Source of the DNA: a virus
Lineage: Duplodnaviria > Caudoviricetes
IMG/VR virus record: IMGVR_UViG_3300021603_000005
Span: 64,001 to 128,000 of that record
DNA length: 64,000 nucleotides
Strand: one strand, 5' to 3'
The notes under the pieces are model-generated. The model saw only the letters and a list, made by a program, of their open reading frames with translations, did no database searches and was not told where the DNA came from. Below, in pieces: positions 1 through 64,000 of the stretch (position 1 is the stretch's first letter; each line of letters starts with the position of its first letter). The position numbers and the translations under genes were made by a program.

Positions 1-2
1 AT

Positions 3-326
3 TTATCAGGACAACCACACGCATGGCATAGACTAAAACAATTCTTAACGGACCATAAAGATATCAAGATAACAATGCTGCGTTTACAACTAGTAGAAGG
101 TGGTCATGTAAGGGAATGGAGCACACCACCGAAACAATCTGGATACATATATGGATTTAAAGGCCAAGCAGTTTTTGGCGCGGCAGAGTCTCATGCTGTT
201 GGAATTGGATATTACGACGGAGTTACATGTCTTATTAATTGGATTAAGTTGCCCGATATGCGACAGAGTTATTATGAAGAACAAACCAAAGAAAAGTGTG
301 GGTTTAAGTTAATAGAAAATGGATAA
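3..326 (+). CDS. Hypothetical phage protein, 5'-truncated by the window edge
   Basis: The frame of the 75..326 ORF stays open back to position 3 (LSGQPHAWHRLKQFLTDHKDIKITM...). It overlaps the start of the next gene. Confidence 0.7.
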   Translation, partial: LSGQPHAWHRLKQFLTDHKDIKITMLRLQLVEGGHVREWSTPPKQSGYIYGFKGQAVFGAAESHAVGIGYYDGVTCLINWIKLPDMRQSYYEEQTKEKCGFKLIENG

Positions 327-819
327 ACCATTCACTTCCCCAACTACTCCTGGGCTCTCGGTCTCATTAGCAGACTATGTTGTAGAACTGGTCTGTCTAA
401 ATATGGACAGAAATTTGCCACAAAGATTTTGGAGAGATAGTAAATATTGGGGCAAAAAATATAGCAGGGAAAGAATGGGGTTTAGTAAGTTCGCCAAACT
501 ATACGATAACATAGATGACCCAACTATGCAAACGGCCATCATAAACGCGGTTAAAATACTTGGTAACAAATCGTTGTTAGTAGAAAAGACACTACTGGCA
601 CTAGATAGAATTACAAGAAAACAGTATGATAGGCTAATGGCAGAAAAAACTTCTCTTGTAAATGATTGTCCAGAAACAAAGTGTGATGTCGAGTACATGC
701 GAACAAATATGACGATTACAAATATAGATACAGATAGTAATAACAAACTAAACAGAATACTGGAGATTGAACAAAGTGGCAAAAAAGAAACCCGACCAGA
801 CTGCCAACAAAACATTTGA
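319..819 (+). CDS. Hypothetical protein
   Basis: 166-aa ORF overlapping both neighbours in a tightly packed operon; no motif recognised. Confidence 0.7.
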   Translation: MDKPFTSPTTPGLSVSLADYVVELVCLNMDRNLPQRFWRDSKYWGKKYSRERMGFSKFAKLYDNIDDPTMQTAIINAVKILGNKSLLVEKTLLALDRITRKQYDRLMAEKTSLVNDCPETKCDVEYMRTNMTITNIDTDSNNKLNRILEIEQSGKKETRPDCQQNI

Positions 820-1804
820 TTCCATCATCGACGACATGTTTGGCAAGGGGCTTGTTATCCAGGCTGATGTTCTTGTTGATCGACCACGGAAAATATTGTC
901 AACAACATTATCGCTAGACATAGCATTAAGCGGTGGCATTCCAGAAGGTAAGGTCGTATTTCTTTCTGGAAAACCAAAGGCTGGGAAAACCACGTTATGT
1001 CTACATATTCTAAGCAACGCCATAAAGGCAAACAGAAAAGCAATTTATTTTGATATAGAGCGCAGATGTGATCCGGCACTTATCAAAACCATACGAGATC
1101 TAGATTCGTCGAAACTGACTATAGTCAGATCTAATATGGAAAAGGTGCTGAGTGCAGAAGAATGGTTACAATCCATAGAGCGAGCAATTAAAGACGAACC
1201 CGGTTCGGTAATAGTAATAGATAGCCTAGCTATGTTATCAACATTATCCGAGCAGTCAGAACTGACTGGCGAAAATCACGACATGGCTGGTGTCCCCAAA
1301 TTACTAGCGTCATTTTTTAGAAAGGTAAAAGATTACGTCGACATCAACAACAATATCGTTGTCTTTTTATCTCAGTATCAAACAAACAGAGATCGCGGAA
1401 GCAACAAGAAGTTCAATGAGAAGGGCGGAATGGGTATCCAGTACGCCTGTTCTGTTTGGATAAACGTAGATTGGTTTAAATTGTGGGATAGAGACAGTAG
1501 CGGTTCTGTACTTGGCCAAGACATATGTTGCACCATTAGGGCGTCGGCGCTTGGTAGGCCATTTATTCCATGTAGTATACCATTGCGATTTGGTTTTGGT
1601 ATTGACACAGAAGTAGACATAATGACGCACGCAGAAAACCTTGGTTTGATAGAAAAGGCTGGTTCTTGGTATACGATTCCATCATTGACAGAGGATAAGT
1701 TCCAGGGACTTGAAAACTTGAGAAACTTCCTAGTCTCCAATCGCGATATAGCCAACAAATTAGAACAAGATATTCGTTCAACGGTTTTGTGTAATGCTAG
1801 TTAA
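767..1804 (+). CDS. recA: RecA/UvsX-like recombinase
   Basis: STTLSLDIALSGGIPEG, Walker A GKPKAGKTT, Walker B VIVIDSLA, and C-terminal GLIEKAGSWY...FQGLEN typical of RecA. The true start may be GTG 776. Confidence 0.93.
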   Translation: MNKVAKKKPDQTANKTFDSIIDDMFGKGLVIQADVLVDRPRKILSTTLSLDIALSGGIPEGKVVFLSGKPKAGKTTLCLHILSNAIKANRKAIYFDIERRCDPALIKTIRDLDSSKLTIVRSNMEKVLSAEEWLQSIERAIKDEPGSVIVIDSLAMLSTLSEQSELTGENHDMAGVPKLLASFFRKVKDYVDINNNIVVFLSQYQTNRDRGSNKKFNEKGGMGIQYACSVWINVDWFKLWDRDSSGSVLGQDICCTIRASALGRPFIPCSIPLRFGFGIDTEVDIMTHAENLGLIEKAGSWYTIPSLTEDKFQGLENLRNFLVSNRDIANKLEQDIRSTVLCNAS

Positions 1805-2183
1805 ATTACTCAATGGAACAGTCCAAAAAATTGATCTGAAAAAATATGCCATGAAAGGTACGTCCAAATCGAATTTCCAATCAAGCATTGGAGACATATT
1901 AAAAGGCCACTATCCTATGGACGTTATATTAGAAGAAGTTTATATTCGTGGCGAAAAACTTGTTTTAGATTTCTTTATTCCATCTAGAAAATTGGCCATT
2001 GAGTGTAACGGCATTCAACATAATAAGTTCGTAAAATTTTTTCACGAAACGCTCAGAGGGTTCCATAATCAGCAAGACAGAGATGTGCGTAAAAGAGAGT
2101 GGTGTAGACTAAACAATATAAGACTTATTGAGATAGACGCAACAATGTCGTCAAGTGAAATAGTTTGTTTGTTAGGAAGTTAA
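1794..2183 (+). CDS. Vsr/DUF559-like PD-(D/E)XK endonuclease
   Basis: LVLDFFIPSRKLAIECNGIQH...QQDRDVRKREWCRLNNIRLIEI pattern. Confidence 0.75.
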   Translation: MLVKLLNGTVQKIDLKKYAMKGTSKSNFQSSIGDILKGHYPMDVILEEVYIRGEKLVLDFFIPSRKLAIECNGIQHNKFVKFFHETLRGFHNQQDRDVRKREWCRLNNIRLIEIDATMSSSEIVCLLGS

Positions 2184-2184
2184 T

Positions 2185-2592
2185 ATGCTAAAAGAGAATG
2201 TGGCGTCGTTAGAAACAATGCTGTCTACATGGGAAAAAAATATCAACCTTCCCATTGCTGAACCGGATTCTGATACAATTAACGGAGTAATCAATATTGG
2301 TCGCGATAGATTGGCCGAGATGACTGGACGAGAAGCGGCAGAGTACGCTTTTATAGTTTCTGTATTAGCGATGAGTATTCAGCACAAGTACAATCAATGC
2401 AAAACGCTTATCGGATGGTGTAACGCCAATAGGAACAGTTTCTTTGGAGACGATAAATCAAAATTGCACAGTATGAAACAGAACGTTGAATTGAAAATGT
2501 CTCGCATAGAATTCATGGCGAAAAGATTAGAGTTCATATCACAATGCTTAATGTCTGTTCAAAGAAGTAGGTTTGGGGAGGCTGCGAAATGA
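2185..2592 (+). CDS. Hypothetical helical protein (possible UvsY-like recombination mediator)
   Basis: 135-aa ORF with helical/coiled-coil character downstream of RecA; the function is a positional guess. Confidence 0.55.
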   Translation: MLKENVASLETMLSTWEKNINLPIAEPDSDTINGVINIGRDRLAEMTGREAAEYAFIVSVLAMSIQHKYNQCKTLIGWCNANRNSFFGDDKSKLHSMKQNVELKMSRIEFMAKRLEFISQCLMSVQRSRFGEAAK

Positions 2593-3083
2593 CGCCAATA
2601 GAAACGATTAAGACTGGAATAGTTAGTGGAAACTGGCAACGTGTTTGCGAAGGATTCAAGATGTTAACTGGAGAAGATTTGAAACCACCAGATACTGGTA
2701 GCGATAAGAATTTGCTACTACAACTTAGACGCCAAATCGATGACATGCTAGGTGTCAATATTAATCAAGACCAGCCACAAATGAATAATAATGAAATTGA
2801 TATTGACGACGTAGAACCCGTATCTATATCCGGTAACAAAGATACGCTTTACGGGAAAATGACACTAATGACAAACCCAGATATAGACCCCGCTGAAGTA
2901 GAGTCTAATCAAAAGAAAAGCGTCGGGTCCGCAAAACGAAAACAACAGAATAAAAGGAAGGGTAATGTGGTGTACAAGGCCACTTGTAGTGTCTGCAATG
3001 CGGAATTCGAATCTATCCACCGACTATCATCCGAAATAGGTCAACGATGTCCAAAGTGTCTTAGGGATACTCGCCCAGACTAA
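2589..3083 (+). CDS. Hypothetical protein with C-terminal zinc ribbon
   Basis: C-terminal CSVC...CPKC; ATGA overlap with the upstream gene. Confidence 0.65.
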   Translation: MTPIETIKTGIVSGNWQRVCEGFKMLTGEDLKPPDTGSDKNLLLQLRRQIDDMLGVNINQDQPQMNNNEIDIDDVEPVSISGNKDTLYGKMTLMTNPDIDPAEVESNQKKSVGSAKRKQQNKRKGNVVYKATCSVCNAEFESIHRLSSEIGQRCPKCLRDTRPD

Positions 3084-3085
3084 AC

Positions 3086-4522
3086 ATGAAAAAAAATACA
3101 TGCCTTAATGATATCGGAGCAGAGCGAGTTGTGCTTGCTGGGATTTTGTCGAATGGCGCTGACGCCCTTATCGACATAGAAGAACTACTATCGCCATCAG
3201 ATTTCTATGGTCCACATCATGCGAAACTTTTCACAGTTCTAAAAACACTGGTGCATGACAAGGATATAAAAGAATTCGATACGCCAACAATTGTTTCTAT
3301 GTCACGGAGCATGGGATTCGATAACATAATCGGCACCAACAAAGACGAGGAATATATAGGAAGTCTCTTTGCAGAAAGCGTCGGCATAGAAAGTGCGAGA
3401 TCGTTAGCTTCAGTTGTTTTCAAACTAAGTGTTTGTCGTCAAGCCTATCTATGTCTTAGGCATATTCAAAAGGATATGGAAAAGATTACTGGCAACGAAG
3501 ATATCTTGTCCATTTTTTCCATGATTGAAGATCCAATCTTTGGTTTCACGGCAAAACTAGCATCAAAGGATAATGCGTTAGTGCATATTGGCAGAGATAT
3601 CAAAGATATGTTCGATGCGTTGTCTGATAACCCAAAGGATATCATAGGCTTACCATCCGGTTTCCAGTTATTTGATCAGGCTATCGGTGGCGGATTGCGA
3701 CCGGGCGGGGTAACAGTTGTCGGCGCTAGACCCAAAATCGGTAAATCGTTTTTCTGTCTTAATGTTGCTAATAATGTGGCCAAATATGGTGTCCCGGTTT
3801 TATACCTAGACACTGAGTTGCCGCGCAAGTGGCAGATGATGAGATTGGCATCATTGCTAAGTAAAGTTTCGTTAAATCGTATAGAGACTGGACAGTTCAG
3901 CGAACTACAAGAAGAACGTATCGCTGTTTACGATACTAAGGAAGCAATCGACAATTTACCTTTGACCCACTGCTCTGTTGCTGGACAATCTATTAGGGGG
4001 ATATTATCAATTGTTCGTAGATGGTTGGCCAAAAATGTTGGATTTACCCCGTCTGGAAAAGCAAAGCCATGCGTTGTTATATACGATTACCTCAAACTTA
4101 TGGATCAGTCAGACGTAAAGAATAATTTAGCAGAATATCAGCTTCTTGGTTTTCTGCTAACGGAGATGCACAATTTTGCCCTCAAATATGATCTACCGAT
4201 ATTAGCAACTGTGCAATTAAATAGGGATGGTGGCGATAGAGAAGAGGGCAATGTCATATCCGGCTCAGATAGAATATTGTGGCTAGCATCTAGTTTTACT
4301 ATTCTCAAAAAGAAAAGCCAAGAAGAACTAAACGAAGACCCACCATCAAATGGTGATAGGAAATTGGTAATAACGGATACTAGATTTGGTAAGGGCATGC
4401 ATCCCGGAGATTACATCAATGTAAAATCAGATTTCTCAATCGCGCAAATGTTAGAAGGACAGGCATATTCACAAACATTAAAAGAGCAAATGCCAATGTC
4501 GCTAATGCAGGACGTAGATTAA
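3086..4522 (+). CDS. dnaB: Replicative DNA helicase, DnaB family
   Basis: N-terminal AERVVLAGIL..LSPSDFY, GLPSGF, Walker A GARPKIGKS, VVIYDYLKLM, TVQLNR. Confidence 0.95.
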   Translation: MKKNTCLNDIGAERVVLAGILSNGADALIDIEELLSPSDFYGPHHAKLFTVLKTLVHDKDIKEFDTPTIVSMSRSMGFDNIIGTNKDEEYIGSLFAESVGIESARSLASVVFKLSVCRQAYLCLRHIQKDMEKITGNEDILSIFSMIEDPIFGFTAKLASKDNALVHIGRDIKDMFDALSDNPKDIIGLPSGFQLFDQAIGGGLRPGGVTVVGARPKIGKSFFCLNVANNVAKYGVPVLYLDTELPRKWQMMRLASLLSKVSLNRIETGQFSELQEERIAVYDTKEAIDNLPLTHCSVAGQSIRGILSIVRRWLAKNVGFTPSGKAKPCVVIYDYLKLMDQSDVKNNLAEYQLLGFLLTEMHNFALKYDLPILATVQLNRDGGDREEGNVISGSDRILWLASSFTILKKKSQEELNEDPPSNGDRKLVITDTRFGKGMHPGDYINVKSDFSIAQMLEGQAYSQTLKEQMPMSLMQDVD

Positions 4523-5622
4523 TGGATATCGACTTTATTCAAGATCGGGCATGTGAACGCATAAGAGAGATACTTGATGCCCTTGGTGTTGAGTATACAG
4601 AAAGGATGGATTATTTACAAGGCAAGTGTCCAATTCACAACGGAGATAATGATAGGGCGTGGTTCTGGGCATTCACATCTAGGCATTGGAAGTGTATGAC
4701 TAAGCACTGTGAGGAACTTGAATCGACAGGAAGATCCACGAGTATTTTTGGGTTAGTGAGGGGAATACTATACAGCCGAACAAATAAGAAATACAGTTTC
4801 CGTCAGGCTGTTGATTTTTGTGCCAAGGTGCTTGGGTTAGACAATTCTAAAATTGATCCCAAGACCGAGGAAGAAGTTATAATTGATAGTGCAATACGCG
4901 CATACAGGAAAAAGATACAGAGTAATCCAAGCAAGCATATGATGCCATTGTCCGAGGCGCTACGGTACATGAAACCAGATACGACATACTATCCGACAAG
5001 GGGTATTACCGACGAAATCATCTCAAAATATCATATATCATATTGTGATAAGCCCGATAAAAAATTCTATAATAGAGCATATATTCCAGTTCTTGATGAG
5101 ACCGGTCGATATGTAATGGGTTGGACATCTCGTAGTATCTGGGAAAAATGTACGCAATGTGGCAGATATCATGATCCGGCAAAAATATGCCCCAAAGACA
5201 AAAATAATTTTAGGTACGCGAAATGGTGTCATTCTGTCGATTTTAAGGCTGAATCGTTGGTATATAATATATGGTACGCAAAGCCTTTTATTAAGAAAAC
5301 AAAAACCGCCATTATCTGCGAAGGGCCTGGGGATGTATGGGGATACGAAATGGCCGGTATTCATAACGCGATTGCTATTTTTGGCCTTAACATGTCGCCA
5401 AAGCAGAGACAGTTATTGCAAAATGCGGGTGCGTTGACTTTGATATTAACACTAGATAATGATGACAGCGCTGTTGAAGCACAGCAAAGACTAAGGTCTA
5501 GTCTGGAACTATATTTCAGGGTCTTTTGTATAACACCAACGGCTAAAGATATTGGGAGTATGAGTGCTACTGACATATTAAGTGAGATTAAACCACAAAT
5601 AGATAAATGTTTGCGAGGATAA
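4522..5622 (+). CDS. dnaG: DNA primase (CHC2 zinc finger + TOPRIM)
   Basis: CPIH...WKCMTKHC zinc finger; TOPRIM IICEGPGD and LDND; translationally coupled to dnaB. Confidence 0.9.
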   Translation: MDIDFIQDRACERIREILDALGVEYTERMDYLQGKCPIHNGDNDRAWFWAFTSRHWKCMTKHCEELESTGRSTSIFGLVRGILYSRTNKKYSFRQAVDFCAKVLGLDNSKIDPKTEEEVIIDSAIRAYRKKIQSNPSKHMMPLSEALRYMKPDTTYYPTRGITDEIISKYHISYCDKPDKKFYNRAYIPVLDETGRYVMGWTSRSIWEKCTQCGRYHDPAKICPKDKNNFRYAKWCHSVDFKAESLVYNIWYAKPFIKKTKTAIICEGPGDVWGYEMAGIHNAIAIFGLNMSPKQRQLLQNAGALTLILTLDNDDSAVEAQQRLRSSLELYFRVFCITPTAKDIGSMSATDILSEIKPQIDKCLRG

Positions 5623-5623
5623 A

Positions 5624-6349
5624 ATGATAGTCTGTTTCTCAGGAAAAAAACGTAGCGGCAAAAATACGGCAGCAAATTATCTTATTGGCAAATACCTGAA
5701 ATCAACAAAACAAATTGAGGATTTCTTAATTAATAAAAATGGGGAATTGGTGTATTTTATAGGTGATCAAGTTGGATTAGTAAAAGAAGGATGTTTATAT
5801 GATCATGCTTTTGATGGGGTAAAACAATATAGTTTTGCAGATGTGTTGAAAGACTTTTGTATGAAATGTTTCGGTTTGACATATCAACAATGCTATGGAA
5901 CAGAGTTGCAAAAAAATTCAACGACCTCTATCAAATGGTGTGATATGCCAATTTCGTGTCCATCTCACAAATACATGACAGCAAGAGAAGTTCTTCAATT
6001 TTTCGGAACAAACGTTGTTCGTCATATCAAGAATGATGCATGGGTGCAAGCCACTGTAAAAACAATTAATGACGATGCACGCAAGACTGGGGATGCCAAA
6101 ATATGTCTAGCTATTATCACAGACGCCAGATTTCCAAATGAGCTAGAGGCTGTAACAAATGTTGGTGGAAAAACAGTTCGTCTGTTGCGCAATGTAGCTG
6201 GACTAGATTGTCACCCATCCGAAGTAGCCCTCGATACATATCCTATGGAGAATTATTCTTTAGTTGTTGATAACTCCAACATGAACATACAAGAACAAAA
6301 TATGGCCATTGATGCATTTTGTGACGAGGTTATAAATGAATGTGTCTAA
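5624..6349 (+). CDS. Deoxynucleoside monophosphate kinase
   Basis: P-loop SGKKRSGKNT, SFADVLK, REVLQFFGT, ITDARFPNE, HPSE: the T4 gp1-type dNMP kinase signature. Confidence 0.88.
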   Translation: MIVCFSGKKRSGKNTAANYLIGKYLKSTKQIEDFLINKNGELVYFIGDQVGLVKEGCLYDHAFDGVKQYSFADVLKDFCMKCFGLTYQQCYGTELQKNSTTSIKWCDMPISCPSHKYMTAREVLQFFGTNVVRHIKNDAWVQATVKTINDDARKTGDAKICLAIITDARFPNELEAVTNVGGKTVRLLRNVAGLDCHPSEVALDTYPMENYSLVVDNSNMNIQEQNMAIDAFCDEVINECV

Positions 6350-7238
6350 GCTAAGTGCCAGTGCTATAAAGTCATACAAGTTTTGTTATTTTCAATACTT
6401 GTTGTCGTATATATTGGAGATGGAATCTCGCAGTGGCAAGTCCGCTGTATTAGGAAACGTTGTGCATAAAGCCCTTGAGTGGATTGGACTTCTAGCGAAA
6501 AGAGATAAGCAAATAGATATTGAATGGTTGATTGAAAGGGCATGGGATGAAATTGTTTCCCAAAACGAGCATCTTGGACTTAAGCGAATAAATCGCAATG
6601 GTGAATCGGCTGATTTTAAATTCTGTAGAATATGCATAGAAAAGGTATTAGATGCTCCACCATACAATCCACAAGAATTAAAAGTCTTGGATGTTGAAAA
6701 ACGATTCGATATATCAATGCCAGGGAAAATATGGAAAACACCACAGGGACAATTCAGAATAACTGGCTATATAGACCTAGTTCATGAGATTGATGATAAC
6801 ACAATCGAGATTGTCGACTGGAAAACAGGGAAAAGATCTGATTATGGATCTACGAAACCGAAAGATTTTTACGATATCCTCAAGGATGCACAGCCTCGCA
6901 TATATCATTTTGCGGCAAGTCAATTGTACCCAAAATATAGTAATGTTATTGTAACATTTTACTATATTAATGATGGTGGGCCAATCATGCTTCCATACTC
7001 GCAAGACGACATGATAATGACAGTCGGGGCTATTTGGAGGGTATTCAAGAAAATACAAAACGATAGCGTCGTTACGAGAAATATCACATGGAGGTGTCCT
7101 AAGTTCTGTCAGTTTGGAAGGATGAATGTCTGTGACAGCGCGTGGGCAGATATGTCAAGTCATGGTTTTGATTTCATTTCACAAAAATATGGCAAAATGT
7201 CGGTAGTAGAGCAACAAACATATAAGGAACAAGCGTAA
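6336..7238 (+). CDS. Cas4/AddB-like PD-(D/E)XK exonuclease with probable Fe-S cluster
   Basis: LSASAIKSYKFC, GNVVHKALE, GYIDLV...IVDWKTG and C-terminal CPKFC..C. Confidence 0.85.
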   Translation: MNVSKLSASAIKSYKFCYFQYLLSYILEMESRSGKSAVLGNVVHKALEWIGLLAKRDKQIDIEWLIERAWDEIVSQNEHLGLKRINRNGESADFKFCRICIEKVLDAPPYNPQELKVLDVEKRFDISMPGKIWKTPQGQFRITGYIDLVHEIDDNTIEIVDWKTGKRSDYGSTKPKDFYDILKDAQPRIYHFAASQLYPKYSNVIVTFYYINDGGPIMLPYSQDDMIMTVGAIWRVFKKIQNDSVVTRNITWRCPKFCQFGRMNVCDSAWADMSSHGFDFISQKYGKMSVVEQQTYKEQA

Positions 7239-9547
7239 TGGGAATATACGTCCCGCTCCATAACCACACACACTTTTCATTGCTAGATGGATTACCATCT
7301 CCTAAGAAAATAATTGCTAGGGCAAAAGATTTGGGTTGTCCTGCTATAGCAATGACCGATCACGGAAACATATGCGGCATGGTAGATTTCCAAAGGGCTG
7401 GCAAAAAAAGTGGGGTAAAATCTATAATTGGAATAGAGTTGTATCTATGCAGACATGATCCATCAATACGCGACGAAACTAATAGGCAGCACTTTCACCT
7501 TACTGTATTGGCGAAAAATCAAGCTGGAGTAGAAACACTAATATCTCTTGTCAGTGAAATGAATAGGGTCGATTGGTTCTACAGAAGGCCAAGGATTAAT
7601 CTTGAGTTTCTAAAACGATTCACTAGTGATAGAAACCTAATCTGTTTATCCGGATGTTTGGTTGGAGAATTGTCGCATTGCTTGTTTAACGACCATAAAG
7701 AGGCTTGTAAAATAAGCAATGTCACAAACGATACAGACAGGGTGCGATTGTTGTTAAAAGACAACTGGAGGGATGTTGCAAATGAGGTTGTGGATAAGTA
7801 TGTTGATGTGTTCGGCAGAGATAACTATTACATAGAACTACAAGAAGAGGGCATGGCCGTACAACGAGTTGTCGTAGATTGTTTGCGAGATGTTGGTAAA
7901 AATCTTGGAATACCGTTGGTGGCAACATTAGATAGTCACTATGCGTGTAAAGAGGACGCAGACGATCAGCGCATATTGCTTTATGCGCAAATGCACACAA
8001 CCCAGGAAGAGCAAGCTAATATCAAGGCCATGGGTGGCGATACTATGGAATTTTTCTGCTCTGATCAATTCTATATATTCTCATACGACGAAATGACACA
8101 ACACTATAGTCCGCAAGAAATCGAGACATCGTTAGAAATAGCAGATAGATGTGATACTCCAAAGCTTGGTCGTGCTCCATGTCTACCAAAATTCACAACA
8201 ACCCAAGATAAAACATCTGACGAACTACTTCGAGACATGTGCATAGATGGCGCTAAACGAAAATTGTGTAATCTGGATACCGACAAAAAACGGGAATACT
8301 GGAATAGGCTTAACGTAGAATTAGACACAATCAAGGAAGCTAAACTCGCGGACTACTTCCTGATTGTCGCAGATGTATGTAAGTTTGTCGATCAAAACGA
8401 TGGCCCCAGGGGAAAGGGGCGTGGATCTGGTGCGGGGTCTCTAGTTAACTACCTGATCGGCGTCACCGATATAGACCCAATAACTTATGGCCTTTACTTT
8501 GAAAGATTCTACAACAATAGCCGTAACATACCACCACACTTTAATGTTGGGGCCAAAGATTTCATGGCATGGCTATCCGACCTAGACCACATCGTTACTT
8601 GCGACGAAATATCGCAAGCACGAAAACAAGTCTCTTCTGTCGTGCAGAAAAAACGTCGTTCATACGATATGGCCATGATTAAGAGCGAGGCCAAGTGGAT
8701 AGACGATAATAGCCCAAAGATGTGGTGTTACATAGCAAGTCGATTAGAGGACAAAGATTGTGCAAATGGTAGCAATTCTCAGATAGCATATGCTGCTGGT
8801 ATAACCGACGACATTGAAAGCCACCCAGTATCTACAGTAGATGCCCATATCAGTTTGCCAGATATCGACACAGATATCGGCGTTGTATTCAGGTCTCGGG
8901 TTATCGAGTATCTAAATGAAAAGTGGGGTAGCGAAAAGGTATCTCAAATTGTCACATTTGGCAGGTTGCAGGGGAAGGCTGCTCTAAAAGAGGTTTTCAG
9001 AGCACAACCAAACACGGTCAAGCATCTAATGCAGGTGCGTGCCACAAAACTTGGCGAAGATCCGAACAAGTGTATTATCAAACCTCATGATCTGTGTAAC
9101 GAAATCACCAGTCATATCCCAGACGAAGCGGCCATTGCGGACGAACTTCAAGAAATGAGAGAGGAAACTGGAGATGATACATATGGGATTCTCCAGTGGG
9201 CAGTTGATAATATCGACCCAGTAAGAGAAGCATATAAGTGGTACAAACCGCTATTTGATCAGGCCATGCGAATTGAAGGCACTAAGAAATCACAAAGTAA
9301 GCATGCGGCAGGAATCGTTATAGCTGATCGACCAATTAGAGAACTTGTTCCCATGATGTATGATCCCAAAAGCAAGACGCAAATATGTGGTCTAGAAATG
9401 GGTGCGGCAGAAGCCATGGGGTGTGTGAAGTTCGATTTCCTTGGGGTAACGGCACTAGATAAGATCTGGCATGCAATGAACCTTGTTAATGGGAAAGTGC
9501 AACAAATAGATAGTTTCGGAGAAGCCGTAGATGGTCAAATTGATTAA
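7238..9547 (+). CDS. dnaE: DNA polymerase III alpha (DnaE), N-terminal subunit: PHP, palm and thumb
   Basis: LHNHTHFSLLDG, AMTDHGN, GRGSGAGSLV, FERF, catalytic SLPDIDTD, SKHAAG, KFDFLG. Ends at the palm/fingers junction. Confidence 0.93.
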   Translation: MGIYVPLHNHTHFSLLDGLPSPKKIIARAKDLGCPAIAMTDHGNICGMVDFQRAGKKSGVKSIIGIELYLCRHDPSIRDETNRQHFHLTVLAKNQAGVETLISLVSEMNRVDWFYRRPRINLEFLKRFTSDRNLICLSGCLVGELSHCLFNDHKEACKISNVTNDTDRVRLLLKDNWRDVANEVVDKYVDVFGRDNYYIELQEEGMAVQRVVVDCLRDVGKNLGIPLVATLDSHYACKEDADDQRILLYAQMHTTQEEQANIKAMGGDTMEFFCSDQFYIFSYDEMTQHYSPQEIETSLEIADRCDTPKLGRAPCLPKFTTTQDKTSDELLRDMCIDGAKRKLCNLDTDKKREYWNRLNVELDTIKEAKLADYFLIVADVCKFVDQNDGPRGKGRGSGAGSLVNYLIGVTDIDPITYGLYFERFYNNSRNIPPHFNVGAKDFMAWLSDLDHIVTCDEISQARKQVSSVVQKKRRSYDMAMIKSEAKWIDDNSPKMWCYIASRLEDKDCANGSNSQIAYAAGITDDIESHPVSTVDAHISLPDIDTDIGVVFRSRVIEYLNEKWGSEKVSQIVTFGRLQGKAALKEVFRAQPNTVKHLMQVRATKLGEDPNKCIIKPHDLCNEITSHIPDEAAIADELQEMREETGDDTYGILQWAVDNIDPVREAYKWYKPLFDQAMRIEGTKKSQSKHAAGIVIADRPIRELVPMMYDPKSKTQICGLEMGAAEAMGCVKFDFLGVTALDKIWHAMNLVNGKVQQIDSFGEAVDGQID

Positions 9548-9974
9548 GGCTGATTATATCTTTGATGTCGATGCTGATGCTTATGTCAACACAGTGAACT
9601 GTGTTGGTATAATGGGAAAGGGCGTTGCCCTGGCCTTCAAACTCAGATACCCGGCATTAATGACGCAATACAAGAGATACTGCCGCAACAACATGCTTAG
9701 ACCAGGAGAACTAATGATTTGGAGGTCTCCGGATAAGAAGTGGGTTTTTAACATTGCGACAAAAGACCATTGGCGCAACCCTTCAAGATATGCATGGGTC
9801 AGACAGGGCTTGAATGAGCTATACAAGTTTCTGGTAAACATGGATATCAGGACAATTGTTATCCCGCCACTTGGTTGTGGTTGCGGTGGCCTTGACTGGA
9901 ATGAGGTATGGCCGATGATACATAGTTCTCTCAATGATCTGGATATGGAGGTACTTGTCCTTGAGCCTAACTAA
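9531..9974 (+). CDS. Macrodomain ADP-ribosylhydrolase, DarG-like
   Basis: VNTVNCVGIMGKGVALAFK..YP, ATKDHWRNPS, PPLGCGCGGLDW. Confidence 0.85.
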   Translation: MVKLIKADYIFDVDADAYVNTVNCVGIMGKGVALAFKLRYPALMTQYKRYCRNNMLRPGELMIWRSPDKKWVFNIATKDHWRNPSRYAWVRQGLNELYKFLVNMDIRTIVIPPLGCGCGGLDWNEVWPMIHSSLNDLDMEVLVLEPN

Positions 9975-10542
9975 AACGCAATTATTGCTAAGTCTTTGTG
10001 AACAGATCGTTGGATGTAGAAAATGCGAATTGCATCGCAAAAGAACTAATCCTGTTTGTGGGTATGGAAACGCAGAAGCATCTATCATGTTTATTGGTGA
10101 GGCCCCCGGAGAACAAGAGGATAGTTGTGGTATACCGTTTACCGGTAGGTGTGGAAAGTACTTTAGGAAGTGTCTGTCAGATATTGGATTCGATACCACC
10201 CAGTGTTTCATAACCAACGCAATAAGATGTAGGCCACCCAAGAATAGAACACCAAAGCCAGACGAAATAGAGATGTGTCAGCAATGGCTACATGCTCAGC
10301 TAGACATCATCCAGCCGAAAGTAATTGTTTGCGTTGGCAAAGTGGCGGCACAAGCGATACTACGTATTCCGTCTAGCCAATCGTTACAGTCTATAATGAA
10401 CAGATGGCACGATCATTGGAAGACAGGGATTAAGACCAGGGCCATTTATCATCCTAGCTACATCATGCAGCACGGTCGTAAGTACGAACAGGTTTTTAGG
10501 AATGATCTAGTGGAGATATTGAACTATGTCCGAACCTATTAA
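9961..10542 (+). CDS. Uracil-DNA glycosylase, family 4 (Fe-S)
   Basis: CRKCELH, GEAPG, TNAIRCRPPKNR, HPSY. The likely start is TTG 9961 after GGAGG; the ORF track starts it at 9934. Confidence 0.9.
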   Translation: MSLTKTQLLLSLCEQIVGCRKCELHRKRTNPVCGYGNAEASIMFIGEAPGEQEDSCGIPFTGRCGKYFRKCLSDIGFDTTQCFITNAIRCRPPKNRTPKPDEIEMCQQWLHAQLDIIQPKVIVCVGKVAAQAILRIPSSQSLQSIMNRWHDHWKTGIKTRAIYHPSYIMQHGRKYEQVFRNDLVEILNYVRTY

Positions 10543-12265
10543 GTTTGATAGATGTGAATGTTCAATTGATCGAGGTAGATTTGACATACGCAATATCCCG
10601 CTGGATTGTCCGGTCGTGTGGGATCTAATCAGTAGTGGATACACAACCGGCATTTTCCAGTTAGAGACAAAGCTTGGACAAGACTGGGCCAGAAAAGTTA
10701 GACCGAGGAGTATTCGTGAATTGTCGGATTTAATCTCGATTCTGCGCCCCGGTCCTCTTGAATCGAATATGAGCCAGGACTATGTTGATGTTAAATTCGG
10801 CAGAAAACCAGTAGAGTATTTACACCCAGTCTTAAAACCGATTCTTGAACCCACATACTCAGCCCTACTATACCAGGAACAGAGTTTGAAAATTGCCGTT
10901 GAAATTGCTGGATTTTCTTTGATACAAGCCGACTCGCTTAGAAAAAGCCTGGGGAAGAAAGACAGTGTTTTAATGGCAAAAGCCAGGACGGAATTCGTAG
11001 AAGGTGCGGTTAAAAAGGGGCTTGTCACAAAGGCCGTGGCAGAAGAAATATTCGGATGGATTGAAAAGGGGCAAAGATATTTATTTAATCTATCGCACTC
11101 AATAAGTTATGCCACATTAGGCTACCAGACAGCGTGGATCAAGGCTCACCTCCCTCATGAGTTCTACGCGTCCTATTTAACGTATGCCAAGTTTAAGGGT
11201 GATGAAAAAGAAGAGATATACAAGCTAGTACAGGATGCCAGATTATTCGGGATAGAAACTATTCCACCAGACATTAGGCTTGGAAATCCTGAGTTTAGAC
11301 TAGTTGATGGTAGGATTGCGTATGGTCTGGCTAATGTTCGTGGTGTTGGCGATGGTGCAATCAATAGGATACTTGAGGCTGGCCAGATAACTACATGGCC
11401 AAAGTTCCTAGATGCGGTACCTGGACTTCATAGAAACGTCGGGGAAGCCCTTATCAAATCCGGTGCATGCGATTGCTATGGATTGTCAAGATCTCGCATG
11501 ATAGCTGAATTACAAGTAATACTAGGCACCAGTGTGCGGGACGAACAAGGGGAGAGAGTAGATGTCAAAGGATTAACGGATCGAGAAAAGGATTGGTTCT
11601 TTACCAATTTCCACAAATTTGGTAGCACGGTGAGTACGTTACAAGGAATGATGAACATACAGAACATAGTGCCTGTTTCTAGGTTGACAAAAAAACAGGT
11701 TATTGAAACTATACTTGAGCTTAGCGAAGGTGCTAAGCGAGACGATATATGCAAAATGAAACGAGCGGAACTCAATTGTATGTTGAAGGAACTTGGGTAT
11801 GACCCAGGCGAACAGATGCGAATTTCTCCATCTAGGAGATCTGCAATACTTGATAAGATCAAACAACTCGATATGGTTTTCGAAGATACGCCAAGAATCA
11901 AAGCCGAAGCTGAAAAGTACTTTCTTGGTATCGCGTTGTCCTGCTCTCCTGTAGACGGCGTTGGTAGCGATCAGGCTACCCATACATGTGTGGATGTTGC
12001 CAGGGCATTGAGCGGGGAAGAATGTAAGGTTTGCGCAATCATAGATATGGTTAAGCATACAAAAACGAAAAAGGGGAAGAATCCAGGTTCCCCGATGTGC
12101 TTCGTAACATTATCGGACTCTACTTATTCGCTCGACCATGCCGTTGTATTCCCTGACGCATATCAGAAAAACAAAGATTTGTGTACTGAGGATTTAATCG
12201 TGTTAGTAACGGGGACAAAAAGAGATGGTTCTTTTATTGTCTCTGACATGAAAAAGTTGATATAA
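10526..12265 (+). CDS. dnaE: DNA polymerase III alpha (DnaE), C-terminal subunit: fingers, HhH and OB
   Basis: IPLD...GIFQLE, LRPGPL, LYQEQ, YLFNLSHSISYA, GLANVRGVG, ALIKSGACD, EKYFLG and OB fold MCFVTLSD. Confidence 0.92.
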   Translation: MSEPIKFDRCECSIDRGRFDIRNIPLDCPVVWDLISSGYTTGIFQLETKLGQDWARKVRPRSIRELSDLISILRPGPLESNMSQDYVDVKFGRKPVEYLHPVLKPILEPTYSALLYQEQSLKIAVEIAGFSLIQADSLRKSLGKKDSVLMAKARTEFVEGAVKKGLVTKAVAEEIFGWIEKGQRYLFNLSHSISYATLGYQTAWIKAHLPHEFYASYLTYAKFKGDEKEEIYKLVQDARLFGIETIPPDIRLGNPEFRLVDGRIAYGLANVRGVGDGAINRILEAGQITTWPKFLDAVPGLHRNVGEALIKSGACDCYGLSRSRMIAELQVILGTSVRDEQGERVDVKGLTDREKDWFFTNFHKFGSTVSTLQGMMNIQNIVPVSRLTKKQVIETILELSEGAKRDDICKMKRAELNCMLKELGYDPGEQMRISPSRRSAILDKIKQLDMVFEDTPRIKAEAEKYFLGIALSCSPVDGVGSDQATHTCVDVARALSGEECKVCAIIDMVKHTKTKKGKNPGSPMCFVTLSDSTYSLDHAVVFPDAYQKNKDLCTEDLIVLVTGTKRDGSFIVSDMKKLI

Positions 12266-12299
12266 GTGGCTGTAAACTATAATATAGGAGGACAGAACT

Positions 12300-12746
12300 A
12301 TGAATCTAAACGGCTTACAGTGTGTCGGTCGTGGTAACTTGGTTTCAAAACCCGAGTCCAGAAATATCGGTACCAAGGGGACCGTTGTAACGAATGCAAG
12401 AATCGCATTTAATCGCTACTATAAGCAGGGCGAAGATCGTAAAAAGGAAACGGTGTTTCTTGACGTTTGTGCATTCAATTCGCTAGCTAAACGATTGTCT
12501 GCTTTTGACAAAGGCGACTTTTTGCTGGTTACAGGCACAATCACAGACGATTCGTATCAATCGAAGGATCACGGCACGATTACTAAGATGAAGGTTTTGC
12601 TAGAAAGTGTTGACCGAGTATATACGGTAGATGCCAATAGCAAGAATGACAAACCCAACACACCGGTCCCTAATAAACCAGAGCCGCAAGATACATCAAA
12701 CAGTGTGGATTCCGGAGATTACGATAGCGACATTATTCCGTTTTAA
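12300..12746 (+). CDS. ssb: Single-stranded DNA-binding protein
   Basis: GNLVSKPE OB-fold pattern, KGDFLLVTG, acidic tail ending DSDIIPF; GGAGG ribosome-binding site upstream. Confidence 0.9.
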   Translation: MNLNGLQCVGRGNLVSKPESRNIGTKGTVVTNARIAFNRYYKQGEDRKKETVFLDVCAFNSLAKRLSAFDKGDFLLVTGTITDDSYQSKDHGTITKMKVLLESVDRVYTVDANSKNDKPNTPVPNKPEPQDTSNSVDSGDYDSDIIPF

Positions 12747-12766
12747 CTCAGAAAGATAACTGGGGC

Positions 12767-15454
12767 ATGAGTAAAAAACGATTATTGTTTGTTGGTGAAG
12801 CTAGCTATCTAGCTACTGGTTTTTCTACATACTGGAATGAAGTTATTAAACGCATTAACGCAACCGGTAGGTTCGAGGTAGCGGAATTTGGGTCGTATGC
12901 TAGCGATTCAGATCCAAGAAATCAATGTGTTCCATGGAAGTTCTACCCCAACGCACCAGACCCCAATGACCAAGTAGCCAATCAGGCGTACCATTCGAGA
13001 CAAACAAATCAGTTTGGCGAATGGAGATTTAGCGATGTGCTGTTAGATTGGAAACCGGATTGTGTTTGCGTTCCTCCAGGAACAAATATTGAAACGCCGC
13101 GTGGTCCTGTGCCTATAGAAAACATTAAAGTTGGTGATTATGTTATTAGCCACAAAGGGGTTCCCAGGCGAGTCACCAAAACCATGCGAAGGCAACACGT
13201 TGGGGATATCTCTAATATCTATATTTTTGGTGACAACAGAACATATAGACTCACCAACGAACATCCTGTTTTAGTGATAAGGAGTAAAAAGCGTACATGG
13301 AAAGAGCGAGATGTTCGACAAAGGCATTTTGCTAAAGATGCAGAGTTTATACCAGCATCTAAAGTTGGGGTAAATGATTATGTTGTTATTCCAATATATA
13401 GTGGACATAAAATAGACAACATCAATCTGAAGAATCACCTATCGCAATTTGTTGAACTAGACAATAGACTATACCCTGTTGGACATAGGGATTGTACCGA
13501 TTTTTCATTACCAAGCCAACTGGATATTACGCAAGATTTAGCAAGATTCTTAGGATATTATTGTGCTGAGGGAAGTGTTAACCGAGGCAGTATAGAACTA
13601 TGTTTTGGTTTCTATGAAAATAAATTTGTGGACGACGTATTATCTTTGGGAAAAGAGTTGTTCGGATTAACTGGTGTTGCAACAGCAAATAGGGATCGTG
13701 GAAATAGAACGGTACGATTTTGTTCTATATTATTGTCCAAATTCATGGAATCGATATGTGGCCGCGGCGCTCACAATAAAGTTGTTCCTGATTGTATCTA
13801 TCAAAACAATAATTGCGATATTGTTAAAGGATTTTTGACTGGATTTATTCGTGGTGACGGAACATACAAGTACGATACTGTATCAGCCACTACAGTGTCA
13901 AAAATCATGGCACATCAAATCAGACAATTATCCCTACGGATAGGGGTAAGAACATCAATAAAATTCAGAAAAAACAAAGGAAGTAAGCTGGTTCCTGGAA
14001 CTGGGCCGTCGTATGATATTGATGCGTATGGTGGACACGCCCGCAATATGCATAGAATTGTGCAAAAGCACGAGGAATTGCCGACAAGAATACTCGATGA
14101 TCCGAAACACTTAGATAAGGCGGGGAAAGGCTGGATTGATGAGAATTATTTATTACTTCCCGTGCGGAGAATTAGAAAAACACAGTATCGTGGACAGGTA
14201 TATAATCTTGAAGTCGAAGAAGATAATAGTTATGTAACGGGGTTCGCTGTCCATAATTGCCAAATTCGCGATTTTTGGATGGATGAGTTCGTACTAAGAT
14301 CCCCTCTTAGGAGTAACTTCAAGGTCATTTGGATGCCGACTATAGACGGCGCACCCCAACGCAAGCTATGGGTAGACACATACAAGCAGTGCGATGCGAT
14401 AATGACATATTCCCAATGGGGCAAAGATCTGCTTGAAAAGGAATATGACATAAGAGTAACCGCCGTGGCATCCCCTGGTGCTGAACTAGATCTATTCAAG
14501 CCCGTTCCAGATAAAGGGGCGCATAAAGCCAAACACGGGATAGACCCTTCGTCGTTCATTATTGGTACGGTGATGCGAAATCAAAAACGCAAGCTGTATG
14601 TAGACTTGATAGAAGCGTTTGCTGAATGGCTACGCTCGTCAAAGAAAAGTTCCCATCTAGATATTGCGAAGAAAACGTATCTGTATCTACACACCAGCTA
14701 TCCGGATGTAGGGTATGATATCGGTGACGCAATACAAAAGTTCAAAGTTGGCAACAAGGTATTGATGACGTACCTATGCTCTGCTTGTGGAACTGCATAT
14801 CCATCGTTCTTCTCCGGAGAATGGGCGCACTGTCGAAGATGCGGTAAACTAGCGGCACATCCGCCAAATGCAAATCATTCTGTTGGTAGAGATGTTCTTG
14901 CCAGCATATACAATATCTTTGATGTGTATGTACAATATTCCATCTGTCTACATCCAGATACGCCAATATTACTTAGTGATTACACACACAAACGAATAGC
15001 AGATATTAAGTCCGGAGACCAAATCGTAAACGGGAATGGCGATGTTGTCAAAGTCAACTGGTGTAAACAGACTAATGATACGTCATCTACTGTTGAGATC
15101 AAAACATACGAGAATGATAAGCCGGTTATAGTCACACACGACCATCGTGTTTTGACAATGAATGAAAACAATGAGCTAGTATTTTTGGAAGCGAAAGATC
15201 TTCAGGATAAATGGGTGGTTTGTCCAATCAACAATGCAAAAATCTTTGATGCAATTGGGGTGTGTAATCCAAAAAGAAATAGTAAACACAGAAAGAAGCA
15301 TAAGAATTATCTGCTAATTAAAGTCAAGTCGGTTAAGCAAAGCAACTACACTGGTCCAGTTTACGACCTTGCAGTCGTTTCACCGAAAGGGGGTGATGCC
15401 AACTCTCGCAGTTTCGTTGCGAACCATTTCGTAACACACAACTGTGAGGGTTGA
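12767..15454 (+). CDS. GT-B (GT4-like) glycosyltransferase, N-terminal part, with two inteins
   Basis: GEASYLATGF..Y, IGTVMRNQKRK, LYLHTSYPD and YNIFDVYVQYSI|intein|CEG. A TGA falls inside the E-G-x-G-x-P-x-x-E motif. Confidence 0.85.
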   Translation: MSKKRLLFVGEASYLATGFSTYWNEVIKRINATGRFEVAEFGSYASDSDPRNQCVPWKFYPNAPDPNDQVANQAYHSRQTNQFGEWRFSDVLLDWKPDCVCVPPGTNIETPRGPVPIENIKVGDYVISHKGVPRRVTKTMRRQHVGDISNIYIFGDNRTYRLTNEHPVLVIRSKKRTWKERDVRQRHFAKDAEFIPASKVGVNDYVVIPIYSGHKIDNINLKNHLSQFVELDNRLYPVGHRDCTDFSLPSQLDITQDLARFLGYYCAEGSVNRGSIELCFGFYENKFVDDVLSLGKELFGLTGVATANRDRGNRTVRFCSILLSKFMESICGRGAHNKVVPDCIYQNNNCDIVKGFLTGFIRGDGTYKYDTVSATTVSKIMAHQIRQLSLRIGVRTSIKFRKNKGSKLVPGTGPSYDIDAYGGHARNMHRIVQKHEELPTRILDDPKHLDKAGKGWIDENYLLLPVRRIRKTQYRGQVYNLEVEEDNSYVTGFAVHNCQIRDFWMDEFVLRSPLRSNFKVIWMPTIDGAPQRKLWVDTYKQCDAIMTYSQWGKDLLEKEYDIRVTAVASPGAELDLFKPVPDKGAHKAKHGIDPSSFIIGTVMRNQKRKLYVDLIEAFAEWLRSSKKSSHLDIAKKTYLYLHTSYPDVGYDIGDAIQKFKVGNKVLMTYLCSACGTAYPSFFSGEWAHCRRCGKLAAHPPNANHSVGRDVLASIYNIFDVYVQYSICLHPDTPILLSDYTHKRIADIKSGDQIVNGNGDVVKVNWCKQTNDTSSTVEIKTYENDKPVIVTHDHRVLTMNENNELVFLEAKDLQDKWVVCPINNAKIFDAIGVCNPKRNSKHRKKHKNYLLIKVKSVKQSNYTGPVYDLAVVSPKGGDANSRSFVANHFVTHNCEG
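13067..14257 (+). mobile_element. Intein with LAGLIDADG homing endonuclease (397 aa)
   Basis: Starts CVPPGTNIETPRG; block B LTNEHPV; LAGLIDADG blocks LGYYCAEG and FLTGFIRGDG; ends VYNLEVEEDNSYVTGFAVHN followed by Cys+1. Exteins rejoin as KPDCV-CQIRDFWM. Confidence 0.93.
14945..15442 (+). mobile_element. Mini-intein without endonuclease (166 aa)
   Basis: Starts CLHPDTPILL; block B VTHDHRV; ends YTGPVYDL...SFVANHFVTHN followed by Cys+1. Confidence 0.92.
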
Positions 15455-16159
15455 CTAGGCTGGGGTATGCCGATCACCGAGGCTATGGCGACATCGTGTC
15501 CCGCAATGGTTGTAAATTATTCTGCTATGGAAGATCATGCAAAAATGCCGGGTGGTATTCCAATTAATGTTGAAAGGTTTTTCTACGAAGCAGTAATAGA
15601 AACAGAACAGCGCAGAGCGCTACCTAGCAATAAACATTTTGGCGAACAATTAACCCGCATTATAAAGATGAGGCCAGAGCAAAGGACAGAACTGGCAAGA
15701 CGAACACATGAGTATATGGTTGAACCAGCGGACGTATTTGGTCAAACAGAAAAACTACCGCGATTTGGATACGATAGAACAGCGGCAATATGGATGAATG
15801 TTATTGATTCCATAGGGGTGTTAGATAGGTCTAAGACATGGGATAGAAAGGAACCGAACTACCGGGTTCCAGACCTAAAAGCACCGAATAGGGTGATGAG
15901 CAATACCGAGTTTGTGAGGTGGGCTATAACTAGCATTATGCGTAGGCCGGATCTTGCCACATCGTTCATGGCAAATGAATGGATCAGGTGGTTGAATTGT
16001 GGATTTAAGATAGAGGGAAACCAAAGGGTTCCGTGTGATCGAAATACCATAGCGAACATGGCTATACAGATTGTTAACGAATATAACGGTGCCGAAAAAA
16101 TGAGGGCGGATAGCTTGGTTGCTCGAAACAATAGCGAAATTGGGTTCACGGTGTTGTAA
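15455..16159 (+). CDS. GT4-like glycosyltransferase, C-terminal continuation in the same frame as 12767..15454
   Basis: After the TGA the same frame reads LGWGMPITEAMATSCP, completing the EGxGxPxxEA motif. First ATG is at 15467. Confidence 0.8.
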   Translation, partial: LGWGMPITEAMATSCPAMVVNYSAMEDHAKMPGGIPINVERFFYEAVIETEQRRALPSNKHFGEQLTRIIKMRPEQRTELARRTHEYMVEPADVFGQTEKLPRFGYDRTAAIWMNVIDSIGVLDRSKTWDRKEPNYRVPDLKAPNRVMSNTEFVRWAITSIMRRPDLATSFMANEWIRWLNCGFKIEGNQRVPCDRNTIANMAIQIVNEYNGAEKMRADSLVARNNSEIGFTVL

Positions 16160-17352
16160 TGCGTGTACTGTATATATCTGTCTATAAGGATGGTACCGGT
16201 TATAGTCATGCTGCGATAGAAACTATCTTGGCGTGCGAAAGGGCCGGAATCGATGTCGTATGCAGACCAATATCTATGTCCCCGATGAACGGTATTGATG
16301 ATGCCAAACGAATTCAACACCTAGAATGCAAACCGCTAAACAACGTTGATGTAGTCATACAGCATTCGCTTCCACACACATTCGAGTATAAGAGCGGCGT
16401 TAAAAACATAGGGGTATTTAGCTGGGAAACAACGCATTTTAGAAATTCAACATGGGCAGAGCATTGCAATCTGATGGATGAGATATGGACATCATCTATT
16501 GTTGCAAAGCAGGCTATTATCAATAGCGGAGTAACAAAGCCTGTGCGAGTTATTCCTATCCCATGTAATGCGAACAAGTACAGTAGCACAACAAATCCAA
16601 TAGCACTTCCTGGCAAATCGAACCAAACCGTATTCTATACGATAGGCGAATATACCAGACGCAAAAATATCGTCGGAGTCATTCGATCATATTTTCATGC
16701 CTTTACGCCAGACGACAATGTGGTTCTGGTAATAAAAACATCCTTCCCTGGAATAAAGGATAACGCAGCACAACAACAGATCTCGCAAATAGTTGACGAT
16801 ATCAAAATGTCAACACATATCTATCAAAACCCAAGGGATTATCCACCAATCATAGTTATTACGCGACGAATGTCTGATGAACACATAGGACAACTTCACA
16901 AATCCGGTACGTTTTTTGTGTCTCCGTCTCACGGAGAGGCGTGGTGTATTCCAGCCATGGATGCGCTTGGTTATGGCAATCCTGTTATAGCATCTAATTG
17001 GGGTAGTTTCCCAGAGTTGCTAATGGATTTTGATAACGCCAAGAAATTCTTCGATCCGGACAGTATGTCATTTGAATATCCAGGAGATGTTCCTGGCGGC
17101 TACCTAATCAAAGGACAACTATCCCCATGTTTTGCTCCGGACGGTGGATTTAACGACCTGTACACAGGCAAAGAAGAATGGTTCGAGCCAAATCTGTGCC
17201 ACCTATCTAATATTCTCCGTCGTGCATACGACATTCATCAATGCCAACCAGATGTATTTGCCCAAAAAAGAATCAGTGCATCTATGCGAGCAAGGGCATT
17301 TGATCATGCTAGTGTTGGCGATAGAATAAAGTTGGCACTGACACAGGAGTAG
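16159..17352 (+). CDS. GT4-like (GT-B) glycosyltransferase
   Basis: GTGYSHAA, FSWET, FYTIGEYTRRKN, FVSPSHGEAWCIPAMDALGYGNPVI. Confidence 0.88.
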   Translation: MRVLYISVYKDGTGYSHAAIETILACERAGIDVVCRPISMSPMNGIDDAKRIQHLECKPLNNVDVVIQHSLPHTFEYKSGVKNIGVFSWETTHFRNSTWAEHCNLMDEIWTSSIVAKQAIINSGVTKPVRVIPIPCNANKYSSTTNPIALPGKSNQTVFYTIGEYTRRKNIVGVIRSYFHAFTPDDNVVLVIKTSFPGIKDNAAQQQISQIVDDIKMSTHIYQNPRDYPPIIVITRRMSDEHIGQLHKSGTFFVSPSHGEAWCIPAMDALGYGNPVIASNWGSFPELLMDFDNAKKFFDPDSMSFEYPGDVPGGYLIKGQLSPCFAPDGGFNDLYTGKEEWFEPNLCHLSNILRRAYDIHQCQPDVFAQKRISASMRARAFDHASVGDRIKLALTQE

Positions 17353-17354
17353 AA

Positions 17355-18326
17355 ATGCCCACACAGATATCTAGAATACTAAGGTGTGTTAATAGGGATC
17401 TTGATAGACCCCTAAACATCCTGTGTTCTCCAACTCACGAAGCATATGAAACAATGATATGTAAAACCGGCCATAGGTTCTATTCTTTACAACATCCGAA
17501 TCTAAAACAATGGAACTGTAGGTCTAGGCCATATCCGGCCAACTATCAACCCATAAATCATAACGCCCTACCGCACGATGTTGTTTTTGATGTGGTGCTA
17601 TCTCAAAGCAAGTGGGGGCAGTTTCAGATTCTGGGGCAAATTGCTCAGGCACTGGGATGTCCATTGATTCAACTAGAGCATACCGTTCCCATACAGGGGG
17701 TAAACGAACAGCAGATTAAACAAATGAAGGGTATGAAGGGCACTGTAAATGTGTACATATGTAAATGGTCTGCTGATCAGTGGGGAGATAATGCGGGCGT
17801 TGCTATAGAACACGGAATTGACACAAACGTATTTTGCGGATGGAACGGCGCTATAGGCGGCGTTTTATCAGTGGTCAATCAGTTTAGAGAACGAGATAGT
17901 TTATTGGGATTTTCTCTATGGAAACATGTGACGAACGGATTACAGACAAATCTTGTTGGCAATAATCCTGGTTTGTCTCAGGAAGCAACGAGCACAGACG
18001 ATTTGGTAAATAGATACAGAACAGCGGGAGTGTTTTTGAATACGTCGTTGCAGTCAACATACCCGATGGCTATGATAGAGGCTATGGCCGTTGGGTGTCC
18101 CGTAGTATCAACACCGACATGCGCTATCCCAACTATTATCCAAGATGGCATTAACGGAATGCTTGGCTATACCCCGGAAGAATTGCGGTCCAAGCTTGAG
18201 TTGTTACTAAGAGATAAGGGGCTAGCTCGAACCATAGGAGAGGCTGGACGACAAACTGTACTGCAACGTTTCGGTGAATCAAGATTTATCGAAGACTGGA
18301 ACAATCTGTTTCGAGCATTATCATGA
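17355..18326 (+). CDS. GT4-like (GT-B) glycosyltransferase
   Basis: HGIDTNVF, FLNTSLQSTYPMAMIEAMAVGCPVVS, IQDGING, IGEAGRQTV. Confidence 0.88.
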   Translation: MPTQISRILRCVNRDLDRPLNILCSPTHEAYETMICKTGHRFYSLQHPNLKQWNCRSRPYPANYQPINHNALPHDVVFDVVLSQSKWGQFQILGQIAQALGCPLIQLEHTVPIQGVNEQQIKQMKGMKGTVNVYICKWSADQWGDNAGVAIEHGIDTNVFCGWNGAIGGVLSVVNQFRERDSLLGFSLWKHVTNGLQTNLVGNNPGLSQEATSTDDLVNRYRTAGVFLNTSLQSTYPMAMIEAMAVGCPVVSTPTCAIPTIIQDGINGMLGYTPEELRSKLELLLRDKGLARTIGEAGRQTVLQRFGESRFIEDWNNLFRALS

Positions 18327-19168
18327 AATTCAGTATAGTAATGTCGTATTTTCGGCGACCCCAATTGCTTTGTAGAACACTGGAGTCTATTCATAGACAA
18401 ACCAATAAGCCATGTTACGAAATTATCGTCATTAACGATGATGTCAGCGATACTACAAGAGATGCAGAACTAACGGAAATATGTCGTCTTTACAAAGAAA
18501 GAATGCGATGCGATATAAGGCTGTTTATCACCGGGCGCACAACCCCGTGTCGTGGACCTGCATTACCATGGAATATTGGGGCTAAATTTGCAAGTGGCGA
18601 TATTCTAGTAATTCAGAATCCAGAATGTATGCACGTAGGGTGCGTATTAGATAATCTTAGAGCGATATTCGAATCACGCGCAAACCAGTATGTGTCTGTC
18701 AGGTGCGTATCGCTTAAACCGAATGATGATGTGGTGATAGATGCGTGTAACGCCGGATTGTTAGACTACAACAAAATACGTGAATTAGATCATCCGGCAA
18801 GACAGGAATATATTGGGCCTACAAATCCCCGATTGCTATATTTCTGTGGAGCGTTGCCGCGACAATTGTTCTATGATATAGGCGGGATAGAGGAATCGTT
18901 CGTCAGGCTGGCATACGAAGACGACTTCTTTATTTACACAGTACAGAAGAATAATATACCAGCGAATATCGTGGGTAATAAAGAGTGGTATGTTATGCAC
19001 CAATGGCATCCGACCTATTTGACTAACGAGTACTGGTCGGCATTACGTGAAAGCCAGGGGCATTACAATTTGTTGTTACGACAGATAAACCAAAACCAAA
19101 GATCTCCAATTGCAAATCTAGGAAGGCAATGGGGTGAGTTGGGTTCTGGACACGAGGTCATACTGTGA
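18323..19168 (+). CDS. GT2-like (GT-A) glycosyltransferase
   Basis: FSIVMSYFRR, EIIVIND, NIGAKFASGDIL, IGGIEESF..LAYED, HQWH. Confidence 0.85.
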   Translation: MKFSIVMSYFRRPQLLCRTLESIHRQTNKPCYEIIVINDDVSDTTRDAELTEICRLYKERMRCDIRLFITGRTTPCRGPALPWNIGAKFASGDILVIQNPECMHVGCVLDNLRAIFESRANQYVSVRCVSLKPNDDVVIDACNAGLLDYNKIRELDHPARQEYIGPTNPRLLYFCGALPRQLFYDIGGIEESFVRLAYEDDFFIYTVQKNNIPANIVGNKEWYVMHQWHPTYLTNEYWSALRESQGHYNLLLRQINQNQRSPIANLGRQWGELGSGHEVIL

Positions 19169-19986
19169 TAACAGAAAACGACTTTGACTGGTCTGTTACA
19201 GAAAGAGATATCGTTATCGTACTGCCTAGTGTTGGCAGAAAAATCCAGCTTATTCCTGGATTAAAGAGGCTGATTACGACAACGGCGTTGCCAAAAGAAA
19301 ACTGGCGTGTCGTTGTTATGAACAATTGTTGCCACGAGGATTTATCAGACCTACAACATCTTAACTGCTCGTATTTCACACTGTCAAAATCATTGCAAAC
19401 TAATTATCTGAACGGAGGATACGCGCGAAATTATGTCCTCAAAAGACTTAGATCAAAGCGCGTAATATTCCGTGACGCTGAAATTTTTCACGACGGGGAT
19501 TATCTATCGTATGCCAATCAATTACCAATAGGTACTGTTGGCGAATTATTTGCAGCTAATCAGGTATACTATAATGGCATAGTTGGTGGCGTATCAGTAA
19601 CCGCTAGTCCAGAGGCCACTAGGGCTATCATAGATAACCCAATGGTCGATTTGCCAACGATAGCTAGAATATTCCGAATGAGATCGTATGAGGGAATGAA
19701 TGGCTATGGTTGGATTGCCCCAACTAAACTACTACAAGAAATGCGAGGTTTCGACGAAGACTTTGACGAATGGGGCATGGAGGATTCTGACATATTTGAC
19801 AGAATCAAAGCGAGTGGCAGACCAATTATACATATGCCCCAGGGGTATCCTGTATACGCTACCCATTTGTTTCATCCACCGGCACCTTTCCCGTCTGGCA
19901 AGGCGTGTAGGATATATAAAGAGAAAGACCCTGATCAGTTGATTAGAAACCCCAATGGCTGGGGGGAGTGGAAAACATGCGATTGA
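19165..19986 (+). CDS. GT2/GT7-like (GT-A) glycosyltransferase
   Basis: ARNYVL, FRDAE, RGFDEDFDEWGMEDSD (galactosyltransferase-type WGxED), HLFH. Confidence 0.83.
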   Translation: MITENDFDWSVTERDIVIVLPSVGRKIQLIPGLKRLITTTALPKENWRVVVMNNCCHEDLSDLQHLNCSYFTLSKSLQTNYLNGGYARNYVLKRLRSKRVIFRDAEIFHDGDYLSYANQLPIGTVGELFAANQVYYNGIVGGVSVTASPEATRAIIDNPMVDLPTIARIFRMRSYEGMNGYGWIAPTKLLQEMRGFDEDFDEWGMEDSDIFDRIKASGRPIIHMPQGYPVYATHLFHPPAPFPSGKACRIYKEKDPDQLIRNPNGWGEWKTCD

Positions 19987-20450
19987 ATCTTGGATGTGGG
20001 AGCGATATTCGTACCGGTTTCACCAACATAGATGTGGCACAACAACAACTACCGCTAGGTCTATATCGACAGGGAGACGTTTCGAACCTTGATTGGCTAT
20101 GTACCAATAGTTCTGTTGAGGAAATGCTGGTTCTAAATGTGCTACAATATATTCCATACAAGGTTATGGATCAAGTACTATCAAACTGGGCCAATAAGCT
20201 TTGCAATAATGGATGTATAAAGATCCTGTCGCCAGACATAAACATACTATGCAAGTTATTCAGTAGTCGCAACATGGATCTGACAACGTTTTCGGCTAAT
20301 GTATTTGGTTCGCAAGATCAAATTGTTAACTTTGGAAAATCAGCAACCGACATGAAAGACATATGTCGACAACTAGAATCACTAGGACTAAAGGTAGTGA
20401 TTGCCAGATATGAAAACACAATGTTTTATGTAGAGGCTATTAAACCATGA
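19977..20450 (+). CDS. Class I SAM-dependent methyltransferase-like protein
   Basis: RLNLGCGSD..GFTNID motif I; VLQYI; GCIKILSPD. Likely start is ATG 19977 after GGAG. Confidence 0.75.
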   Translation: MRLNLGCGSDIRTGFTNIDVAQQQLPLGLYRQGDVSNLDWLCTNSSVEEMLVLNVLQYIPYKVMDQVLSNWANKLCNNGCIKILSPDINILCKLFSSRNMDLTTFSANVFGSQDQIVNFGKSATDMKDICRQLESLGLKVVIARYENTMFYVEAIKP

Positions 20451-21190
20451 AGCTTTGTACGCCATGTCAGTCGTGTAGCTTTTTATCAAAAGAGGGTGGC
20501 GGGTGCCTGCTGAATCTATATTGCTGTACATCAGATGATAATGTAACATACGCCCCAGGTTGCTGTAGGTTCTTTACAAGAACCAAGTTTCCAGATATAA
20601 CAACCGCAGTTCGCCACATGAAACAGGCAATGAGTTTTGACTACTCATTGGTTGTATGTTTCGATAACAAGGTACATAGCCTGGACGATCTGCGCAGAGT
20701 ATTTCGCAAGAGCGTTAAATATACCAATATCGTGGTCGTTGATATGTCTGCGACATCCGATCCCAAAGAGTTGGTAGAATTGTCACGACATTGCGTAGCC
20801 AACTCTTGTAAGTATAATGTCGTTATTCCCACAGAACCAATAGTTGCTAACGATCAGTTGGTTAGACTGGCAATGCCCAGCATAACACAGAACTACTTTG
20901 TGGTGATAGACGCCAACGAGTATATCGACATTGAAACACACAAGAGCGTTGTCGCAGAAACTAATCAGAACTCAAGATTCGTTCGCTGGGACTTTGGAAA
21001 AATACAGGGCAATACCCTGATCTTTTCACAGGCATCGATACGTGGCGTATACATAACATCGTTTTATAGAGAGATGATGTGCGGAGAGGAAAGATCTTTT
21101 AATTCTGTTGTCCGTGAACTTGAATCAGATAGTGGCATCGGCTTTATCAGACAATTGATCGGCCCGATTAACACGGTAGATAGGACGTAA
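20447..21190 (+). CDS. Hypothetical protein with Cys-rich N-terminus; possibly a degenerate GT-A fold
   Basis: Cys cluster in the first ~42 aa; later IVVVD and YFVVIDA strands resemble GT-A. Confidence 0.5.
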   Translation: MKLCTPCQSCSFLSKEGGGCLLNLYCCTSDDNVTYAPGCCRFFTRTKFPDITTAVRHMKQAMSFDYSLVVCFDNKVHSLDDLRRVFRKSVKYTNIVVVDMSATSDPKELVELSRHCVANSCKYNVVIPTEPIVANDQLVRLAMPSITQNYFVVIDANEYIDIETHKSVVAETNQNSRFVRWDFGKIQGNTLIFSQASIRGVYITSFYREMMCGEERSFNSVVRELESDSGIGFIRQLIGPINTVDRT

Positions 21191-21191
21191 T

Positions 21192-21896
21192 ATGTCTAAG
21201 GTCGGGGCTGTAATCGCAATCACAAAACATAGTCGTCTATTGCTAGACGGAATAATGTCTATCGCGAAACAGGTCGACAAATTGGTCGTATTATACAGCG
21301 GCGATAATGATAGTGGCTGGAATCAAATAGTGAACATGGTACTGAATAAGCCCAGGTTCGTCGGGGCAATAGTATCCGGAACCATATGTGATAAACCGTG
21401 TGTTTGTGTCAAAAGGGATTCAGCTAATAGGTCGTCACTATTCAATGGCGGGCTTCAGCTATTCGGAGAGGACTACGACTATATCGTAATCGCGAATGGT
21501 GGTGTTGTATTCAGGAGCGACAAGGTATCCCTATCTATAGAAGTTCTGAATAAACATGAAATGGCCAGTTGCGTTGTATCTGATTTCTCAGTATTATACG
21601 ACAACGATATGTCCATTAGACATTATGATGATCCATTTAATATACTCATGATGAAGGATGGGGTTTATCCAAACATCAACTGCGTTATTAGACGACAATG
21701 CATTGTGCCGTTTAATGAAGAGCTTAGTATTCACGACGACTACGAATGGATGAGTAGGGTCGGCATAAAAGGGCTTATTTACCATATCCCAGAACCACTA
21801 CACACAATAGTAGCCACGGAAAAAATAGTAGACCAAGCTACGATTGACAAGATAAAAAATGTCATTGTCTCGAAGTACGGACTTTCGAATGGGTAA
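21192..21896 (+). CDS. GT2-like protein lacking a clear DxD
   Basis: SLFNGGL, DYIVIA, FNEELSIHDDYEWMSR, YHIPEPL. Confidence 0.7.
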   Translation: MSKVGAVIAITKHSRLLLDGIMSIAKQVDKLVVLYSGDNDSGWNQIVNMVLNKPRFVGAIVSGTICDKPCVCVKRDSANRSSLFNGGLQLFGEDYDYIVIANGGVVFRSDKVSLSIEVLNKHEMASCVVSDFSVLYDNDMSIRHYDDPFNILMMKDGVYPNINCVIRRQCIVPFNEELSIHDDYEWMSRVGIKGLIYHIPEPLHTIVATEKIVDQATIDKIKNVIVSKYGLSNG

Positions 21897-22443
21897 GAAA
21901 AAAAAACATAGGTCAAGTGCAAAAAAGGAATTGCAAAAGACAATGCTCGAACGATTCGCCATAAGCAATGACGATCCGCTAGTATCCATTGGTATTATCA
22001 CCGATCACCTATCCATTTCACAAAACACTATCCCAATGATTACGAGCATCAACAAGGTATGCCAAGAATCTTTTGGGGTAGATATCTCATTGTTCGTCAT
22101 GCATTGGTATCGACCATTTGTTACTCCGTTATGTCCAGTATTTGATGTTCGCAAATTAATCGGCTGGGACAATCCATTAATCACGACCAGCACACAATCT
22201 ACGCTTGAGGCACTTAACACAAAATCGAACAGAATAGTGCATTATGTTTGGAGACCAGATTTTGTTAACACTGAGCGGCCAATTAGACAAGCATTCATAG
22301 ATCCAAGAGTAATCGTTGTTACTAGGCATGCAGATTATTCCGCCTTGATTAATGCTGAATTTGGAACTAGCATCAGTTGTGCATCTATACCAGATTTTGA
22401 TGCGACTAAATTGATCAGACTCGCATTAACGGGAGATATGTAG
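21889..22443 (+). CDS. Hypothetical protein resembling a truncated GT-B N-terminal domain
   Basis: LITTSTQST..HYVW pattern. Likely start is ATG 21889; the ORF track starts it at 21859. Confidence 0.5.
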   Translation: MGKKKKHRSSAKKELQKTMLERFAISNDDPLVSIGIITDHLSISQNTIPMITSINKVCQESFGVDISLFVMHWYRPFVTPLCPVFDVRKLIGWDNPLITTSTQSTLEALNTKSNRIVHYVWRPDFVNTERPIRQAFIDPRVIVVTRHADYSALINAEFGTSISCASIPDFDATKLIRLALTGDM

Positions 22444-22444
22444 A

Positions 22445-22909
22445 ATGGTATTTGTTAAGGCTCGCACACATCCATTGGTGGAACACTCATGGCTATTACT
22501 AATAGACGAGTCGTCTATTCAATATGCTAGAGAGAAAATTGATTCTGTTAACAGGGCTAAATGCGAATCGTTATATCGTCATGGTAACAATTTTTTGATT
22601 ATAGAAAAGCGCCTGCAAGCAGTAGCTATTCTATCATCCAGTATCGAATCGAGGATAGGTTGGTTCATGAATTTTTTTGGTGGAATGTGTCCAAGGGTTT
22701 ACGACGAGTTGTGTCGAATAGAAGCCGACGATTTTCCACCGCAATTTAACTCATCAGACATAAAGGTTATGAAATTCAACGGCGGAAAACACTGGTATGC
22801 CATATATCCGAATGGAGAGCATTTGTCACATAATGGTATATTTAAATGGTCAACACCAGAATTAGCAAGATCGGCAATAAGAAAGGTTTTGGGAGAACAA
22901 AATGGGTAA
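22445..22909 (+). CDS. Hypothetical protein
   Basis: 154-aa ORF packed between its neighbours. Confidence 0.65.
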   Translation: MVFVKARTHPLVEHSWLLLIDESSIQYAREKIDSVNRAKCESLYRHGNNFLIIEKRLQAVAILSSSIESRIGWFMNFFGGMCPRVYDELCRIEADDFPPQFNSSDIKVMKFNGGKHWYAIYPNGEHLSHNGIFKWSTPELARSAIRKVLGEQNG

Positions 22910-23732
22910 ATATATTTCTCAGATGACAGCACAAGAATTGCGAGAAGAATTATCGAAACACGGATTATCGCAAGATGATTTGCGCGGAATACGAAAACCA
23001 GATCTAAAATTGATGTTGAAGTCTAGTCGCGGGGAAGAACCGGTTGTTAAGAGTGAAACTGTATCACCAAGCGAAGATGCTGTTGTTGTAGAAAAGGATG
23101 TTCAAAATAGTCCTCCGGACCAAAACTCTATTGAGTGGACACAGTATGTCTTGGGACTATTTAGTAACGACGAACTAGAAAATCAGAACCCAAAGGTTGA
23201 TGGACTAAGGCGAGTTGCATCTACGTTAATTGGCCCGATTGTTGAGGAAGGTAGCGAATTGGTTTCTCCACCATCGTTAGACAATGGCCAAAGGGCATGT
23301 GTAAAAGCGTGGGTAATATTTTATCATAATGGGTTGCGTCGTAATGTGCGGTTCGAGGGGCTGGCGGATGTATGTAGTGACAACTGCGACGAAACGTTTG
23401 CTAGATTTCCAACAAGCACGGCAGAAACGCGCGCTAGGGGGAGATGTTTTAGGATGGCCTTGCAGTTAAGGAAGGTGATAGCCGCCGAAGAAGCTAACTT
23501 TGAGTTACCAGAAAATAGTAATGATAAGGATGTAGTGATTCAGGTGGGTCAAATATCTGTTATTCAACTGATGGCAGATAGGCTCAATGTGAGTATCCCA
23601 AAGCTATTAGGCCATCTAGATCTAAATAAGTCCGACCTACAATCTTTGACAAAGGTTGAGGGATTGATAGTTGTTAAGCATCTTAATTCGCTACAGCAAA
23701 CAGGGCATATCCCAGAGTCAATTGTAAGATAG
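22902..23732 (+). CDS. Putative single-strand annealing protein (Rad52/Sak/RecT-like) with an N-terminal HeH/SAP-like motif
   Basis: GLRRVA...FEGLADV...TAETRARGRCFRMAL resembles the SSAP AETRAxGRA signature; N-terminal MTAQELREELSKHGL..RKPDL. Confidence 0.55.
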   Translation: MGKYISQMTAQELREELSKHGLSQDDLRGIRKPDLKLMLKSSRGEEPVVKSETVSPSEDAVVVEKDVQNSPPDQNSIEWTQYVLGLFSNDELENQNPKVDGLRRVASTLIGPIVEEGSELVSPPSLDNGQRACVKAWVIFYHNGLRRNVRFEGLADVCSDNCDETFARFPTSTAETRARGRCFRMALQLRKVIAAEEANFELPENSNDKDVVIQVGQISVIQLMADRLNVSIPKLLGHLDLNKSDLQSLTKVEGLIVVKHLNSLQQTGHIPESIVR

Positions 23733-23746
23733 GAGTATGAGCATAT

Positions 23747-24250
23747 ATGGCATTCTTAAAAGTAACACATCAATTTAAGTTGTATAAGCCACGTAACGGC
23801 GGTGGTGGTTGTGCATCATCATGGGATTTTAGCACCAAACATCAATGCGTGTTTGTTGAAATGGCTAAACAGAATACGACCAACGACGACAACGGAAACG
23901 CTACATTTGACTGGAAGTCTCCAATACGTGTTAAGCTTGGAGTATCAGACATAGGCGAGATTATGAGCGTTTTGGAAAAACGACAGAATGGGGTTGGTGT
24001 ATTGTCAAATACACACAGCAAACACAAGGGGCTATTTCATCGTAACGACAAAGGAAACGCAGTATTGTCATTTGAAACTGGACAGACCACTGGATATAAT
24101 CTAAGAATAAGCTCTAAGAAAAATGACGACAAAGATCCTGTTGTGTTTTCGCATAGTATTACAAATGGAGAGGCTTGTGTGTTATTGTCGCTTTTAAGGG
24201 CGGCGGTTGTCAGTATCTATAAGTGGAATATCACTACCCAGGAACACTAA
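23747..24250 (+). CDS. Whirly-like ssDNA-binding protein
   Basis: FKLYK, VFVEMAK, FDWKSPIRVKLGVSDIGEI, LFH and ITNGEACVLLSLL match the order of Whirly-domain motifs. Confidence 0.55.
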   Translation: MAFLKVTHQFKLYKPRNGGGGCASSWDFSTKHQCVFVEMAKQNTTNDDNGNATFDWKSPIRVKLGVSDIGEIMSVLEKRQNGVGVLSNTHSKHKGLFHRNDKGNAVLSFETGQTTGYNLRISSKKNDDKDPVVFSHSITNGEACVLLSLLRAAVVSIYKWNITTQEH

Positions 24251-24497
24251 TTTTATCTAGCGTCTTTTCTATGCGAACGAGTATTGCCTTAATGACGGCT
24301 ATATCCTGAGAAACTGCATTCCATTGATTGGTCATAGAATTTAGTTGTTCGTTATGGGTTGAGATGGTTTTTTCAACACAATCTATTCTGTCTTTGACCT
24401 GTTGGTAATTGCCAGCAACGCCGTTTATAATACACAACAGGGATGTAATAGCCAACGCTATCGCGATTATTGATCCAATCCTTTTGATCCTCGGCAT
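24234..24497 (-). CDS. Small single-TM coiled-coil protein (holin-like)
   Basis: Basic N-terminus, hydrophobic IIAIALAITSLLCII, then heptad repeats; last gene of the late arm. Confidence 0.5.
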   Translation of the reverse strand: MPRIKRIGSIIAIALAITSLLCIINGVAGNYQQVKDRIDCVEKTISTHNEQLNSMTNQWNAVSQDIAVIKAILVRIEKTLDKISVPG

Positions 24498-24509
24498 TGT
24501 TTAACTCCC

Positions 24510-24554
24510 AAAAAAAGATGGGGCTATGGTGGTCGGTGGCACCAACACCCCATT
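24510..24554 (-). terminator. Intrinsic terminator after the 204-aa gene
   Basis: Minus strand ATGGGG-TGT-TGGTG...CACCA-TAG-CCCCAT followed by C and T7. Confidence 0.65.
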
Positions 24555-24562
24555 TGTTTCTA

Positions 24563-25177
24563 TTACAGATACTCTAGTTCAACGTACAGACCGAATTGGG
24601 TCTTTGAACCAATTGAGTTCGGGCTTGCTGATATCGCAACGTACCAGTCGTGTTGCGTGGCCTGAGTATCAGCGCCGGATGGTCGATTGCCGTCAACGCC
24701 TGGGCTACTTACTAGATCGAGGTACGAACCCGACCCATAAGCATTAACCCATGTTGCGTCTCCGGAGCCAGCACAATCCCAGCCTTCCCATGGGTGAATG
24801 AGTTCGCCAACATAACACGTTACGCCAGATGGGTTGTTGTTTTTGCTGACGCGATCAAATACACGCAATTGTGCGTTTTGTGTTTTGACCGGGGTGTCGA
24901 ATGTAAATCGTACATTCAAGGCACCGGATGCATTCTGTATACTAGTGAGTTCTGTGTCAAAGGTGTCGTTCCACCTTACGCCCGAAGTCGTTGCCAACTT
25001 CTTAGTGTTGTTCGCTACTGGACCCTGGACGGAACCATCTGAGCTAGTAATGTACGTTGAATCTTGATACTGTCCGACCTGTACCGACGTACCAAAACTA
25101 GCACCATAAAATCCCAATCCAGACCCGGCTAGCGATACCGCAGTTTTACCTGCAAAGAAATTAATCGCTGCTGCCAT
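24563..25177 (-). CDS. Virion structural protein (paralog of 25215..25856)
   Basis: GSGLGFYG, LNVRF..PVKTQNA, HDWYVAISASP, ELEYL. Strong GGAGG, its own upstream motif and a downstream terminator suggest high expression. Confidence 0.7.
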   Translation of the reverse strand: MAAAINFFAGKTAVSLAGSGLGFYGASFGTSVQVGQYQDSTYITSSDGSVQGPVANNTKKLATTSGVRWNDTFDTELTSIQNASGALNVRFTFDTPVKTQNAQLRVFDRVSKNNNPSGVTCYVGELIHPWEGWDCAGSGDATWVNAYGSGSYLDLVSSPGVDGNRPSGADTQATQHDWYVAISASPNSIGSKTQFGLYVELEYL

Positions 25178-25200
25178 ATATAGTTACCTCCTTTGTCTTT

Positions 25201-25208
25201 TTATACAC
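25201..25208 (-). promoter_or_regulatory. Putative late promoter GTGTATAA
   Basis: Recurrent motif upstream of the 204-aa gene RBS. Confidence 0.6.
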
Positions 25209-25214
25209 TTAATA

Positions 25215-25856
25215 TTAGATATACTCTACTTCAACTGCTAATCCAAACAACTTGCTATTTGGTGTGTTTGGAGTACATGATATCGCAACATACCAGTCGT
25301 GCCTTGTATCGATAGTTAGGTCGCCGTTAGGGCGTAAACCAGATGTGCCGGGTGTATCTATCAAACCAAGGGACTCAGATCCATGGACCCAAGACCAAGC
25401 CTCATCACCGGAACCCGTATTATCTTGCGACGTAGACGTATGTATAATCTCGCTACAGTAACACAGCAATCCAGACGGGTCATGAGACAGGACATTTCCG
25501 TCATAAATGTACATCGCCGCATTTTGTGTTCTTACCGCTTCTACGTGCTCGAATCTGATATTGAGTGATGCCATATAATTAGGCAAATTTCTTAATGGAA
25601 TTCCATCGCCCACTTGACCAAATATAACCCCGGATGCCCCATTTATTCCACTAAGCGAGCCTCCTGTACCAATGGTCAGCTTATTATTATTGCACTCTAT
25701 TCCATTGGTCAGGCCAGACGGATCAGTGATGAATGTTCTCCCTTGAAACGATCCTATGCCTACAGGAGATCCGAATCCAGAATCACCATAAAATCCTATA
25801 CCCGAGCCAATTGCTAGACTAGTTTGATTGTTTATCCATATGCTTATATTGGCCAT
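25215..25856 (-). CDS. Virion structural protein (paralog of 24563..25177)
   Basis: GSGIGFYG, LNIRF..AVRTQNA, HDWYVAISCTP, EVEYI. Confidence 0.7.
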   Translation of the reverse strand: MANISIWINNQTSLAIGSGIGFYGDSGFGSPVGIGSFQGRTFITDPSGLTNGIECNNNKLTIGTGGSLSGINGASGVIFGQVGDGIPLRNLPNYMASLNIRFEHVEAVRTQNAAMYIYDGNVLSHDPSGLLCYCSEIIHTSTSQDNTGSGDEAWSWVHGSESLGLIDTPGTSGLRPNGDLTIDTRHDWYVAISCTPNTPNSKLFGLAVEVEYI

Positions 25857-25871
25857 AATACCCTCTCTTTT

Positions 25872-25879
25872 TTATACAC
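25872..25879 (-). promoter_or_regulatory. Putative late promoter GTGTATAA
   Basis: Recurrent motif abutting the upstream stop codon and preceding the 213-aa gene. Confidence 0.6.
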
Positions 25880-26700
25880 TATACCGGATCTGCGTACATG
25901 TAATATCTGTGACCGAGATAGTTTAGCATATCATATACGCCAAGAATAGATAAGAGCGTATATTGATACTGCGATTCTTTATACCAATTTATATCAACAC
26001 TTTCTATATCTCCGGTCGGCGGGGGTAGATTATCCATCATGTTCGGAAATCCCATAAAGTAGACATATCGATCCGTGATATCATAACGAAGTTTTGGATG
26101 ATAGTATAATAAATTTGGGTCGGCGATTTGGTCTGGACCGGCCGTATAATAATATGCCTTGTGTGAAACCGGTTGGAATGGTGGCAGCGGAGAGATAATG
26201 GGATCTATTTCTTCAAAAATAAAACCAGCATCATGATTTTGTAGATGTTTTAATCTTAATTGCTCGAACCAGCTTTTGAATAATGGTATTGCTTCATTGT
26301 AGTTATCTATCGAAGCCATTCCCCAGGAATTGTTTTCGTCATCGGTATCATGCCCATAGACCATTGTCTGTGTGCCGTCAATTAACTTCAATGGAAGCGC
26401 CAACGAACTGATAGTTTTGTAGTCTGTATACGGCTGATGATTATAGAAGGCATATAATATATTAAATTGCCTTAGTATATTTTTAAGTAAGAATGTATCA
26501 CACACTACATTCTGTTGATTAGATATTATATTATCAAAAAAGGTATCCATATATGGACACGTTACCCTTTGAACGTTTACGCCATATCCTGCATATGGTG
26601 GTATACTATAAAACCCATAGAACACATCAACAAACGGGGGTATTACATCTCCACTAACAACAAATGGTATCTGTAGGTATGGATCTGTCACAGTTGCCAT
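25879..26700 (-). CDS. Hypothetical protein in the tail module
   Basis: 273-aa Tyr/Pro-rich ORF in the late arm. Confidence 0.65.
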   Translation of the reverse strand: MATVTDPYLQIPFVVSGDVIPPFVDVFYGFYSIPPYAGYGVNVQRVTCPYMDTFFDNIISNQQNVVCDTFLLKNILRQFNILYAFYNHQPYTDYKTISSLALPLKLIDGTQTMVYGHDTDDENNSWGMASIDNYNEAIPLFKSWFEQLRLKHLQNHDAGFIFEEIDPIISPLPPFQPVSHKAYYYTAGPDQIADPNLLYYHPKLRYDITDRYVYFMGFPNMMDNLPPPTGDIESVDINWYKESQYQYTLLSILGVYDMLNYLGHRYYMYADPV

Positions 26701-26701
26701 A

Positions 26702-29245
26702 TTATGATATCTCCGATGGATACATGAATACGTTCATTGCCTGATCTATATATGGCTTAAAGGTATGGTTTTCTTGTTCAACCCATCTTACAGAAACTGC
26801 TGTGCCAACCGGGATATATCCAGGACCGGAATATGGCTCACCAAGATTTAGAACCGTATCAAGTAAATTTAATTCACTATCCGTAAACATTGATGTATCA
26901 CCCTCTACTACCGTAACTTCGTAGTTTGGTGGTCCGACCTTAGACGATGGTGGATTCAACGACCTGGCAATAGTGCATTTAAGTTCCGGTGGTGACGGTA
27001 GGGCCTCTTCAACGACCCATGCAGTAACAGCAACTATATTATTTGATGTATATCTATCTGGATACAATCCCCATTTGGCTGGTTTTATTCTTAAGAACAT
27101 TCCAATTGGTAGGTGTGCAGGTGCGTCTGGGTACTCAGATAGGTTTGTTACTGCAACATTAAATATGGCAGCGGGAACAAGTTGGACATACCCATTAACA
27201 AGAGTCTGTTTGTGAATTTGACACATATACCACGGATGATCACTATCCCTACTAATTATCTTGGCGACGATTGACCCATCACCCCCAGCACCACGATTAA
27301 CCCTATGCTCTGGAGGATCTTTAAAAATATCCTCTGGATATTCTGGATATTGTTGTCTAGCCTGATCTCTTTTGAGCTTGTCAATCAACTCTTGATAGTA
27401 TCTTTGATATCTACCAAGTTCGTTGGTATAGAGATTGCACTTATAAACGGTTGTTACACCACGAATATCATACGATACACTAATATTTGTGATATTGGTT
27501 CCACGACCAATTGCTGTTCCAAGATTAACTGTTGGTAATCCAGGAACCTCTAATTCACCAGTATCAAACTCTGTAATACGATGTGTGTATGTTCTAATTC
27601 TGGCATATGCAATTTTGTTCATAATATCAATGGCATCATCCATAGACATGCCACGATACGAGTACGCCCATGGCGTTAATGACGAATCAAAGACAACCCT
27701 TGTTTTTCCGGGCAATCTTAGTTGTGGTGGAATCAAAGTATCGCTCGTCCATGGGCCATATGAATCTCGACGATCAATAATCGGTATGTAAACAGAGCCG
27801 ACCTGTGTCATTCTAGACACTTCTCCGTTTGTCTCTAGTGCCCCATAACTAGTTCTAGTCCCAATCAAAACCTCTAGCGGGACCGGGAATGTAATAAGCA
27901 AAATGCTGCCCCGTTTATTCGATGGAGCGCCAGGCACCTTATATAGATCTACGCGATCTACCGATATCTTCATATAGTATCTGTTTTGGCCAGTTCCCAG
28001 TAAATCTGACGAGTCAACAACTTGATCTGCCCACTCACCACCAACGGTACTTGGATTATTTAGTACAGCGAAAGCAACCCATCTTCCATCACTGACACCA
28101 AATTTCAATTGACCGTCTGTTGGTAAACTTTCTGGAGAAGTATTGTCCTCCCACCACCCCTCATTAACAGTATCTATCCATGGAACATTGTCGCTATCAA
28201 TTAATGACGCTGGTATGTCGATATAGAAGGTTCTTCCCCAGTGATTTTCAGCATAAGACGTTAGCGCCTTCAATTCTTCTTCTGGTAAATTGGTAATTCG
28301 ACCATTAAGAGCATCCTTCATCTCATCGATAGATGTGAATCTTGTTCTTATTATTCCTTCCCTAGACACTATCTTAAATCTTGGGGAAGTTAATACGCCT
28401 CCTTCGTCATCGAATCCCCAAAATGGTTTAAGTAGACTGCCATTATATTTTGTAAGTGTTTGTTTGTTAGCCCCAAGAACTATCGTTCTTGTTACCTCGT
28501 CTCGATTTTCTACACCAGTTACCAGTCGAATAACAGAATTTGGATATTGACTAGCTAGTCCATCCATATCAAGAGAAACAACTTTTCGCTGTAGTGTACG
28601 AACATAAACGTCGTAGACAGATCCATTTTTAACAGTATCTACATACCATTCGAATCCATGATCATCTGCTACTTGATTAATAAATTCTATTAACGACATT
28701 GCAGAGCCACGAACCCTGTATGGAATACGCTCATTCAATCCAGTTGTGCTTTGTATAGTTCGCGATGTTGTTGTGATATCGCTAAGATTGACACGAAACG
28801 ATATCTCCCCATATTTATAGATAACGCTCTCTATCCTATTTTTGATAGTAGAATATTTAACCCCTCCTACCAAATCCTCATTTGTTTCGGGCTGAACTAA
28901 TACTACATTTTCCCCAAGATTAACTCCTGTTGGTGACTGAACAACCACCTGAACACAATCCATTGCAGGTCTCATATCAGTCATGCGAACCGAATATACA
29001 CCGCTTCCGGCCACATTAATAATCTGATTATCCCACATCTGTATTAAGCCATAAAAATCTAACGACCCTATCTGTATATGCTCAATGTGTCTCATGCCCT
29101 GTCGTGGTAATCCGGCAAGCGTAAAATGATGTGATTCATCCTCTACGACAGACATATTATATGTCGTTGGGTTTTGGTTCCAACCAAACTGAGCACCAAA
29201 ACTCCTAAGATAACAACCAAAGATAATCTTTTGCTGAATTTCCAT
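26702..29245 (-). CDS. Tail tip / hub-like protein
   Basis: Lies downstream of the tape measure gene; SLIEFINQVADDHGFEWYVD resembles hub (gp27/Tal-like) proteins. Confidence 0.55.
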   Translation of the reverse strand: MEIQQKIIFGCYLRSFGAQFGWNQNPTTYNMSVVEDESHHFTLAGLPRQGMRHIEHIQIGSLDFYGLIQMWDNQIINVAGSGVYSVRMTDMRPAMDCVQVVVQSPTGVNLGENVVLVQPETNEDLVGGVKYSTIKNRIESVIYKYGEISFRVNLSDITTTSRTIQSTTGLNERIPYRVRGSAMSLIEFINQVADDHGFEWYVDTVKNGSVYDVYVRTLQRKVVSLDMDGLASQYPNSVIRLVTGVENRDEVTRTIVLGANKQTLTKYNGSLLKPFWGFDDEGGVLTSPRFKIVSREGIIRTRFTSIDEMKDALNGRITNLPEEELKALTSYAENHWGRTFYIDIPASLIDSDNVPWIDTVNEGWWEDNTSPESLPTDGQLKFGVSDGRWVAFAVLNNPSTVGGEWADQVVDSSDLLGTGQNRYYMKISVDRVDLYKVPGAPSNKRGSILLITFPVPLEVLIGTRTSYGALETNGEVSRMTQVGSVYIPIIDRRDSYGPWTSDTLIPPQLRLPGKTRVVFDSSLTPWAYSYRGMSMDDAIDIMNKIAYARIRTYTHRITEFDTGELEVPGLPTVNLGTAIGRGTNITNISVSYDIRGVTTVYKCNLYTNELGRYQRYYQELIDKLKRDQARQQYPEYPEDIFKDPPEHRVNRGAGGDGSIVAKIISRDSDHPWYMCQIHKQTLVNGYVQLVPAAIFNVAVTNLSEYPDAPAHLPIGMFLRIKPAKWGLYPDRYTSNNIVAVTAWVVEEALPSPPELKCTIARSLNPPSSKVGPPNYEVTVVEGDTSMFTDSELNLLDTVLNLGEPYSGPGYIPVGTAVSVRWVEQENHTFKPYIDQAMNVFMYPSEIS

Positions 29246-30945
29246 TAGAACCCTTCCTTGATAAGGTATCTAATTGTCCTGTCGTATGTAAATGCTGTTG
29301 GACTCCAATTTTCACTATCCCCTATCATAATAAAACCACTAGACGGAATACTTAGGTATTCATCGCACATTGTTCGCATAACGGAACTTGACGGTCTGGC
29401 CGTATATCCCTTACCCTTTATCGTAATTGTAGTGATTTTTTCGTTAACAGTATTCATGTCCTGGATCACTGGACCCAAAAGCCTTCCAGGTATCGGAAGG
29501 ATAGCAGTTATTTGAGCACGATTCTGGTCTTGTATACTAACTTCTAATTGATTATCAGATGATGTATCCCACGTCCATGACACCCTAATGGTACCCGATT
29601 TTTCATTGACAGCAGACACCTTGGTTCGTATTGTATTGCTTACTACGGATGTGTCTGGTATCAGCGAATCTATTATCTCAATAGCCTTTTCCCTGGCCGC
29701 AGCGTCACTGGGAACAGCACCCCTAGCATTATTCAGTTTTTCCTCTGATGTATCGCCAAGTCCACGGATATCTGCCGATAGAGTAATAACATACTGACTA
29801 TTTTCTGAAGTATAGTTAACGTTAGCTTCGTAGTAGATTAGTACGTCTGGATTCTCGGTACTATTCCATTCGTATGAAAACGAGGCGGTTCCTTGTGACT
29901 GATTAAGTCCGACAGACTTCACATATGGAGATTCGCCTATCGTTGCCCCACCTAATAATGTGCCAACAGCGATAAGAGCTTCTGCTCTTGCCATGGATTG
30001 TGATGGAACATAATCCCTGGCGATGTCCATAGCGGAGACATCTCCAGCAGCCTTGTTACTAGACACTCCATAAACAATTCCGTCGTATCTGACACGATAT
30101 TCGTCATTTTCCTGCGAATAGTCTATGCTAAAGCTTTTCTCTATGTAATGGTTGCCAGAGCCAAGTGTCCATGACTCCTTTATGGAGTATGTTCCGTCGA
30201 ACGATCCTATACTTGATGTTTTGGTGTACGCGCCACCCATCCATGTATCTACACCAATAATGCTGGTTAGAACGCCAGACGGAATAAGTCCTATCGCCTT
30301 TGTGTCACACCACGCTTTTGCGTGTTGCCACGCTTCTTCTCCATCGTACTTACTGCCCGTTTCGTCGTACCCAAGTATTCCACGCGCGTTAACATCGTGT
30401 GTAACCCTAAACATCTGACCTTCGCGACCTTCCATATCCTCGAAAGACCACGCCTCTCCAGCAGATTCTATTAAATCAAAGTTGAATGTATCTTCATGAC
30501 TTAGCGTTCCATTGATGTATATCCAATCGGCCTGAAGCCTAATTGTATAGTCACACCTCTGTGTCCATATACCCTCTGTGAAGCTAATATCCAGTATTCG
30601 TGGGTTGCACTTCACGACCGGTTGACCAGATTGCGGTTGCCACTCTAATGATTGTCCGTCTTGCGAAAACAACCATCTAATAGCCTCTTGTTTACGTAAT
30701 ATAGAATTAAAATCTTCATTATTTTCCGCATACGATTCGTCTGGTGGATAGTTAGACAACTCCCAAAATGCATCGGCTAGATTTGTGTAATGACCACTAG
30801 GAGATCCTTTAAATGGCAACAATGTTCCAGTCAGGGTAATGTCGTAGTTGGCACCAATCTTACCACCGTCCTCGGTTGTTTGATAGGTTTTATTCAGTGT
30901 TACCAGTGGTGCTGGTATGATTGCCTTTCCGCTATATCGCAACAT
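29245..30945 (-). CDS. Distal tail / baseplate-like protein
   Basis: IIPAPLVTL..Y...YDITLTGTL N-terminus and three internal repeats; lies between the tape measure and hub genes. Confidence 0.5.
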   Translation of the reverse strand: MLRYSGKAIIPAPLVTLNKTYQTTEDGGKIGANYDITLTGTLLPFKGSPSGHYTNLADAFWELSNYPPDESYAENNEDFNSILRKQEAIRWLFSQDGQSLEWQPQSGQPVVKCNPRILDISFTEGIWTQRCDYTIRLQADWIYINGTLSHEDTFNFDLIESAGEAWSFEDMEGREGQMFRVTHDVNARGILGYDETGSKYDGEEAWQHAKAWCDTKAIGLIPSGVLTSIIGVDTWMGGAYTKTSSIGSFDGTYSIKESWTLGSGNHYIEKSFSIDYSQENDEYRVRYDGIVYGVSSNKAAGDVSAMDIARDYVPSQSMARAEALIAVGTLLGGATIGESPYVKSVGLNQSQGTASFSYEWNSTENPDVLIYYEANVNYTSENSQYVITLSADIRGLGDTSEEKLNNARGAVPSDAAAREKAIEIIDSLIPDTSVVSNTIRTKVSAVNEKSGTIRVSWTWDTSSDNQLEVSIQDQNRAQITAILPIPGRLLGPVIQDMNTVNEKITTITIKGKGYTARPSSSVMRTMCDEYLSIPSSGFIMIGDSENWSPTAFTYDRTIRYLIKEGF

Positions 30946-30957
30946 TGCTATTCTCCA

Positions 30958-33900
30958 TTAGTATCCATGCTCATAGAAAGTTATATACCCAGATGACAGG
31001 GTTCCGTATGCCGTGAAACCATACACAAATAAGTCGATATTGCTCGTCGATATAGTGTTAGTTCCATTGGTAAAGAGATTAATCTTGCTATTTTTGGTCG
31101 TATGTCCGTGGACCATAAATTCTACGTTGTCATATGATATACCAGAAATTCCAAAGACATACAGATTTGTTACACCAGAAGGCCATTCAAAACCTGTAAT
31201 ACACATGTCAATATACGCCACTTCCCCAGTATGTACGTCAAGATATAGTGGCCAGGAACCACTTGTGTCGTATGATAATTCTCCATCTCCTATGGTATAA
31301 AGATCGCATATACCAGACGAGTTAATGTCTGGTCCGCTGATAAACAGACCTATGTATCCGCTTGGCCAAGACAACGTTTGCATAAACAGCGGACATGTAA
31401 TTCCGCCGCTCTGTGTAATAATTCCAGATTCTACGTTTATAAACAGGTGCCAGGATTGATCCATCGTAGATGGAGCAGAATCGTTGTACACCGATAGGGG
31501 CAATGACTTTAATGTAAATCCAAGTGTTTGTCCAGATGGAGATCCATAGACCATTAAGTCTAACGAAGAATTTTCATCACCATCATAGGTCTTCAAAAAT
31601 AATGGCTGACTATATCCAAATATTCCATATACATATAGATCAACAGATTCTGTTATAATCTGTGCCTTCAGGAATAAGTCAACTGACTCAGAACAGATCT
31701 CCGGACCCATCGTATGTAAATCGATTGAACCAGAAGATAGTAAGTGCCCATTTTCTGTTACATCAATATTACCAGACGATACGTCTGCCGACGACACAAA
31801 CAGATCGATGCTATCGCTTACAGATTCAAAACCTCCAATAATGGTGTCGATAAAACCACTTTGCTTTTCGTGTCCACCTAAATGTAAGTCAATTGTGTTG
31901 GCTGGATAAAAATCCATCGGAATAAGAGAAAGGCCACATTGATATATTTTTTGTAATTCATCATAAGTAAATTTTGGAATATTTTTCCATAAAACAACTT
32001 CGTCTGTTTTATATCCTGGCGAACTAACAAAGTTGGAATATCTGAAAAAAGCATGAGAAGCTATTCCGCTTGGATATCTTGTTTCTGGCAAAGAACCCAT
32101 GCTCTGCCATCCACTACCGTTCAGGCTAATATCGCCGGATGCAGTTGTTCCATCAAATACTAGGCGAGATATAATTAAATGCCATCCACCGACAAAATTC
32201 GGTGTTAGAAACTCCGGTAATGAATAAGGGTTTGAACCAAGATAATAACTCATTTCGACATTGGAGTATACCCATGACGGATAAATACCTTCATCAATAA
32301 CACCGCTATTGCTCCATCCAAATATACAGCCATTTACTGCACCTTGTGTCCAGTACATCGACGTTATCGATATAGTACCAGACGAAGAGTCATAGAGTGG
32401 ATTGACTTCGTGATAAAACGATGCGCCAACATCTGGATAGAATCCATCACCAGTAATTCCGCTTCCTATTAGTCCACTGACATATATCGCGCCAAGTGTA
32501 TCCCACTCAACGAGTTTCGTTTGTTCAAGATTTCCTGATGTGAACGGATGATAATACACCACGTTATCTGGGTATGGTAGGTGTTGACCTATGAATCTAA
32601 CATCGGGCAGGTATCCAGAAACATAAGCTGGTATTGTTCCAGATGATTGCTCAGGAACATCAATGAATAGATCTATACTTCCGCTGGAAGTAATACATCC
32701 CCCTATGTATAAATCCTTGGTATTCGATGGATATTGATCCATTGAAAATTGCGATAAGCCCATTTGATAAAATGTTTTTAGTTGATCGGTCGATAGTTTA
32801 GGTATATTGTGCCACAGAATTACTTCGTCGCACGGAAAATAATCCATTGGGCCTACTGTAAAATTATTGGGTTCAAATCGTACACTGGAACTTATCCCGG
32901 ATGGCGTTCTAGTTTCTGACTTAACGGGAAGAGAAACCCAATCACCGCCGTTAACACTAACGTCCCCAGACGCGACAACCCCATTAAAATAAACTCTTCC
33001 TACAATTAATACCCACCCGCTTTGACTTACGATATCACCACTAGGACTAAATATAACAGAGTTTCTGTCTCCAACTTTATATCCAACCGTACTCCTATTT
33101 GTTGTACTATTGACATGCAAAAGGATTGAATTATATGTATCAACTATGCTGTCACCCCAACCGATATCGTACTGCTTAACAAAACTATTCGATCCACTAC
33201 TCCATATTGCCGCTGTATATGATGTGTCTCCGGAACAATCAGGATACAACGATCCCCTATCTCTTACCAGATAGGGACTAAGCGATGTTGGTTTAACTCC
33301 ACTTCCTATAAAACCATCCGGTATCATTTGTGTGTTATAGCCAAACCACCACACGTTTTGGGTATATTCTAGTCCACCCGATGTAAACGGATGATAGAAC
33401 ACAACGTCGTTTGGATATAGTAAATGCGATCCAATAGACCTTATTCCGTTAATGGATAAATCGCACAATCCACTAGAACATTCTTTTCCACACACAAACA
33501 GCGTAGTTTCTTCTGTGTCGTTGGCTGGTATTCCACCAATATATAAATTTATTTCATTAGATGGATATTGAGATAACTGCTTCCTAGAATCACCCAATTC
33601 ATACAATTCAGATAACTGATCGTTTGTAAATTTTGGAATATTTCTCCATAGTACAACTTCATCTGCCGGATATTGTTGTGTCGAATATTTATGATAATGA
33701 TACATTCTAAGGTGCGAATCTGTTCCGGTAGGATATGTCGATTCGCTTAGTGTTCCAACGTTCTTCCATCCACTTCCATTAATGCTTAGGTCGCCAGAGA
33801 TATCTGTTCCATCAAAAGATATTCGTCCAATTAGCAGAGTCCAGCCACTTGTATCTGCATATGGCCCAGAAGTAGTAAAAAGAGTTGGTCCAGACCCATT

Positions 33901-35085
33901 AACCCAATATTGTAGTCTAAGATTATTTGATGCATCAACATAACATCTCAAGCCATTATAAAAGTTATTGTAATTACCCCATCCAGCACCATATAACGTA
34001 TAATTATTGAAGCTACCGCTTGTCCAGACCATCATTGTCATAGACGTGGTGCCAGATACACCAGCATATAAATTCCCGCGCTCGAATAATAGTGTACCAT
34101 CATTCCATAGTGGCGCTGCAATAACGCCGCTGCCAATCAACCCTTCTTCTGTGTAAGATATGCTATCAAGATATCCAGACCATGATGCCGACTTCGTATA
34201 TTCAATGCCACCAGACGTAAAGGGATGGTAAAACACTATGTTGTCCGGGTACAATGGATGCGCATCTAATAACACAGAGCTTTTTATGAACAAATCACAA
34301 GACCCAGAAGAAACACTTGGAATGGGACCAGAAATAAACAGATCAATTGATTCTGATAAAGGATACTGTAATTCATAATCGCTCATCTGGCTATTGTATA
34401 CGGTAGCTAGATCATACAGATTTTGTAATTCTTCATTAGTAAACTGTGGCGCGTTTTTCCATAAAACAAATTCGTCAACGGGAACCTGCCATACCCCATT
34501 TTTTCTATTATTCTGATAATATCTTAGATAAGCAGTATTGAGTGTTGGATAATTGGCTTCGCTTAATGCCCCCAGGCTCTGCCATCCACTACCATTTATA
34601 CTAATGTCGCCAGATGCAACGGACCCATCGAATAAAACCCTTGCTACTATCAGGTGCCACGCAACGTTTGTTCCAACTGGCCCAACAATTGAAAACGAGT
34701 CCAAGGATGTAGTTCTTGCATAGTACCCCAGCTTAACATGATCTGTTGAATCGGTATATATCTTTAATCCGTCAGTAAAATAATTGGCCACACTACCATA
34801 TCCACCGGCTATATTCGTTTCGGCGCTGGCGTGAATACCGCTTGTCCAAACAGCCATCGTTAATGATGTCGTACCACTAGATGTTGGATAATCGGATAGT
34901 GTTTGTGTTTCTATATAATTTTCTGAATATCCCTGCTGTACACAAAATCCACTACCTATGAGTCCTGATGCCGTAGGATTAGCTCTGCCACTAACGTCTG
35001 TCCATAATTTGCCAGCCATATACTCATGTAAGCCAGACGTGAATGGCAGGTAAAATATTACGTTGTCGTTATACAAAAGACCCAT
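30958..35085 (-). CDS. Tail-associated protein with four LamG/concanavalin-like repeats
   Basis: Four copies of FYHPFTSG...LIGSG...W.L...R..FDG...SGD.S.NGSGW...DEVVLWKN.P.F...L..LY, joined by ~12-aa SG.IDL.I.G linkers. Confidence 0.7.
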   Translation of the reverse strand: MGLLYNDNVIFYLPFTSGLHEYMAGKLWTDVSGRANPTASGLIGSGFCVQQGYSENYIETQTLSDYPTSSGTTSLTMAVWTSGIHASAETNIAGGYGSVANYFTDGLKIYTDSTDHVKLGYYARTTSLDSFSIVGPVGTNVAWHLIVARVLFDGSVASGDISINGSGWQSLGALSEANYPTLNTAYLRYYQNNRKNGVWQVPVDEFVLWKNAPQFTNEELQNLYDLATVYNSQMSDYELQYPLSESIDLFISGPIPSVSSGSCDLFIKSSVLLDAHPLYPDNIVFYHPFTSGGIEYTKSASWSGYLDSISYTEEGLIGSGVIAAPLWNDGTLLFERGNLYAGVSGTTSMTMMVWTSGSFNNYTLYGAGWGNYNNFYNGLRCYVDASNNLRLQYWVNGSGPTLFTTSGPYADTSGWTLLIGRISFDGTDISGDLSINGSGWKNVGTLSESTYPTGTDSHLRMYHYHKYSTQQYPADEVVLWRNIPKFTNDQLSELYELGDSRKQLSQYPSNEINLYIGGIPANDTEETTLFVCGKECSSGLCDLSINGIRSIGSHLLYPNDVVFYHPFTSGGLEYTQNVWWFGYNTQMIPDGFIGSGVKPTSLSPYLVRDRGSLYPDCSGDTSYTAAIWSSGSNSFVKQYDIGWGDSIVDTYNSILLHVNSTTNRSTVGYKVGDRNSVIFSPSGDIVSQSGWVLIVGRVYFNGVVASGDVSVNGGDWVSLPVKSETRTPSGISSSVRFEPNNFTVGPMDYFPCDEVILWHNIPKLSTDQLKTFYQMGLSQFSMDQYPSNTKDLYIGGCITSSGSIDLFIDVPEQSSGTIPAYVSGYLPDVRFIGQHLPYPDNVVYYHPFTSGNLEQTKLVEWDTLGAIYVSGLIGSGITGDGFYPDVGASFYHEVNPLYDSSSGTISITSMYWTQGAVNGCIFGWSNSGVIDEGIYPSWVYSNVEMSYYLGSNPYSLPEFLTPNFVGGWHLIISRLVFDGTTASGDISLNGSGWQSMGSLPETRYPSGIASHAFFRYSNFVSSPGYKTDEVVLWKNIPKFTYDELQKIYQCGLSLIPMDFYPANTIDLHLGGHEKQSGFIDTIIGGFESVSDSIDLFVSSADVSSGNIDVTENGHLLSSGSIDLHTMGPEICSESVDLFLKAQIITESVDLYVYGIFGYSQPLFLKTYDGDENSSLDLMVYGSPSGQTLGFTLKSLPLSVYNDSAPSTMDQSWHLFINVESGIITQSGGITCPLFMQTLSWPSGYIGLFISGPDINSSGICDLYTIGDGELSYDTSGSWPLYLDVHTGEVAYIDMCITGFEWPSGVTNLYVFGISGISYDNVEFMVHGHTTKNSKINLFTNGTNTISTSNIDLFVYGFTAYGTLSSGYITFYEHGY

Positions 35086-35097
35086 ATCATCCTCGTG

Positions 35098-38000
35098 TTA
35101 CGCAAGCTGTTGTGCCGCTACACCGAATATACGAGCACCTTCCATGTCAGAAGCGTTAGCCAAGTCTCTAAGAGTTCTATATATAATTTGTTTTGCCGCG
35201 TTTCTAGCAGCATCCTCAATAGCCGGTCGCAACTCATTCTGAATAGCCTCTGTTAGACCATTTACATTAACATTTACTTGCTGTAGTGACTCAACCTTAA
35301 GACCAATACCCTCTTGTATTGTCTTTGATGTATCTGCCAATGTTTCGGTTAGTACTCGCTGTTGTCCAGATATCTCTTGTAATGTGGTCGTATTGTCGCG
35401 AGACGCAGAAGTATTGTCTCCGATACCAGGAATTTCAATAGCCACTATTTTATCTATCGCCTCTTTGATAATCTGTGCATTTTCCGTATTTGTTGTACCG
35501 ATTGATGCTATTACTGCGTCTATTCTAGAAACCAAATCGGATAGCTGGCTAACCTGTTGCGTTTGCTGTTGTCCATTTATTTCCGTCCTGCCAAAACCAG
35601 CGGCCGGATCGTTTATTGGCAATAAGTTAAATAGTCCACCAAGGTTTTCTTTAAGCCGATTGAACGTATCAGAAATTACATTCGTTGACTGGACAATATT
35701 TTGTACGGCTATGTCTCCAGACTCCCCAATCGTGACTGTCCTTCCACCGTATCCGGGAGCAGGCATTATGATACCGCCGCTAGTTTTCCCTGCTTGCAAC
35801 TCTTCGATAAACTTGCTTGAACTAAAAAGTTCTTGTGCGACAGTTTGCTGTCTGGCTGTATCTAATGATACGGTTGGTTTATATGGCGATGGCCCAACAG
35901 ATGGTATTGTGGCAGGGACAATGCCAGTAGACGGCTGTGTTGTCGCGACACCAACGGGTCGAGATGCTGTCGCCAAGTCTGCTATAGCAGTTGTTGCCAC
36001 TGCGGCAGAACGACCTAACTCATTTATTGAATTGGTTGTTTCGGTATTGACTGTCCTTCCCTTTTCGAGAACATCAAATAATTCGGTAACGGCCGGGGTC
36101 ACCTGAAATTCGTCTAGTTTCGCACCCTCACCAGTCGTTAGAATTGACAATATCCTATCTTGTATTTCCTCTTCGGTTCCAGGAGAAACAGCAGCACGTT
36201 CCTTCGCCAGTATTGCTGCTATAGCAGACAGTCCAGTTGTTACTGTTGTCTTAGATGTAGATTCTCGAATTTCCTGTAAGTTTTTTAGATCCCGCCCAGG
36301 ACCAATTATAACACCACCGTAATATCCCATTCCACCTACAGCCTTGCCGGGTTCCTCGACTCGTACCTTTTGCTGACTAAGCAATTGATTTGCCCTGTTT
36401 TCCAATTCTTTTATAGATAATCCGCCAAATAGCGCTCGTTCAAAGTTGGTTAGTTGTCCAGGTGTCATCGTTTCAAGATTAGCTTTGGTTCCAGTGAACA
36501 ATTGTGTCTGGTCTATTGGGGCTTCTTCAAGACCCATTTGAATAACAGCAGACTCAAATTTGTCGACGGCTTTACTGAATTTGTTAGCACCAAACGGATC
36601 GTTCAGACCAGTCTCTTCGGCAATGATCCTTTCTTGTTCTATGCCTATTTGGCCAAGTTGTCTTTCCAGTAATTGGATTTGTTCTTTTGTTAGTTCTGAT
36701 CGCTGCTTTGATTCTAATCTAAAAATCTCGGTAATCGTTTCGTTAAATCCTGTTATAGCATTTTGCATCGATTCGCTAATGCCAGCAAATTGCGTTTTGT
36801 CTACAGCGGTTGGTTCAACGTTGATTTGTCTCTGATAGATTTCCTGTAATCTTTTTTGTGACTCTATTAGAGAATCAGTTAATCGGCGAGATGCTTCCTT
36901 ATTGACATCAAGTGGACCACCAGCTATCTCTTTCGCAATGCCATAGGGTTGTTCTATTTGACCACGAGTTTCCCTTATTAGTCGTAGTTGTTCATCAAGA
37001 ACAGCCCTTTCTTCTTGTGTACCAGCGGCAGATCTCCTGCCAACAAGAACCATTTCTGTCTTGCGCATTCCCTCTATTTGAGCGCCAAGTTTTGCTTGTA
37101 AATTAACAGCCTCCTCTTGTTTTGTAATCCTTTCTTGCTCAAATTGGTCGTATGATGATAGCGATCTCTTTAGTGATTCTATAGCCGCTTGCAACGCCAG
37201 AAAACGACTTCTGGTATTTTCGAGATCCTGAACCATTGCAACGAACGACTTCTCCATACCAGTGTCGTCTATCGTTACTCCAGTTTCAGCGGCCCTATAG
37301 ATAGCATTTAACTGATTTGCCATCTCTCGTGTGACATTCGTCATTGCCTCTTGCAACGACGGGACAAGATTGGTCGATCTCAATAAATCTGTTGGTGTTC
37401 CGGTTTCTCTAGCTGGAGTTCTAACCCCTGCTCGTCTTAGCATTTCCATCGTAATTTCGAATTGTGTCTCTGGGGTATTGCCGAGACCAACTTCTCGTTG
37501 AAGCTGTCTAGCCTCAAATTCCCCTCGTCTTTGCGATACCAATAGTCTAGCATTTAGCTCTTGCTGTGTAATATTGATGATATCGTCTTGTGTTGGCATA
37601 ATAATACCAATATGTTTCTTAATAAGTTCATTCATTTTGTCGGTATTGATTCCAGCCCCGGATAGCTCAATACCCTCAAGCATAGCAACACCGATATCTC
37701 GAAGCAACATACTAATACGACCCTTAAGCTTATCCGGAATTTCTTGTGATTCAATAAATCGCTGGATTGTCTCGTCTATCTGATCTTCCTCTAGTGGGGG
37801 CAAAAATTTTCCTGGTTCTAGTTTACCAGCAGTTGTCGCTTGAGCCTGTAAACTAGAAATACTTTCTACAAACTTCTTCGTTATTTCTACAATATCATTG
37901 GTTGTTTTAACGTAATTCGCCAAATCTGGTTTTGCTGTTTCTAACCCAGCCAATCTCCCAGTTCCAAGCAACTCTATCGTCGCTTGTTTTTCTAGTTGCT

Positions 38001-40995
38001 GTGGTAATTTGGGTGCGCTGATACCTTCTATAGATCCGGTTACCGCATCAAACGCATTGATACTTGCTGTTATGGATTTCGCCACTTCGTCGACGGCCTT
38101 CCCAAGAGTGATTAATTGCCCAGGAAGAGTCGGTGGCACCAGTACCATAGAAAGATTACGCGCTGCTGTCCTAGCGGCCTCGTCAAGTCGCGATTGACGT
38201 ATAGCAGCAGCCTGCTTATCAATAGCCTCTTTGATTGCAGACCATCCACCAGCCCTTTGTAAAATCGTGTTGGTAATTTCGGTAGATAAATCTGCTGAAA
38301 ACTTCATGCCTCGTTGTTGTAAAAATTCCTGTACCGTACTTCGTAGGTTGCTGTAGAAATCTGATCCACTTTTTTGAACAGCAGATTCCATAATGGTATG
38401 TAGTAAATTTAGGTTCTGTCCAAAAATATCAGAAACCATTTTAGAAGCATCGACGCTTACCGTACTCGGATCAAATGCTTCTCCAATTTTTCTAATATCA
38501 AAAGACAATATACCAGAAACTAGTGTATTCAATCTTCTGCCTACTTCAGCAACGCCGCCAGCAAAACCTGAATAATATTCGACTGATTGCTTGATGGTAT
38601 CCAGGGTTGAGTCTACTAATGTTTTCAGTGCGGCATCAGTATCTGCAATATTAGATGGATCTGGAACTTGAATTGCCTTGATTTTAGCAGCAACCTCATC
38701 CATCTTTTCTGCTATAGCGGTCTCTACTTGGTCTGCTCTTGTAGTAGCGGCCAAACCAATTAATGCTACGGCAGCACCCGCTGGACCAGCGAATCTACCA
38801 ATACCGGCCCCTCTTGCACCAGGCGCAAATCCCCGGAGTGTTTGTCCAACACTTTGGCCACGCAAGATAGACAATAAACCAACGAGCATTGTTGTAGACT
38901 TAATCATTCTTCCGGTAAATTCGGCAGTAGACTTTGCCGCACCATCCAATTGATTTGAATAATTGTCAACTGCGTCGCCAAGAATAGATACAACACCAAG
39001 TCCAACCAACTGTGCTGCCGGGCTTTGATAAAGCGGTACGGCCGTTGGTAGTTGTCCCTCTGGTAATCCCATACGCTTACCAGCACTGGTTAAACCCTGT
39101 GTTCTGCCAGACGCGAATTGTTGTCCAACCAAACCCAATAAGCCAACGCCCTGAACCCCACTGATCCCACCAGCAGTACTTACTCGTCCTGCCAAACTCG
39201 CTAGTAGACCAACCCCCTTAACAGCAGCGGTTGCTGCGCCAATAGCTAGTAGTGTTTTTAGTAACGGAGATAGCACACCTGTTAGCTTAGTTGCCGCATT
39301 CCCTGCGCTGATCATGAATTGGATGAATGGGGTAAAAATTTCTGGAGCCAATGTTTGAACAAGTTCGTTCATCTTGGCTTTCATGACATCTATTTGCTTT
39401 GACAAAGAACTCATACCCTTGGCAACGTCGTTTTGTACCGATCCGGCAGAGGACAATGAAACGCCAAGCGCTTCGTTGACTATATTGAAATTATCTAATA
39501 TAGCTATAACCCTACCTATCTGTCTCAAACCACCAAGACTTTCTGCTATGTCTCGTCGCCTAAGCTGATCTGCCCCAGCAAATACCTTAGATGTTTGTTC
39601 CAATATTCTATACAATGACAATACTTTGCCACTAGCATCTTCTGTTTGGACACCAATGCTACGTAGAAATTCTAATGTAGCTGGACGGGTAATTCTTGCA
39701 GATATCGTTCTAAGCCCAGTACCAATTGTTTCAGCACTTTCTTGTGTCGTTTGTTTTGCCGCCGTTATGATGGCCAGGAATTCGTCGATACTACCACCAA
39801 GGGCAGACCATGCACCACCACCGCGCTTAACAGCTTCTATAAGATCCCCTGACGTTACGGCATATCTTTTGGCTACTTCGTTAACCTTATCAAACACCGC
39901 CGGTATGTCTTCGGCTTCTAATTTAAATTGACCCATAACTGCGATAAGGCCCTCTGTGGCCTGATCAATACCTTCAAGAGATGGAAGCAGTGGAACCTTA
40001 GAGACCATTTCTAATGCAGCGCGTAATTTATCTCCTTCGAATCCAGCTTGTGCGAGAGTAACAGCAGCTTTGCCAAGTTCGTCTGCACTGGTACCAGTTG
40101 CCACACTTAAGTCCAATATTTCTTTTCTAAGACTGGCTAATTCTGTTCGTGTTGGTTGAAGGGTTTGGTCCAGCTTAACCATGGTTAGGTCAAAATCAAT
40201 TACATTTTTAGTAGCTTCTCTTATTCCAGCCAATGCCACAAATGGGATGGTGGTGGCGGCTAAAAACGCCCCGTATCTTTTTCCGGCTAGAAATATAGAA
40301 TCACCAAAATCCTTAGCAGCCATAGTGGACTTGGCCATATTTCCAGTTACAGCCGTAGCTGCTGTAGAGCTAGATGCGCCAATTTTATCGATTGCTAGCG
40401 AGGCTTGTGTCGTAGCCGCTTTTAGTTTTTCAATATTCGGTATTGTATCTGGAGAAACCACGGATGGTATGTATGGTTTACTAGTCATAGACGGTATCTT
40501 TGGCATAGTGGTTTGTTGTGCAGCTTGCACTATTAGTGGGCCAGCTTGAGCAATAGCGTCCTTAGTTGATTTTGCAGCGCTTGATATCTGTTGAATTTGT
40601 GCTTGAATACTTGCTGATGTTTGAGCAGATCCAGCGCCAACTACTGGAGACACCACGCCCTTTGTTGCGGCTATTGTTGGGGATATACCTATTCCTTGTG
40701 CTTGTTTTAATTTACCTATCAGCACGTCAACGGAGTTAGCGGCTTTCAGTATCGATCCCTCGACCGCTATGCTAACAGATTGCGCTGCTGTCGCAAGCCC
40801 ATGCATTTGTTTTATAGCAGCAGCTATTCCAGCATTAAACTTAGTTATTGACTGTAGGGCTACTGGATTTAATCCCTTGAAACCAGATAATTTGCCAAGG
40901 TCTACCCCCTTAGTGATACCGGCAAGTTGTTGCTTAATATCGGCCCCAACTATGATTGACGATATTCGTAAACTGGAATCAAGTACAAATCCCAT
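35098..40995 (-). CDS. Tail tape measure protein
   Basis: 1965 aa, Ala/Gln/Leu-rich and helical; TP901-type core LAQAGF...NEVAKRYAVTSGDL..AVKRGG...ESAETIGTGLRTI. Confidence 0.9.
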   Translation of the reverse strand: MGFVLDSSLRISSIIVGADIKQQLAGITKGVDLGKLSGFKGLNPVALQSITKFNAGIAAAIKQMHGLATAAQSVSIAVEGSILKAANSVDVLIGKLKQAQGIGISPTIAATKGVVSPVVGAGSAQTSASIQAQIQQISSAAKSTKDAIAQAGPLIVQAAQQTTMPKIPSMTSKPYIPSVVSPDTIPNIEKLKAATTQASLAIDKIGASSSTAATAVTGNMAKSTMAAKDFGDSIFLAGKRYGAFLAATTIPFVALAGIREATKNVIDFDLTMVKLDQTLQPTRTELASLRKEILDLSVATGTSADELGKAAVTLAQAGFEGDKLRAALEMVSKVPLLPSLEGIDQATEGLIAVMGQFKLEAEDIPAVFDKVNEVAKRYAVTSGDLIEAVKRGGGAWSALGGSIDEFLAIITAAKQTTQESAETIGTGLRTISARITRPATLEFLRSIGVQTEDASGKVLSLYRILEQTSKVFAGADQLRRRDIAESLGGLRQIGRVIAILDNFNIVNEALGVSLSSAGSVQNDVAKGMSSLSKQIDVMKAKMNELVQTLAPEIFTPFIQFMISAGNAATKLTGVLSPLLKTLLAIGAATAAVKGVGLLASLAGRVSTAGGISGVQGVGLLGLVGQQFASGRTQGLTSAGKRMGLPEGQLPTAVPLYQSPAAQLVGLGVVSILGDAVDNYSNQLDGAAKSTAEFTGRMIKSTTMLVGLLSILRGQSVGQTLRGFAPGARGAGIGRFAGPAGAAVALIGLAATTRADQVETAIAEKMDEVAAKIKAIQVPDPSNIADTDAALKTLVDSTLDTIKQSVEYYSGFAGGVAEVGRRLNTLVSGILSFDIRKIGEAFDPSTVSVDASKMVSDIFGQNLNLLHTIMESAVQKSGSDFYSNLRSTVQEFLQQRGMKFSADLSTEITNTILQRAGGWSAIKEAIDKQAAAIRQSRLDEAARTAARNLSMVLVPPTLPGQLITLGKAVDEVAKSITASINAFDAVTGSIEGISAPKLPQQLEKQATIELLGTGRLAGLETAKPDLANYVKTTNDIVEITKKFVESISSLQAQATTAGKLEPGKFLPPLEEDQIDETIQRFIESQEIPDKLKGRISMLLRDIGVAMLEGIELSGAGINTDKMNELIKKHIGIIMPTQDDIINITQQELNARLLVSQRRGEFEARQLQREVGLGNTPETQFEITMEMLRRAGVRTPARETGTPTDLLRSTNLVPSLQEAMTNVTREMANQLNAIYRAAETGVTIDDTGMEKSFVAMVQDLENTRSRFLALQAAIESLKRSLSSYDQFEQERITKQEEAVNLQAKLGAQIEGMRKTEMVLVGRRSAAGTQEERAVLDEQLRLIRETRGQIEQPYGIAKEIAGGPLDVNKEASRRLTDSLIESQKRLQEIYQRQINVEPTAVDKTQFAGISESMQNAITGFNETITEIFRLESKQRSELTKEQIQLLERQLGQIGIEQERIIAEETGLNDPFGANKFSKAVDKFESAVIQMGLEEAPIDQTQLFTGTKANLETMTPGQLTNFERALFGGLSIKELENRANQLLSQQKVRVEEPGKAVGGMGYYGGVIIGPGRDLKNLQEIRESTSKTTVTTGLSAIAAILAKERAAVSPGTEEEIQDRILSILTTGEGAKLDEFQVTPAVTELFDVLEKGRTVNTETTNSINELGRSAAVATTAIADLATASRPVGVATTQPSTGIVPATIPSVGPSPYKPTVSLDTARQQTVAQELFSSSKFIEELQAGKTSGGIIMPAPGYGGRTVTIGESGDIAVQNIVQSTNVISDTFNRLKENLGGLFNLLPINDPAAGFGRTEINGQQQTQQVSQLSDLVSRIDAVIASIGTTNTENAQIIKEAIDKIVAIEIPGIGDNTSASRDNTTTLQEISGQQRVLTETLADTSKTIQEGIGLKVESLQQVNVNVNGLTEAIQNELRPAIEDAARNAAKQIIYRTLRDLANASDMEGARIFGVAAQQLA

Positions 40996-41001
40996 TTGAT
41001 A

Positions 41002-41868
41002 TTACCCCTTATTCCGACCCTTCTTCTTGAGTTTGGTTGTGGTATCTGCGATTGGCTCTCCAGTTTCGTCGTCTATAAAAGGCTTAGCGTCAATAACCAA
41101 CTCACCATTTACATCAACTTTATTACCATCAATATCAACAAAATTGCCATCCTTGTCGATATATCTACCATTCTCGTCAACACGACGGCCAGAGCGATCC
41201 ACAAAATCGCCGTTTCTGTCCGTCAATCTTCCGCTCTGATCCATGAATCCGTATTTCTTCATCCATTGAATTTCTGGGAGTGTGTCGGCAAACCCATCAT
41301 CATATCCATACATAATTTTTGCCAGAGTCGTTGCTACAAGTACGGCAATGGGTTCGTCACTTCTACCTAAATAATCGTCAACATCCATAAAATACGGATT
41401 GCCATTGTCGGCCCTAATTGCGCATTTGGTAATAAGCCAATTGAATCTATAGTTCTCTGCAACAGATTCCATCGTAGCACTATCGAACTGCGATCTTTTT
41501 GCATGAAGTTGCATTAATTCATTCCTAAGATCCCCAATGTGCAATGCGAAACTGCGGGCTTCTGAAAGTTTAATTCCGCCTTGTTTTAATGCGCACTCAC
41601 ATGCTCGTATCTCGATTTGTAGCTCATTGAACCGAATTGCATCATCTCTCGTCCATACGCCCATGTTTTCGAGGTGTTTATCTAGTTCACTTCTTGACAG
41701 AAGTCTTTCATTTTTATTTACGCCACTTCTCATAAGCTGGGCTAGCCGAAGACTATATTGAAGTTGTGCTTCCTGCATCAATTTATGCCCAGGTTTGATA
41801 ACAATCAAACTAATATCTTTCCCCAACAGATCCTTGCCTGTAACATCAATTTGCTTATCCATCCTCAT
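41002..41868 (-). CDS. Tail assembly chaperone-like protein with C-terminal DxxGxx(V/I) repeats
   Basis: Directly upstream of the tape measure gene; paralogous to the N-terminal part of 42178..43254. Confidence 0.6.
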   Translation of the reverse strand: MRMDKQIDVTGKDLLGKDISLIVIKPGHKLMQEAQLQYSLRLAQLMRSGVNKNERLLSRSELDKHLENMGVWTRDDAIRFNELQIEIRACECALKQGGIKLSEARSFALHIGDLRNELMQLHAKRSQFDSATMESVAENYRFNWLITKCAIRADNGNPYFMDVDDYLGRSDEPIAVLVATTLAKIMYGYDDGFADTLPEIQWMKKYGFMDQSGRLTDRNGDFVDRSGRRVDENGRYIDKDGNFVDIDGNKVDVNGELVIDAKPFIDDETGEPIADTTTKLKKKGRNKG

Positions 41869-42181
41869 TCTCTCCTATCGGTTTCAGTGACATCCTATAC
41901 CCTACGAACTCAACAGTATGCAGGTCTATTTCCGCATTCAATGCTCTTGCCTGTTTGTTGCCATTGTTCAAAACACTTAATCTAAGTTTCTCCCATCTTT
42001 CTCTGTTAATTTTTTGTCGTGCCGTAATTTCGTTTTCTGGCAAACCCATTCCCCATAATTCTAATCCGAATACCTGTTCAAACTCAGCTATTGGGAAAAT
42101 AAAGCTTGTTGTTATCTTCTTTGACGCTATCTGTTTTAGTCTGTCTCTTGATCGGTTATTGATCTGGTCTTTTCGATTCAT
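41855..42181 (-). CDS. Hypothetical protein
   Basis: 108-aa ORF overlapping both neighbours. Confidence 0.65.
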   Translation of the reverse strand: MNRKDQINNRSRDRLKQIASKKITTSFIFPIAEFEQVFGLELWGMGLPENEITARQKINRERWEKLRLSVLNNGNKQARALNAEIDLHTVEFVGYRMSLKPIGENEDG

Positions 42182-43254
42182 CTCCGAATCCTTTCTCGGG
42201 ACTTCGCCATAGCCAACTCCCTTATTTCTGCCTGACTATTCGGGAGATGCGCGTCGCTAATTTCGTGTGACCCACTAATTATTTCCTGGTTTCTCTTAAT
42301 TGTCCTCCTGGCCACAGGCGTATTCATATCGTAGACCCTACTAGCGCTATTACGATCAGTAACCACAAACACTTCTTGCCTACCATTTTGTGTATTACTT
42401 AGATTTAATATTTTCTCAGATTCCTTTTGCTTACTACTAGAATCAAACTTTTCATTTTGTCGAATAATCCACGAGTCCAATAGATCGTCATCATCGACAA
42501 CTAGACTACTTGGTCTATCGCATGAATCAAATACCATATCATATAAATGAGACCATCGAACCAACTCTGTTTGGTTATAACTCCATTCGATTGGATTGCC
42601 ATTAAAAATACGATTAACTATTTTACTAGCATTCCACATAGACCTCCATGGATCTGTTCTTGCAATCTCTCTCAGTACTCGTTCAGAATATCGCGACGTA
42701 AGAAAAAAAATAGCAACAAGTTGCTTGATTAGTGCATGCTCACTTGAAGTGTCAATATCATCAAAAAACTTACCACCATCAATTGTATTGGCTACACAAC
42801 CTATTAGATATCTTTGTTGCGCCATTGCCGAATATGACTCTATCGTATCGTTAAGTAGCGATGACCGTTGCTCGATCTTATCGATCAACACTCTTTCTGC
42901 TTGTCTAATCGCACTTCTGGTTTTTTCAAGACGATCCGTGTTAAACAGGAAATCCAACAACCCACGCTTCATTGTATAGATGTCTTTTTTTAATCCAGCT
43001 ATTTGCGTATTGAATGCATCAGACCACTCACCCGTATTTGTGTATAACGCAATAGCCTCCTCCTCGGACATAAGGCCATTTGTTCGGGCTAATATATATG
43101 CTTCGTTATAGGCCATTGTAGCCATAGCCATATCTTCCGATGTCGCAGGACGCAGAATAACAGTAACACGCGACCCATTATTAAGGGTAGAGTTGACCGA
43201 TATTTTGCCCCACGATATCAATGCGATTAATCTTTCCCGCTCTGCGCGATCCAT
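42178..43254 (-). CDS. Tail assembly chaperone-like protein
   Basis: Lies between the tail tube and tape measure genes; C-terminal WSHLYD...RPS..VVDDDDLLDSW. Confidence 0.6.
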   Translation of the reverse strand: MDRAERERLIALISWGKISVNSTLNNGSRVTVILRPATSEDMAMATMAYNEAYILARTNGLMSEEEAIALYTNTGEWSDAFNTQIAGLKKDIYTMKRGLLDFLFNTDRLEKTRSAIRQAERVLIDKIEQRSSLLNDTIESYSAMAQQRYLIGCVANTIDGGKFFDDIDTSSEHALIKQLVAIFFLTSRYSERVLREIARTDPWRSMWNASKIVNRIFNGNPIEWSYNQTELVRWSHLYDMVFDSCDRPSSLVVDDDDLLDSWIIRQNEKFDSSSKQKESEKILNLSNTQNGRQEVFVVTDRNSASRVYDMNTPVARRTIKRNQEIISGSHEISDAHLPNSQAEIRELAMAKSRERIRR

Positions 43255-43312
43255 CGTTCCTATCCCTTAAACCAAATAGACAAGTGCTGTCCAAGGTTAC
43301 TTTCCTAACTAT

Positions 43313-43320
43313 TTATACAC
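43313..43320 (-). promoter_or_regulatory. Putative late promoter GTGTATAA
   Basis: Immediately after the tail-tube terminator and upstream of the chaperone gene. Confidence 0.6.
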
Positions 43321-43322
43321 CC

Positions 43323-43353
43323 AAAAAAAGACCGGCCACGCACGGGCCGGTCT
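43323..43353 (-). terminator. Intrinsic terminator after the major tail protein gene
   Basis: Perfect 9-bp stem AGACCGGCC/GGCCGGTCT, 7-nt loop and a T-run. Confidence 0.88.
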
Positions 43354-43380
43354 CGTTAATTTGCTGTAAATTATTGTATG

Positions 43381-44430
43381 TTATTGATTTGCAGGATCTT
43401 CTGGGTGTGTCACGGTTAGCGTATTAAATGTTGAGAAATTGTATGTCGTAACCACGTTACCGCCACCAGCATCGCCACCGCTATATGTGGTAGACGCAAG
43501 CTTGTTCTTGCTACCAAGATCAATAACGGTACCCTCTCTCATGTGAACCAAAATGGTCTCGTTAGAAAGATTGGTACCACCAGGAGGATCTGCCAATGCG
43601 TCTACGTTATCCCCTTCACTAGCGGTTACGTCAATTGCACATGTCACTTCTACTGGGAATGTTACGTATCTGTAGTACGGACCACGTTTTCCAAGCTCGA
43701 ACAACTGGTCTCTACCAAGATTCGCTGTTATGGTGACCGTCTGGATGTGTGCCGCATACCCATCACCAGATATGGGGTTTGTACCAGACGAAGTAATGCC
43801 TGGAATATTCGTTGGCCATATGGATGAATCGTCTGCCTCGCCCATCAAAACGTCTTCGCGTCTCTGGACGCCACCAGATGATACGATAGAGAATGGCTGG
43901 TCTGTTCCGTCGAAATTGGGGTCAAAGGTAACGTAACCAGATACGCCCTTCCATACTTTGTCGTTGCCGACAAGAGTAATGTCTTCTGTACAATTGCCAT
44001 CGACATTGAGGGTATAGGTTAGCGCGGACAAGTACATCCCAGACATGCCAACGGAATTGATTGGGGTACCAGATGCATTGTCGTTTGTGTCTGGATATAT
44101 ATTGAGAGCAACAAAACATCTGTTATTTGATCTCCCGACCAACGTTGGGGATGTAGCCTGTTGTGTGGCAAGGTGATATAGCAATGGATATCCATCAAGA
44201 ACCTTTTGCATCGTCACCTGGATGTCGGGAATACCCTCAATATTTTCGTAAAGTTCTAGTTGTCCAAGTTCAAAAACCTGCTCTAGGTTAAAAGTTGTTG
44301 TTATATTAATATTTTGAACGCCGTGCGCCGGTATGAAACCGGAAGGTGTTCCAGCATCATCTGGATCGGCTACACCATGTGGCGCAAATCCTGGTGCGTG
44401 ACATGCGTAAAAGATACGATTATTTGCCAT
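43381..44430 (-). CDS. Major tail (tube) protein
   Basis: HGVQNINITTTFNLEQVFELGQLELYE and a second copy LGRDQLFELGKRGPY; flanked by the promoter motif and a terminator; sits between the tail terminator and the chaperones. Confidence 0.75.
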   Translation of the reverse strand: MANNRIFYACHAPGFAPHGVADPDDAGTPSGFIPAHGVQNINITTTFNLEQVFELGQLELYENIEGIPDIQVTMQKVLDGYPLLYHLATQQATSPTLVGRSNNRCFVALNIYPDTNDNASGTPINSVGMSGMYLSALTYTLNVDGNCTEDITLVGNDKVWKGVSGYVTFDPNFDGTDQPFSIVSSGGVQRREDVLMGEADDSSIWPTNIPGITSSGTNPISGDGYAAHIQTVTITANLGRDQLFELGKRGPYYRYVTFPVEVTCAIDVTASEGDNVDALADPPGGTNLSNETILVHMREGTVIDLGSKNKLASTTYSGGDAGGGNVVTTYNFSTFNTLTVTHPEDPANQ

Positions 44431-44469
44431 TGAATTCTCTCCTTCTAGCCAGATACTATCTCTCTATAT

Positions 44470-44477
44470 TTATACAC
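44470..44477 (-). promoter_or_regulatory. Putative late promoter GTGTATAA
   Basis: GTGTATAAATA about 40 nt upstream of the major tail gene. Confidence 0.62.
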
Positions 44478-44478
44478 T

Positions 44479-45402
44479 TTAAATGCCTGGATAATCAATT
44501 TCGACATCCCATGTAACCCTGCCGCGAAATATGTTCGGATTCAACGAATCAATACGTTGGACCTTCCCGTTCATTATACGCAATTTTTTACAGGGATGGC
44601 TATTTGTCATGTCCACCCAGTTTGTAACTCCTGAAACCGGGCTTCCCCATTCATCTAGTGGATATGACATTGAATTGAGATCGGCCATAATAAACGCGGA
44701 CCTGCTTTGGTAATCTAACCAGTCCATAAGAAGATTTCTATCAGACCTATTGTCGGCAAAAACATGTAATATTACAGTCCTGCTTTTAATCTGACCGCCA
44801 CCGAGGGCCAACCCCCTTTGTGTGCCACGATTAACGTCTATAAATATCGCTGGCAACCATACTTGTCTATCTCTATCTGGTATGCCAGACGGCTCTATGC
44901 GAGACGCAAAATCAACGATACTGTTTTGTAATAGTTGACTATAATCGGGGTGGTCTGTAGACGACACAAATACTGATCTATAACAATATTCGGCTCGTAT
45001 ATCAGCTTCTGGGTCCATTGGAATATCAAAAATCACCCTTCCGTGATTATAGTCTACGTGATACGAGTATGGCGATTGAGAATCTATGTCGTAAAAATTG
45101 TTATTTATATATATACCAGAAACACGGAATGGAGAGCCGCTAATTGATACCCCCTCTTCCCACACCCACTCGTTTCCGAATCCATTCCAAACGCGACCTT
45201 CCTCGTATCTCTGGTCTATCACAGGGAGTAACCGGGCCTCTGCGTCATTAAATGTTGAATAAGAGTCGTAGTTAACCCGAGAAAATGCACCATGGTGTAA
45301 TAGCCCCCAGTCTAGCCATAACTTTATGTTTGTAGTTAGATGATCGGTTAGTTCATATCCACCAAATCCGCCGCTATTAATTCCCTTGAACGTTAGAGAC
45401 AT
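44479..45402 (-). CDS. Tail terminator / tail completion-like protein
   Basis: WLPAIFID...GLALGGG...HVFADNRSDRN..MDWL; immediately upstream of the tube gene. Confidence 0.55.
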   Translation of the reverse strand: MSLTFKGINSGGFGGYELTDHLTTNIKLWLDWGLLHHGAFSRVNYDSYSTFNDAEARLLPVIDQRYEEGRVWNGFGNEWVWEEGVSISGSPFRVSGIYINNNFYDIDSQSPYSYHVDYNHGRVIFDIPMDPEADIRAEYCYRSVFVSSTDHPDYSQLLQNSIVDFASRIEPSGIPDRDRQVWLPAIFIDVNRGTQRGLALGGGQIKSRTVILHVFADNRSDRNLLMDWLDYQSRSAFIMADLNSMSYPLDEWGSPVSGVTNWVDMTNSHPCKKLRIMNGKVQRIDSLNPNIFRGRVTWDVEIDYPGI

Positions 45403-45403
45403 T

Positions 45404-46141
45404 TTACACCATTCCTATTTGAGTCAACACTATTTTGGCAACATCAATAGCCACCTTATTCTGGCCAATAGTGTATTCAATAAAATTCGCACCAGAAATT
45501 GGTCTTGCTACATCTGGAACAATGTAACCGCCTTCTCTAAAAGGCGCGCCAGCCACTTTAAGGAGGTCTGTCGTTGCCATAATTGCGCGCCCACTGCGAG
45601 ACCATAATAATAAGTTGTCAAATCCGTATCCCTTGGTAAATATATCATATACCAACGTCCGACCCATCTCCATATCATATGCTACCTGCCCTATATCTAT
45701 GTCTGGATCAATTAACATCCATCTCAATACAGGTATTGTTTGGTTCGATGGTTGTGATATATAAGACGCATTTGGTAGTCCAAGATAATCGTTCCAATAG
45801 TTACTAACGCCACGTATTGATATTACGATATTAGACTTTCCTGGAATGATAGTAACGGATTTTTTGATCATGTCGAGCAAACCACCAACTAGCGTTGCTG
45901 CCGCGCCATCGCTAAGCCCGAACTCGGCCTGTAAATCAGTAGACCCAATTCCGAGTAATGACTTGACCACATCGGTTTCACCAAGTGTTTTAGATAGATA
46001 GTTACCAATAGCTTGTTGTATGATCGTTCTGCGAGCATTGACTTTATTTCGAATCGTGCTCATGATATCTGACATAGTATTTTCAAGCTGGGCCTTTAGC
46101 GGTGGTTTGATAATCAATTCAATATTAGCCATTGTCCACAA
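45404..46141 (-). CDS. Neck / tail completion-like protein
   Basis: Position in the neck block; C-terminal RP...NFIE motif as in HK97 gp10-like proteins (weak). Confidence 0.45.
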   Translation of the reverse strand: MWTMANIELIIKPPLKAQLENTMSDIMSTIRNKVNARRTIIQQAIGNYLSKTLGETDVVKSLLGIGSTDLQAEFGLSDGAAATLVGGLLDMIKKSVTIIPGKSNIVISIRGVSNYWNDYLGLPNASYISQPSNQTIPVLRWMLIDPDIDIGQVAYDMEMGRTLVYDIFTKGYGFDNLLLWSRSGRAIMATTDLLKVAGAPFREGGYIVPDVARPISGANFIEYTIGQNKVAIDVAKIVLTQIGMV

Positions 46142-47384
46142 GCTCCCAGAATGTTATGCAGTACCTGTCTTCCCTCAAACCTACTGGAATTGGCCCTCTC
46201 AATCTCCTAACCCTTAGTGTTAGCATATCACTGATCGCAACGTTCATAAGTGCTGTTTTAGCTTTAACGATCAGAGGGGCATCTGTTAAAAAGCTTTTTG
46301 TTCTAACTATAGCAGATGGGTCATGTACGGCAACACCATGCTTGCGATAATCTTTTGGATTCCATTTTACTAGTGCCTTGATACATCTAGTTACCGTATT
46401 GATAATTAAACCAGCGCCCTTGCAATGCGGGCATTTATGTCCTCTGACAAATGGCGTTGGCCCCCCTGATTTATATATCCCGGTCGATCTGTTGTTAATA
46501 GAATCGTATGTGCAATTTGGACACGCACCTTTTGTCGGCTCAAATTCCAGATATATATTTTTGCCAAGTTGATTGATAAGTGCATCAATCCTTCCCTGAT
46601 ATATCGTAATCAATTCGTCGCTAATCTGAATAGCAGCATATGGATCTAAAATAGGACATTCACTACTTGGCAATTCCTCAAACCCAAATGTGACTAGACC
46701 GATATTCCCGGAAACCCCTTCCGATCCAGACAAATAAAGATCTGTACCCGACGAACAAGGATCTCCGCCGTTCAAATCAAAATATTCGTATCGCGTTCTT
46801 GACGAAGCTGATAAAGATCCATCTCCGGCAACAAATTCGAAGTACAGTAGTTCTTCTGGTTTTTCTATTTCGAACTGTCTGAAAAGAACAAACCCAGATC
46901 CGTTATGTAGGTAGGCGTTAATTGTATCACCGATACGATCAAACTTTACCCTAAATCCATAGTTGTCCCCCGCTTGGTTATTTTGCCAGTCAAAGATTTC
47001 GTTTAGGTCAAACGTATAGTGTGTATACCCATTGAAATACGAGAATCTTGAAGCCGGTATGCCAAGCCATAGTTTGTGGCTCTTTCCATATTGGCCAGGA
47101 TCGTCAACCCACTGAGTAGCAGAACCTGCATGATAACATCCAAGCCATGCCCTAGCCAATTCGCCATTATACGTCGACGGAGTATACCATGACCTATCCC
47201 CAGAAACATCAATGATAAATAACGATCCGGACAAAGCAAAAGTAGATACGTATCTGCCATGAGAATCGTTCGGCGGATACATAATAAGTCTGCCATCGGA
47301 GTATGTTGGTCCGCTAGACCAGTTATATCCGTTCTGGTAAGACCATATTCCACTTGGCGCATCAAATGGATCAAATAGAACCAT
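46125..47384 (-). CDS. Head-closure-like protein with an N-terminal lectin-like extension
   Basis: C-terminal half has CPNC...CPHCKG and GPIPVGL; the N-terminal ~230 aa are aromatic and beta-rich. Confidence 0.55.
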   Translation of the reverse strand: MVLFDPFDAPSGIWSYQNGYNWSSGPTYSDGRLIMYPPNDSHGRYVSTFALSGSLFIIDVSGDRSWYTPSTYNGELARAWLGCYHAGSATQWVDDPGQYGKSHKLWLGIPASRFSYFNGYTHYTFDLNEIFDWQNNQAGDNYGFRVKFDRIGDTINAYLHNGSGFVLFRQFEIEKPEELLYFEFVAGDGSLSASSRTRYEYFDLNGGDPCSSGTDLYLSGSEGVSGNIGLVTFGFEELPSSECPILDPYAAIQISDELITIYQGRIDALINQLGKNIYLEFEPTKGACPNCTYDSINNRSTGIYKSGGPTPFVRGHKCPHCKGAGLIINTVTRCIKALVKWNPKDYRKHGVAVHDPSAIVRTKSFLTDAPLIVKAKTALMNVAISDMLTLRVRRLRGPIPVGLREDRYCITFWELVDNG

Positions 47385-47389
47385 TGAAG

Positions 47390-47950
47390 TTACCTCGGAT
47401 AATCAAAAATTCTTGTTCTCGGATTAGCTATCGCAGCAGCGAATCTGTCGTAAAAATAACCGATAGAGTATTGTCCGTCTTCGCCCGCTGGACGATAAGC
47501 ACCAATAATCAACCCGCCAACAGATGATGCCACATTAGAAACTTGAATTTGCCACTTAAGTTTTTCGTACACATTACATGGACCAAGCTTCAGTATATCT
47601 CTATAACCACCAAACCCGACAGACGTATCAATTGAACTGTCTCCGTCTCGCACCTTGATGGCTTGGCCTATCGAACTTTGAAACTGGCCAGCATTAATGA
47701 TACACGCAGCCTTTAGTGGCAATAGCGCCTGTACAATAACGTCGCCAGATATTACCGGATCTGGACTAATTGTTAGATTCGCGATATCAAAAACATAATT
47801 GTATTGTAACTCTACGTCGTTACTAACAATAATTCCTGCTGTAATCAGCACCTGCTGCAAATATGAGTCAGCATGTTTCTGTGGCAATAACACATCATTG
47901 ATCAAAATTCTTGTCATTGTTACTAGGTCTGTCGTCCATGCCATTGACAT
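47390..47950 (-). CDS. Head-tail adaptor-like protein
   Basis: RILIND....DSYL, LKAACI, IKVRDGDSSIDT pattern of gp6/gp15-type adaptors. Confidence 0.6.
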   Translation of the reverse strand: MSMAWTTDLVTMTRILINDVLLPQKHADSYLQQVLITAGIIVSNDVELQYNYVFDIANLTISPDPVISGDVIVQALLPLKAACIINAGQFQSSIGQAIKVRDGDSSIDTSVGFGGYRDILKLGPCNVYEKLKWQIQVSNVASSVGGLIIGAYRPAGEDGQYSIGYFYDRFAAAIANPRTRIFDYPR

Positions 47951-47958
47951 ACTCCTGT

Positions 47959-48318
47959 TTATGGTCGTGGATCAAGTACATATGACGAATTATCTGTCAG
48001 CGATGGCATAACATTGGTGAGTTGAACAACTTTAAGTATAAAGTCGCCCTCGTCCTCGTTGGTGCCACCATCAGACATCCGATAGTGATATTGTTCTCTC
48101 GTGTGTGTTATTGGTGGTAAATGTGCTGTTGAGAATACATAGTTACCAGTATTCCCTATTTCTACACACCCACTAGCTTCTGGTGTTAGAGGAACAACGT
48201 CCCCATCCCTCCATATTTCTATAACAACATTTAGTCCGCTCGCCAATGCCCCTATTAACGACGGAGGGGCGCTTGGAAAATAATCATACTCCGGAATTGA
48301 TGGTCCAATTACTGACAT
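47959..48318 (-). CDS. Small protein paralogous to the C-terminal domain of the 2556-aa protein
   Basis: IEIW..SGCVEIGNTGNYVFSTAHLP..QYHYRM..EGDF..MPSLTDNSSYVL versus IEVW..SGCYPIGNTGRWGWSTAYLP..QYYYRM..EGQF..MPRNSSEYTL. Confidence 0.7.
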   Translation of the reverse strand: MSVIGPSIPEYDYFPSAPPSLIGALASGLNVVIEIWRDGDVVPLTPEASGCVEIGNTGNYVFSTAHLPPITHTREQYHYRMSDGGTNEDEGDFILKVVQLTNVMPSLTDNSSYVLDPRP

Positions 48319-48328
48319 TTTAACCTCC

Positions 48329-51300
48329 TCATATATTCAGCGTATACTCACTTGAATTTCTTGGCATTCTATTTCTATTCATGTTTGTGTTCATGAAAAA
48401 CTGTCCTTCAAAAGTATTGGTATTACTAGCCGTCATTCGGTAATAATACTGTGGTTTCAGAGACGGCCATGGTTCTGGCAAATATGCAGTCGACCATCCC
48501 CATCTTCCTGTATTACCTATGGGGTAACACCCGCTGTTAATTATTTCTACGATATCATTATTACCATCCGTGCAGTACCAAACTTCGATATACACAGATC
48601 CGGATGCTGGACAATCCAATTTTCCAATGATCTGTGGATTATAATCCATAGTTTTGAATAAATTCTCGATTGTAAAATCGTAGACACCAGATGCGCCAGA
48701 TGGTGGTAAAACATACCCGCTAACAAATAGATCAATGTCGCTAGACGCCGATAGATGTGTACCTTGCATAAACAATGTCATGTAGTCTATATATCCAGAC
48801 GCACCGTGGCAAAACTGCTGTAAATCATCTGATGTTAGATTTATGTTTGTCCACATTATGGTATCGTCTAGCCAAGCGCTCATGTAACTGCCAGATACCT
48901 CTATATATGGATCTGCGTCGATGGTTGACAGAGGGCATATTCCACTATTTTGTAGGCCGTAGTCTACGTATGGCTTGCCATCAGTAGACATTCTTAACCA
49001 CCAATTACCATCTGTTATATGTGTAAATTCAAATACGATACATCGGCCCTTGCTGCCCTCTAGTGAATCAAACAGGTTGGTAATTTCTGTATTATACCAA
49101 GATGCTATTCCTGACGATGTTGAATTTGTCAGGTATATATACGACGGAGACCCATATTCTTTTGTTGTCGTTAACGTATATCCACGACCAGTACTAATAT
49201 ATAATCCGCTGTCTATCGGCCTAAGAGCCGTCATATGCCATGTTAGCGTTCCAGCGCCAATTGTACTTGGATATCCACTACTACTACCAATCGCACTAGA
49301 CGGCCTTAGTCCAGAAACAGAGTCGCTGTCAACAAATCCGGCAACAACGCCAGACCAGTCAACATCTATAATTTTTTCTCTTAAGTCGTTTAATGGATGC
49401 GCATATATTGCATTAAGCGGATATGGTATTCCGGAATACGATGTGAACCATGGAATGGATAGGTCTATAGAATTATAACATGTATTTTTACCGTCAATAA
49501 ATAAGTCACAATTACCACTCGTTATCTCTGAATGATAAATAAATAATGGACAATATGTTTCTATATGCAATCCAGAACCGTCAAATATATCATGAAACTC
49601 ATATAACGGCTTCCTTAAATGCATACCAAGATAATATAATTGTTGAAGCTCATATGGCGTAAATCTATCTATGTTGCCCCACAAGGCAATTTCGTCGGCA
49701 TTGAGTTCTCCGCTCGGGTGCGCCTGTGACAATTTTGCGCCAATAATATTACCTGAGCTATCAAACGTAGATATTGATATCTGACCCATATCTACCCATG
49801 GATTGCCATCAATACTCAATAATGACGTAGCAACTCCACCACTAAACTCCGTTCTCGCAAGAGCAAGGGTCGGGTTGTATTGTAACGCATAGTATGTACC
49901 AGACGACCACGAAACTCCACTAGAGTTCAATATAAAACCGACACCGCTTCCTACGGTTTGAAAACCAACTGAATTGACTGGAATAATACCGCTGAACCAT
50001 CCAAAATCACAAGTGACTGGCGAATATTGTACGCCGCTTATCCAGCACAATGACGTAAGATTACATAAATCTCGTGGGTCTTGATAATCTGTATCTACAT
50101 ACGAATAAAACCCTGTGTCTCCACCGGAAACGGATATTCCCTCGTTGATGAAATATGGAACATGAATAGCCCCCGATAAAGACCATTCTTTTCCTTTCAC
50201 CCATTCAAGATTATCCGCACTACACTCGTGATAATATATTAGTCCGCTAAATGCGATTGGACATTTTGGTCCTGTTATATACAATGGCACTTCTGAGTTC
50301 TTAGACAAAGATCCAATAAATAGTGGAGCCCAGGCGTCTACTTCTACTGGATCAAAACCATCTGCTGAATTACACGCAATGGTCAACCCTTGAAGACCAA
50401 GCATATATAGCGCGTTTAGTTCGTATGCACTAAACCTGTCAATGTTTTTCCAAAGTATCGTCTCATCAACCATGCACGTTCTGTCTGGACCAGGAGCTAT
50501 GTATGTTGAGACTCCATATCTAGTTGAGACATTATTTCTTGTGCCAACATATGGCGTCGAACCAGAAACCCATGGAGATCCATCAATAGACAACAATCCT
50601 ATTAATTCTGTTGGATTAAATTCAATTCTACCAGCAACAAATACTTTGGATTTTTGAGTATCAATCAAGTGGGTAGTTATTGGATATTCTGTATTATTGA
50701 TTTTTGCTACAAGAACAAATCCACTAAGCCCAGACGATTGAACAACTATCCCGTGATATGGTGGCGAATTTTGACCAACACCAACGTAATCATTAGACAC
50801 ACCAGCACCACGATTACAGTCCCACCATGTTACAAATGTATAATCCTGACCATCATATAGTCTGTCTCTTTGTGTAGTGGCGCTTGGCTCATACCAATAC
50901 AGTGATCCGTTCGCTGTTTGTAATCCACCAGATCCGGCTACGCCCGATGTGAACGCGGCCATACTAGGAGTAGATGGAATCCACCCTTCTCCAAGTATGT
51001 GCTCGTGGGCGTTGCCGCTACTAGAGGCATCAAAATATCTTTCATATGTTTGATAAAATACAGCGCCAGACGAGGAAATAAATGGGCACGCACTCTTTAG
51101 AAATACATCCATCGACCCAGTGATAGATGCTGGGCTATCACCATATCTATCTAACCCAATGTGTTTAACAGCGCCTAGACTATAAGCCTTTTCAATTTCG
51201 AATGTATTTAGATCGATCCCTTTTGGACCAGCATATAGATATACCTCGTCGAGCCATATCGATGGGGCGTATTCTCTCTTAGGAGACATGAATATTTGTG

Positions 51301-54300
51301 CGTTTGAATTACCCGATGGCGGCAGTTCTACCCCGCTGGTTTGAATACCATGGTTGATCCATGTAGTGCCGTCTAGTGACGTGCGCAGATTCCATATACC
51401 ATCGCCAGAGTGTTGTATATCTACAATCAAAAAGTGTGGTTGACCATTATTGATGGTTGACAATAATCCTGATAATTCAGGAGTATTCCATTCAACGGTA
51501 TTCGTTCCAAAACGAATCTTATTATCTAGTAATTGTATTTTGACATCTCGTTCAACCCAGAATGTAGAACCACTGATAGATGGATTTTTACTCCATAACA
51601 TGAGCATGAATTGTTCTTTGTCTATTGCGCTTTGGTACTGGTTGCTGTCTTGTGCTATTAAGGCACCAGATAATCCTGCATATATCCAGCCAACATGTAA
51701 GCGATTGTTAGGTAAACTAGACACAACCCCATATGCCGCTCTTTCTTCCCCCACATTAACAATATGTGGTCTAACAGATATTGGCCATGATATTGGTAGA
51801 TAATTACCAACGCTAATTATCCCGCTTACTGGGTCAAAATTAACACATGTGGCTTCAAACCCAACGGCACTGGACGAATAACCAGCGTAGATTGCTCTAT
51901 TATTTGATAGTGTGGCCACGTCATTGCTAACGCCAGGGGCCGGTGTTTCCTGTGTTGGGTCTAGAATTGGGGTGATGGTTAGTCCAGACACATCTATTCT
52001 TAGTGGCTGAAACCACACTGGATATGTTTGCGTTATAGTGCCCGGCTGGCATTGACTATTGAGTATGGTATTATTATTGAGTCTACATATTCCGTAATAC
52101 AATTCAGTATATGCTTCCGTATCTACCTGTCTTCCAAATAGGCTATTTCCGGAAACGCCAATTACATCTTCGCTTATTGTGCCTAGTTGGGCAATAGCAT
52201 ATCCCTGAGCCTCAGACTGCAATACGGTATTGTCACACCACGATAAATATAGTTGTCCATTATTATATATCGGAGACATTCTCCAACATGGTGAATACGT
52301 TGATGACGAATATTTGTTATATGCATCAATAGTTGTCTGCGTTGGAGAAAATGTAATCGTATCTCCGCTAACATTAGCTATTATTCCAACAAAACCAGAT
52401 CCTTGCACGCCATAATTTCGAGACCCAAAAATAGCCAATCTATTATTGTCAAGAGATATCGCATTTAGATTCACCATAGACGAACTCGTAGTCCCTGTGT
52501 CAAAAGTATTTCCACTACCACATGATAAGGATGTTCCACTCACAGTCAATAAACAATAGCTTGCTTGTCCATCTGCATTGTTATAGAACACAGCGAATTT
52601 ATCTGTGTCGATATTAACGATTTTTTGTGTCCAACTATAATTATCAGAACGACCACTGCTATACGTGATCGGAGAAGAAAAGCTCATAGAAAGTCCACTG
52701 ACCGATGCATATGTCGCCTTTAGTTTACTAGAGTCGGTGGCGTCATTATAACAAATAATTGCACCAGATATGCCGTGGTTTATCGTTGTGATGAATTTTG
52801 GTGCATTTGATGTAAACACTGATAAATTACCAGAAATCGGTAGTGAATCTTGTATGGCAATAAATCGACAAACACCAGCGTTGTCACTAAGTCTTCGCCA
52901 CACAAATAATGCGCCACCGGGATCTAGTGGCGATACAGTTGGGTAACCGGCCCTGTCGTCAGTACCTCCCATTGGTTCTGCTGACAACAACCCAGACGTG
53001 ATTACCGAAATTCCATTTTGACCATTCCTAAACCAATACCATTGATGAGATGCAAGTGTCGCATTGAAAGTCACAAAAGATGTGTCATCTATCTTACACA
53101 TCAGGTTGTCTGGGATAGTTCCATCATAACTTGGCGATCCATAAAACCCATACCCCATGTCTAGATTAGAATATTGTGTTGATTCTGGTGGATTCGCTAA
53201 AGTAATTCCGGTACTAGTTAACAATACTGGTACGTATGCATTTTTATTGACGGTATTAATTTTGTGCGGATATGCCCATATTCCGCTACCACCACCAAGA
53301 TTTAGTAAATACGAATAATAACAAGTAAGCGGCATGGAATAATCTCTAACATCTCGTCCATAGGTAAACGAATTATCGTCGTTTAGTCGCACGACGTTCA
53401 TTCTATTATGTCTTCCGTGACATACAACAAAATGGCTGTCGTCTATTTTGGTTATAACTGGAAGAGTTTGACCATAATTCCAACCATTATATGTGCCTGA
53501 TGCTCTACCTGTAACATACATTCCAGATGTTGTATAAAGATAAATATTGGTTTGATTTGTTGAATTTAAGAACGAAGCGACTATGTTTTGTTCATATCCG
53601 CCAGAAGCCCTTAAGCAAATTGTATTAAATGGATACATTCTTATGCCATCAAAAGTTGTCGGATAAAATCTTGTTCCAGATGTAATACTAAGATCTGGAT
53701 TCATTTTAACAACAAACGCATAATTGCCACCACCAAATGATGACAATGAAAACGCTCTGTCATCACCCAGCGACGATAAGCTAAAGCATGACGCGGCGGT
53801 AAGATTTGTGTTTAGCTCGATTCCGCTTGTGACGATACCACCTGATGCGGCAATGCCCATCCATTTATGCTGACTTCCGCCTCCGGTTAGTGTAATAGCC
53901 CTATCTGTGTCTGTCGGCGATATTCGAATATATGGCACCGCATACGTAACGCCTATTCTAATTGCTCCGGAGGATGGTATAGAAAAATTTTGAGATAAGT
54001 CAAAAGAAAGAGCACCACTAACTTGACCATCAACAAATGCTCCTGGACCATACCATTCTTGTTTTTTAATCCATTCCTTTTTATCATCAAGTGGGTGATA
54101 AAAGATAGCGCCACTTATTTCGTATGGTAAATCCTGTGCTTTTACTAAACATGTTAGCTCGCTGGTAATTTGTGTTGGTCCATATACCGTCATTGGTACA
54201 ACGCCACTGTAGTTAATTTCAATTGCATCAGTATACGAACTTAGTTGTAAGCCACTACCAGCTAATCCGTACATCGACACTGTTTGATAGTCGGTAAATC

Positions 54301-55999
54301 TTGGTGATGTAAACCATATCGTGTTTTCATCAACCCAACTACTGAGAGTAGACGATCTATTCGTGTAGCTCAATGGGGTGTTGTTATTTACGATTGGCGT
54401 GTATCCTGTATCCTGTATGCCGTGTGATACGTATCCGCTTCCGTCTATCGATGTTTCAAGATTCCATGTTCCACCACTAATATGAGAAAAATACATAGAT
54501 AAAAAGTGTTTGTTTCCATCGTTTAGTTGACCCAACAAATAACTAATTGAAGTGTCGTTCCAATAAGATACCGCAGTTCCAGAACCAAGCGTAATGTGTG
54601 TTGGAATAATGCCTACGTCATATCCTCGACTTACTTCTGTCCTGGAAGACCCCGCTGACGGGTTCTTGTACCATCCGACGACAGCTATCCCGCTTTGGCC
54701 AATAGCCGATTTTGGAGAAGAACTAGTCGACATAATTTTGGCTTCGCGTACAATATTTCCGACGCATAGTCTTCCAATATTATTGGAATCTATACTTCCA
54801 ACAACGAATTTGTCTCCGTCACATTTAGCTATTAGCGTGTCATTGCACTCAAGAGGATAAAACGTATCTGGATGAGACCAATATACTAGATTGCCTATTG
54901 AGTTAGTTTGTCCAACAGAAACAGAACCATATGTCTTTTGAAAGCCCACGACAACGGTGTCGTTATCTATCCGTATAATAGATGGCTTTGAAAATAAATT
55001 GTACGCATATGCTATCTGGGTGTAAGAAGTATCCCACGATAAAGAGCTACCAGAAATCACACCCCTTCTTGACGCACCATGAGGCCATGTTCCAGCAAAT
55101 TGTCCACGATACCAAGTAACCAGTATTCTATGGTCTCCACCAATAGTCGAGCCTATGGTTGATATAGCCACGTTAGATACTGGGCCAGACGAATCAAATG
55201 TGGTTGCACTTCCCCACGATACGACATTACCAACTATGGTGCCAACCTTGGTTTTTCCACTATTTCCAGTATTGCTATCTGTATATGCAACTATTACCTG
55301 GGACGCAGTTGTCGATGTAATAGATATGTTGGTGGCTATACTGGTAGATAAAAAGTCCGTGACTGCACCAAATGAGATATTCGTTCCATCGAATGTTCCA
55401 ACACGAGCCTTGCCGTGTTCGCTATCTGCGTTATCTTTATATACAACAACAAAACCACTGGAATGGATTTTGGTAACATCCATTGCGGCGAAATTACCAA
55501 ATGAAGAATAAAACTCTGCTGAATTACCCGGTGTTATACTAGTACCTGAAATAGAACATATTTTTGCTAATCCATGTTCGCTAGCTGACCCATCTTGATA
55601 ACAAACAATTGCAGTAGATGCAGACAGTGCCAATACTTTAATCTGGGATGCCGCACCAGCACCTAGAAATGTAGCTGTCGAACCAAAAGAAATTGAATCT
55701 CCAGTAATGGTCCCAACGACCGCCTTTCCATAATTATTATCACTACTATCGGCGTAACAAACTAATATTTTGTTTGTATCCAACTGGCATACCGAGGCAG
55801 AAGATATTGTTCCTGATCCAAATGTTGTCTGGGCACCAAAGTATGTCCTTGCGCCAGCACCAAGAAACGACTGGGCTAAAACGCCAGATCCAAACGCAAT
55901 AGCACCGCTTAGTGCTATGTTATTTTTGTGATCGTATGGACCAATTGCCCCGTCAAACCGAGCATATGATACGCAGTCGTTAGCTCTAAGCAATGCCAT
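48329..55999 (-). CDS. Giant modular virion fibre/adhesin (LamG-like modules plus beta-propeller repeats)
   Basis: 2556 aa, rich in S/G/T/Y. About five LamG-like modules ending in a DE-x-x-x-W-like motif, and ~50-aa blades IV.Y.D....GKA.VGT..G..ISFG. Confidence 0.75.
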   Translation of the reverse strand: MALLRANDCVSYARFDGAIGPYDHKNNIALSGAIAFGSGVLAQSFLGAGARTYFGAQTTFGSGTISSASVCQLDTNKILVCYADSSDNNYGKAVVGTITGDSISFGSTATFLGAGAASQIKVLALSASTAIVCYQDGSASEHGLAKICSISGTSITPGNSAEFYSSFGNFAAMDVTKIHSSGFVVVYKDNADSEHGKARVGTFDGTNISFGAVTDFLSTSIATNISITSTTASQVIVAYTDSNTGNSGKTKVGTIVGNVVSWGSATTFDSSGPVSNVAISTIGSTIGGDHRILVTWYRGQFAGTWPHGASRRGVISGSSLSWDTSYTQIAYAYNLFSKPSIIRIDNDTVVVGFQKTYGSVSVGQTNSIGNLVYWSHPDTFYPLECNDTLIAKCDGDKFVVGSIDSNNIGRLCVGNIVREAKIMSTSSSPKSAIGQSGIAVVGWYKNPSAGSSRTEVSRGYDVGIIPTHITLGSGTAVSYWNDTSISYLLGQLNDGNKHFLSMYFSHISGGTWNLETSIDGSGYVSHGIQDTGYTPIVNNNTPLSYTNRSSTLSSWVDENTIWFTSPRFTDYQTVSMYGLAGSGLQLSSYTDAIEINYSGVVPMTVYGPTQITSELTCLVKAQDLPYEISGAIFYHPLDDKKEWIKKQEWYGPGAFVDGQVSGALSFDLSQNFSIPSSGAIRIGVTYAVPYIRISPTDTDRAITLTGGGSQHKWMGIAASGGIVTSGIELNTNLTAASCFSLSSLGDDRAFSLSSFGGGNYAFVVKMNPDLSITSGTRFYPTTFDGIRMYPFNTICLRASGGYEQNIVASFLNSTNQTNIYLYTTSGMYVTGRASGTYNGWNYGQTLPVITKIDDSHFVVCHGRHNRMNVVRLNDDNSFTYGRDVRDYSMPLTCYYSYLLNLGGGSGIWAYPHKINTVNKNAYVPVLLTSTGITLANPPESTQYSNLDMGYGFYGSPSYDGTIPDNLMCKIDDTSFVTFNATLASHQWYWFRNGQNGISVITSGLLSAEPMGGTDDRAGYPTVSPLDPGGALFVWRRLSDNAGVCRFIAIQDSLPISGNLSVFTSNAPKFITTINHGISGAIICYNDATDSSKLKATYASVSGLSMSFSSPITYSSGRSDNYSWTQKIVNIDTDKFAVFYNNADGQASYCLLTVSGTSLSCGSGNTFDTGTTSSSMVNLNAISLDNNRLAIFGSRNYGVQGSGFVGIIANVSGDTITFSPTQTTIDAYNKYSSSTYSPCWRMSPIYNNGQLYLSWCDNTVLQSEAQGYAIAQLGTISEDVIGVSGNSLFGRQVDTEAYTELYYGICRLNNNTILNSQCQPGTITQTYPVWFQPLRIDVSGLTITPILDPTQETPAPGVSNDVATLSNNRAIYAGYSSSAVGFEATCVNFDPVSGIISVGNYLPISWPISVRPHIVNVGEERAAYGVVSSLPNNRLHVGWIYAGLSGALIAQDSNQYQSAIDKEQFMLMLWSKNPSISGSTFWVERDVKIQLLDNKIRFGTNTVEWNTPELSGLLSTINNGQPHFLIVDIQHSGDGIWNLRTSLDGTTWINHGIQTSGVELPPSGNSNAQIFMSPKREYAPSIWLDEVYLYAGPKGIDLNTFEIEKAYSLGAVKHIGLDRYGDSPASITGSMDVFLKSACPFISSSGAVFYQTYERYFDASSSGNAHEHILGEGWIPSTPSMAAFTSGVAGSGGLQTANGSLYWYEPSATTQRDRLYDGQDYTFVTWWDCNRGAGVSNDYVGVGQNSPPYHGIVVQSSGLSGFVLVAKINNTEYPITTHLIDTQKSKVFVAGRIEFNPTELIGLLSIDGSPWVSGSTPYVGTRNNVSTRYGVSTYIAPGPDRTCMVDETILWKNIDRFSAYELNALYMLGLQGLTIACNSADGFDPVEVDAWAPLFIGSLSKNSEVPLYITGPKCPIAFSGLIYYHECSADNLEWVKGKEWSLSGAIHVPYFINEGISVSGGDTGFYSYVDTDYQDPRDLCNLTSLCWISGVQYSPVTCDFGWFSGIIPVNSVGFQTVGSGVGFILNSSGVSWSSGTYYALQYNPTLALARTEFSGGVATSLLSIDGNPWVDMGQISISTFDSSGNIIGAKLSQAHPSGELNADEIALWGNIDRFTPYELQQLYYLGMHLRKPLYEFHDIFDGSGLHIETYCPLFIYHSEITSGNCDLFIDGKNTCYNSIDLSIPWFTSYSGIPYPLNAIYAHPLNDLREKIIDVDWSGVVAGFVDSDSVSGLRPSSAIGSSSGYPSTIGAGTLTWHMTALRPIDSGLYISTGRGYTLTTTKEYGSPSYIYLTNSTSSGIASWYNTEITNLFDSLEGSKGRCIVFEFTHITDGNWWLRMSTDGKPYVDYGLQNSGICPLSTIDADPYIEVSGSYMSAWLDDTIMWTNINLTSDDLQQFCHGASGYIDYMTLFMQGTHLSASSDIDLFVSGYVLPPSGASGVYDFTIENLFKTMDYNPQIIGKLDCPASGSVYIEVWYCTDGNNDIVEIINSGCYPIGNTGRWGWSTAYLPEPWPSLKPQYYYRMTASNTNTFEGQFFMNTNMNRNRMPRNSSEYTLNI

Positions 56000-56013
56000 T
56001 TGCGGCCCCCACT

Positions 56014-56394
56014 TTATTCGGTTAACATTGCGGTAAAGGCACTATTGCAAAAAAATGCATTAAACTCTTCGTCTGAATAAGAAATAGCCATAGCGGTTAT
56101 ATTTGATCTAAGAGGAAACCCTATTCTGTGAAATCTTTTAATAACCGTAGTTGGGTGTATTCCTAGTAATGTGCCAATCTGCGAGCAAGATAATCCCATA
56201 TTGTATAATGATACTAGTCTTGTATCAGATACTTTTTTATTAGCATCCGATCTAGATCTTAATACAACGCCGTTGTGTAATAATATTGATCTGATAGTGC
56301 TCTCGCTTCTTCCGTCTATTTCAGCTATATCAGCGCAGCTTAAACCGTTATTATATAACCTGACAATCGCATTATTCAAAAAAGGACTATTCAT
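56014..56394 (-). CDS. Tandem helix-turn-helix DNA-binding protein
   Basis: Two copies of LYN.GLSC..I....G....T(I/V)......G..LRS. Likely start is ATG 56394, because the GTG at 56409 lies within the promoter motif. Confidence 0.7.
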   Translation of the reverse strand: MNSPFLNNAIVRLYNNGLSCADIAEIDGRSESTIRSILLHNGVVLRSRSDANKKVSDTRLVSLYNMGLSCSQIGTLLGIHPTTVIKRFHRIGFPLRSNITAMAISYSDEEFNAFFCNSAFTAMLTE

Positions 56395-56401
56395 CACCTT
56401 G

Positions 56402-56409
56402 TTATACAC
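56402..56409 (-). promoter_or_regulatory. Putative late promoter GTGTATAA
   Basis: Directly follows the T-run of the capsid terminator. Confidence 0.6.
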
Positions 56410-56440
56410 AAAAAAAGACCCACCATAATTGATGGGTCTT
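56410..56440 (-). terminator. Intrinsic terminator after the major capsid gene
   Basis: Minus strand AAGACCCATCA-ATTA-TGGTGGGTCTT followed by a T-run. Confidence 0.85.
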
Positions 56441-56470
56441 TCTTAACTACCTAGTTAATTTATGATTAGA

Positions 56471-57478
56471 TTAGAAGCTGCCCAGTAATACGCGCCGTTC
56501 ATCTAGGCATGCAAAACCGGCTTCCATCCAGCCATAAAGTCCAGCCCTGCGTCGACGATGCAATGCGGGATCTTCGAATACCGACAGGGGCTCTTTCACC
56601 GGCATAACGAACGAATCGTTCTTGCTCAGGTCAAGACCAACCACAATTTCGGTATCAGAGGTACCCATAGAACCACCAAGAACGTCGTCGAAGTAGTTCT
56701 GGAATTCCTGATCCTCGCCCAGTTCGTCGATATCGTGAAGATTTACGCCGTAGATCTGGCTAATCATGCCATCTCGTGCGGTGAAGATTTCTCTACGAGT
56801 CACGTCATCAACTTCGTCTTCGTCCCAATCGCGAATATCCTCAAGTGCTTCTGGCGAGATATATAGGTCAGTTAAACGACCACGATTTTCTGACGCAGAG
56901 TTGCCACCAGCAGTACGCCGCATACTGGTCTTCATGAGACTAACCAGTCGCTTGGTAAACTGTCCCGCAGCAGCAGCATTATCATAAATCAAGATCCCGC
57001 GACCAACACCGGCGGCTAGCAAAACTCTCCAGCCATCGGTATTGAGTTTCTTAACAAAACCGGCTTCGAGAACTTCCATGGCACGAGCCACGATATTCCA
57101 GCGAGCCTGACGACTATATTTCAACAGCCAGTCAATCGCATTGCCGATATCATATGTTTGTACGGTTACCAAATCGCCGCCAATATGTCGCTGTGGAACA
57201 GCGCCTTCTTGGGGTAGCGAATAAGCAACATAGTCGTTTTCCATTCCTGGTTGATAAAAGTCCAGTGGATATTCTGCGGTAGCACTTGGATCAAGATTCT
57301 CTACCGTAAAAATGTCACTGAAAATATCGCCAGGAAGGATACCTTGACGCAAAGGTTCCTCTAGTGCCTGGGCCAACGCCCGCATAGCATTGACAGCCTC
57401 AGCCTGATCTTGCGAGCCAGTGGCTTTCAGGAGGGCGGTCATCTTTTCGTCTGGCTTAATAATTTTGTTGTCTTTCAT
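56471..57478 (-). CDS. Major capsid protein (HK97 fold)
   Basis: 335 aa; follows the protease and decoration genes; strong RBS and terminator; C-terminal GLYGWMEAGFACLD..RV pattern typical of HK97-fold capsids. Confidence 0.85.
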   Translation of the reverse strand: MKDNKIIKPDEKMTALLKATGSQDQAEAVNAMRALAQALEEPLRQGILPGDIFSDIFTVENLDPSATAEYPLDFYQPGMENDYVAYSLPQEGAVPQRHIGGDLVTVQTYDIGNAIDWLLKYSRQARWNIVARAMEVLEAGFVKKLNTDGWRVLLAAGVGRGILIYDNAAAAGQFTKRLVSLMKTSMRRTAGGNSASENRGRLTDLYISPEALEDIRDWDEDEVDDVTRREIFTARDGMISQIYGVNLHDIDELGEDQEFQNYFDDVLGGSMGTSDTEIVVGLDLSKNDSFVMPVKEPLSVFEDPALHRRRRAGLYGWMEAGFACLDERRVLLGSF

Positions 57479-57493
57479 TGGTTTTCCCTCCTA

Positions 57494-57964
57494 TTATAGA
57501 TCAACAAAGACCTTAACGAAACCATCTGGATCTGCGGTCGTTTCGAACTTGCCAACGACGACTGAATAGCTACCTGAGGGCATCTCAGTGGCAAAGTACC
57601 CGCTGACCCCCAGATATGCATCGCCGCCTGCTGTTGGTGTGCCGGTGATCATATCGGTCACAACCCAGCCCTTCCTAATCAGGCAGACCTTTTCGCCTGG
57701 AAGGACTTCGCCATTGTCAAAGTTCCGATGGAACCTTGTGGTTGGTGTGTACACAGCAACATCTGCTAGCATCACACCCTTGGGGACAGCACCTGACGGA
57801 TCAGCAGCGTATTCTACTACGTTGTTCGTATCGTCGAGCGATACGCCTGATCCGGCTGTAACCAGACTTGCACAGCCGCCCTTTTCTACTGTTGCGGCGG
57901 TATCAGTCCAGAAAAAGCTGATGTCATCCATCGCATTGTAATCGCGATCTGGTTTTAGAGCCAT
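57494..57964 (-). CDS. Capsid decoration/cement protein
   Basis: 156 aa directly upstream of the capsid gene; GEKVCLIRKGWVVTD, PTAG..AYL...G, VGKF....DPDGFVKV (beta-tulip-like). Confidence 0.7.
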   Translation of the reverse strand: MALKPDRDYNAMDDISFFWTDTAATVEKGGCASLVTAGSGVSLDDTNNVVEYAADPSGAVPKGVMLADVAVYTPTTRFHRNFDNGEVLPGEKVCLIRKGWVVTDMITGTPTAGGDAYLGVSGYFATEMPSGSYSVVVGKFETTADPDGFVKVFVDL

Positions 57965-57978
57965 TTCTGTTACCTCCC

Positions 57979-58545
57979 TTACTCAATTTCCTTATTACGT
58001 TTTAACAAACATTCAGCGGTTGCCTTGGCAGCTTTGATGACTGACACTACCTCTGTCTCACCATTACCACCTTGCAAGTCCGGTGTTTCCTCTGTTTTGA
58101 CATTCTCAAGAATTTCGGCGCTAGTAGAATCATCTGTCTTTTCTGTCACTACCTCTGCCTTGGTTTCACCAGCGTATTTCATGATTAAGGCAAATGTCTC
58201 GTCACTCATCTCTCGAAGTTCGGCCAACGTTTCAGCCTCATCAGAAATGCTTTTAACTTTGGCGAGTTCTGTTAATCTTTGACGCGCCAACTCATTCTTG
58301 CGAATACTAACCAATTCGGCCTCTGCTGTATCGGCACGACCGGTTACTTCTGCGAGTTGCTTGTCGGATTCAAGAAGTCTTGCACTCACTTCGTCCAGCT
58401 TCGTTTGAACATCAACCAATTTGGCTTCAGATTCAGAAACCTTCTGCGTCAGTGCAGCAATCTCAATGTCTTTGGTTTCTACTATCTTAGTCACCTCATC
58501 GATTTTGTTCTGAAGAGCCTGGATATCAACGCTCTCTTCAGCCAT
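57979..58545 (-). CDS. Nested in-frame scaffolding protein (internal start in the protease gene)
   Basis: AGGAGGT at 58561-58555 lies 9 nt before the in-frame ATG at 58545 (MAEESVD...), at the protease/coiled-coil boundary. Confidence 0.6.
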   Translation of the reverse strand: MAEESVDIQALQNKIDEVTKIVETKDIEIAALTQKVSESEAKLVDVQTKLDEVSARLLESDKQLAEVTGRADTAEAELVSIRKNELARQRLTELAKVKSISDEAETLAELREMSDETFALIMKYAGETKAEVVTEKTDDSTSAEILENVKTEETPDLQGGNGETEVVSVIKAAKATAECLLKRNKEIE

Positions 58546-59340
58546 AATTTCCATACCTCCTACTTGTTCGTTTGCGGCAACCTTAGCAGCCACTTCCTTA
58601 ATAACTGACTCTGGATTGGCAGGGTTACTAACAATACCCTTACCAGCAAAAACAATATTCTTTAACACTCTCCCGATACGGATATTCTCATACAAACCCT
58701 TGCCACCATAAGCTCTCAAGTACTTAGTTAAAAATGAGGTCTGTTCATTTCTTTCGACGACCTTGCTCTCACCAGTTGCAGGATTAATCATGGCGTATGC
58801 GAAATCATCAAACCAAGCTTCCATCGAAACAAAAATCTTGCCATTTTTTGCCGCCTCTAAAATGGCCTCAATCTTTTCTCTGCACGACGGAAGATCTTTA
58901 TATAAAACGCCGACAACCTCAAGGTCATATGTCTCCGGTGCGTTGTCGTCTACTATTTCAGATCCATCCTTGTTTACCGCCCTACTGCTTATCATGTGTC
59001 CAATAATTTCAGCATCCTTGTGTCCAATATTAATAGGCTTGTGTACTGGGCTTTGACGTGCAGACCAAACCTCTGCTGGCAAAAACACGTCATCGTTTTT
59101 GTTCCAACCTGTACTAACAAGAATCGATGTTATATATGCTAGATCGGGCTGGTTTATATCATTCACAACCTCTTGTAAGTCCGCGCTTGAAAGCAGCTTC
59201 TTTATTATATTATCGAAATCGCTGGACTCACATCTGTGATCTGATATACAAACCAATCCATCAACAGAAGCAATTGATTTTTCAATAGAACTACCAATTC
59301 CGGCGTCTATCTCTGATTGGTAAATTGGTATTGTACCCAT
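57979..59340 (-). CDS. Prohead protease fused to a coiled-coil scaffold
   Basis: NKNDDVF, KPINIGH (His), VSMEAW (Ser), FAGKGIVSNPANPES; acidic coiled-coil C-terminal half. Confidence 0.8.
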   Translation of the reverse strand: MGTIPIYQSEIDAGIGSSIEKSIASVDGLVCISDHRCESSDFDNIIKKLLSSADLQEVVNDINQPDLAYITSILVSTGWNKNDDVFLPAEVWSARQSPVHKPINIGHKDAEIIGHMISSRAVNKDGSEIVDDNAPETYDLEVVGVLYKDLPSCREKIEAILEAAKNGKIFVSMEAWFDDFAYAMINPATGESKVVERNEQTSFLTKYLRAYGGKGLYENIRIGRVLKNIVFAGKGIVSNPANPESVIKEVAAKVAANEQVGGMEIMAEESVDIQALQNKIDEVTKIVETKDIEIAALTQKVSESEAKLVDVQTKLDEVSARLLESDKQLAEVTGRADTAEAELVSIRKNELARQRLTELAKVKSISDEAETLAELREMSDETFALIMKYAGETKAEVVTEKTDDSTSAEILENVKTEETPDLQGGNGETEVVSVIKAAKATAECLLKRNKEIE

Positions 59341-59355
59341 AGTTTCCTCATAGTT

Positions 59356-59363
59356 TTATACAC
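59356..59363 (-). promoter_or_regulatory. Putative late promoter GTGTATAA
   Basis: Upstream of the protease RBS (GAGGA). Confidence 0.6.
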
Positions 59364-59396
59364 ACAACAAACATCAATATATTTGGTTATAAGGAT

Positions 59397-59720
59397 TTAA
59401 CGAGGATTCATGACGAATGATGCTATGCTATCAGCCACCTCTGATGGGGTTGGATCTTTGCGCTCAGCTAGTCCATGCTCGTTCACAGACGCCTGTGTCT
59501 CTTCTGGCTGTGGCAAATACCAATATGTTACACGATCAAGGCCGCTCTCTTCTTTGTCGTCCTTACAATATGAAAGAGACAATCTTGATACGCCGTCTGC
59601 ATCAACATACTTTTCGACCATAAAACCCTTGGTAGCAACGATTTGGCCATCGACTGTTACAACACTTTCCCTGCTTTTAGTGTCAACTGCAATACTAATA
59701 ATTGCCATCCTAACCTCCAC
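59397..59720 (-). CDS. Hypothetical protein
   Basis: 107-aa ORF in the head module. Confidence 0.6.
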   Translation of the reverse strand: MEVRMAIISIAVDTKSRESVVTVDGQIVATKGFMVEKYVDADGVSRLSLSYCKDDKEESGLDRVTYWYLPQPEETQASVNEHGLAERKDPTPSEVADSIASFVMNPR

Positions 59721-60087
59721 ATTCTTCGGTGTTTAACTCAAATTCCCTAATTAACCTTTCCGCCTCTTCTTTGTGTGTTTTAAGCAACGCCCTTGCATGA
59801 CGAGCAAGGTGTGATTGTGCTCGCTTACGAAATTTAGTCGCACTTTCTTTAACTGGTTCAACCTGATTTACACGAGCCAGTGCATTTCGCAGGTGTGGTA
59901 GGTCTACCGTTTCATTATCATTTGGATCTGTTACCGTCTTGGCATGGTGTGGCAGGTGACGATATTTTTGTAGGGTCTTGCCATTATCGTCCTTCTCTGC
60001 GCCAGCCTCTACCACAAATGCTTCGTCTGGCCACGATCTGTCGCCAAATAGTGCTACTGCTCTGTTGAATATATCAACTATGTTCAT
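59710..60087 (-). CDS. Hypothetical His-rich head-module protein
   Basis: WPDEAF..RHLPHH..VDLPHLRNALARVNQ..HLARHA; overlaps the portal stop. Confidence 0.65.
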   Translation of the reverse strand: MNIVDIFNRAVALFGDRSWPDEAFVVEAGAEKDDNGKTLQKYRHLPHHAKTVTDPNDNETVDLPHLRNALARVNQVEPVKESATKFRKRAQSHLARHARALLKTHKEEAERLIREFELNTEECGG

Positions 60088-62173
60088 TGTTATCCCTCGC
60101 TATAGCATGTATAGCCCATGCAGTAGACATAAGTCGTCTTCGTTCCGGTAGTGTTGGTTGTTTTGAAACAATAGACATGAACTCGCTATATAGTTCTCTA
60201 TATGTTTTGTCTATCAACACCACCATATCATCAGATGTTCTTGTCAAAGCAGCGGTTACTGTTTCCTCTGTAACCTTATCTGTCGGTAACAAGCAACATA
60301 ATATGGACCATTTTATATTTTCAAGTTCTACTCGCTGCGTAGCAGAAGCTTTTCTTATGTTATTAATTCCCTTTGACGATAAAAACATAGGGTCTACGCA
60401 TTTATCAATTTCATCCAAAAGAGTTTCTGCTATGTTTTCATACACATAACTTAATGTCTTTGGAGTTCTAGTATCTCTTGGTTTGGTGCTCGGCTTATTA
60501 GATGGCCTACCATTTTTCGGCGAGATAGAATCGTTCTTTGGCTGGTCTCCGAACGGATTGTCCCCCCCGCCAGTACCGCCAGACTTAGTTTCCTCTAGTC
60601 TAATGGCGTTATCTGTTTGGTGATCCATGACGCTGAACGGTCTATTGTATGGACCAGTTTTTTCAAGAACCGGATTTTCAGCATCGCGCAAATCCTGCTC
60701 CTCTTTCAATCTTTCTAGCTCAATCACGAAGTCGTGGCCAAATATCTTCAATACGGTTTCTATTGATATGATTCCACGATCAAGCAATTGAACCACCAGA
60801 GCCTTTTCAGCAGCCTCATCTCGTAGGGACATGGTGCCAAAACGGATGGTCGGCATTCGCTTAAACCCCATTGCCTTGGTCACTAGATTAAGTTCTGTCT
60901 CTAGCCATTCTAACGCTTTTGATCGTATATACTCTAGTCTTTCTACGAGAGTCTTCAATTGAACGAACGCGGTTTGTCCGTTCCTGGTAGTCATATCTGT
61001 GCCACCCAAAAGGGCATCTGGCACACCAAGACCCCTAACAATATCCGTATTTACTGACTTGTACTTACTGTCTCCAAGAATCTTATCTGTTGGTGGATAC
61101 TCGACTTGTAAATCGATCATGTCGTCCCAGACAATATCCATTGCACCGCCGCCACAATTGTTTTGCAATATTCCTATCAACTTAGAAACCGCAGTTTTGG
61201 TTGGCAGTATTTGTTTGTCGGACTTTCCGAGTTTCCAAACGCGTATCACGTTAATAATTCCATCCAATGCGGCCATATCGGCTAATCGCATCTTATCCTT
61301 AAGCATTATGTCTTCTAGTACAGAATATAGGAATGGGGTACCCCAATCATCCCAATCGTCCTTTTTGTAATATGATACATACGTTCTTTTCGGGTCTAGG
61401 ACAACCTCGCCCTTCTTATTTTTCGCTGCTGTAATGATGTCCGATGGTAGCTTACTAACTAGTTCTTTGTCAGCCGCATTTCTTGGATCTGCGATAGCAC
61501 GACGAAGATCTGGTGATATCGCCATTACAATTGTGTCGTCGCCATAAAAACGAGCGAGTGTGCCGCCCCCTTTTTTGCAAATGGCTGGTGATATGAATAC
61601 GTATTTCCACGGAATAATCCATTTATTTGTTGACTTCTTGTCTTTTGTAACCCTATCTGGTTTGTCGATTTCTATATCTGTTTCGGCTTTAATAAACTGT
61701 TTGCGCGCCGGTTTGGATAAAAACCCGAACTTCCTATGAACAATAACATTTCCGTCTCGCAACATATTCCTCATAAAATCGTGAACGCGATCTTGTAACT
61801 TAACCCGTTTCGCCCATTCCTGGAAAAAATGCTGTTGAGCACGAACTGGATGGACTAGTTCTATCCCTTCTGAAGCAAAGTCGGCCATAAGATCGACGAT
61901 GTTTCTTACCATGCCATTTCGTCTATAAATGGCTTGACAACCAATGATTATATCTCCGTGCTCTGTAGGAATTCTGTCTTCCAAACGCGAATTGTCTTTG
62001 TCGTATCTGTTGTATCCCGATCTCTGATGGACACTATTTGATGATCCAATAGCTCGTATAATAAAAGGATCATCTACACTACCGGCCTTATTAAAATCTT
62101 TGGTGTACAACTGATTGTCCTTGGTGGGCTTAACTACCGGAATAGACTTAGTAGTGATCTTTTTCTTAGACAT
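60074..62173 (-). CDS. Portal protein
   Basis: Follows the terminase; GMVRNIVDLMADFASEGI, RDGNV, WGTPFL, GLGVPDALLGG, LLDRGIISIET and a GRP-containing tail. Confidence 0.85.
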   Translation of the reverse strand: MSKKKITTKSIPVVKPTKDNQLYTKDFNKAGSVDDPFIIRAIGSSNSVHQRSGYNRYDKDNSRLEDRIPTEHGDIIIGCQAIYRRNGMVRNIVDLMADFASEGIELVHPVRAQQHFFQEWAKRVKLQDRVHDFMRNMLRDGNVIVHRKFGFLSKPARKQFIKAETDIEIDKPDRVTKDKKSTNKWIIPWKYVFISPAICKKGGGTLARFYGDDTIVMAISPDLRRAIADPRNAADKELVSKLPSDIITAAKNKKGEVVLDPKRTYVSYYKKDDWDDWGTPFLYSVLEDIMLKDKMRLADMAALDGIINVIRVWKLGKSDKQILPTKTAVSKLIGILQNNCGGGAMDIVWDDMIDLQVEYPPTDKILGDSKYKSVNTDIVRGLGVPDALLGGTDMTTRNGQTAFVQLKTLVERLEYIRSKALEWLETELNLVTKAMGFKRMPTIRFGTMSLRDEAAEKALVVQLLDRGIISIETVLKIFGHDFVIELERLKEEQDLRDAENPVLEKTGPYNRPFSVMDHQTDNAIRLEETKSGGTGGGDNPFGDQPKNDSISPKNGRPSNKPSTKPRDTRTPKTLSYVYENIAETLLDEIDKCVDPMFLSSKGINNIRKASATQRVELENIKWSILCCLLPTDKVTEETVTAALTRTSDDMVVLIDKTYRELYSEFMSIVSKQPTLPERRRLMSTAWAIHAIARDNNEHS

Positions 62174-62210
62174 TGATATCTCCTGGTGCGATTATAGTCC
62201 GACTACAGTT

Positions 62211-63998
62211 CTATTGATTATACACCTCTCCGCGTTTAACAGCAGCGACATTGCTGGTTCTTGCCCAGTCTGCATTTCTAAACCCACCAATTCCTGGTCC
62301 ACGATACATGCCCTCTGACGGATCTACGCGGACAGCCCTTATGTTGCCGGGGACATCATCATAATTTATTGGTGGCGGGGGAGTTATATCGTTGTCGTAC
62401 ACGTATCTATGCGCAATCAACAAACTAGTATACCTGTCCTTTCGCATCTTATGGGTTTTTTTCTTACCCTCAGATATGCTTATTTCTGTAACAGAAGGGG
62501 CTTCGAATTTTTCTTTCCCAGTTGGGGTAGATGTCATCTTGATAGCACATAGTTCGTTTTTAAGCTCTTCGATATTATGAACAATGTCTTCATAGGTGTC
62601 GACTGTTATTCCAGCAAGATTCTCAATGGCCATTGCCGCTTGCATCTTGACGGTATTTAGTCCTGGGAACAATAGCTTTTTGGTTTCAAAACTCTTGTGC
62701 ATAAACAGGTTAGACTGACTATTCCACTCAGTCGATTGTGCGATCAAGTGTAATATATGCGGCCCATCCCTTTCTTCGTCCATTGCCTTTGGAGCATCAA
62801 AATCGATTACCTCATAAATTGGCATATCTCCCTTGGAAGGATCTAGTAGCTTTTTGTTCCTTAGCATCTCGGCTATAGCATATCCACCACCCTGACTGTC
62901 CATCTCTATTCGGATTGGCGAAAATGCCTTGACGACATCCCTTATGCGAGAACAACAATAATCGTAATAGTCCTTGTTTGTAACCAACCCTCGCTTCTTG
63001 CGTTTTTCAAATTCTGGTTTGTTAACCGCCCAGCAGTAAACTATTCTCCAATGATTGGGCCAAACCTCTATTATGGTTATTGCCAAATTATCCCGTTCTG
63101 CTGCGGGGTCAATTCCGATCACATACTTAACACCCTTCTGTGCTCGGGTTATTGGCGTAAACACAATATCTCCGTCTGGCGTTGTGATAGGTTTGCCAGG
63201 ATATGTAGTACATGCTTCAATTAAACTTCGTTTGTATATACCATCCGAGTCTGCTACAAAGCAATTGTGATGTATAACACCCTGGGCTAGATACGAATGG
63301 TCTTCCTCTATCTCTAGATTATAGACCGGACCATCATATTCTCGTTCGTCATATTCTCGCAATGGTACATAAACAGTACCTACATAGCTGGTCTTGCTGT
63401 CAAAGATTTCTGACAGCCTATTGTGAAATGATGCTGGAACTGTTAACAGCCAAGAATCTCCACCAGAAATAACTTGTCCATATTTTGTGGTAGATGTTTT
63501 TGGTGGCCTGTGTCTAATACCAGAATAACAGCCCAAAGATAGTAATAGCGATCTTGTCTGAGCGATCAATGCTCGACTAACAGATCCTATGTGTCTGGTA
63601 TGATTATCCAGACTGGTGCCATCGGTCATCCAATATCCTTTGATGAACCCGCAGGCCATCTCTGGGGTAAATTGCTCAAGCAATTTAATGGATTTGTCGT
63701 GCGAATATTTGCCAATCATTCCACTAATAAATCTACAAACGATCTTGTTGTTGATGTGTGTTCTTAATACTGCATATCCCCTTGTTTTACCATTTGTGAT
63801 AGTAACATTCAATCCGAATACCCTTTTAACGGCATCTGCGAAAGCTTTTGCCTTATCGGTTTCTTCTGCGTTCCAGGTGATATTTGTTTGTGTATCTTTC
63901 TTATTGATATCTCCGTCGCCAGCATATACCCCCAATATTAACCCAAGATCAAAATTAGCGTCAACGAATCTCGGAACAGAAGATTTGTATTTTGGGTT
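62211..63998 (-). CDS. Terminase large subunit, C-terminal nuclease domain, intein-interrupted and 5'-truncated
   Basis: RNase H-like YVIGIDPAAERD, IEMDSQGGG and RKDRYTSL; the frame is open to the window end; upstream of the portal gene. Confidence 0.85.
   Translation of the reverse strand, partial: NPKYKSSVPRFVDANFDLGLILGVYAGDGDINKKDTQTNITWNAEETDKAKAFADAVKRVFGLNVTITNGKTRGYAVLRTHINNKIVCRFISGMIGKYSHDKSIKLLEQFTPEMACGFIKGYWMTDGTSLDNHTRHIGSVSRALIAQTRSLLLSLGCYSGIRHRPPKTSTTKYGQVISGGDSWLLTVPASFHNRLSEIFDSKTSYVGTVYVPLREYDEREYDGPVYNLEIEEDHSYLAQGVIHHNCFVADSDGIYKRSLIEACTTYPGKPITTPDGDIVFTPITRAQKGVKYVIGIDPAAERDNLAITIIEVWPNHWRIVYCWAVNKPEFEKRKKRGLVTNKDYYDYCCSRIRDVVKAFSPIRIEMDSQGGGYAIAEMLRNKKLLDPSKGDMPIYEVIDFDAPKAMDEERDGPHILHLIAQSTEWNSQSNLFMHKSFETKKLLFPGLNTVKMQAAMAIENLAGITVDTYEDIVHNIEELKNELCAIKMTSTPTGKEKFEAPSVTEISISEGKKKTHKMRKDRYTSLLIAHRYVYDNDITPPPPINYDDVPGNIRAVRVDPSEGMYRGPGIGGFRNADWARTSNVAAVKRGEVYNQ
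62218..62225 (-). promoter_or_regulatory. Putative late promoter GTGTATAA embedded in the last terminase codons
   Basis: GTG TAT AAT encodes V-Y-N, about 45 nt upstream of the portal ATG. Confidence 0.5.
63264..63998 (-). mobile_element. Intein with LAGLIDADG endonuclease in the terminase (partial)
   Basis: LGLILGVYAGDG and FIKGYWMTDG blocks; ends YDGPVYNLEIEEDHSYLAQGVIHHN followed by Cys+1 (CFVADSDG). Confidence 0.9.
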
Positions 63999-64000
63999 TG

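Follow-up and report, generated by a model that had tools for sequence, protein, structure and literature searches.

Gene Content of the Window

The DNA analysed here comes from an uncultured phage with a 143-kb genome, and "the window" denotes the whole stretch of 64,000 nt under study (IMGVR_UViG_3300021603_000005:64001-128000). It holds a group of glycosyltransferase (GT) genes and a set of virion protein genes (Table 1).

Table 1. Glycosyltransferase and virion protein genes, with positions counted from the first letter of the window.
Feature	Position	Strand	Evidence and remarks
Core GT4-family glycosyltransferase	12767..16159	+	phrog_2170; Intein, Hint and LAGLIDADG domains
Second core GT4 (397 aa), soluble	16159..17352	+	PF00534 2.6e-8; phrog_2170 5e-21
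Third GT4 (323 aa)	17355..18326	+	PF00534 7e-14
GT2 glycosyltransferase (281 aa)	18323..19168	+	PF00535 3.7e-8
GT-A-type (GT2-like / Glyco_transf_7C) protein (273 aa)	19165..19986	+	PF02709 5e-7
Two small GT2-like candidates (247, 234 aa)	20447..21896	+	ESM Atlas features 0.93-0.98 to PF00535 clusters
Distal tail paralog pair (204, 213 aa)	24563..25856	-	SG-rich; common motifs GSG, PSG, GSGD
1375-aa protein, directly after tape measure gene	30958..35085	-	Four ConA-like jelly-roll repeats
Tape measure protein	35098..40995	-	PHROG tape-measure families
Tail tube, duplicated-domain T5 pb6 / P74-26 type	43381..44430	-	AF2 pLDDT 79.9; Foldseek E 7.5e-10
Head-tail / neck region proteins (307, 245, 419 aa)	44479..47384	-	307- and 419-aa proteins moderately SG-rich
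2556-aa giant protein, between capsid and connector genes	48329..55999	-	ConA-like domain array (HMM pieces)
Major capsid protein	56471..57478	-	phrog_2522; SG 0
Capsid cement / decoration protein	57494..57964	-	PF22758 Phage_cement

The stretches 12767-15454 and 15467-16159 form a single GT4 gene which is broken by two inteins and carries an in-frame TGA three codons past the second of them (reading HN|CEG*LGWGMPITEAMA). G001 shares this TGA, while other relatives have a single ORF of ~555 aa. Both this gene and the second core GT4 have orthologs in 13/13 genomes, and the pair adjoins the replication genes for SSB, DnaE and DnaB. The third GT4 occurs in 10/10 newly tested records of nearer relatives that are at least 90% complete and was not found in G008, G010, G012 and G015-G017. 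By its BLAST distribution, the GT2 is restricted to the G000/G001 lineage. The two small candidates gave no HMM match and are leads only as GT2-like proteins; the one at 20447-21190, for which the Atlas, unlike for 21192-21896, has a model, also shows structural similarity to GT2 models (TM 0.56-0.61). The original prediction had counted about eight GT-like genes and a methyltransferase, and had proposed a possibly methyl-capped glycan. About seven GT-like genes lie in the window, five of them supported by HMM matches and two more being the Atlas-based candidates. No methyltransferase was detected there, one marginal Methyltransf_25 ORF being located ~8.7 kb past the window end, and a methyl cap finds no basis within the window.

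Among the virion proteins, the tail tube model matches solved major tail proteins in Foldseek (8xan, 7.5e-10; P74-26, 1.3e-8; T5, 1e-7) and in this respect resembles T5 pb6-type tubes. The repeat of the 1375-aa protein (AF2 pLDDT 90.9) matches lectin-like jelly rolls, CBM66 and pentraxin (E 4e-8 to 2e-6) and, like ConA-like lectins and Laminin_G_3, folds as a ConA-like jelly roll; its end motif DEVxLW...FT..EL..LY presumably resembles a typical LamG_3 C-terminus. Short repeats of x-S-G-x-IDL-F type make up the C-terminal part of this protein, and two domains of the ConA-like array in the 2556-aa protein are split by large inserts. Neither giant protein has a match in Pfam, including PF13385 (Laminin_G_3), and the three head-tail or neck region proteins have no family match.

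Ser-Gly Excess in Outer Virion Proteins

An excess of the dipeptide Ser-Gly (SG) in outward-facing virion proteins is confirmed as real, restricted to the outer proteins and clade-wide. Across three separate virion-protein sets the ratio of observed to expected SG (O/E) is 2.0-2.9, and of all dipeptides with three or more expected occurrences, SG is the biggest positive outlier in each set (z 8.0, 8.0, and 5.4). The corresponding ratio for the non-structural ORFs (29,425 aa) is 1.10. The initial hand counts of SG were all exact on recount, and the per-protein ratios bear out an enrichment of the outer virion proteins beyond what composition or codons provide. The 1375-aa protein contains 53 SG and 21 GS (18.6 SG expected, shuffle z 9) and the 2556-aa protein 76 SG and 33 GS (31.3 SG expected, z 9.5). 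The tail tube has 8 SG in 349 aa against 2.3 expected (p 0.001) and no TG against 3.8 expected; the paralog pair has 8 in 213 aa (3.2 expected) and 7 in 204 aa (2.6 expected), the 156-aa decoration protein 4 (1.0 expected), and the 307- and 419-aa neck-region proteins 5 and 9 (2.4 and 3.5 expected). Unrelated folds of one virion share the excess, namely the T5-type tube, the ConA-like jelly roll, the cement protein, the repeats of the fibre and the pair of paralogs. It is not seen in the tape measure protein, which serves as an internal control (12 SG, 12.6 expected), nor in the capsid, portal, protease and non-structural proteins of the genome; the major capsid protein (MCP) has 0 SG (1.4 expected), the protease 0, the portal 2, and DnaB and DnaE 3 each.

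The enrichment is directional, as the reverse dipeptide GS lies at ~1.0-1.2. GS, GG and PG are not elevated in the virion sets, NG and DG range from 0.4 to 1.5 and are in no case outliers, and TG is depleted (0.36-0.58). Ser is favored over Thr before Gly, with SG:TG ratios of 55:14, 53:4 and 76:12 (p 1e-5 to 1e-7, relative to composition), a bias which inner and replication proteins do not show. Furthermore, the triplet S-G-hydrophobic occurs 86 times in the outer proteins against 27.7 expected, while its O/E is 0.9 for the inner proteins and 1.07 for the non-structural ones. SG is encoded by all six Ser codons (TCN and AGY) and all four Gly codons, and the signal is therefore not a DNA motif but resides at the amino-acid level.

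Position and Conservation of Ser-Gly Sites

The placement of the sites bears on the possibility that SG is purely structural, forming tight turns or strand entries in the all-beta domains of the lineage, and was inherited and multiplied as domains were duplicated and modules passed between tail and fibre genes. SG would then be unread and the GT cluster would have another purpose. The four repeats of the 1375-aa protein contain 40 SG, 25 of which fall into seven columns common to at least three repeats, and due to these shared columns the sites are not independent; after masking of the seven columns, 15 SG remain against 8.8 expected (O/E 1.7). About half of the SG excess of the two giant proteins lies in conserved columns of the ConA-like jelly-roll repeat domain, where family-wide motifs include GxxxSG (41/60), WxSG (33/60) and NGSGW. 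In both AF2 models SG is located at strand ends and hairpins, with one tube site within a beta strand. Where the Ser of SG is replaced, T, N or D takes its position, all of them suited to turns. At conserved tube columns SG and TG interchange, the two being equally frequent in distant relatives. Also in line with a structural role, combined [ST]G is as frequent in the small outer proteins (1.34) as in the replication proteins (1.30).

A structural role alone is at odds with several observations. The excess persists at non-conserved columns, where SG O/E is 1.84 in the ConA-like family and 1.17 in the tube family (0.4-0.9 for other dipeptides). The loop dipeptides GS, GG, NG, DG and PG are not elevated alongside SG, the same folds in other lineages lack the excess, and common ancestry cannot account for its being shared by unrelated folds in one virion. 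We regard a purely structural origin as an unlikely but serious candidate, nearly as likely as the glycosylation reading discussed below.

Distribution Across the Clade and in Control Proteins

The clade comprises at least 297 IMG/VR contigs with lengths of about 130-190 kb. The structural block exceeds the rest of the genome in SG in 13/13 genomes, 59 further loci have a mean O/E of 1.67, and overall the excess recurs in ~95 related IMG/VR loci (mean 1.4-1.7). The ConA-like family, whose 111 representatives are metagenomic or viral sequences only, has an SG O/E of 2.35. By contrast, LamG_3 domains from bacteria, which belong to the same fold superfamily, have no SG excess (0.97) and are rich in NG (2.32) and DG (2.04), and the values for T5-like phages with the same tube fold (1.15) and for T4/T5/lambda virion proteins (1.25) are likewise low; this set of controls is small, covering three groups of coliphages and the LamG_3 domains of five bacterial genomes, among which paralogs are common. 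Since LamG_3 domains use NG and DG and T5-like phages lack the excess, a fold-typical beta-turn preference, considered from the outset as a possible sole cause, was not borne out.

The dipeptides used in its place raise the idea that long-lived extracellular virion proteins avoid Asn-Gly and Asp-Gly, which are prone to deamidation and isomerisation, and use Ser-Gly instead. NG is indeed below the rest of the genome in the structural block of 12/13 genomes, with values of 0.38 for the 2556-aa protein and 0.39 for the tube family, and bacterial LamG_3 has NG or DG where the phage family has SG. However, the 1375-aa protein (1.47) and the small outer proteins (1.03) show no shortage of NG, this genome shows none of DG, and T5, T4 and lambda virions retain NG. 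Chemical stability would also leave the preference of Ser over Thr unexplained, and we consider it improbable as the cause.

Glycosyltransferases, Sugar Supply and Their Possible Targets

GT4 matches are present in 21/22 relatives, and GT4/GT2 matches in 0/5 T5-like phages. None of the sufficiently complete relatives lacks the core GT4 genes, and the co-occurrence with SG excess therefore amounts to a comparison of one clade with one control clade. Across relatives, SG excess does not follow the variable GTs, which fits an unread structural motif: the SG/TG ratio is high in G017 and G021, which do not have the third GT4, and low in G006 and G013, which do.

Elsewhere in the genome (50584-53403), consecutive ORFs form a nucleotide-sugar cassette (PF01370/PF16363, PF04321, PF02350) in which a 4,6-dehydratase/epimerase, an RmlD-like reductase and a member of the UDP-GlcNAc 2-epimerase family are adjacent. 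This arrangement matches the pattern of UDP-2-acetamido-2,6-dideoxy-L-hexose pathways of FnlABC / CapEFG / WbvBRD type, and the product is likely a UDP-6-deoxy-HexNAc-type sugar.

The GTs and the cassette may never act on virion proteins and may instead modify the DNA of the phage or the envelope glycans of the host, for instance to evade defences or to exclude superinfection; we give this a chance just short of even. It is a statement about the GT cluster and overlaps with the structural, stability and other-reader explanations of SG. The core GT pair lies beside SSB, DnaE and DnaB, the cassette is similar to O-antigen pathways, and DNA-glycosylating phage GTs are well documented (PMC13326640; bioRxiv 10.1101/2023.12.21.572611). 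Yet glycosylation of 5hmC, 5hmU or 5hoC bases requires a ThyA homolog, or a C5-MTase plus TET/JBP (PMC13326640), and PF00303 (ThyA-like), PF00145 (C5-MTase) and PF12851 (Tet/JBP) are all absent from the genome. The genome is also devoid of the lipid-carrier and export families PF02397, PF00953, PF01943 and PF04932 (Bac_transf, WecA-type, Wzx, Wzy), that is, of the initiating phosphoglycosyl transferase, flippase, polymerase or ligase of an Und-P-linked or O-antigen type cluster. Moreover, all GT-region proteins, the second core GT4 included, lack TM segments.

A reader of SG other than the GTs, such as a chaperone for fibre assembly or some different post-translational modification of Ser, would produce the same lineage-specific pattern across folds, and the surroundings of the tail genes are rich in ORFs without known function. 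Neither an enzyme nor a chaperone emerged as a candidate, the GTs being the sole conserved modifying enzymes detected, and such a reader appears a poor prospect.

Ser-Gly as a Putative Glycosylation Site

The SG statistics, protein distribution, clade spread, negative controls and enzyme inventory are observations, while any action of the GTs on virion proteins, and the role of SG as acceptor, are inferences. That SG marks sugar-attachment sites for the soluble GTs of the phage is the single best reading of these sequences, although a tentative one. The excess lies at the amino-acid level, is directional and restricted to outer proteins across unrelated folds, and is absent from the same folds elsewhere. 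It is clade-wide, persists at non-conserved columns, and comes with a preference for Ser over Thr and with stronger conservation of the Ser in SG (93.5%) than of other Ser (85.2%, p 0.0025). The reading is also favored by the soluble GTs and sugar cassette in a genome free of export genes and of a DNA-hydroxylation route, by the distribution of GT4 among relatives and T5-like phages, and by the TibC/AAH precedent described below. Against it stand the third GT4, which does not track SG, the conserved motif columns, which fit a structural role, the MCP without SG, the frequency of TG in distant tubes, and the in-frame TGA in the core GT4. The sequon proposed in the original prediction thus gains from the exclusion of composition, codons and fold-typical turn preference as causes and from the presence of glycan machinery, and loses from the lack of tracking by variable GTs and the SG-free MCP.

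Under the glycosylation reading, Ser-Gly(-hydrophobic) would be maintained by lineage-specific selection at loop-to-strand junctions of outward-facing, all-beta virion proteins, namely the tube, the ConA-like array following the tape measure, the giant head/neck fibre, the distal tail paralogs and the cement protein. The cause would be a phage-encoded, trans-acting reader of SG, in that the conserved pair of soluble cytoplasmic GT4s may O-glycosylate Ser on folded or folding virion proteins prior to assembly. In this lineage, the glycan might then be lengthened by the extra GT4/GT2 enzymes using the phage-made UDP-6-deoxy-HexNAc-type sugar. The complete scheme, in which a large uncultured siphophage clade with T5-type tubes coats tail, fibres and capsid cement with Ser-Gly(-hydrophobic) O-glycans by means of a soluble GT4 pair, and one lineage adds GT2/GT4 extenders and a 6-deoxy-HexNAc sugar, is slightly more doubtful than the sequon itself.

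Comparison with Known Systems

Mycobacteriophages reportedly O-glycosylate their virions by phage-encoded GTs, as described by Freeman et al. in Cell Host Microbe in 2023. The phage studied here is likewise a tailed phage with its own GTs (PF00534, PF00535, PF02709, phrog_2170), and modification in the host cytoplasm is again proposed for capsid-associated proteins and the tail tube. It differs in belonging to another, uncultured clade with a T5-type tube, in having far more GTs plus a nucleotide-sugar pathway, and in its proposed acceptor, a Ser-Gly loop motif that is scattered over many proteins and missing from the MCP.

The soluble cytoplasmic GT-B enzymes TibC/AAH heptosylate many Ser, but not Thr, on the repetitive beta-rich adhesins TibA/AIDA-I, with one mapped Ser in an N-S-G-G context (PMC4358343). 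The phage offers a parallel in its SG:TG bias, a statistical proxy for acceptor preference, and in its adhesin-like candidate substrates. Conversely, the phage GTs are GT4/GT2 (the GT9 heptosyltransferase family PF01075 gave no match in the genome at E 0.1), the candidate substrates have jelly-roll, tube and fibre folds rather than a beta-helix passenger, and the sugar is likely a HexNAc derivative and not a heptose. If SG is glycosylated, the clade would possess a Ser-specific system with a "structural sequon", analogous to TibC/AAH and built from different enzymes.

Virus-encoded rare-sugar pathways also serve fibril and capsid glycosylation in Megavirinae and chloroviruses (PMC10117803; PMC9614988). 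Synthesis of a 6-deoxy-HexNAc-type sugar, several soluble GTs without host-type export, and virion-surface targets are shared features, the sugar type and the targets being predictions in the case of the phage, whereas the giant viruses infect eukaryotes, their proteins are unrelated, and their acceptor motifs are different or unknown. Finally, Ser-Gly is the sequon of eukaryotic proteoglycan xylosyltransferases. By analogy only, the phage motif shares the pattern of a putative Ser-specific acceptor followed by Gly, and it differs in that the flanks of SG in the outer proteins of the genome are not acidic.

Genome Context and Relatives

According to IMG/VR, the source record of the window is complete (143,428 bp with direct terminal repeats). 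Among 50,697 isolate phage records, no cultured relative was found by DNA or by capsid protein, and the portal protein gave only remote matches. Searches with the tail tube protein identified 36 relatives at first and, once an alignment was used, matches in 297 IMG/VR stretches, of which 80 were kept. Whole-genome comparisons cover 13 genomes, i.e., the present one and 12 whole or near-whole relatives.

Features of the phage genome (window coordinates unless marked genome)
Feature	Position	Strand	Description
Replication module	within window	+	
Glycosyltransferase region	12767 to ~24250		
GT4 gene	12767-16159	+	12767-15454 and 15467-16159 form a single gene; two inteins with LAGLIDADG/Hint domains
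Next GT4 gene	16159-17352	+	
Third GT4 gene	17355-18326	+	
GT2-like candidate	20447-21190		ESM Atlas features and Atlas structure
Whole virion module	24563 to window end	-	
1375-aa protein	30958-35085	-	directly after tape measure; four repeats of ~280 aa (mutual identity ~40%) and C-terminal short x-S-G-x-IDL-F-type repeats
Tail tube, 349 aa	43381-44430	-	duplicated-domain tube of T5 pb6 / P74-26 type
2556-aa protein	48329-55999	-	giant fibre
HTH / sigma-70 region 4-like protein	56014-56409	-	small; between capsid gene and giant fibre gene
Cement protein, 156 aa	57494-57964	-	phage cement family member
Terminase large subunit ORF, 1102 aa	62211-64000 and past window end (genome 126211-129519)	-	Hint + LAGLIDADG intein inside
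Early region before window	genome 30141-31382, 44091-44849, 44957-46438, 46982-48507		two amidoligase_2 proteins, BrxL-like ATPase, tyrosine recombinase, ClpP-like protease
Sugar cassette	genome 50584-55051 (L140, locus handle: 10584-15051)		13.4-9 kb before window start; consecutive genes for epimerase/dehydratase, RmlD-like reductase, UDP-GlcNAc 2-epimerase, GT4-like protein
Methyltransferase-like ORF	genome 136732-137322		~8.7 kb past window end, outside GT cluster

Ser-Gly Excess in Outer Virion Proteins

The original prediction proposed the dipeptide Ser-Gly (SG) as the sequon for a phage-built glycan coat on the virion, and every one of its SG counts was reproduced exactly on recount. 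Given its own serine and glycine content, the 1375-aa protein contains 53 SG where 18.6 are expected (z 9 from 1000 shuffles); the corresponding figures are 76 and 31.3 for the 2556-aa protein (z 9.5) and 8 and 2.3 for the tail tube. The tape measure (12 vs. 12.6), capsid (0), protease (0), portal (2 vs. 2.3) and all replication proteins lie at or under expectation, and the observed/expected ratio (O/E) for non-structural ORFs (29,425 aa) is 1.10. When all dipeptides expected three or more times are compared, SG ranks as the top positive outlier in each giant protein and in the set of 13 smaller virion-module proteins. The signal sharpens when a hydrophobic residue follows: S-G-[ILVFMWY] occurs 86 times in outer proteins against 27.7 expected, compared with O/E values of 0.9 for inner proteins and 1.07 for non-structural ones.

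The shuffles rule out amino-acid composition as the cause. Across the virion sets, the reverse dipeptide GS stays at ~1.0–1.2, GG and PG are not raised, TG is depleted (0.36–0.58), and NG and DG range from 0.4 to 1.5 and are outliers in no set, which excludes a general segregation of loop residues or an X-Gly turn preference. Selection for avoidance of NG and DG, which could likewise leave SG in excess, appears improbable. The signal resides at the level of protein rather than DNA, since SG is encoded by all six Ser and all four Gly codons in about background proportions; the use of six Ser codons, together with the absence of bias in inner genes of the same strand, argues against a motif in the DNA, a codon-pair effect and a bias between strands, all of which are dismissed.

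The controls, which are limited to three coliphage groups and LamG_3 domains, show little of this excess. Virion proteins of T4, T5 and lambda have an overall SG O/E of 1.25 with no single protein past chance, and 30 T5-like structural loci analyzed with the same pipeline have 1.15 (range 1.0–1.3).

Folds and Repeats of the Ser-Gly-Rich Proteins

Neither giant protein is matched by Pfam models. Repeat 2 of the 1375-aa protein is predicted to be a ConA-like lectin jelly roll (AlphaFold model, pLDDT 90.9), and Foldseek retrieved lectin-like jelly-roll subdomains, CBM66, pentraxin and a GH43 accessory domain (E 4e-8 to 2e-6), a resemblance of fold only. The 2556-aa protein carries five to six copies of the same domain, two of which are split by inserts of ~370 and ~780 aa (HMM pieces 421–589, and 629–665 with 1446–1619), while its N-terminal ~55-aa repeats look like a candidate beta-propeller. 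K-mer protein searches with the 1375-aa repeat and a LamG_3 segment returned essentially no homologues, and P0034 and P0056 were absent from IMG/VR.

Part of the excess is inherited with the repeats. In the four repeats of the 1375-aa protein, 25 of 40 SG fall in seven columns common to at least three repeats (FTSG, IGSG, SGTTS, WTSG, ASGD, NGSGW and SSG), and masking these columns leaves 15 SG against 8.8 expected. A profile of the repeat identified 111 representatives among 1.8 billion proteins, with an O/E of 2.35 for SG, 1.2 for GS and 0.84 for TG; conserved columns of the family include GxxxSG (41/60) and WxSG (33/60), and with conserved columns masked SG remains at 1.84 while all other dipeptides tested lie at 0.7–1.1. 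Repeat inheritance thus lowers the statistical weight from z ~9 to ~3 per independent domain, and the SG effect remains.

These conserved sites bear on the reading of SG as a purely structural motif. As read from DSSP positions, SG is mostly placed at strand ends, hairpins and loops in the models of both the repeat and the tail tube, with one conserved tube site within a long strand, and about half of the SG sites look structural. However, a turn preference intrinsic to the fold should recur in the same folds elsewhere, which it does not, and common ancestry cannot account for the same bias across unrelated folds in one virion. Overall, a purely structural origin is rated only slightly less probable than a glycosylation acceptor, and both stand below even odds. 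The idea that the LamG_3 fold is intrinsically SG-rich is not supported: 30 genuine LamG_3 domains, taken from five bacterial genomes and many of them paralogous, have O/E values of 0.97 for SG, 2.32 for NG and 2.04 for DG.

Serine Over Threonine Across the Clade

In the small outer proteins, combined [ST]G (1.34) is not above that of replication proteins (1.30), and the difference lies in the choice of Ser over Thr. The two giants have SG:TG ratios of 53:4 and 76:12 and the small outer proteins one of 55:14 (p 1e-5 to 1e-7), as opposed to 21:24 in inner and 21:18 in replication proteins. Between this genome and its relative G001, the Ser of SG is kept in 93.5% of cases and other Ser in 85.2% (p 0.0025), with replaced Ser of SG becoming T or N. 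Conserved columns of the tube alignment hold SG in some members and TG in others, with an almost complete shift to Ser in this genome and its nearest relatives (tube TG 0 vs. 3.8 expected). As a separate observation, TG is ~2- to 2.8-fold over-represented genome-wide in the relative G015 (IMGVR_UViG_3300034107_000314; loci L033, L095–L102), in structural as well as non-structural ORFs.

The SG O/E of the structural block (1.27–1.96) exceeds that of the rest of the genome (1.02–1.23) in every one of the 13 genomes. All 13 encode large SG-rich virion proteins of differing families, e.g., a Pfam LamG_3 protein in the relative G017 and a beta-roll protein in the relative G010. A further 59 tube-centred loci have means of 1.67 for SG, 0.99 for GS and 0.96 for TG.

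Glycosyltransferases and the Possible Role of the Motif

Since the same folds elsewhere lack the bias and unrelated folds of one virion share it, the pattern suggests a lineage-specific agent. The only candidate agent found is the set of conserved soluble glycosyltransferases (GTs); that something else reads SG seems a rather remote prospect. Five GTs were identified in the window by HMM, and two further GT2-like candidates, both by ESM Atlas features and one of them also by structure, are leads only. No GT-region protein has a transmembrane segment, and PDB sequence searches with the core GTs gave generic GT4 matches only. The first two GT4 genes occur in 13 of 13 genomes, the third in each of ten additional complete relatives, and PF00534 matches in 21 of 22 relatives, including all eight that are at least 90% complete. 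T5-like phages gave no GT4 or GT2 matches.

Of the readings weighed, we tentatively and by a narrow margin favour SG as a possible glycosylation acceptor, at less than even odds. A precedent exists in TibC/AAH, which carry out Ser-specific, structure-directed hyperglycosylation of beta-rich adhesins in the bacterial cytoplasm (PMC4358343). Several findings weigh against it, namely the lack of any GT-less relative, the natural negative control, among sufficiently complete records, variable GTs that do not covary with SG (no clean link for the third GT4), the structural look of half of the sites and a capsid protein devoid of SG.

Independently of the role of SG, the chance that the GTs instead serve DNA or host-glycan modification approaches an even one. 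All described glycosyl-DNA pathways start with ThyA homologs, Tet/JBP or C5-MTase (PMC13326640), none of which was found in the genome. Phosphoglycosyl transferases, flippase and polymerase are likewise missing from it. The sugar cassette, present only in this genome and G001, would by its layout encode a UDP-6-deoxy-L-HexNAc-type pathway. The sole class-I SAM methyltransferase-like ORF found is a marginal match (Methyltransf_25, 26.5 bits), and no FkbM-type enzyme was found.

If SG is indeed an acceptor, virion glycosylation would be no peculiarity of actinobacteriophages but widespread and sequence-predictable in large environmental phages, with a short motif countable in any genome. It would bear on their host range, recognition by antibodies or predators and particle stability, and provide a simple tag-and-enzyme pair for protein glycosylation. 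If SG is not an acceptor, the virion proteins still display a strong dipeptide bias, specific to the lineage and independent of fold, for which current structural rules give no explanation.

Further Features

The first GT4 gene contains an in-frame TGA three codons past its second intein (HN|CEG*LGWGMPITEAMA), which is conserved in G001; in more distant relatives the gene is a single ORF of ~555 aa with no interruption. The TGA may reflect recoding, readthrough or a pseudogene. The HTH / sigma-70 region 4-like protein may be a late-gene regulator.

Follow-up and report, generated by a model that had tools for sequence, protein, structure and literature searches.

A stop-bearing insert linked to an intein interrupts a phage GT4 glycosyltransferase gene and may be bypassed by a short ribosomal hop

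Results

Organization of the interrupted gene

The gene lies on the plus strand of the window, a 64,000-nt stretch of the 143-kb genome of an uncultured phage. ORF1 (12767..15454, 895 aa, by ORF call and translation) corresponds to the N-terminal two thirds of a GT4/GT-B glycosyltransferase with two inteins inside, and matched the Pfam families Intein_splicing, Hint_2 and LAGLIDADG_3. Intein 1 (13067..14257, plus strand, 397 aa, by translation and Pfam) carries a LAGLIDADG endonuclease domain; it is no part of the break described here and is cleanly missing from L002, a relative about 91% identical in protein to the window gene. Mini-intein 2 (14945..15442, plus strand, 166 aa, without endonuclease domain) sits between YSI and CEG, at the EX7E motif, and ends ...VTHN at 15442. 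It is predicted to be a class 1 intein, with CLHPDT... (Cys1), a TxxH motif (VTHDH) and ...VTHN followed by a +1 Cys, and its Hint fold was matched by Pfam Intein_splicing with E = 1e-20. Full-length relatives of this intein, with a LAGLIDADG domain, occupy the same site in L169 and L004.

Directly 3' of mini-intein 2, positions 15440-15469 read AAC TGT GAG GGT TGA CTA GGC TGG GGT ATG, and this stop-containing frame stands as the initial annotation had described it. The codons TGT GAG GGT (C-E-G, 15443-15451) give ORF1 its C-terminus, ...HN followed by C-E-G-stop; the third of them, GGT (15449..15451), codes for the Gly that is the second residue of E-G-x-G and is the proposed take-off codon. 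Then come the stop TGA (15452..15454), the gap triplet CTA (15455..15457), the proposed landing codon GGC (15458..15460, placed by comparison across the insert type) and TGG GGT (W-G, 15461-15466), with which coding resumes, all on the plus strand. The downstream frame is indeed long: it stays open for 234 codons past the stop, up to a TAA at 16157-16159, and the resumed coding (15461..16159, plus strand), W-G-M-P-I-T-E-A..., corresponds to the C-terminal third of the enzyme. An alternative restart at ATG 15467 opens ORF2 (230 aa, plus strand), which has 362 homologues at E <= 0.001.

The assignment to the retaining GT4 glycosyltransferases (GT-B fold, with two Rossmann-like domains) is based on the EX7E motif read after the putative hop, E-G-W-G-M-P-I-T-E, on PF00534, found in intein-less homologues of 545-575 aa, and on a structure model. 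The AlphaFold model of one homologue, P0168 (pLDDT 94), had as top Foldseek matches 3oy2, MshA, GlgM, BshA and PimB', with E down to 1e-18. The break falls, in this model, in a strand-to-helix loop inside the C-terminal Rossmann domain, not between domains.

The insert is shared by relatives and the downstream frame is conserved

Removal of the 9 nt yields an intact motif, ...YSI-CEGWGMPITEAMA, and the intein-less relative L003 reads exactly YSICEGWGMPVTEAMA, so the reconstruction first proposed is right. The same 9 nt, with TAA for TGA, are present in L002/L009 from IMG/VR and in L089 from a metagenome, samples that are possibly not independent; since the insert stands in two other records, it is real DNA. 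Two of the checks proposed with the initial annotation were comparative. Recurrence of the gap was found in relatives with matched Gly codons, and the dN/dS against L002 was 0.06 for ORF2 (dS 0.97) and 0.024 for the ORF1 exteins, which indicates strong purifying selection downstream of the gap. Both a recent inactivating insertion and an assembly error, which had been raised as alternatives, are contradicted by the presence of the insert in relatives and by the ratio for ORF2. By sequence comparison, then, the insert is real and old and the part downstream of it is under purifying selection.

Versions of the break in metagenomes

Among eight metagenome sequences, seven distinct versions of the break were found, 5, 6, 8 or 9 nt long, and several of them occur in 2-3 separate assemblies. 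With a slash before the point where coding resumes, they read GGT TGA CTA GGC/TGG in the window, GGT TAA CTA GGC/TGG in L002, GGC TGA ATT GGT/TGG in L179, GGT TAG TTA GC/TTC in L169, GGC TGA AT GGT/TTT in L176, GGT TGA GGA/ATG in L008, GGT TGA GC/ATG in L004 and CTT TGA CTT/GGA in L172. The gap triplet is thus CTA, ATT or TTA in relatives, and AT in L176. Deletion of the insert exactly regains CEG[WFL]GMP in 7/7 versions, and all 114 uninterrupted contexts read C-E-G-x-G-M-P without a break. The two frames that flank the short gap correspond to one protein that is a single chain elsewhere, a feature by which bypassing is recognized. Additional ORF1 proteins (P0164, P0165/P0006, P0166 and P0169) end ...HNCEG or ...HNCEGW.

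A stop codon (TGA, TAA or TAG) stands immediately 3' of the last read codon in all eight sequences, as the slow A-site codon of a bypass site would. The take-off codon is GGT or GGC in the five sequences with the insert type of the window, and the landing codon is GGC or GGT in four of these five, L169 having AGC. In the window, where matched take-off and landing Gly codons had been pointed out, the pair is GGT and GGC, and downstream of take-off no GGN comes before this GGC. The first downstream triplet sharing nucleotides 1-2 of the take-off codon marks the exact landing place in 5/7 versions, and the first cognate codon downstream gives the frame of ORF2 in 6/7, including L169 (by its first GGN). 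The triplet at the exact landing place is AGC, a 2-of-3 match, in L004 (5-nt insert) and L169 (8-nt insert). No GGN precedes the ATG in L004, in which TGA GC ATG is a textbook arrangement for translational coupling.

Readthrough of the stop, or an altered genetic code, would put a residue at the TGA and give C-E-G-X-L-G-W-G-M-P. The insert of the window keeps the reading frame, and a UGA with C after it is generally regarded as a leaky stop context. Against this, readthrough breaks the motif spacing, as had been remarked, its three extra residues turning EX7E into EX10E; the homologous stop is TAA in L002/L009/L089 and TAG in L169 (TGA in L179 and L176); and the 5-nt and 8-nt inserts shift the frame, so that readthrough cannot be the common mechanism. 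An alternative code was rejected on the count of TGA, which closes 25 of the window's 97 long open frames, and a suppressor tRNA on the ARAGORN search of the whole 143-kb genome, which returned only tRNA-Met (two), Leu(taa) and Glu. We give this explanation next to no credence; together with assembly error and recent inactivation, it is effectively excluded.

Searches for further cases covered several collections. No cultured relative was found among 50,697 phage records by DNA and protein searches, a pattern scan for more interrupted alleles in IMG/VR returned the L002 contig only, and a scan of the genome collection gave 120 chance matches, none of them relevant. The identity of the 12-nt spacer between window and L002 (11/12) was considered as an argument and dropped because it is not above background identity (83%, and 80% in intergenic spacers).

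The insert accompanies the intein

The seven versions all sit behind an intein at the YSI/CEGxGMP site, and interruption was seen in 0 of 103-104 intein-less contexts. The L169 exteins are about 90% identical to P0222, which has neither intein nor insert. These comparisons suggest that the insert and the hairpin described below travel with the intein and are gained or lost together as one unit. A search for this intein lineage in host genes of other kinds found only three proteins, and all were this glycosyltransferase. That the [WF]-G codons from the insert to the ATG have long been conserved as if coding was also considered as an argument, which was weakened: these codons may be recently native, because intein and insert are gained or lost as a unit among phages about 90% identical. 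As they may be refreshed at each entry of the cassette into a new allele, their conservation is weak evidence.

A predicted hairpin abuts the take-off codon from upstream

The initial annotation had seen no strong stimulatory hairpin. Folding and comparison nevertheless predict a strong one, located upstream of the stop (15400..15453, plus strand) and not downstream. It has two tiers: the outer 5' arm (15400-15413, plus strand) faces an outer 3' arm (15440-15453, plus strand) that runs from the N-C-E codons through the take-off codon to the TG of the stop, and the inner stem pairs 15416-15423 with 15428-15435 (plus strand) around a CCAT loop. The minimum free energy in the window is -18.8 kcal/mol for 48 nt (z -5.3), -22.6 kcal/mol for the 63 nt upstream and -29.0 kcal/mol for 15392-15454, and the six most stable 63-nt segments of the whole gene are all at this hairpin.

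The 63 nt upstream of take-off fold with -19.3 to -26.5 kcal/mol in the eight interrupted sequences; 0/114 uninterrupted contexts reach -19 kcal/mol, and their means are -8.4 to -9.0. For 48-nt folds, the comparison of interrupted with uninterrupted sequences gave Mann-Whitney p = 3e-4 and 6e-6. The last paired base is the base before the take-off codon in 8/8 sequences, whether take-off follows CEG, CEGL or CEGWG. Compensatory changes preserve the hairpin in L002, L179 and L169, and it is built from other sequence in L176, L172, L004 and L008, the architecture being the same and the sequence unrelated in L176 and L172. The start codon of L004 pairs into the base of its hairpin. Folds of 91 nt centred on the site, a segment that cuts off the 5' arm of the hairpin, showed no shared structure (z about 0), with the exception of L169 (z -3.1), in which a stem is formed by the insert and the downstream coding sequence.

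The hairpin also bears on a further explanation, in which the gene is decaying or dispensable and the insert a deleterious scar that hitch-hikes with a driving intein and leaves no useful activity. Such a scar could come from homing repair or from a template-switch error at a quasi-palindrome; GTTG, part of the insert, lengthens the palindrome with the 5' arm as template-switch mutations do, and the insert is always tightly linked to the homing element. The conservation of the locus speaks against decay: ORF2 kept a dN/dS of 0.06 over a dS of about 1 while interrupted, all versions retain an intact ORF2, at 24-48% identity to that of the window, compensatory changes kept the hairpin after the insert arose, and the stop stays a stop through TGA, TAA and TAG. 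We regard decay as very improbable, and the comparative tests suggest a functional, selected feature.

Discussion

A short stop-hop as the probable reading

The reading that we consider probable from these comparisons is a short programmed stop-hop, aided by an upstream hairpin that refolds and moving with the intein as one unit. After reading ...HN-C-E-G, the ribosome would halt, its P site occupied by peptidyl-tRNA-Gly (anticodon GCC) paired to GGT and its A site by TGA. Because a stop is decoded slowly, the weak GGU wobble pair could come apart in the meantime, and the long hairpin (15400-15453), just unwound, would refold behind the ribosome and bias the mRNA towards a forward slide. The anticodon would then re-pair with the first cognate codon, the GGC 9 nt on, and decoding would restart at TGG. 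The native C-E-G-W-G-M-P-I-T-E would result, with the junction peptide ...YSICEGWGMPITEAM, and the product would be one GT4 glycosyltransferase of about 564 residues, made through two protein-splicing events and one short bypass. That a hop takes place, how efficient it is and what the hairpin does are inferred. The proposal of a programmed hop in the initial annotation is therefore upheld in part: recurrence, selection and matched codons favour it, AGC at the landing place in 2/7 versions does not, and the mechanism stays conditional.

Several observations could be read otherwise. The matched codons could be a by-product of the origin of the insert by tandem duplication and a nonsense change, as TGGGGT/TGAGGA in L008 and CTTTGA/CTTGGA in L172 look like duplications. 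The hairpin could enforce translational coupling or, as a quasi-palindrome, have given rise to the insertions. In E. coli constructs, stop-hops that lack a stimulator are inefficient.

Two chains made by restart at ATG 15467

In the main rival, the stop-bearing insert split the glycosyltransferase into two coupled ORFs: spliced ORF1 would end ...YSICEG, reinitiation would occur at ATG 15467, the chains would assemble non-covalently, and the hairpin would serve the coupling or bias post-termination ribosomes forward. A two-chain enzyme of this kind, already named as an alternative in the initial annotation, is consistent with the greater part of the data. In 8/8 sequences the G-M-P ATG is retained 2-12 nt past the stop (12 nt in the window), so that termination followed by reinitiation is always possible. 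In L004 (TGA GC ATG) and L008 (TGA GGA ATG) splitting costs no residue, but in the window, L002, L179, L169, L176 and L172 the restart would drop one or two E-G-x-G residues from both chains. What would be lost from this conserved loop is W-G, F-G in L169 and L176, or G in L172; the second Gly of E-G-x-G is near-invariant in the family alignment and present in nearly all listed relatives. Spacers of 5, 6, 8 and 9 nt disregard the reading frame, as would be expected for two separate ORFs, and the AGC at the landing site of L004 and L169 would be irrelevant. However, the stop always adjoins a codon that has a near-cognate copy at the point of resumption, and all breaks are insertions in which every native codon is preserved; a plain nonsense change (such as TGG to TGA), the easy route to fission, accounts for none of them.

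Stop-start coupling is usual in this phage, the ATG of the next gene at 16159 overlapping the stop of ORF2, and the context ctggggtATG is similar to that of the start of ORF1 itself, ctggggcATG; the pairing of the L004 start codon into the hairpin base also fits coupling. Shine-Dalgarno support in the window is poor, with GAGG at -17 and GGGG at -1 of the ATG, no SD-like motif was read near the L169 junction, and in L176 an ATG directly past the stop begins a 6-codon frame extending over the start of ORF2. The loop position of the break in the structure model would suit a split, its location within a Rossmann domain would not, and none of the versions has acquired an extension at the C-terminus or N-terminus. 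We know of no reinitiation role for a hairpin of -20 kcal/mol that ends at the codon before the stop. We hold restart at ATG 15467 to be rather unlikely.

Comparison with known systems

The candidate stop-hop resembles the synthetic stop-hops studied with E. coli reporters (Weiss et al. 1987, reviewed in PMC5009743), in which 9 nt give one residue: a stop lies between matched codons, and the peptidyl-tRNA would leave the first and re-pair with the second. L008 and L172 have 9 nt for one residue exactly as the synthetic constructs, and the window 12 nt. The synthetic stop-hops are artificial and low-level, whereas the candidate is natural, conserved across deep divergence, placed in an essential motif and preceded by a strong upstream hairpin. 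No natural in-frame stop-hop was known to a 2016 review (PMC5009743).

Cassettes like that of T4 gene 60 have GGU/GGC take-off and landing pairs, a stop after take-off and a homing-endonuclease carrier (10.1101/2022.08.31.505936). As in T4 gene 60/MobA, the gene belongs to a phage, a stop comes after the proposed Gly take-off codon, landing codons match and include GGU/GGC pairs, an RNA structure takes in the take-off codon, and the insert lies in a conserved enzyme and is inherited with a selfish homing element. Unlike there, the gap is 5-9 nt and not 20-50 nt; the take-off codon lies in the 3' arm and not in the 5' arm of a take-off stem-loop; the carrier is an intein and not an adjoining free-standing endonuclease (MobA-type or replacement); and the host gene codes for a GT4 glycosyltransferase and not a topoisomerase. 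By analogy, the site would work like this family, as a short-range counterpart, without the features that define a member of it.

Upstream hairpins that refold beside a shift site raise +1 and lower -1 frameshifting, and do so in a 70S system as well (PMC6321510). Like the frameshift hairpins (PMC3639245, PMC6321510), the one predicted here abuts the site from the 5' side, would refold as the ribosome leaves and is taken to favour forward (3') movement; those act on single-nucleotide shifts in engineered or coronavirus-derived contexts, with no stop hops. The byps of Magnusiomyces capitatus (PMC5009743) are numerous short coding inserts, skipped in translation, with a slow or unused A-site codon; they are mobile, and their take-off and landing codons are sometimes imperfect, as AGC would be in L004 and L169. 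They are mitochondrial, are described as largely independent of mRNA context and involve no intein or hairpin. The "fractured genes" with split inteins (PMC2677866) also combine a selfish element at a conserved site, a two-ORF gene and, there, a working product. They are split inside the intein and their halves rejoined by trans-splicing, unlike the present gene, in which the intein is whole and the break, 5-9 nt inserted, lies 3-5 codons into the C-extein.

Implications

So far, bypassing is on record for T4 gene 60 with its relatives, over 20-50 nt, and for a single yeast mitochondrial lineage; a natural hop over so short a distance is unreported, short stop-hops having been shown in synthetic constructs only (PMC5009743). 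The chances are about even, in our estimate, that large-phage inteins bear a miniature recoding cassette at which ribosomes hop 5-9 nt, the first natural conserved family of short stop-hops. Such a cassette would consist of a strong hairpin partly of intein codons and a stop with 2-6 further bases, within the first few codons of the C-extein. Gene callers break genes of this kind in two and annotate both halves as hypothetical, so that similar sites may be widespread and have gone unnoticed. If the gene instead makes two chains, it would still be unusual, an enzyme cut in its catalytic loop by a very small insert moving with an intein.

If the stop-hop is true, natural sites of 5-9 nt that differ in gap length, codon pair and hairpin would be a ready-made test series for how a peptidyl-tRNA leaves and re-finds a codon, and for how far a refolding upstream hairpin can move the ribosome. 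Besides T4 MobA/gene 60, to which it is unrelated, the locus would provide a second example of a homing element that relies on translational bypass for its host gene to stay functional, and would make it testable why bypass sequences and selfish homing elements are found together time and again.

The interrupted glycosyltransferase gene

The window covers bases 64001-128000 of a virus record with a length of 143,428 bp and direct terminal repeats. On the plus strand, ORF1 (12767-15454, 895 codons) codes for the N-terminal two thirds of a GT4 glycosyltransferase with two inteins and ends at a TGA, after which the same frame is open to 16159 (ORF2, the downstream part of the enzyme). Intein 1, a LAGLIDADG intein of 397 aa, is located at 13067-14257, and mini-intein 2, of 166 aa, at 14945-15442, where it splits the EX7E motif between YSI and CEG (both plus strand). 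The DNA following the terminal His-Asn of the mini-intein reads TGT GAG GGT TGA CTA GGC TGG GGT ATG CCG; re-reading the window thus confirmed the sequence at the stop and gap given in the initial annotation. The PF00534 domain is present in intein-less homologues of 545-575 aa (Pfam). Among the GT4 enzymes matched by the AlphaFold model of one of these, P0168 (pLDDT 94), are the chlorovirus glycosyltransferase 3oy2, MshA and BshA. The model puts the break in the loop joining strand 326-329 to helix 338-345, which bears the second Glu of EX7E, a position predicted to be within the C-terminal Rossmann domain. No cultured phage of the INPHARED collection carried the gene.

Upstream of the glycosyltransferase, the window encodes a protein of 579 aa (10526-12265) whose DNA polymerase III alpha domains are limited to finger, HHH and OB, making it a C-terminal fragment of DnaE; an SSB gene comes next (12300-12746). 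The contigs of P0006, L169 and L179 share this arrangement, with a DnaE fragment, then an SSB or sigma-like gene, the glycosyltransferase and more GT genes. On the minus strand (29245-41001), very large ORFs of 1968, 1380 and 571 codons are consecutive in one frame, with just one stop and a brief spacer between neighbours and a Shine-Dalgarno-like sequence at two starts; these boundaries look like ordinary gene junctions.

The relatives L002/L009 and the metagenome contig L089 (~91% protein identity) contain the identical 9-nt insert with TAA replacing TGA, which ruled out a sequence artefact. Comparison of ORF2 with that of L002 gave a dN/dS of 0.06 at a dS of 0.97 (0.024 for the ORF1 exteins); the downstream part has therefore been translated and selected while interrupted, and a dead gene was ruled out. 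Readthrough was likewise rejected: TGA is an ordinary stop in the window, ending 25 of the 97 long open frames, the tRNAs encoded by the whole genome are only tRNA-Met (two), Leu(taa) and Glu, and inserts of 5 and 8 nt in relatives change the frame, which excludes readthrough as a common mechanism.

Recurrence of the break in related alleles

Interrupted alleles were collected by ORF2 and ORF1 searches followed by contig retrieval. We found seven distinct versions of the break in eight sequences, each directly 3' of an intein at the same site. With a slash where native codons resume, the insert is of 9 nt in the window (GGT TGA CTA GGC/TGG), L002 (GGT TAA CTA GGC/TGG) and L179 (GGC TGA ATT GGT/TGG), of 8 nt in L169 (GGT TAG TTA GC/TTC) and L176 (GGC TGA AT GGT/TTT), of 6 nt in L008 (GGT TGA GGA/ATG) and L172 (CTT TGA CTT/GGA), and of 5 nt in L004 (GGT TGA GC/ATG). 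The L004, L172 and L169 versions are each present in two or three separate assemblies, and at the protein level further ORF1 products end in ...HNCEG (P0164, P0165, P0166) or ...HNCEGW (P0169). The break was absent from all 114 distinct uninterrupted contexts (103 intein-less and 11 intein-bearing).

In all versions, the stop immediately follows the last codon read (the proposed take-off codon), with TGA, TAA and TAG all found at the homologous place, and removal of the insert exactly restores C-E-G-[W/F/L]-G-M-P. Counting triplets of all frames, five versions have the first downstream match to the first two bases of the take-off codon at exactly the landing place. In L169 the first GGN also enters the ORF2 frame, with two residues lost, and L004 is the only version without a downstream triplet sharing these two bases.

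The same junctions were weighed against a split gene, with termination at the TGA and restart at ATG 15467, which we consider possible but rather unlikely. The ATG is retained in all versions, 2-12 nt past the stop, the spacer lengths disregard the frame, the L004 junction resembles textbook coupling and, under restart, the AGC at the landing place of L004 and L169 is of no consequence. However, the conserved E-G-x-G loop would be short of one or two residues in most versions, the breaks are all insertions with every native codon intact rather than plain nonsense mutations, the termini have gained no extensions and, in L176, an ATG directly after the stop starts a short frame spanning the ORF2 start. 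The ctggggtATG of the window, which is similar to the start of ORF1, is a further point for restart. The contexts of the ORF1 start (aactggggcATG, 12745-12769) and of the possible ORF2 restart (ggctggggtATG, 15445-15469) are nearly the same. The W-G codons may have made them alike by chance; otherwise the shared context is a ribosome-binding site of a weak and unusual sort.

Two versions show features of their own. The L172 junction (85-110) reads GAA GGT CTT TGA C with an SD-like AAGG closely upstream, and its shift site is that of the prfB +1 frameshift (CUU UGA C); a +1 slip there meets a stop six codons on, and so would be a dead end competing with a 6-nt hop. In L169 (2838-2885), a fold of 91 nt (z = -3.1) allows the insert and next codon (UUAGCUUC) to pair with GAAGCUAA, which lies 16 nt further downstream, a second stem seen in this version only.

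A hairpin ending at the proposed take-off codon

The initial annotation saw no strong stimulatory hairpin. RNA folding instead gave a long two-tier hairpin in the 63 nt 5' of the take-off codon in 8/8 sequences, with energies of -19.3 to -26.5 kcal/mol and z from -2.7 to -4.6. In the window (plus strand), the outer arms are 15400-15413 and 15440-15453 and the inner stem 15416-15435. The last paired base is immediately 5' of the take-off codon in all eight, and the hairpin end tracks take-off whether this comes after CEG, CEGL (L172) or CEGWG (L004 and L008, where CCAGYC/GGCUGG lengthens the stem up to take-off). With downstream bases folded in, the stem covers the take-off codon and enters the stop in the window, L002, L169 and L176.

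The six most stable 63-nt segments of a whole-gene scan were all at the hairpin, and -19 was reached by none of the 114 uninterrupted contexts (means -8.4 to -9.0, minimum -17.6); for 48-nt folds the difference from controls was significant with both intein-bearing (p = 3e-4) and intein-less (p = 6e-6) contexts. Pairing holds in 97% of cells across the window, L002, L179 and L169; the compatible changes there are double in two cases and one-sided in four. L176 and L172 have the same architecture in unrelated sequence. The hairpin could also enforce the coupling of a restart. The matched codons could be a by-product of the origin of the insert, by tandem duplication and nonsense change, and the insert partly extends the palindrome in the manner of template-switch errors; both bear on origin and leave the later maintenance of the hairpin unexplained.

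The 5' arm codes for the odd intein residues A-N-S-R-S-F of block F, so that RNA structure may constrain the protein sequence of the intein. The intein lineage of the window (15395-15415), L179, L169, L004 and L008 has an unusual insert in this block (KGGDANSRSF, against E-DDH-SF in canonical relatives), and the conserved block-F His is replaced by Arg in the window and L002.

Association with the intein

Every interrupted allele carries an intein. A single intein lineage, marked by the odd insert in block F (KGG[D/S]...), accounts for six of the seven versions and retains its LAGLIDADG domain in L169 and L004; the L172 intein is unrelated. Identity between the window and L169 is 48% for the inteins, 64% for the ORF1 exteins and 48% for the ORF2s, so the insert is old. 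The L169 exteins are nonetheless ~90% identical to those of P0222, which has neither intein nor insert. Intein and insert are thus gained or lost as a pair, in line with what an insert inside the co-conversion tract of homing would do. It follows that the stretch of native codons from insert to ATG may have become native only recently, and its conservation carries little weight. The MobA element of T4 is a parallel case, as the gene 60 bypass sequence travels on it (10.1101/2022.08.31.505936).

Intein 1 (13067-14257) is precisely missing from the 91%-identical L002 (2504-3997), where DWKPDTLLLLRDFWM corresponds to the DWKPDCV[intein]CQIRDFWM of the window; this gene has therefore gained or lost its two inteins independently of each other. 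Inteins also occupy additional positions around this motif in other family members: in L101 (2950-3010) an intein ends immediately before the equivalent of ORF2 residue 4, and in P0025 (...SEAKSC then LPPGS...) an apparent intein starts about ten residues downstream. This short stretch of the enzyme is an intein hot spot.

A proposed short stop-hop

Judged from sequence, a short stop-hop is probably the best explanation. At take-off, the P site would be occupied by GGT and the A site by the stop; the hairpin would then have its 3' arm inside the ribosome and its 5' arm outside, and every base of forward sliding would let one more outer pair form, while the peptidyl-tRNA would leave GGU and settle on GGC. 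The anticodon GCC reads GGU by a wobble pair and GGC by a Watson-Crick pair, and the move from the one to the other would therefore be favourable. The junction peptide of the product would be ...YSICEGWGMPITEAM. Upstream hairpins refolding beside a shift site are known to promote frameshifting in the +1 direction and to dampen it in the -1 direction, including in a 70S system (PMC3639245, PMC6321510), and in gene 60 pairing of the exiting mRNA has been proposed to drive forward movement (10.1101/2024.12.09.627546). Recurrence, matched codons and the hairpin make the hop suggested in the initial annotation the leading interpretation, in partial support of it, with restart as the main rival.

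No natural in-frame stop-hops were known according to a 2016 review (PMC5009743). The phage site would be similar in its working to synthetic stop-hops of E. coli and to the gene 60 cassette, but is no member of the family of the latter: unlike that cassette, it has a gap of 5-9 nt, a hairpin that lies upstream and includes the take-off codon in its 3' arm, an intein as carrier and a glycosyltransferase as host gene. Hop and restart may both operate, in different alleles.
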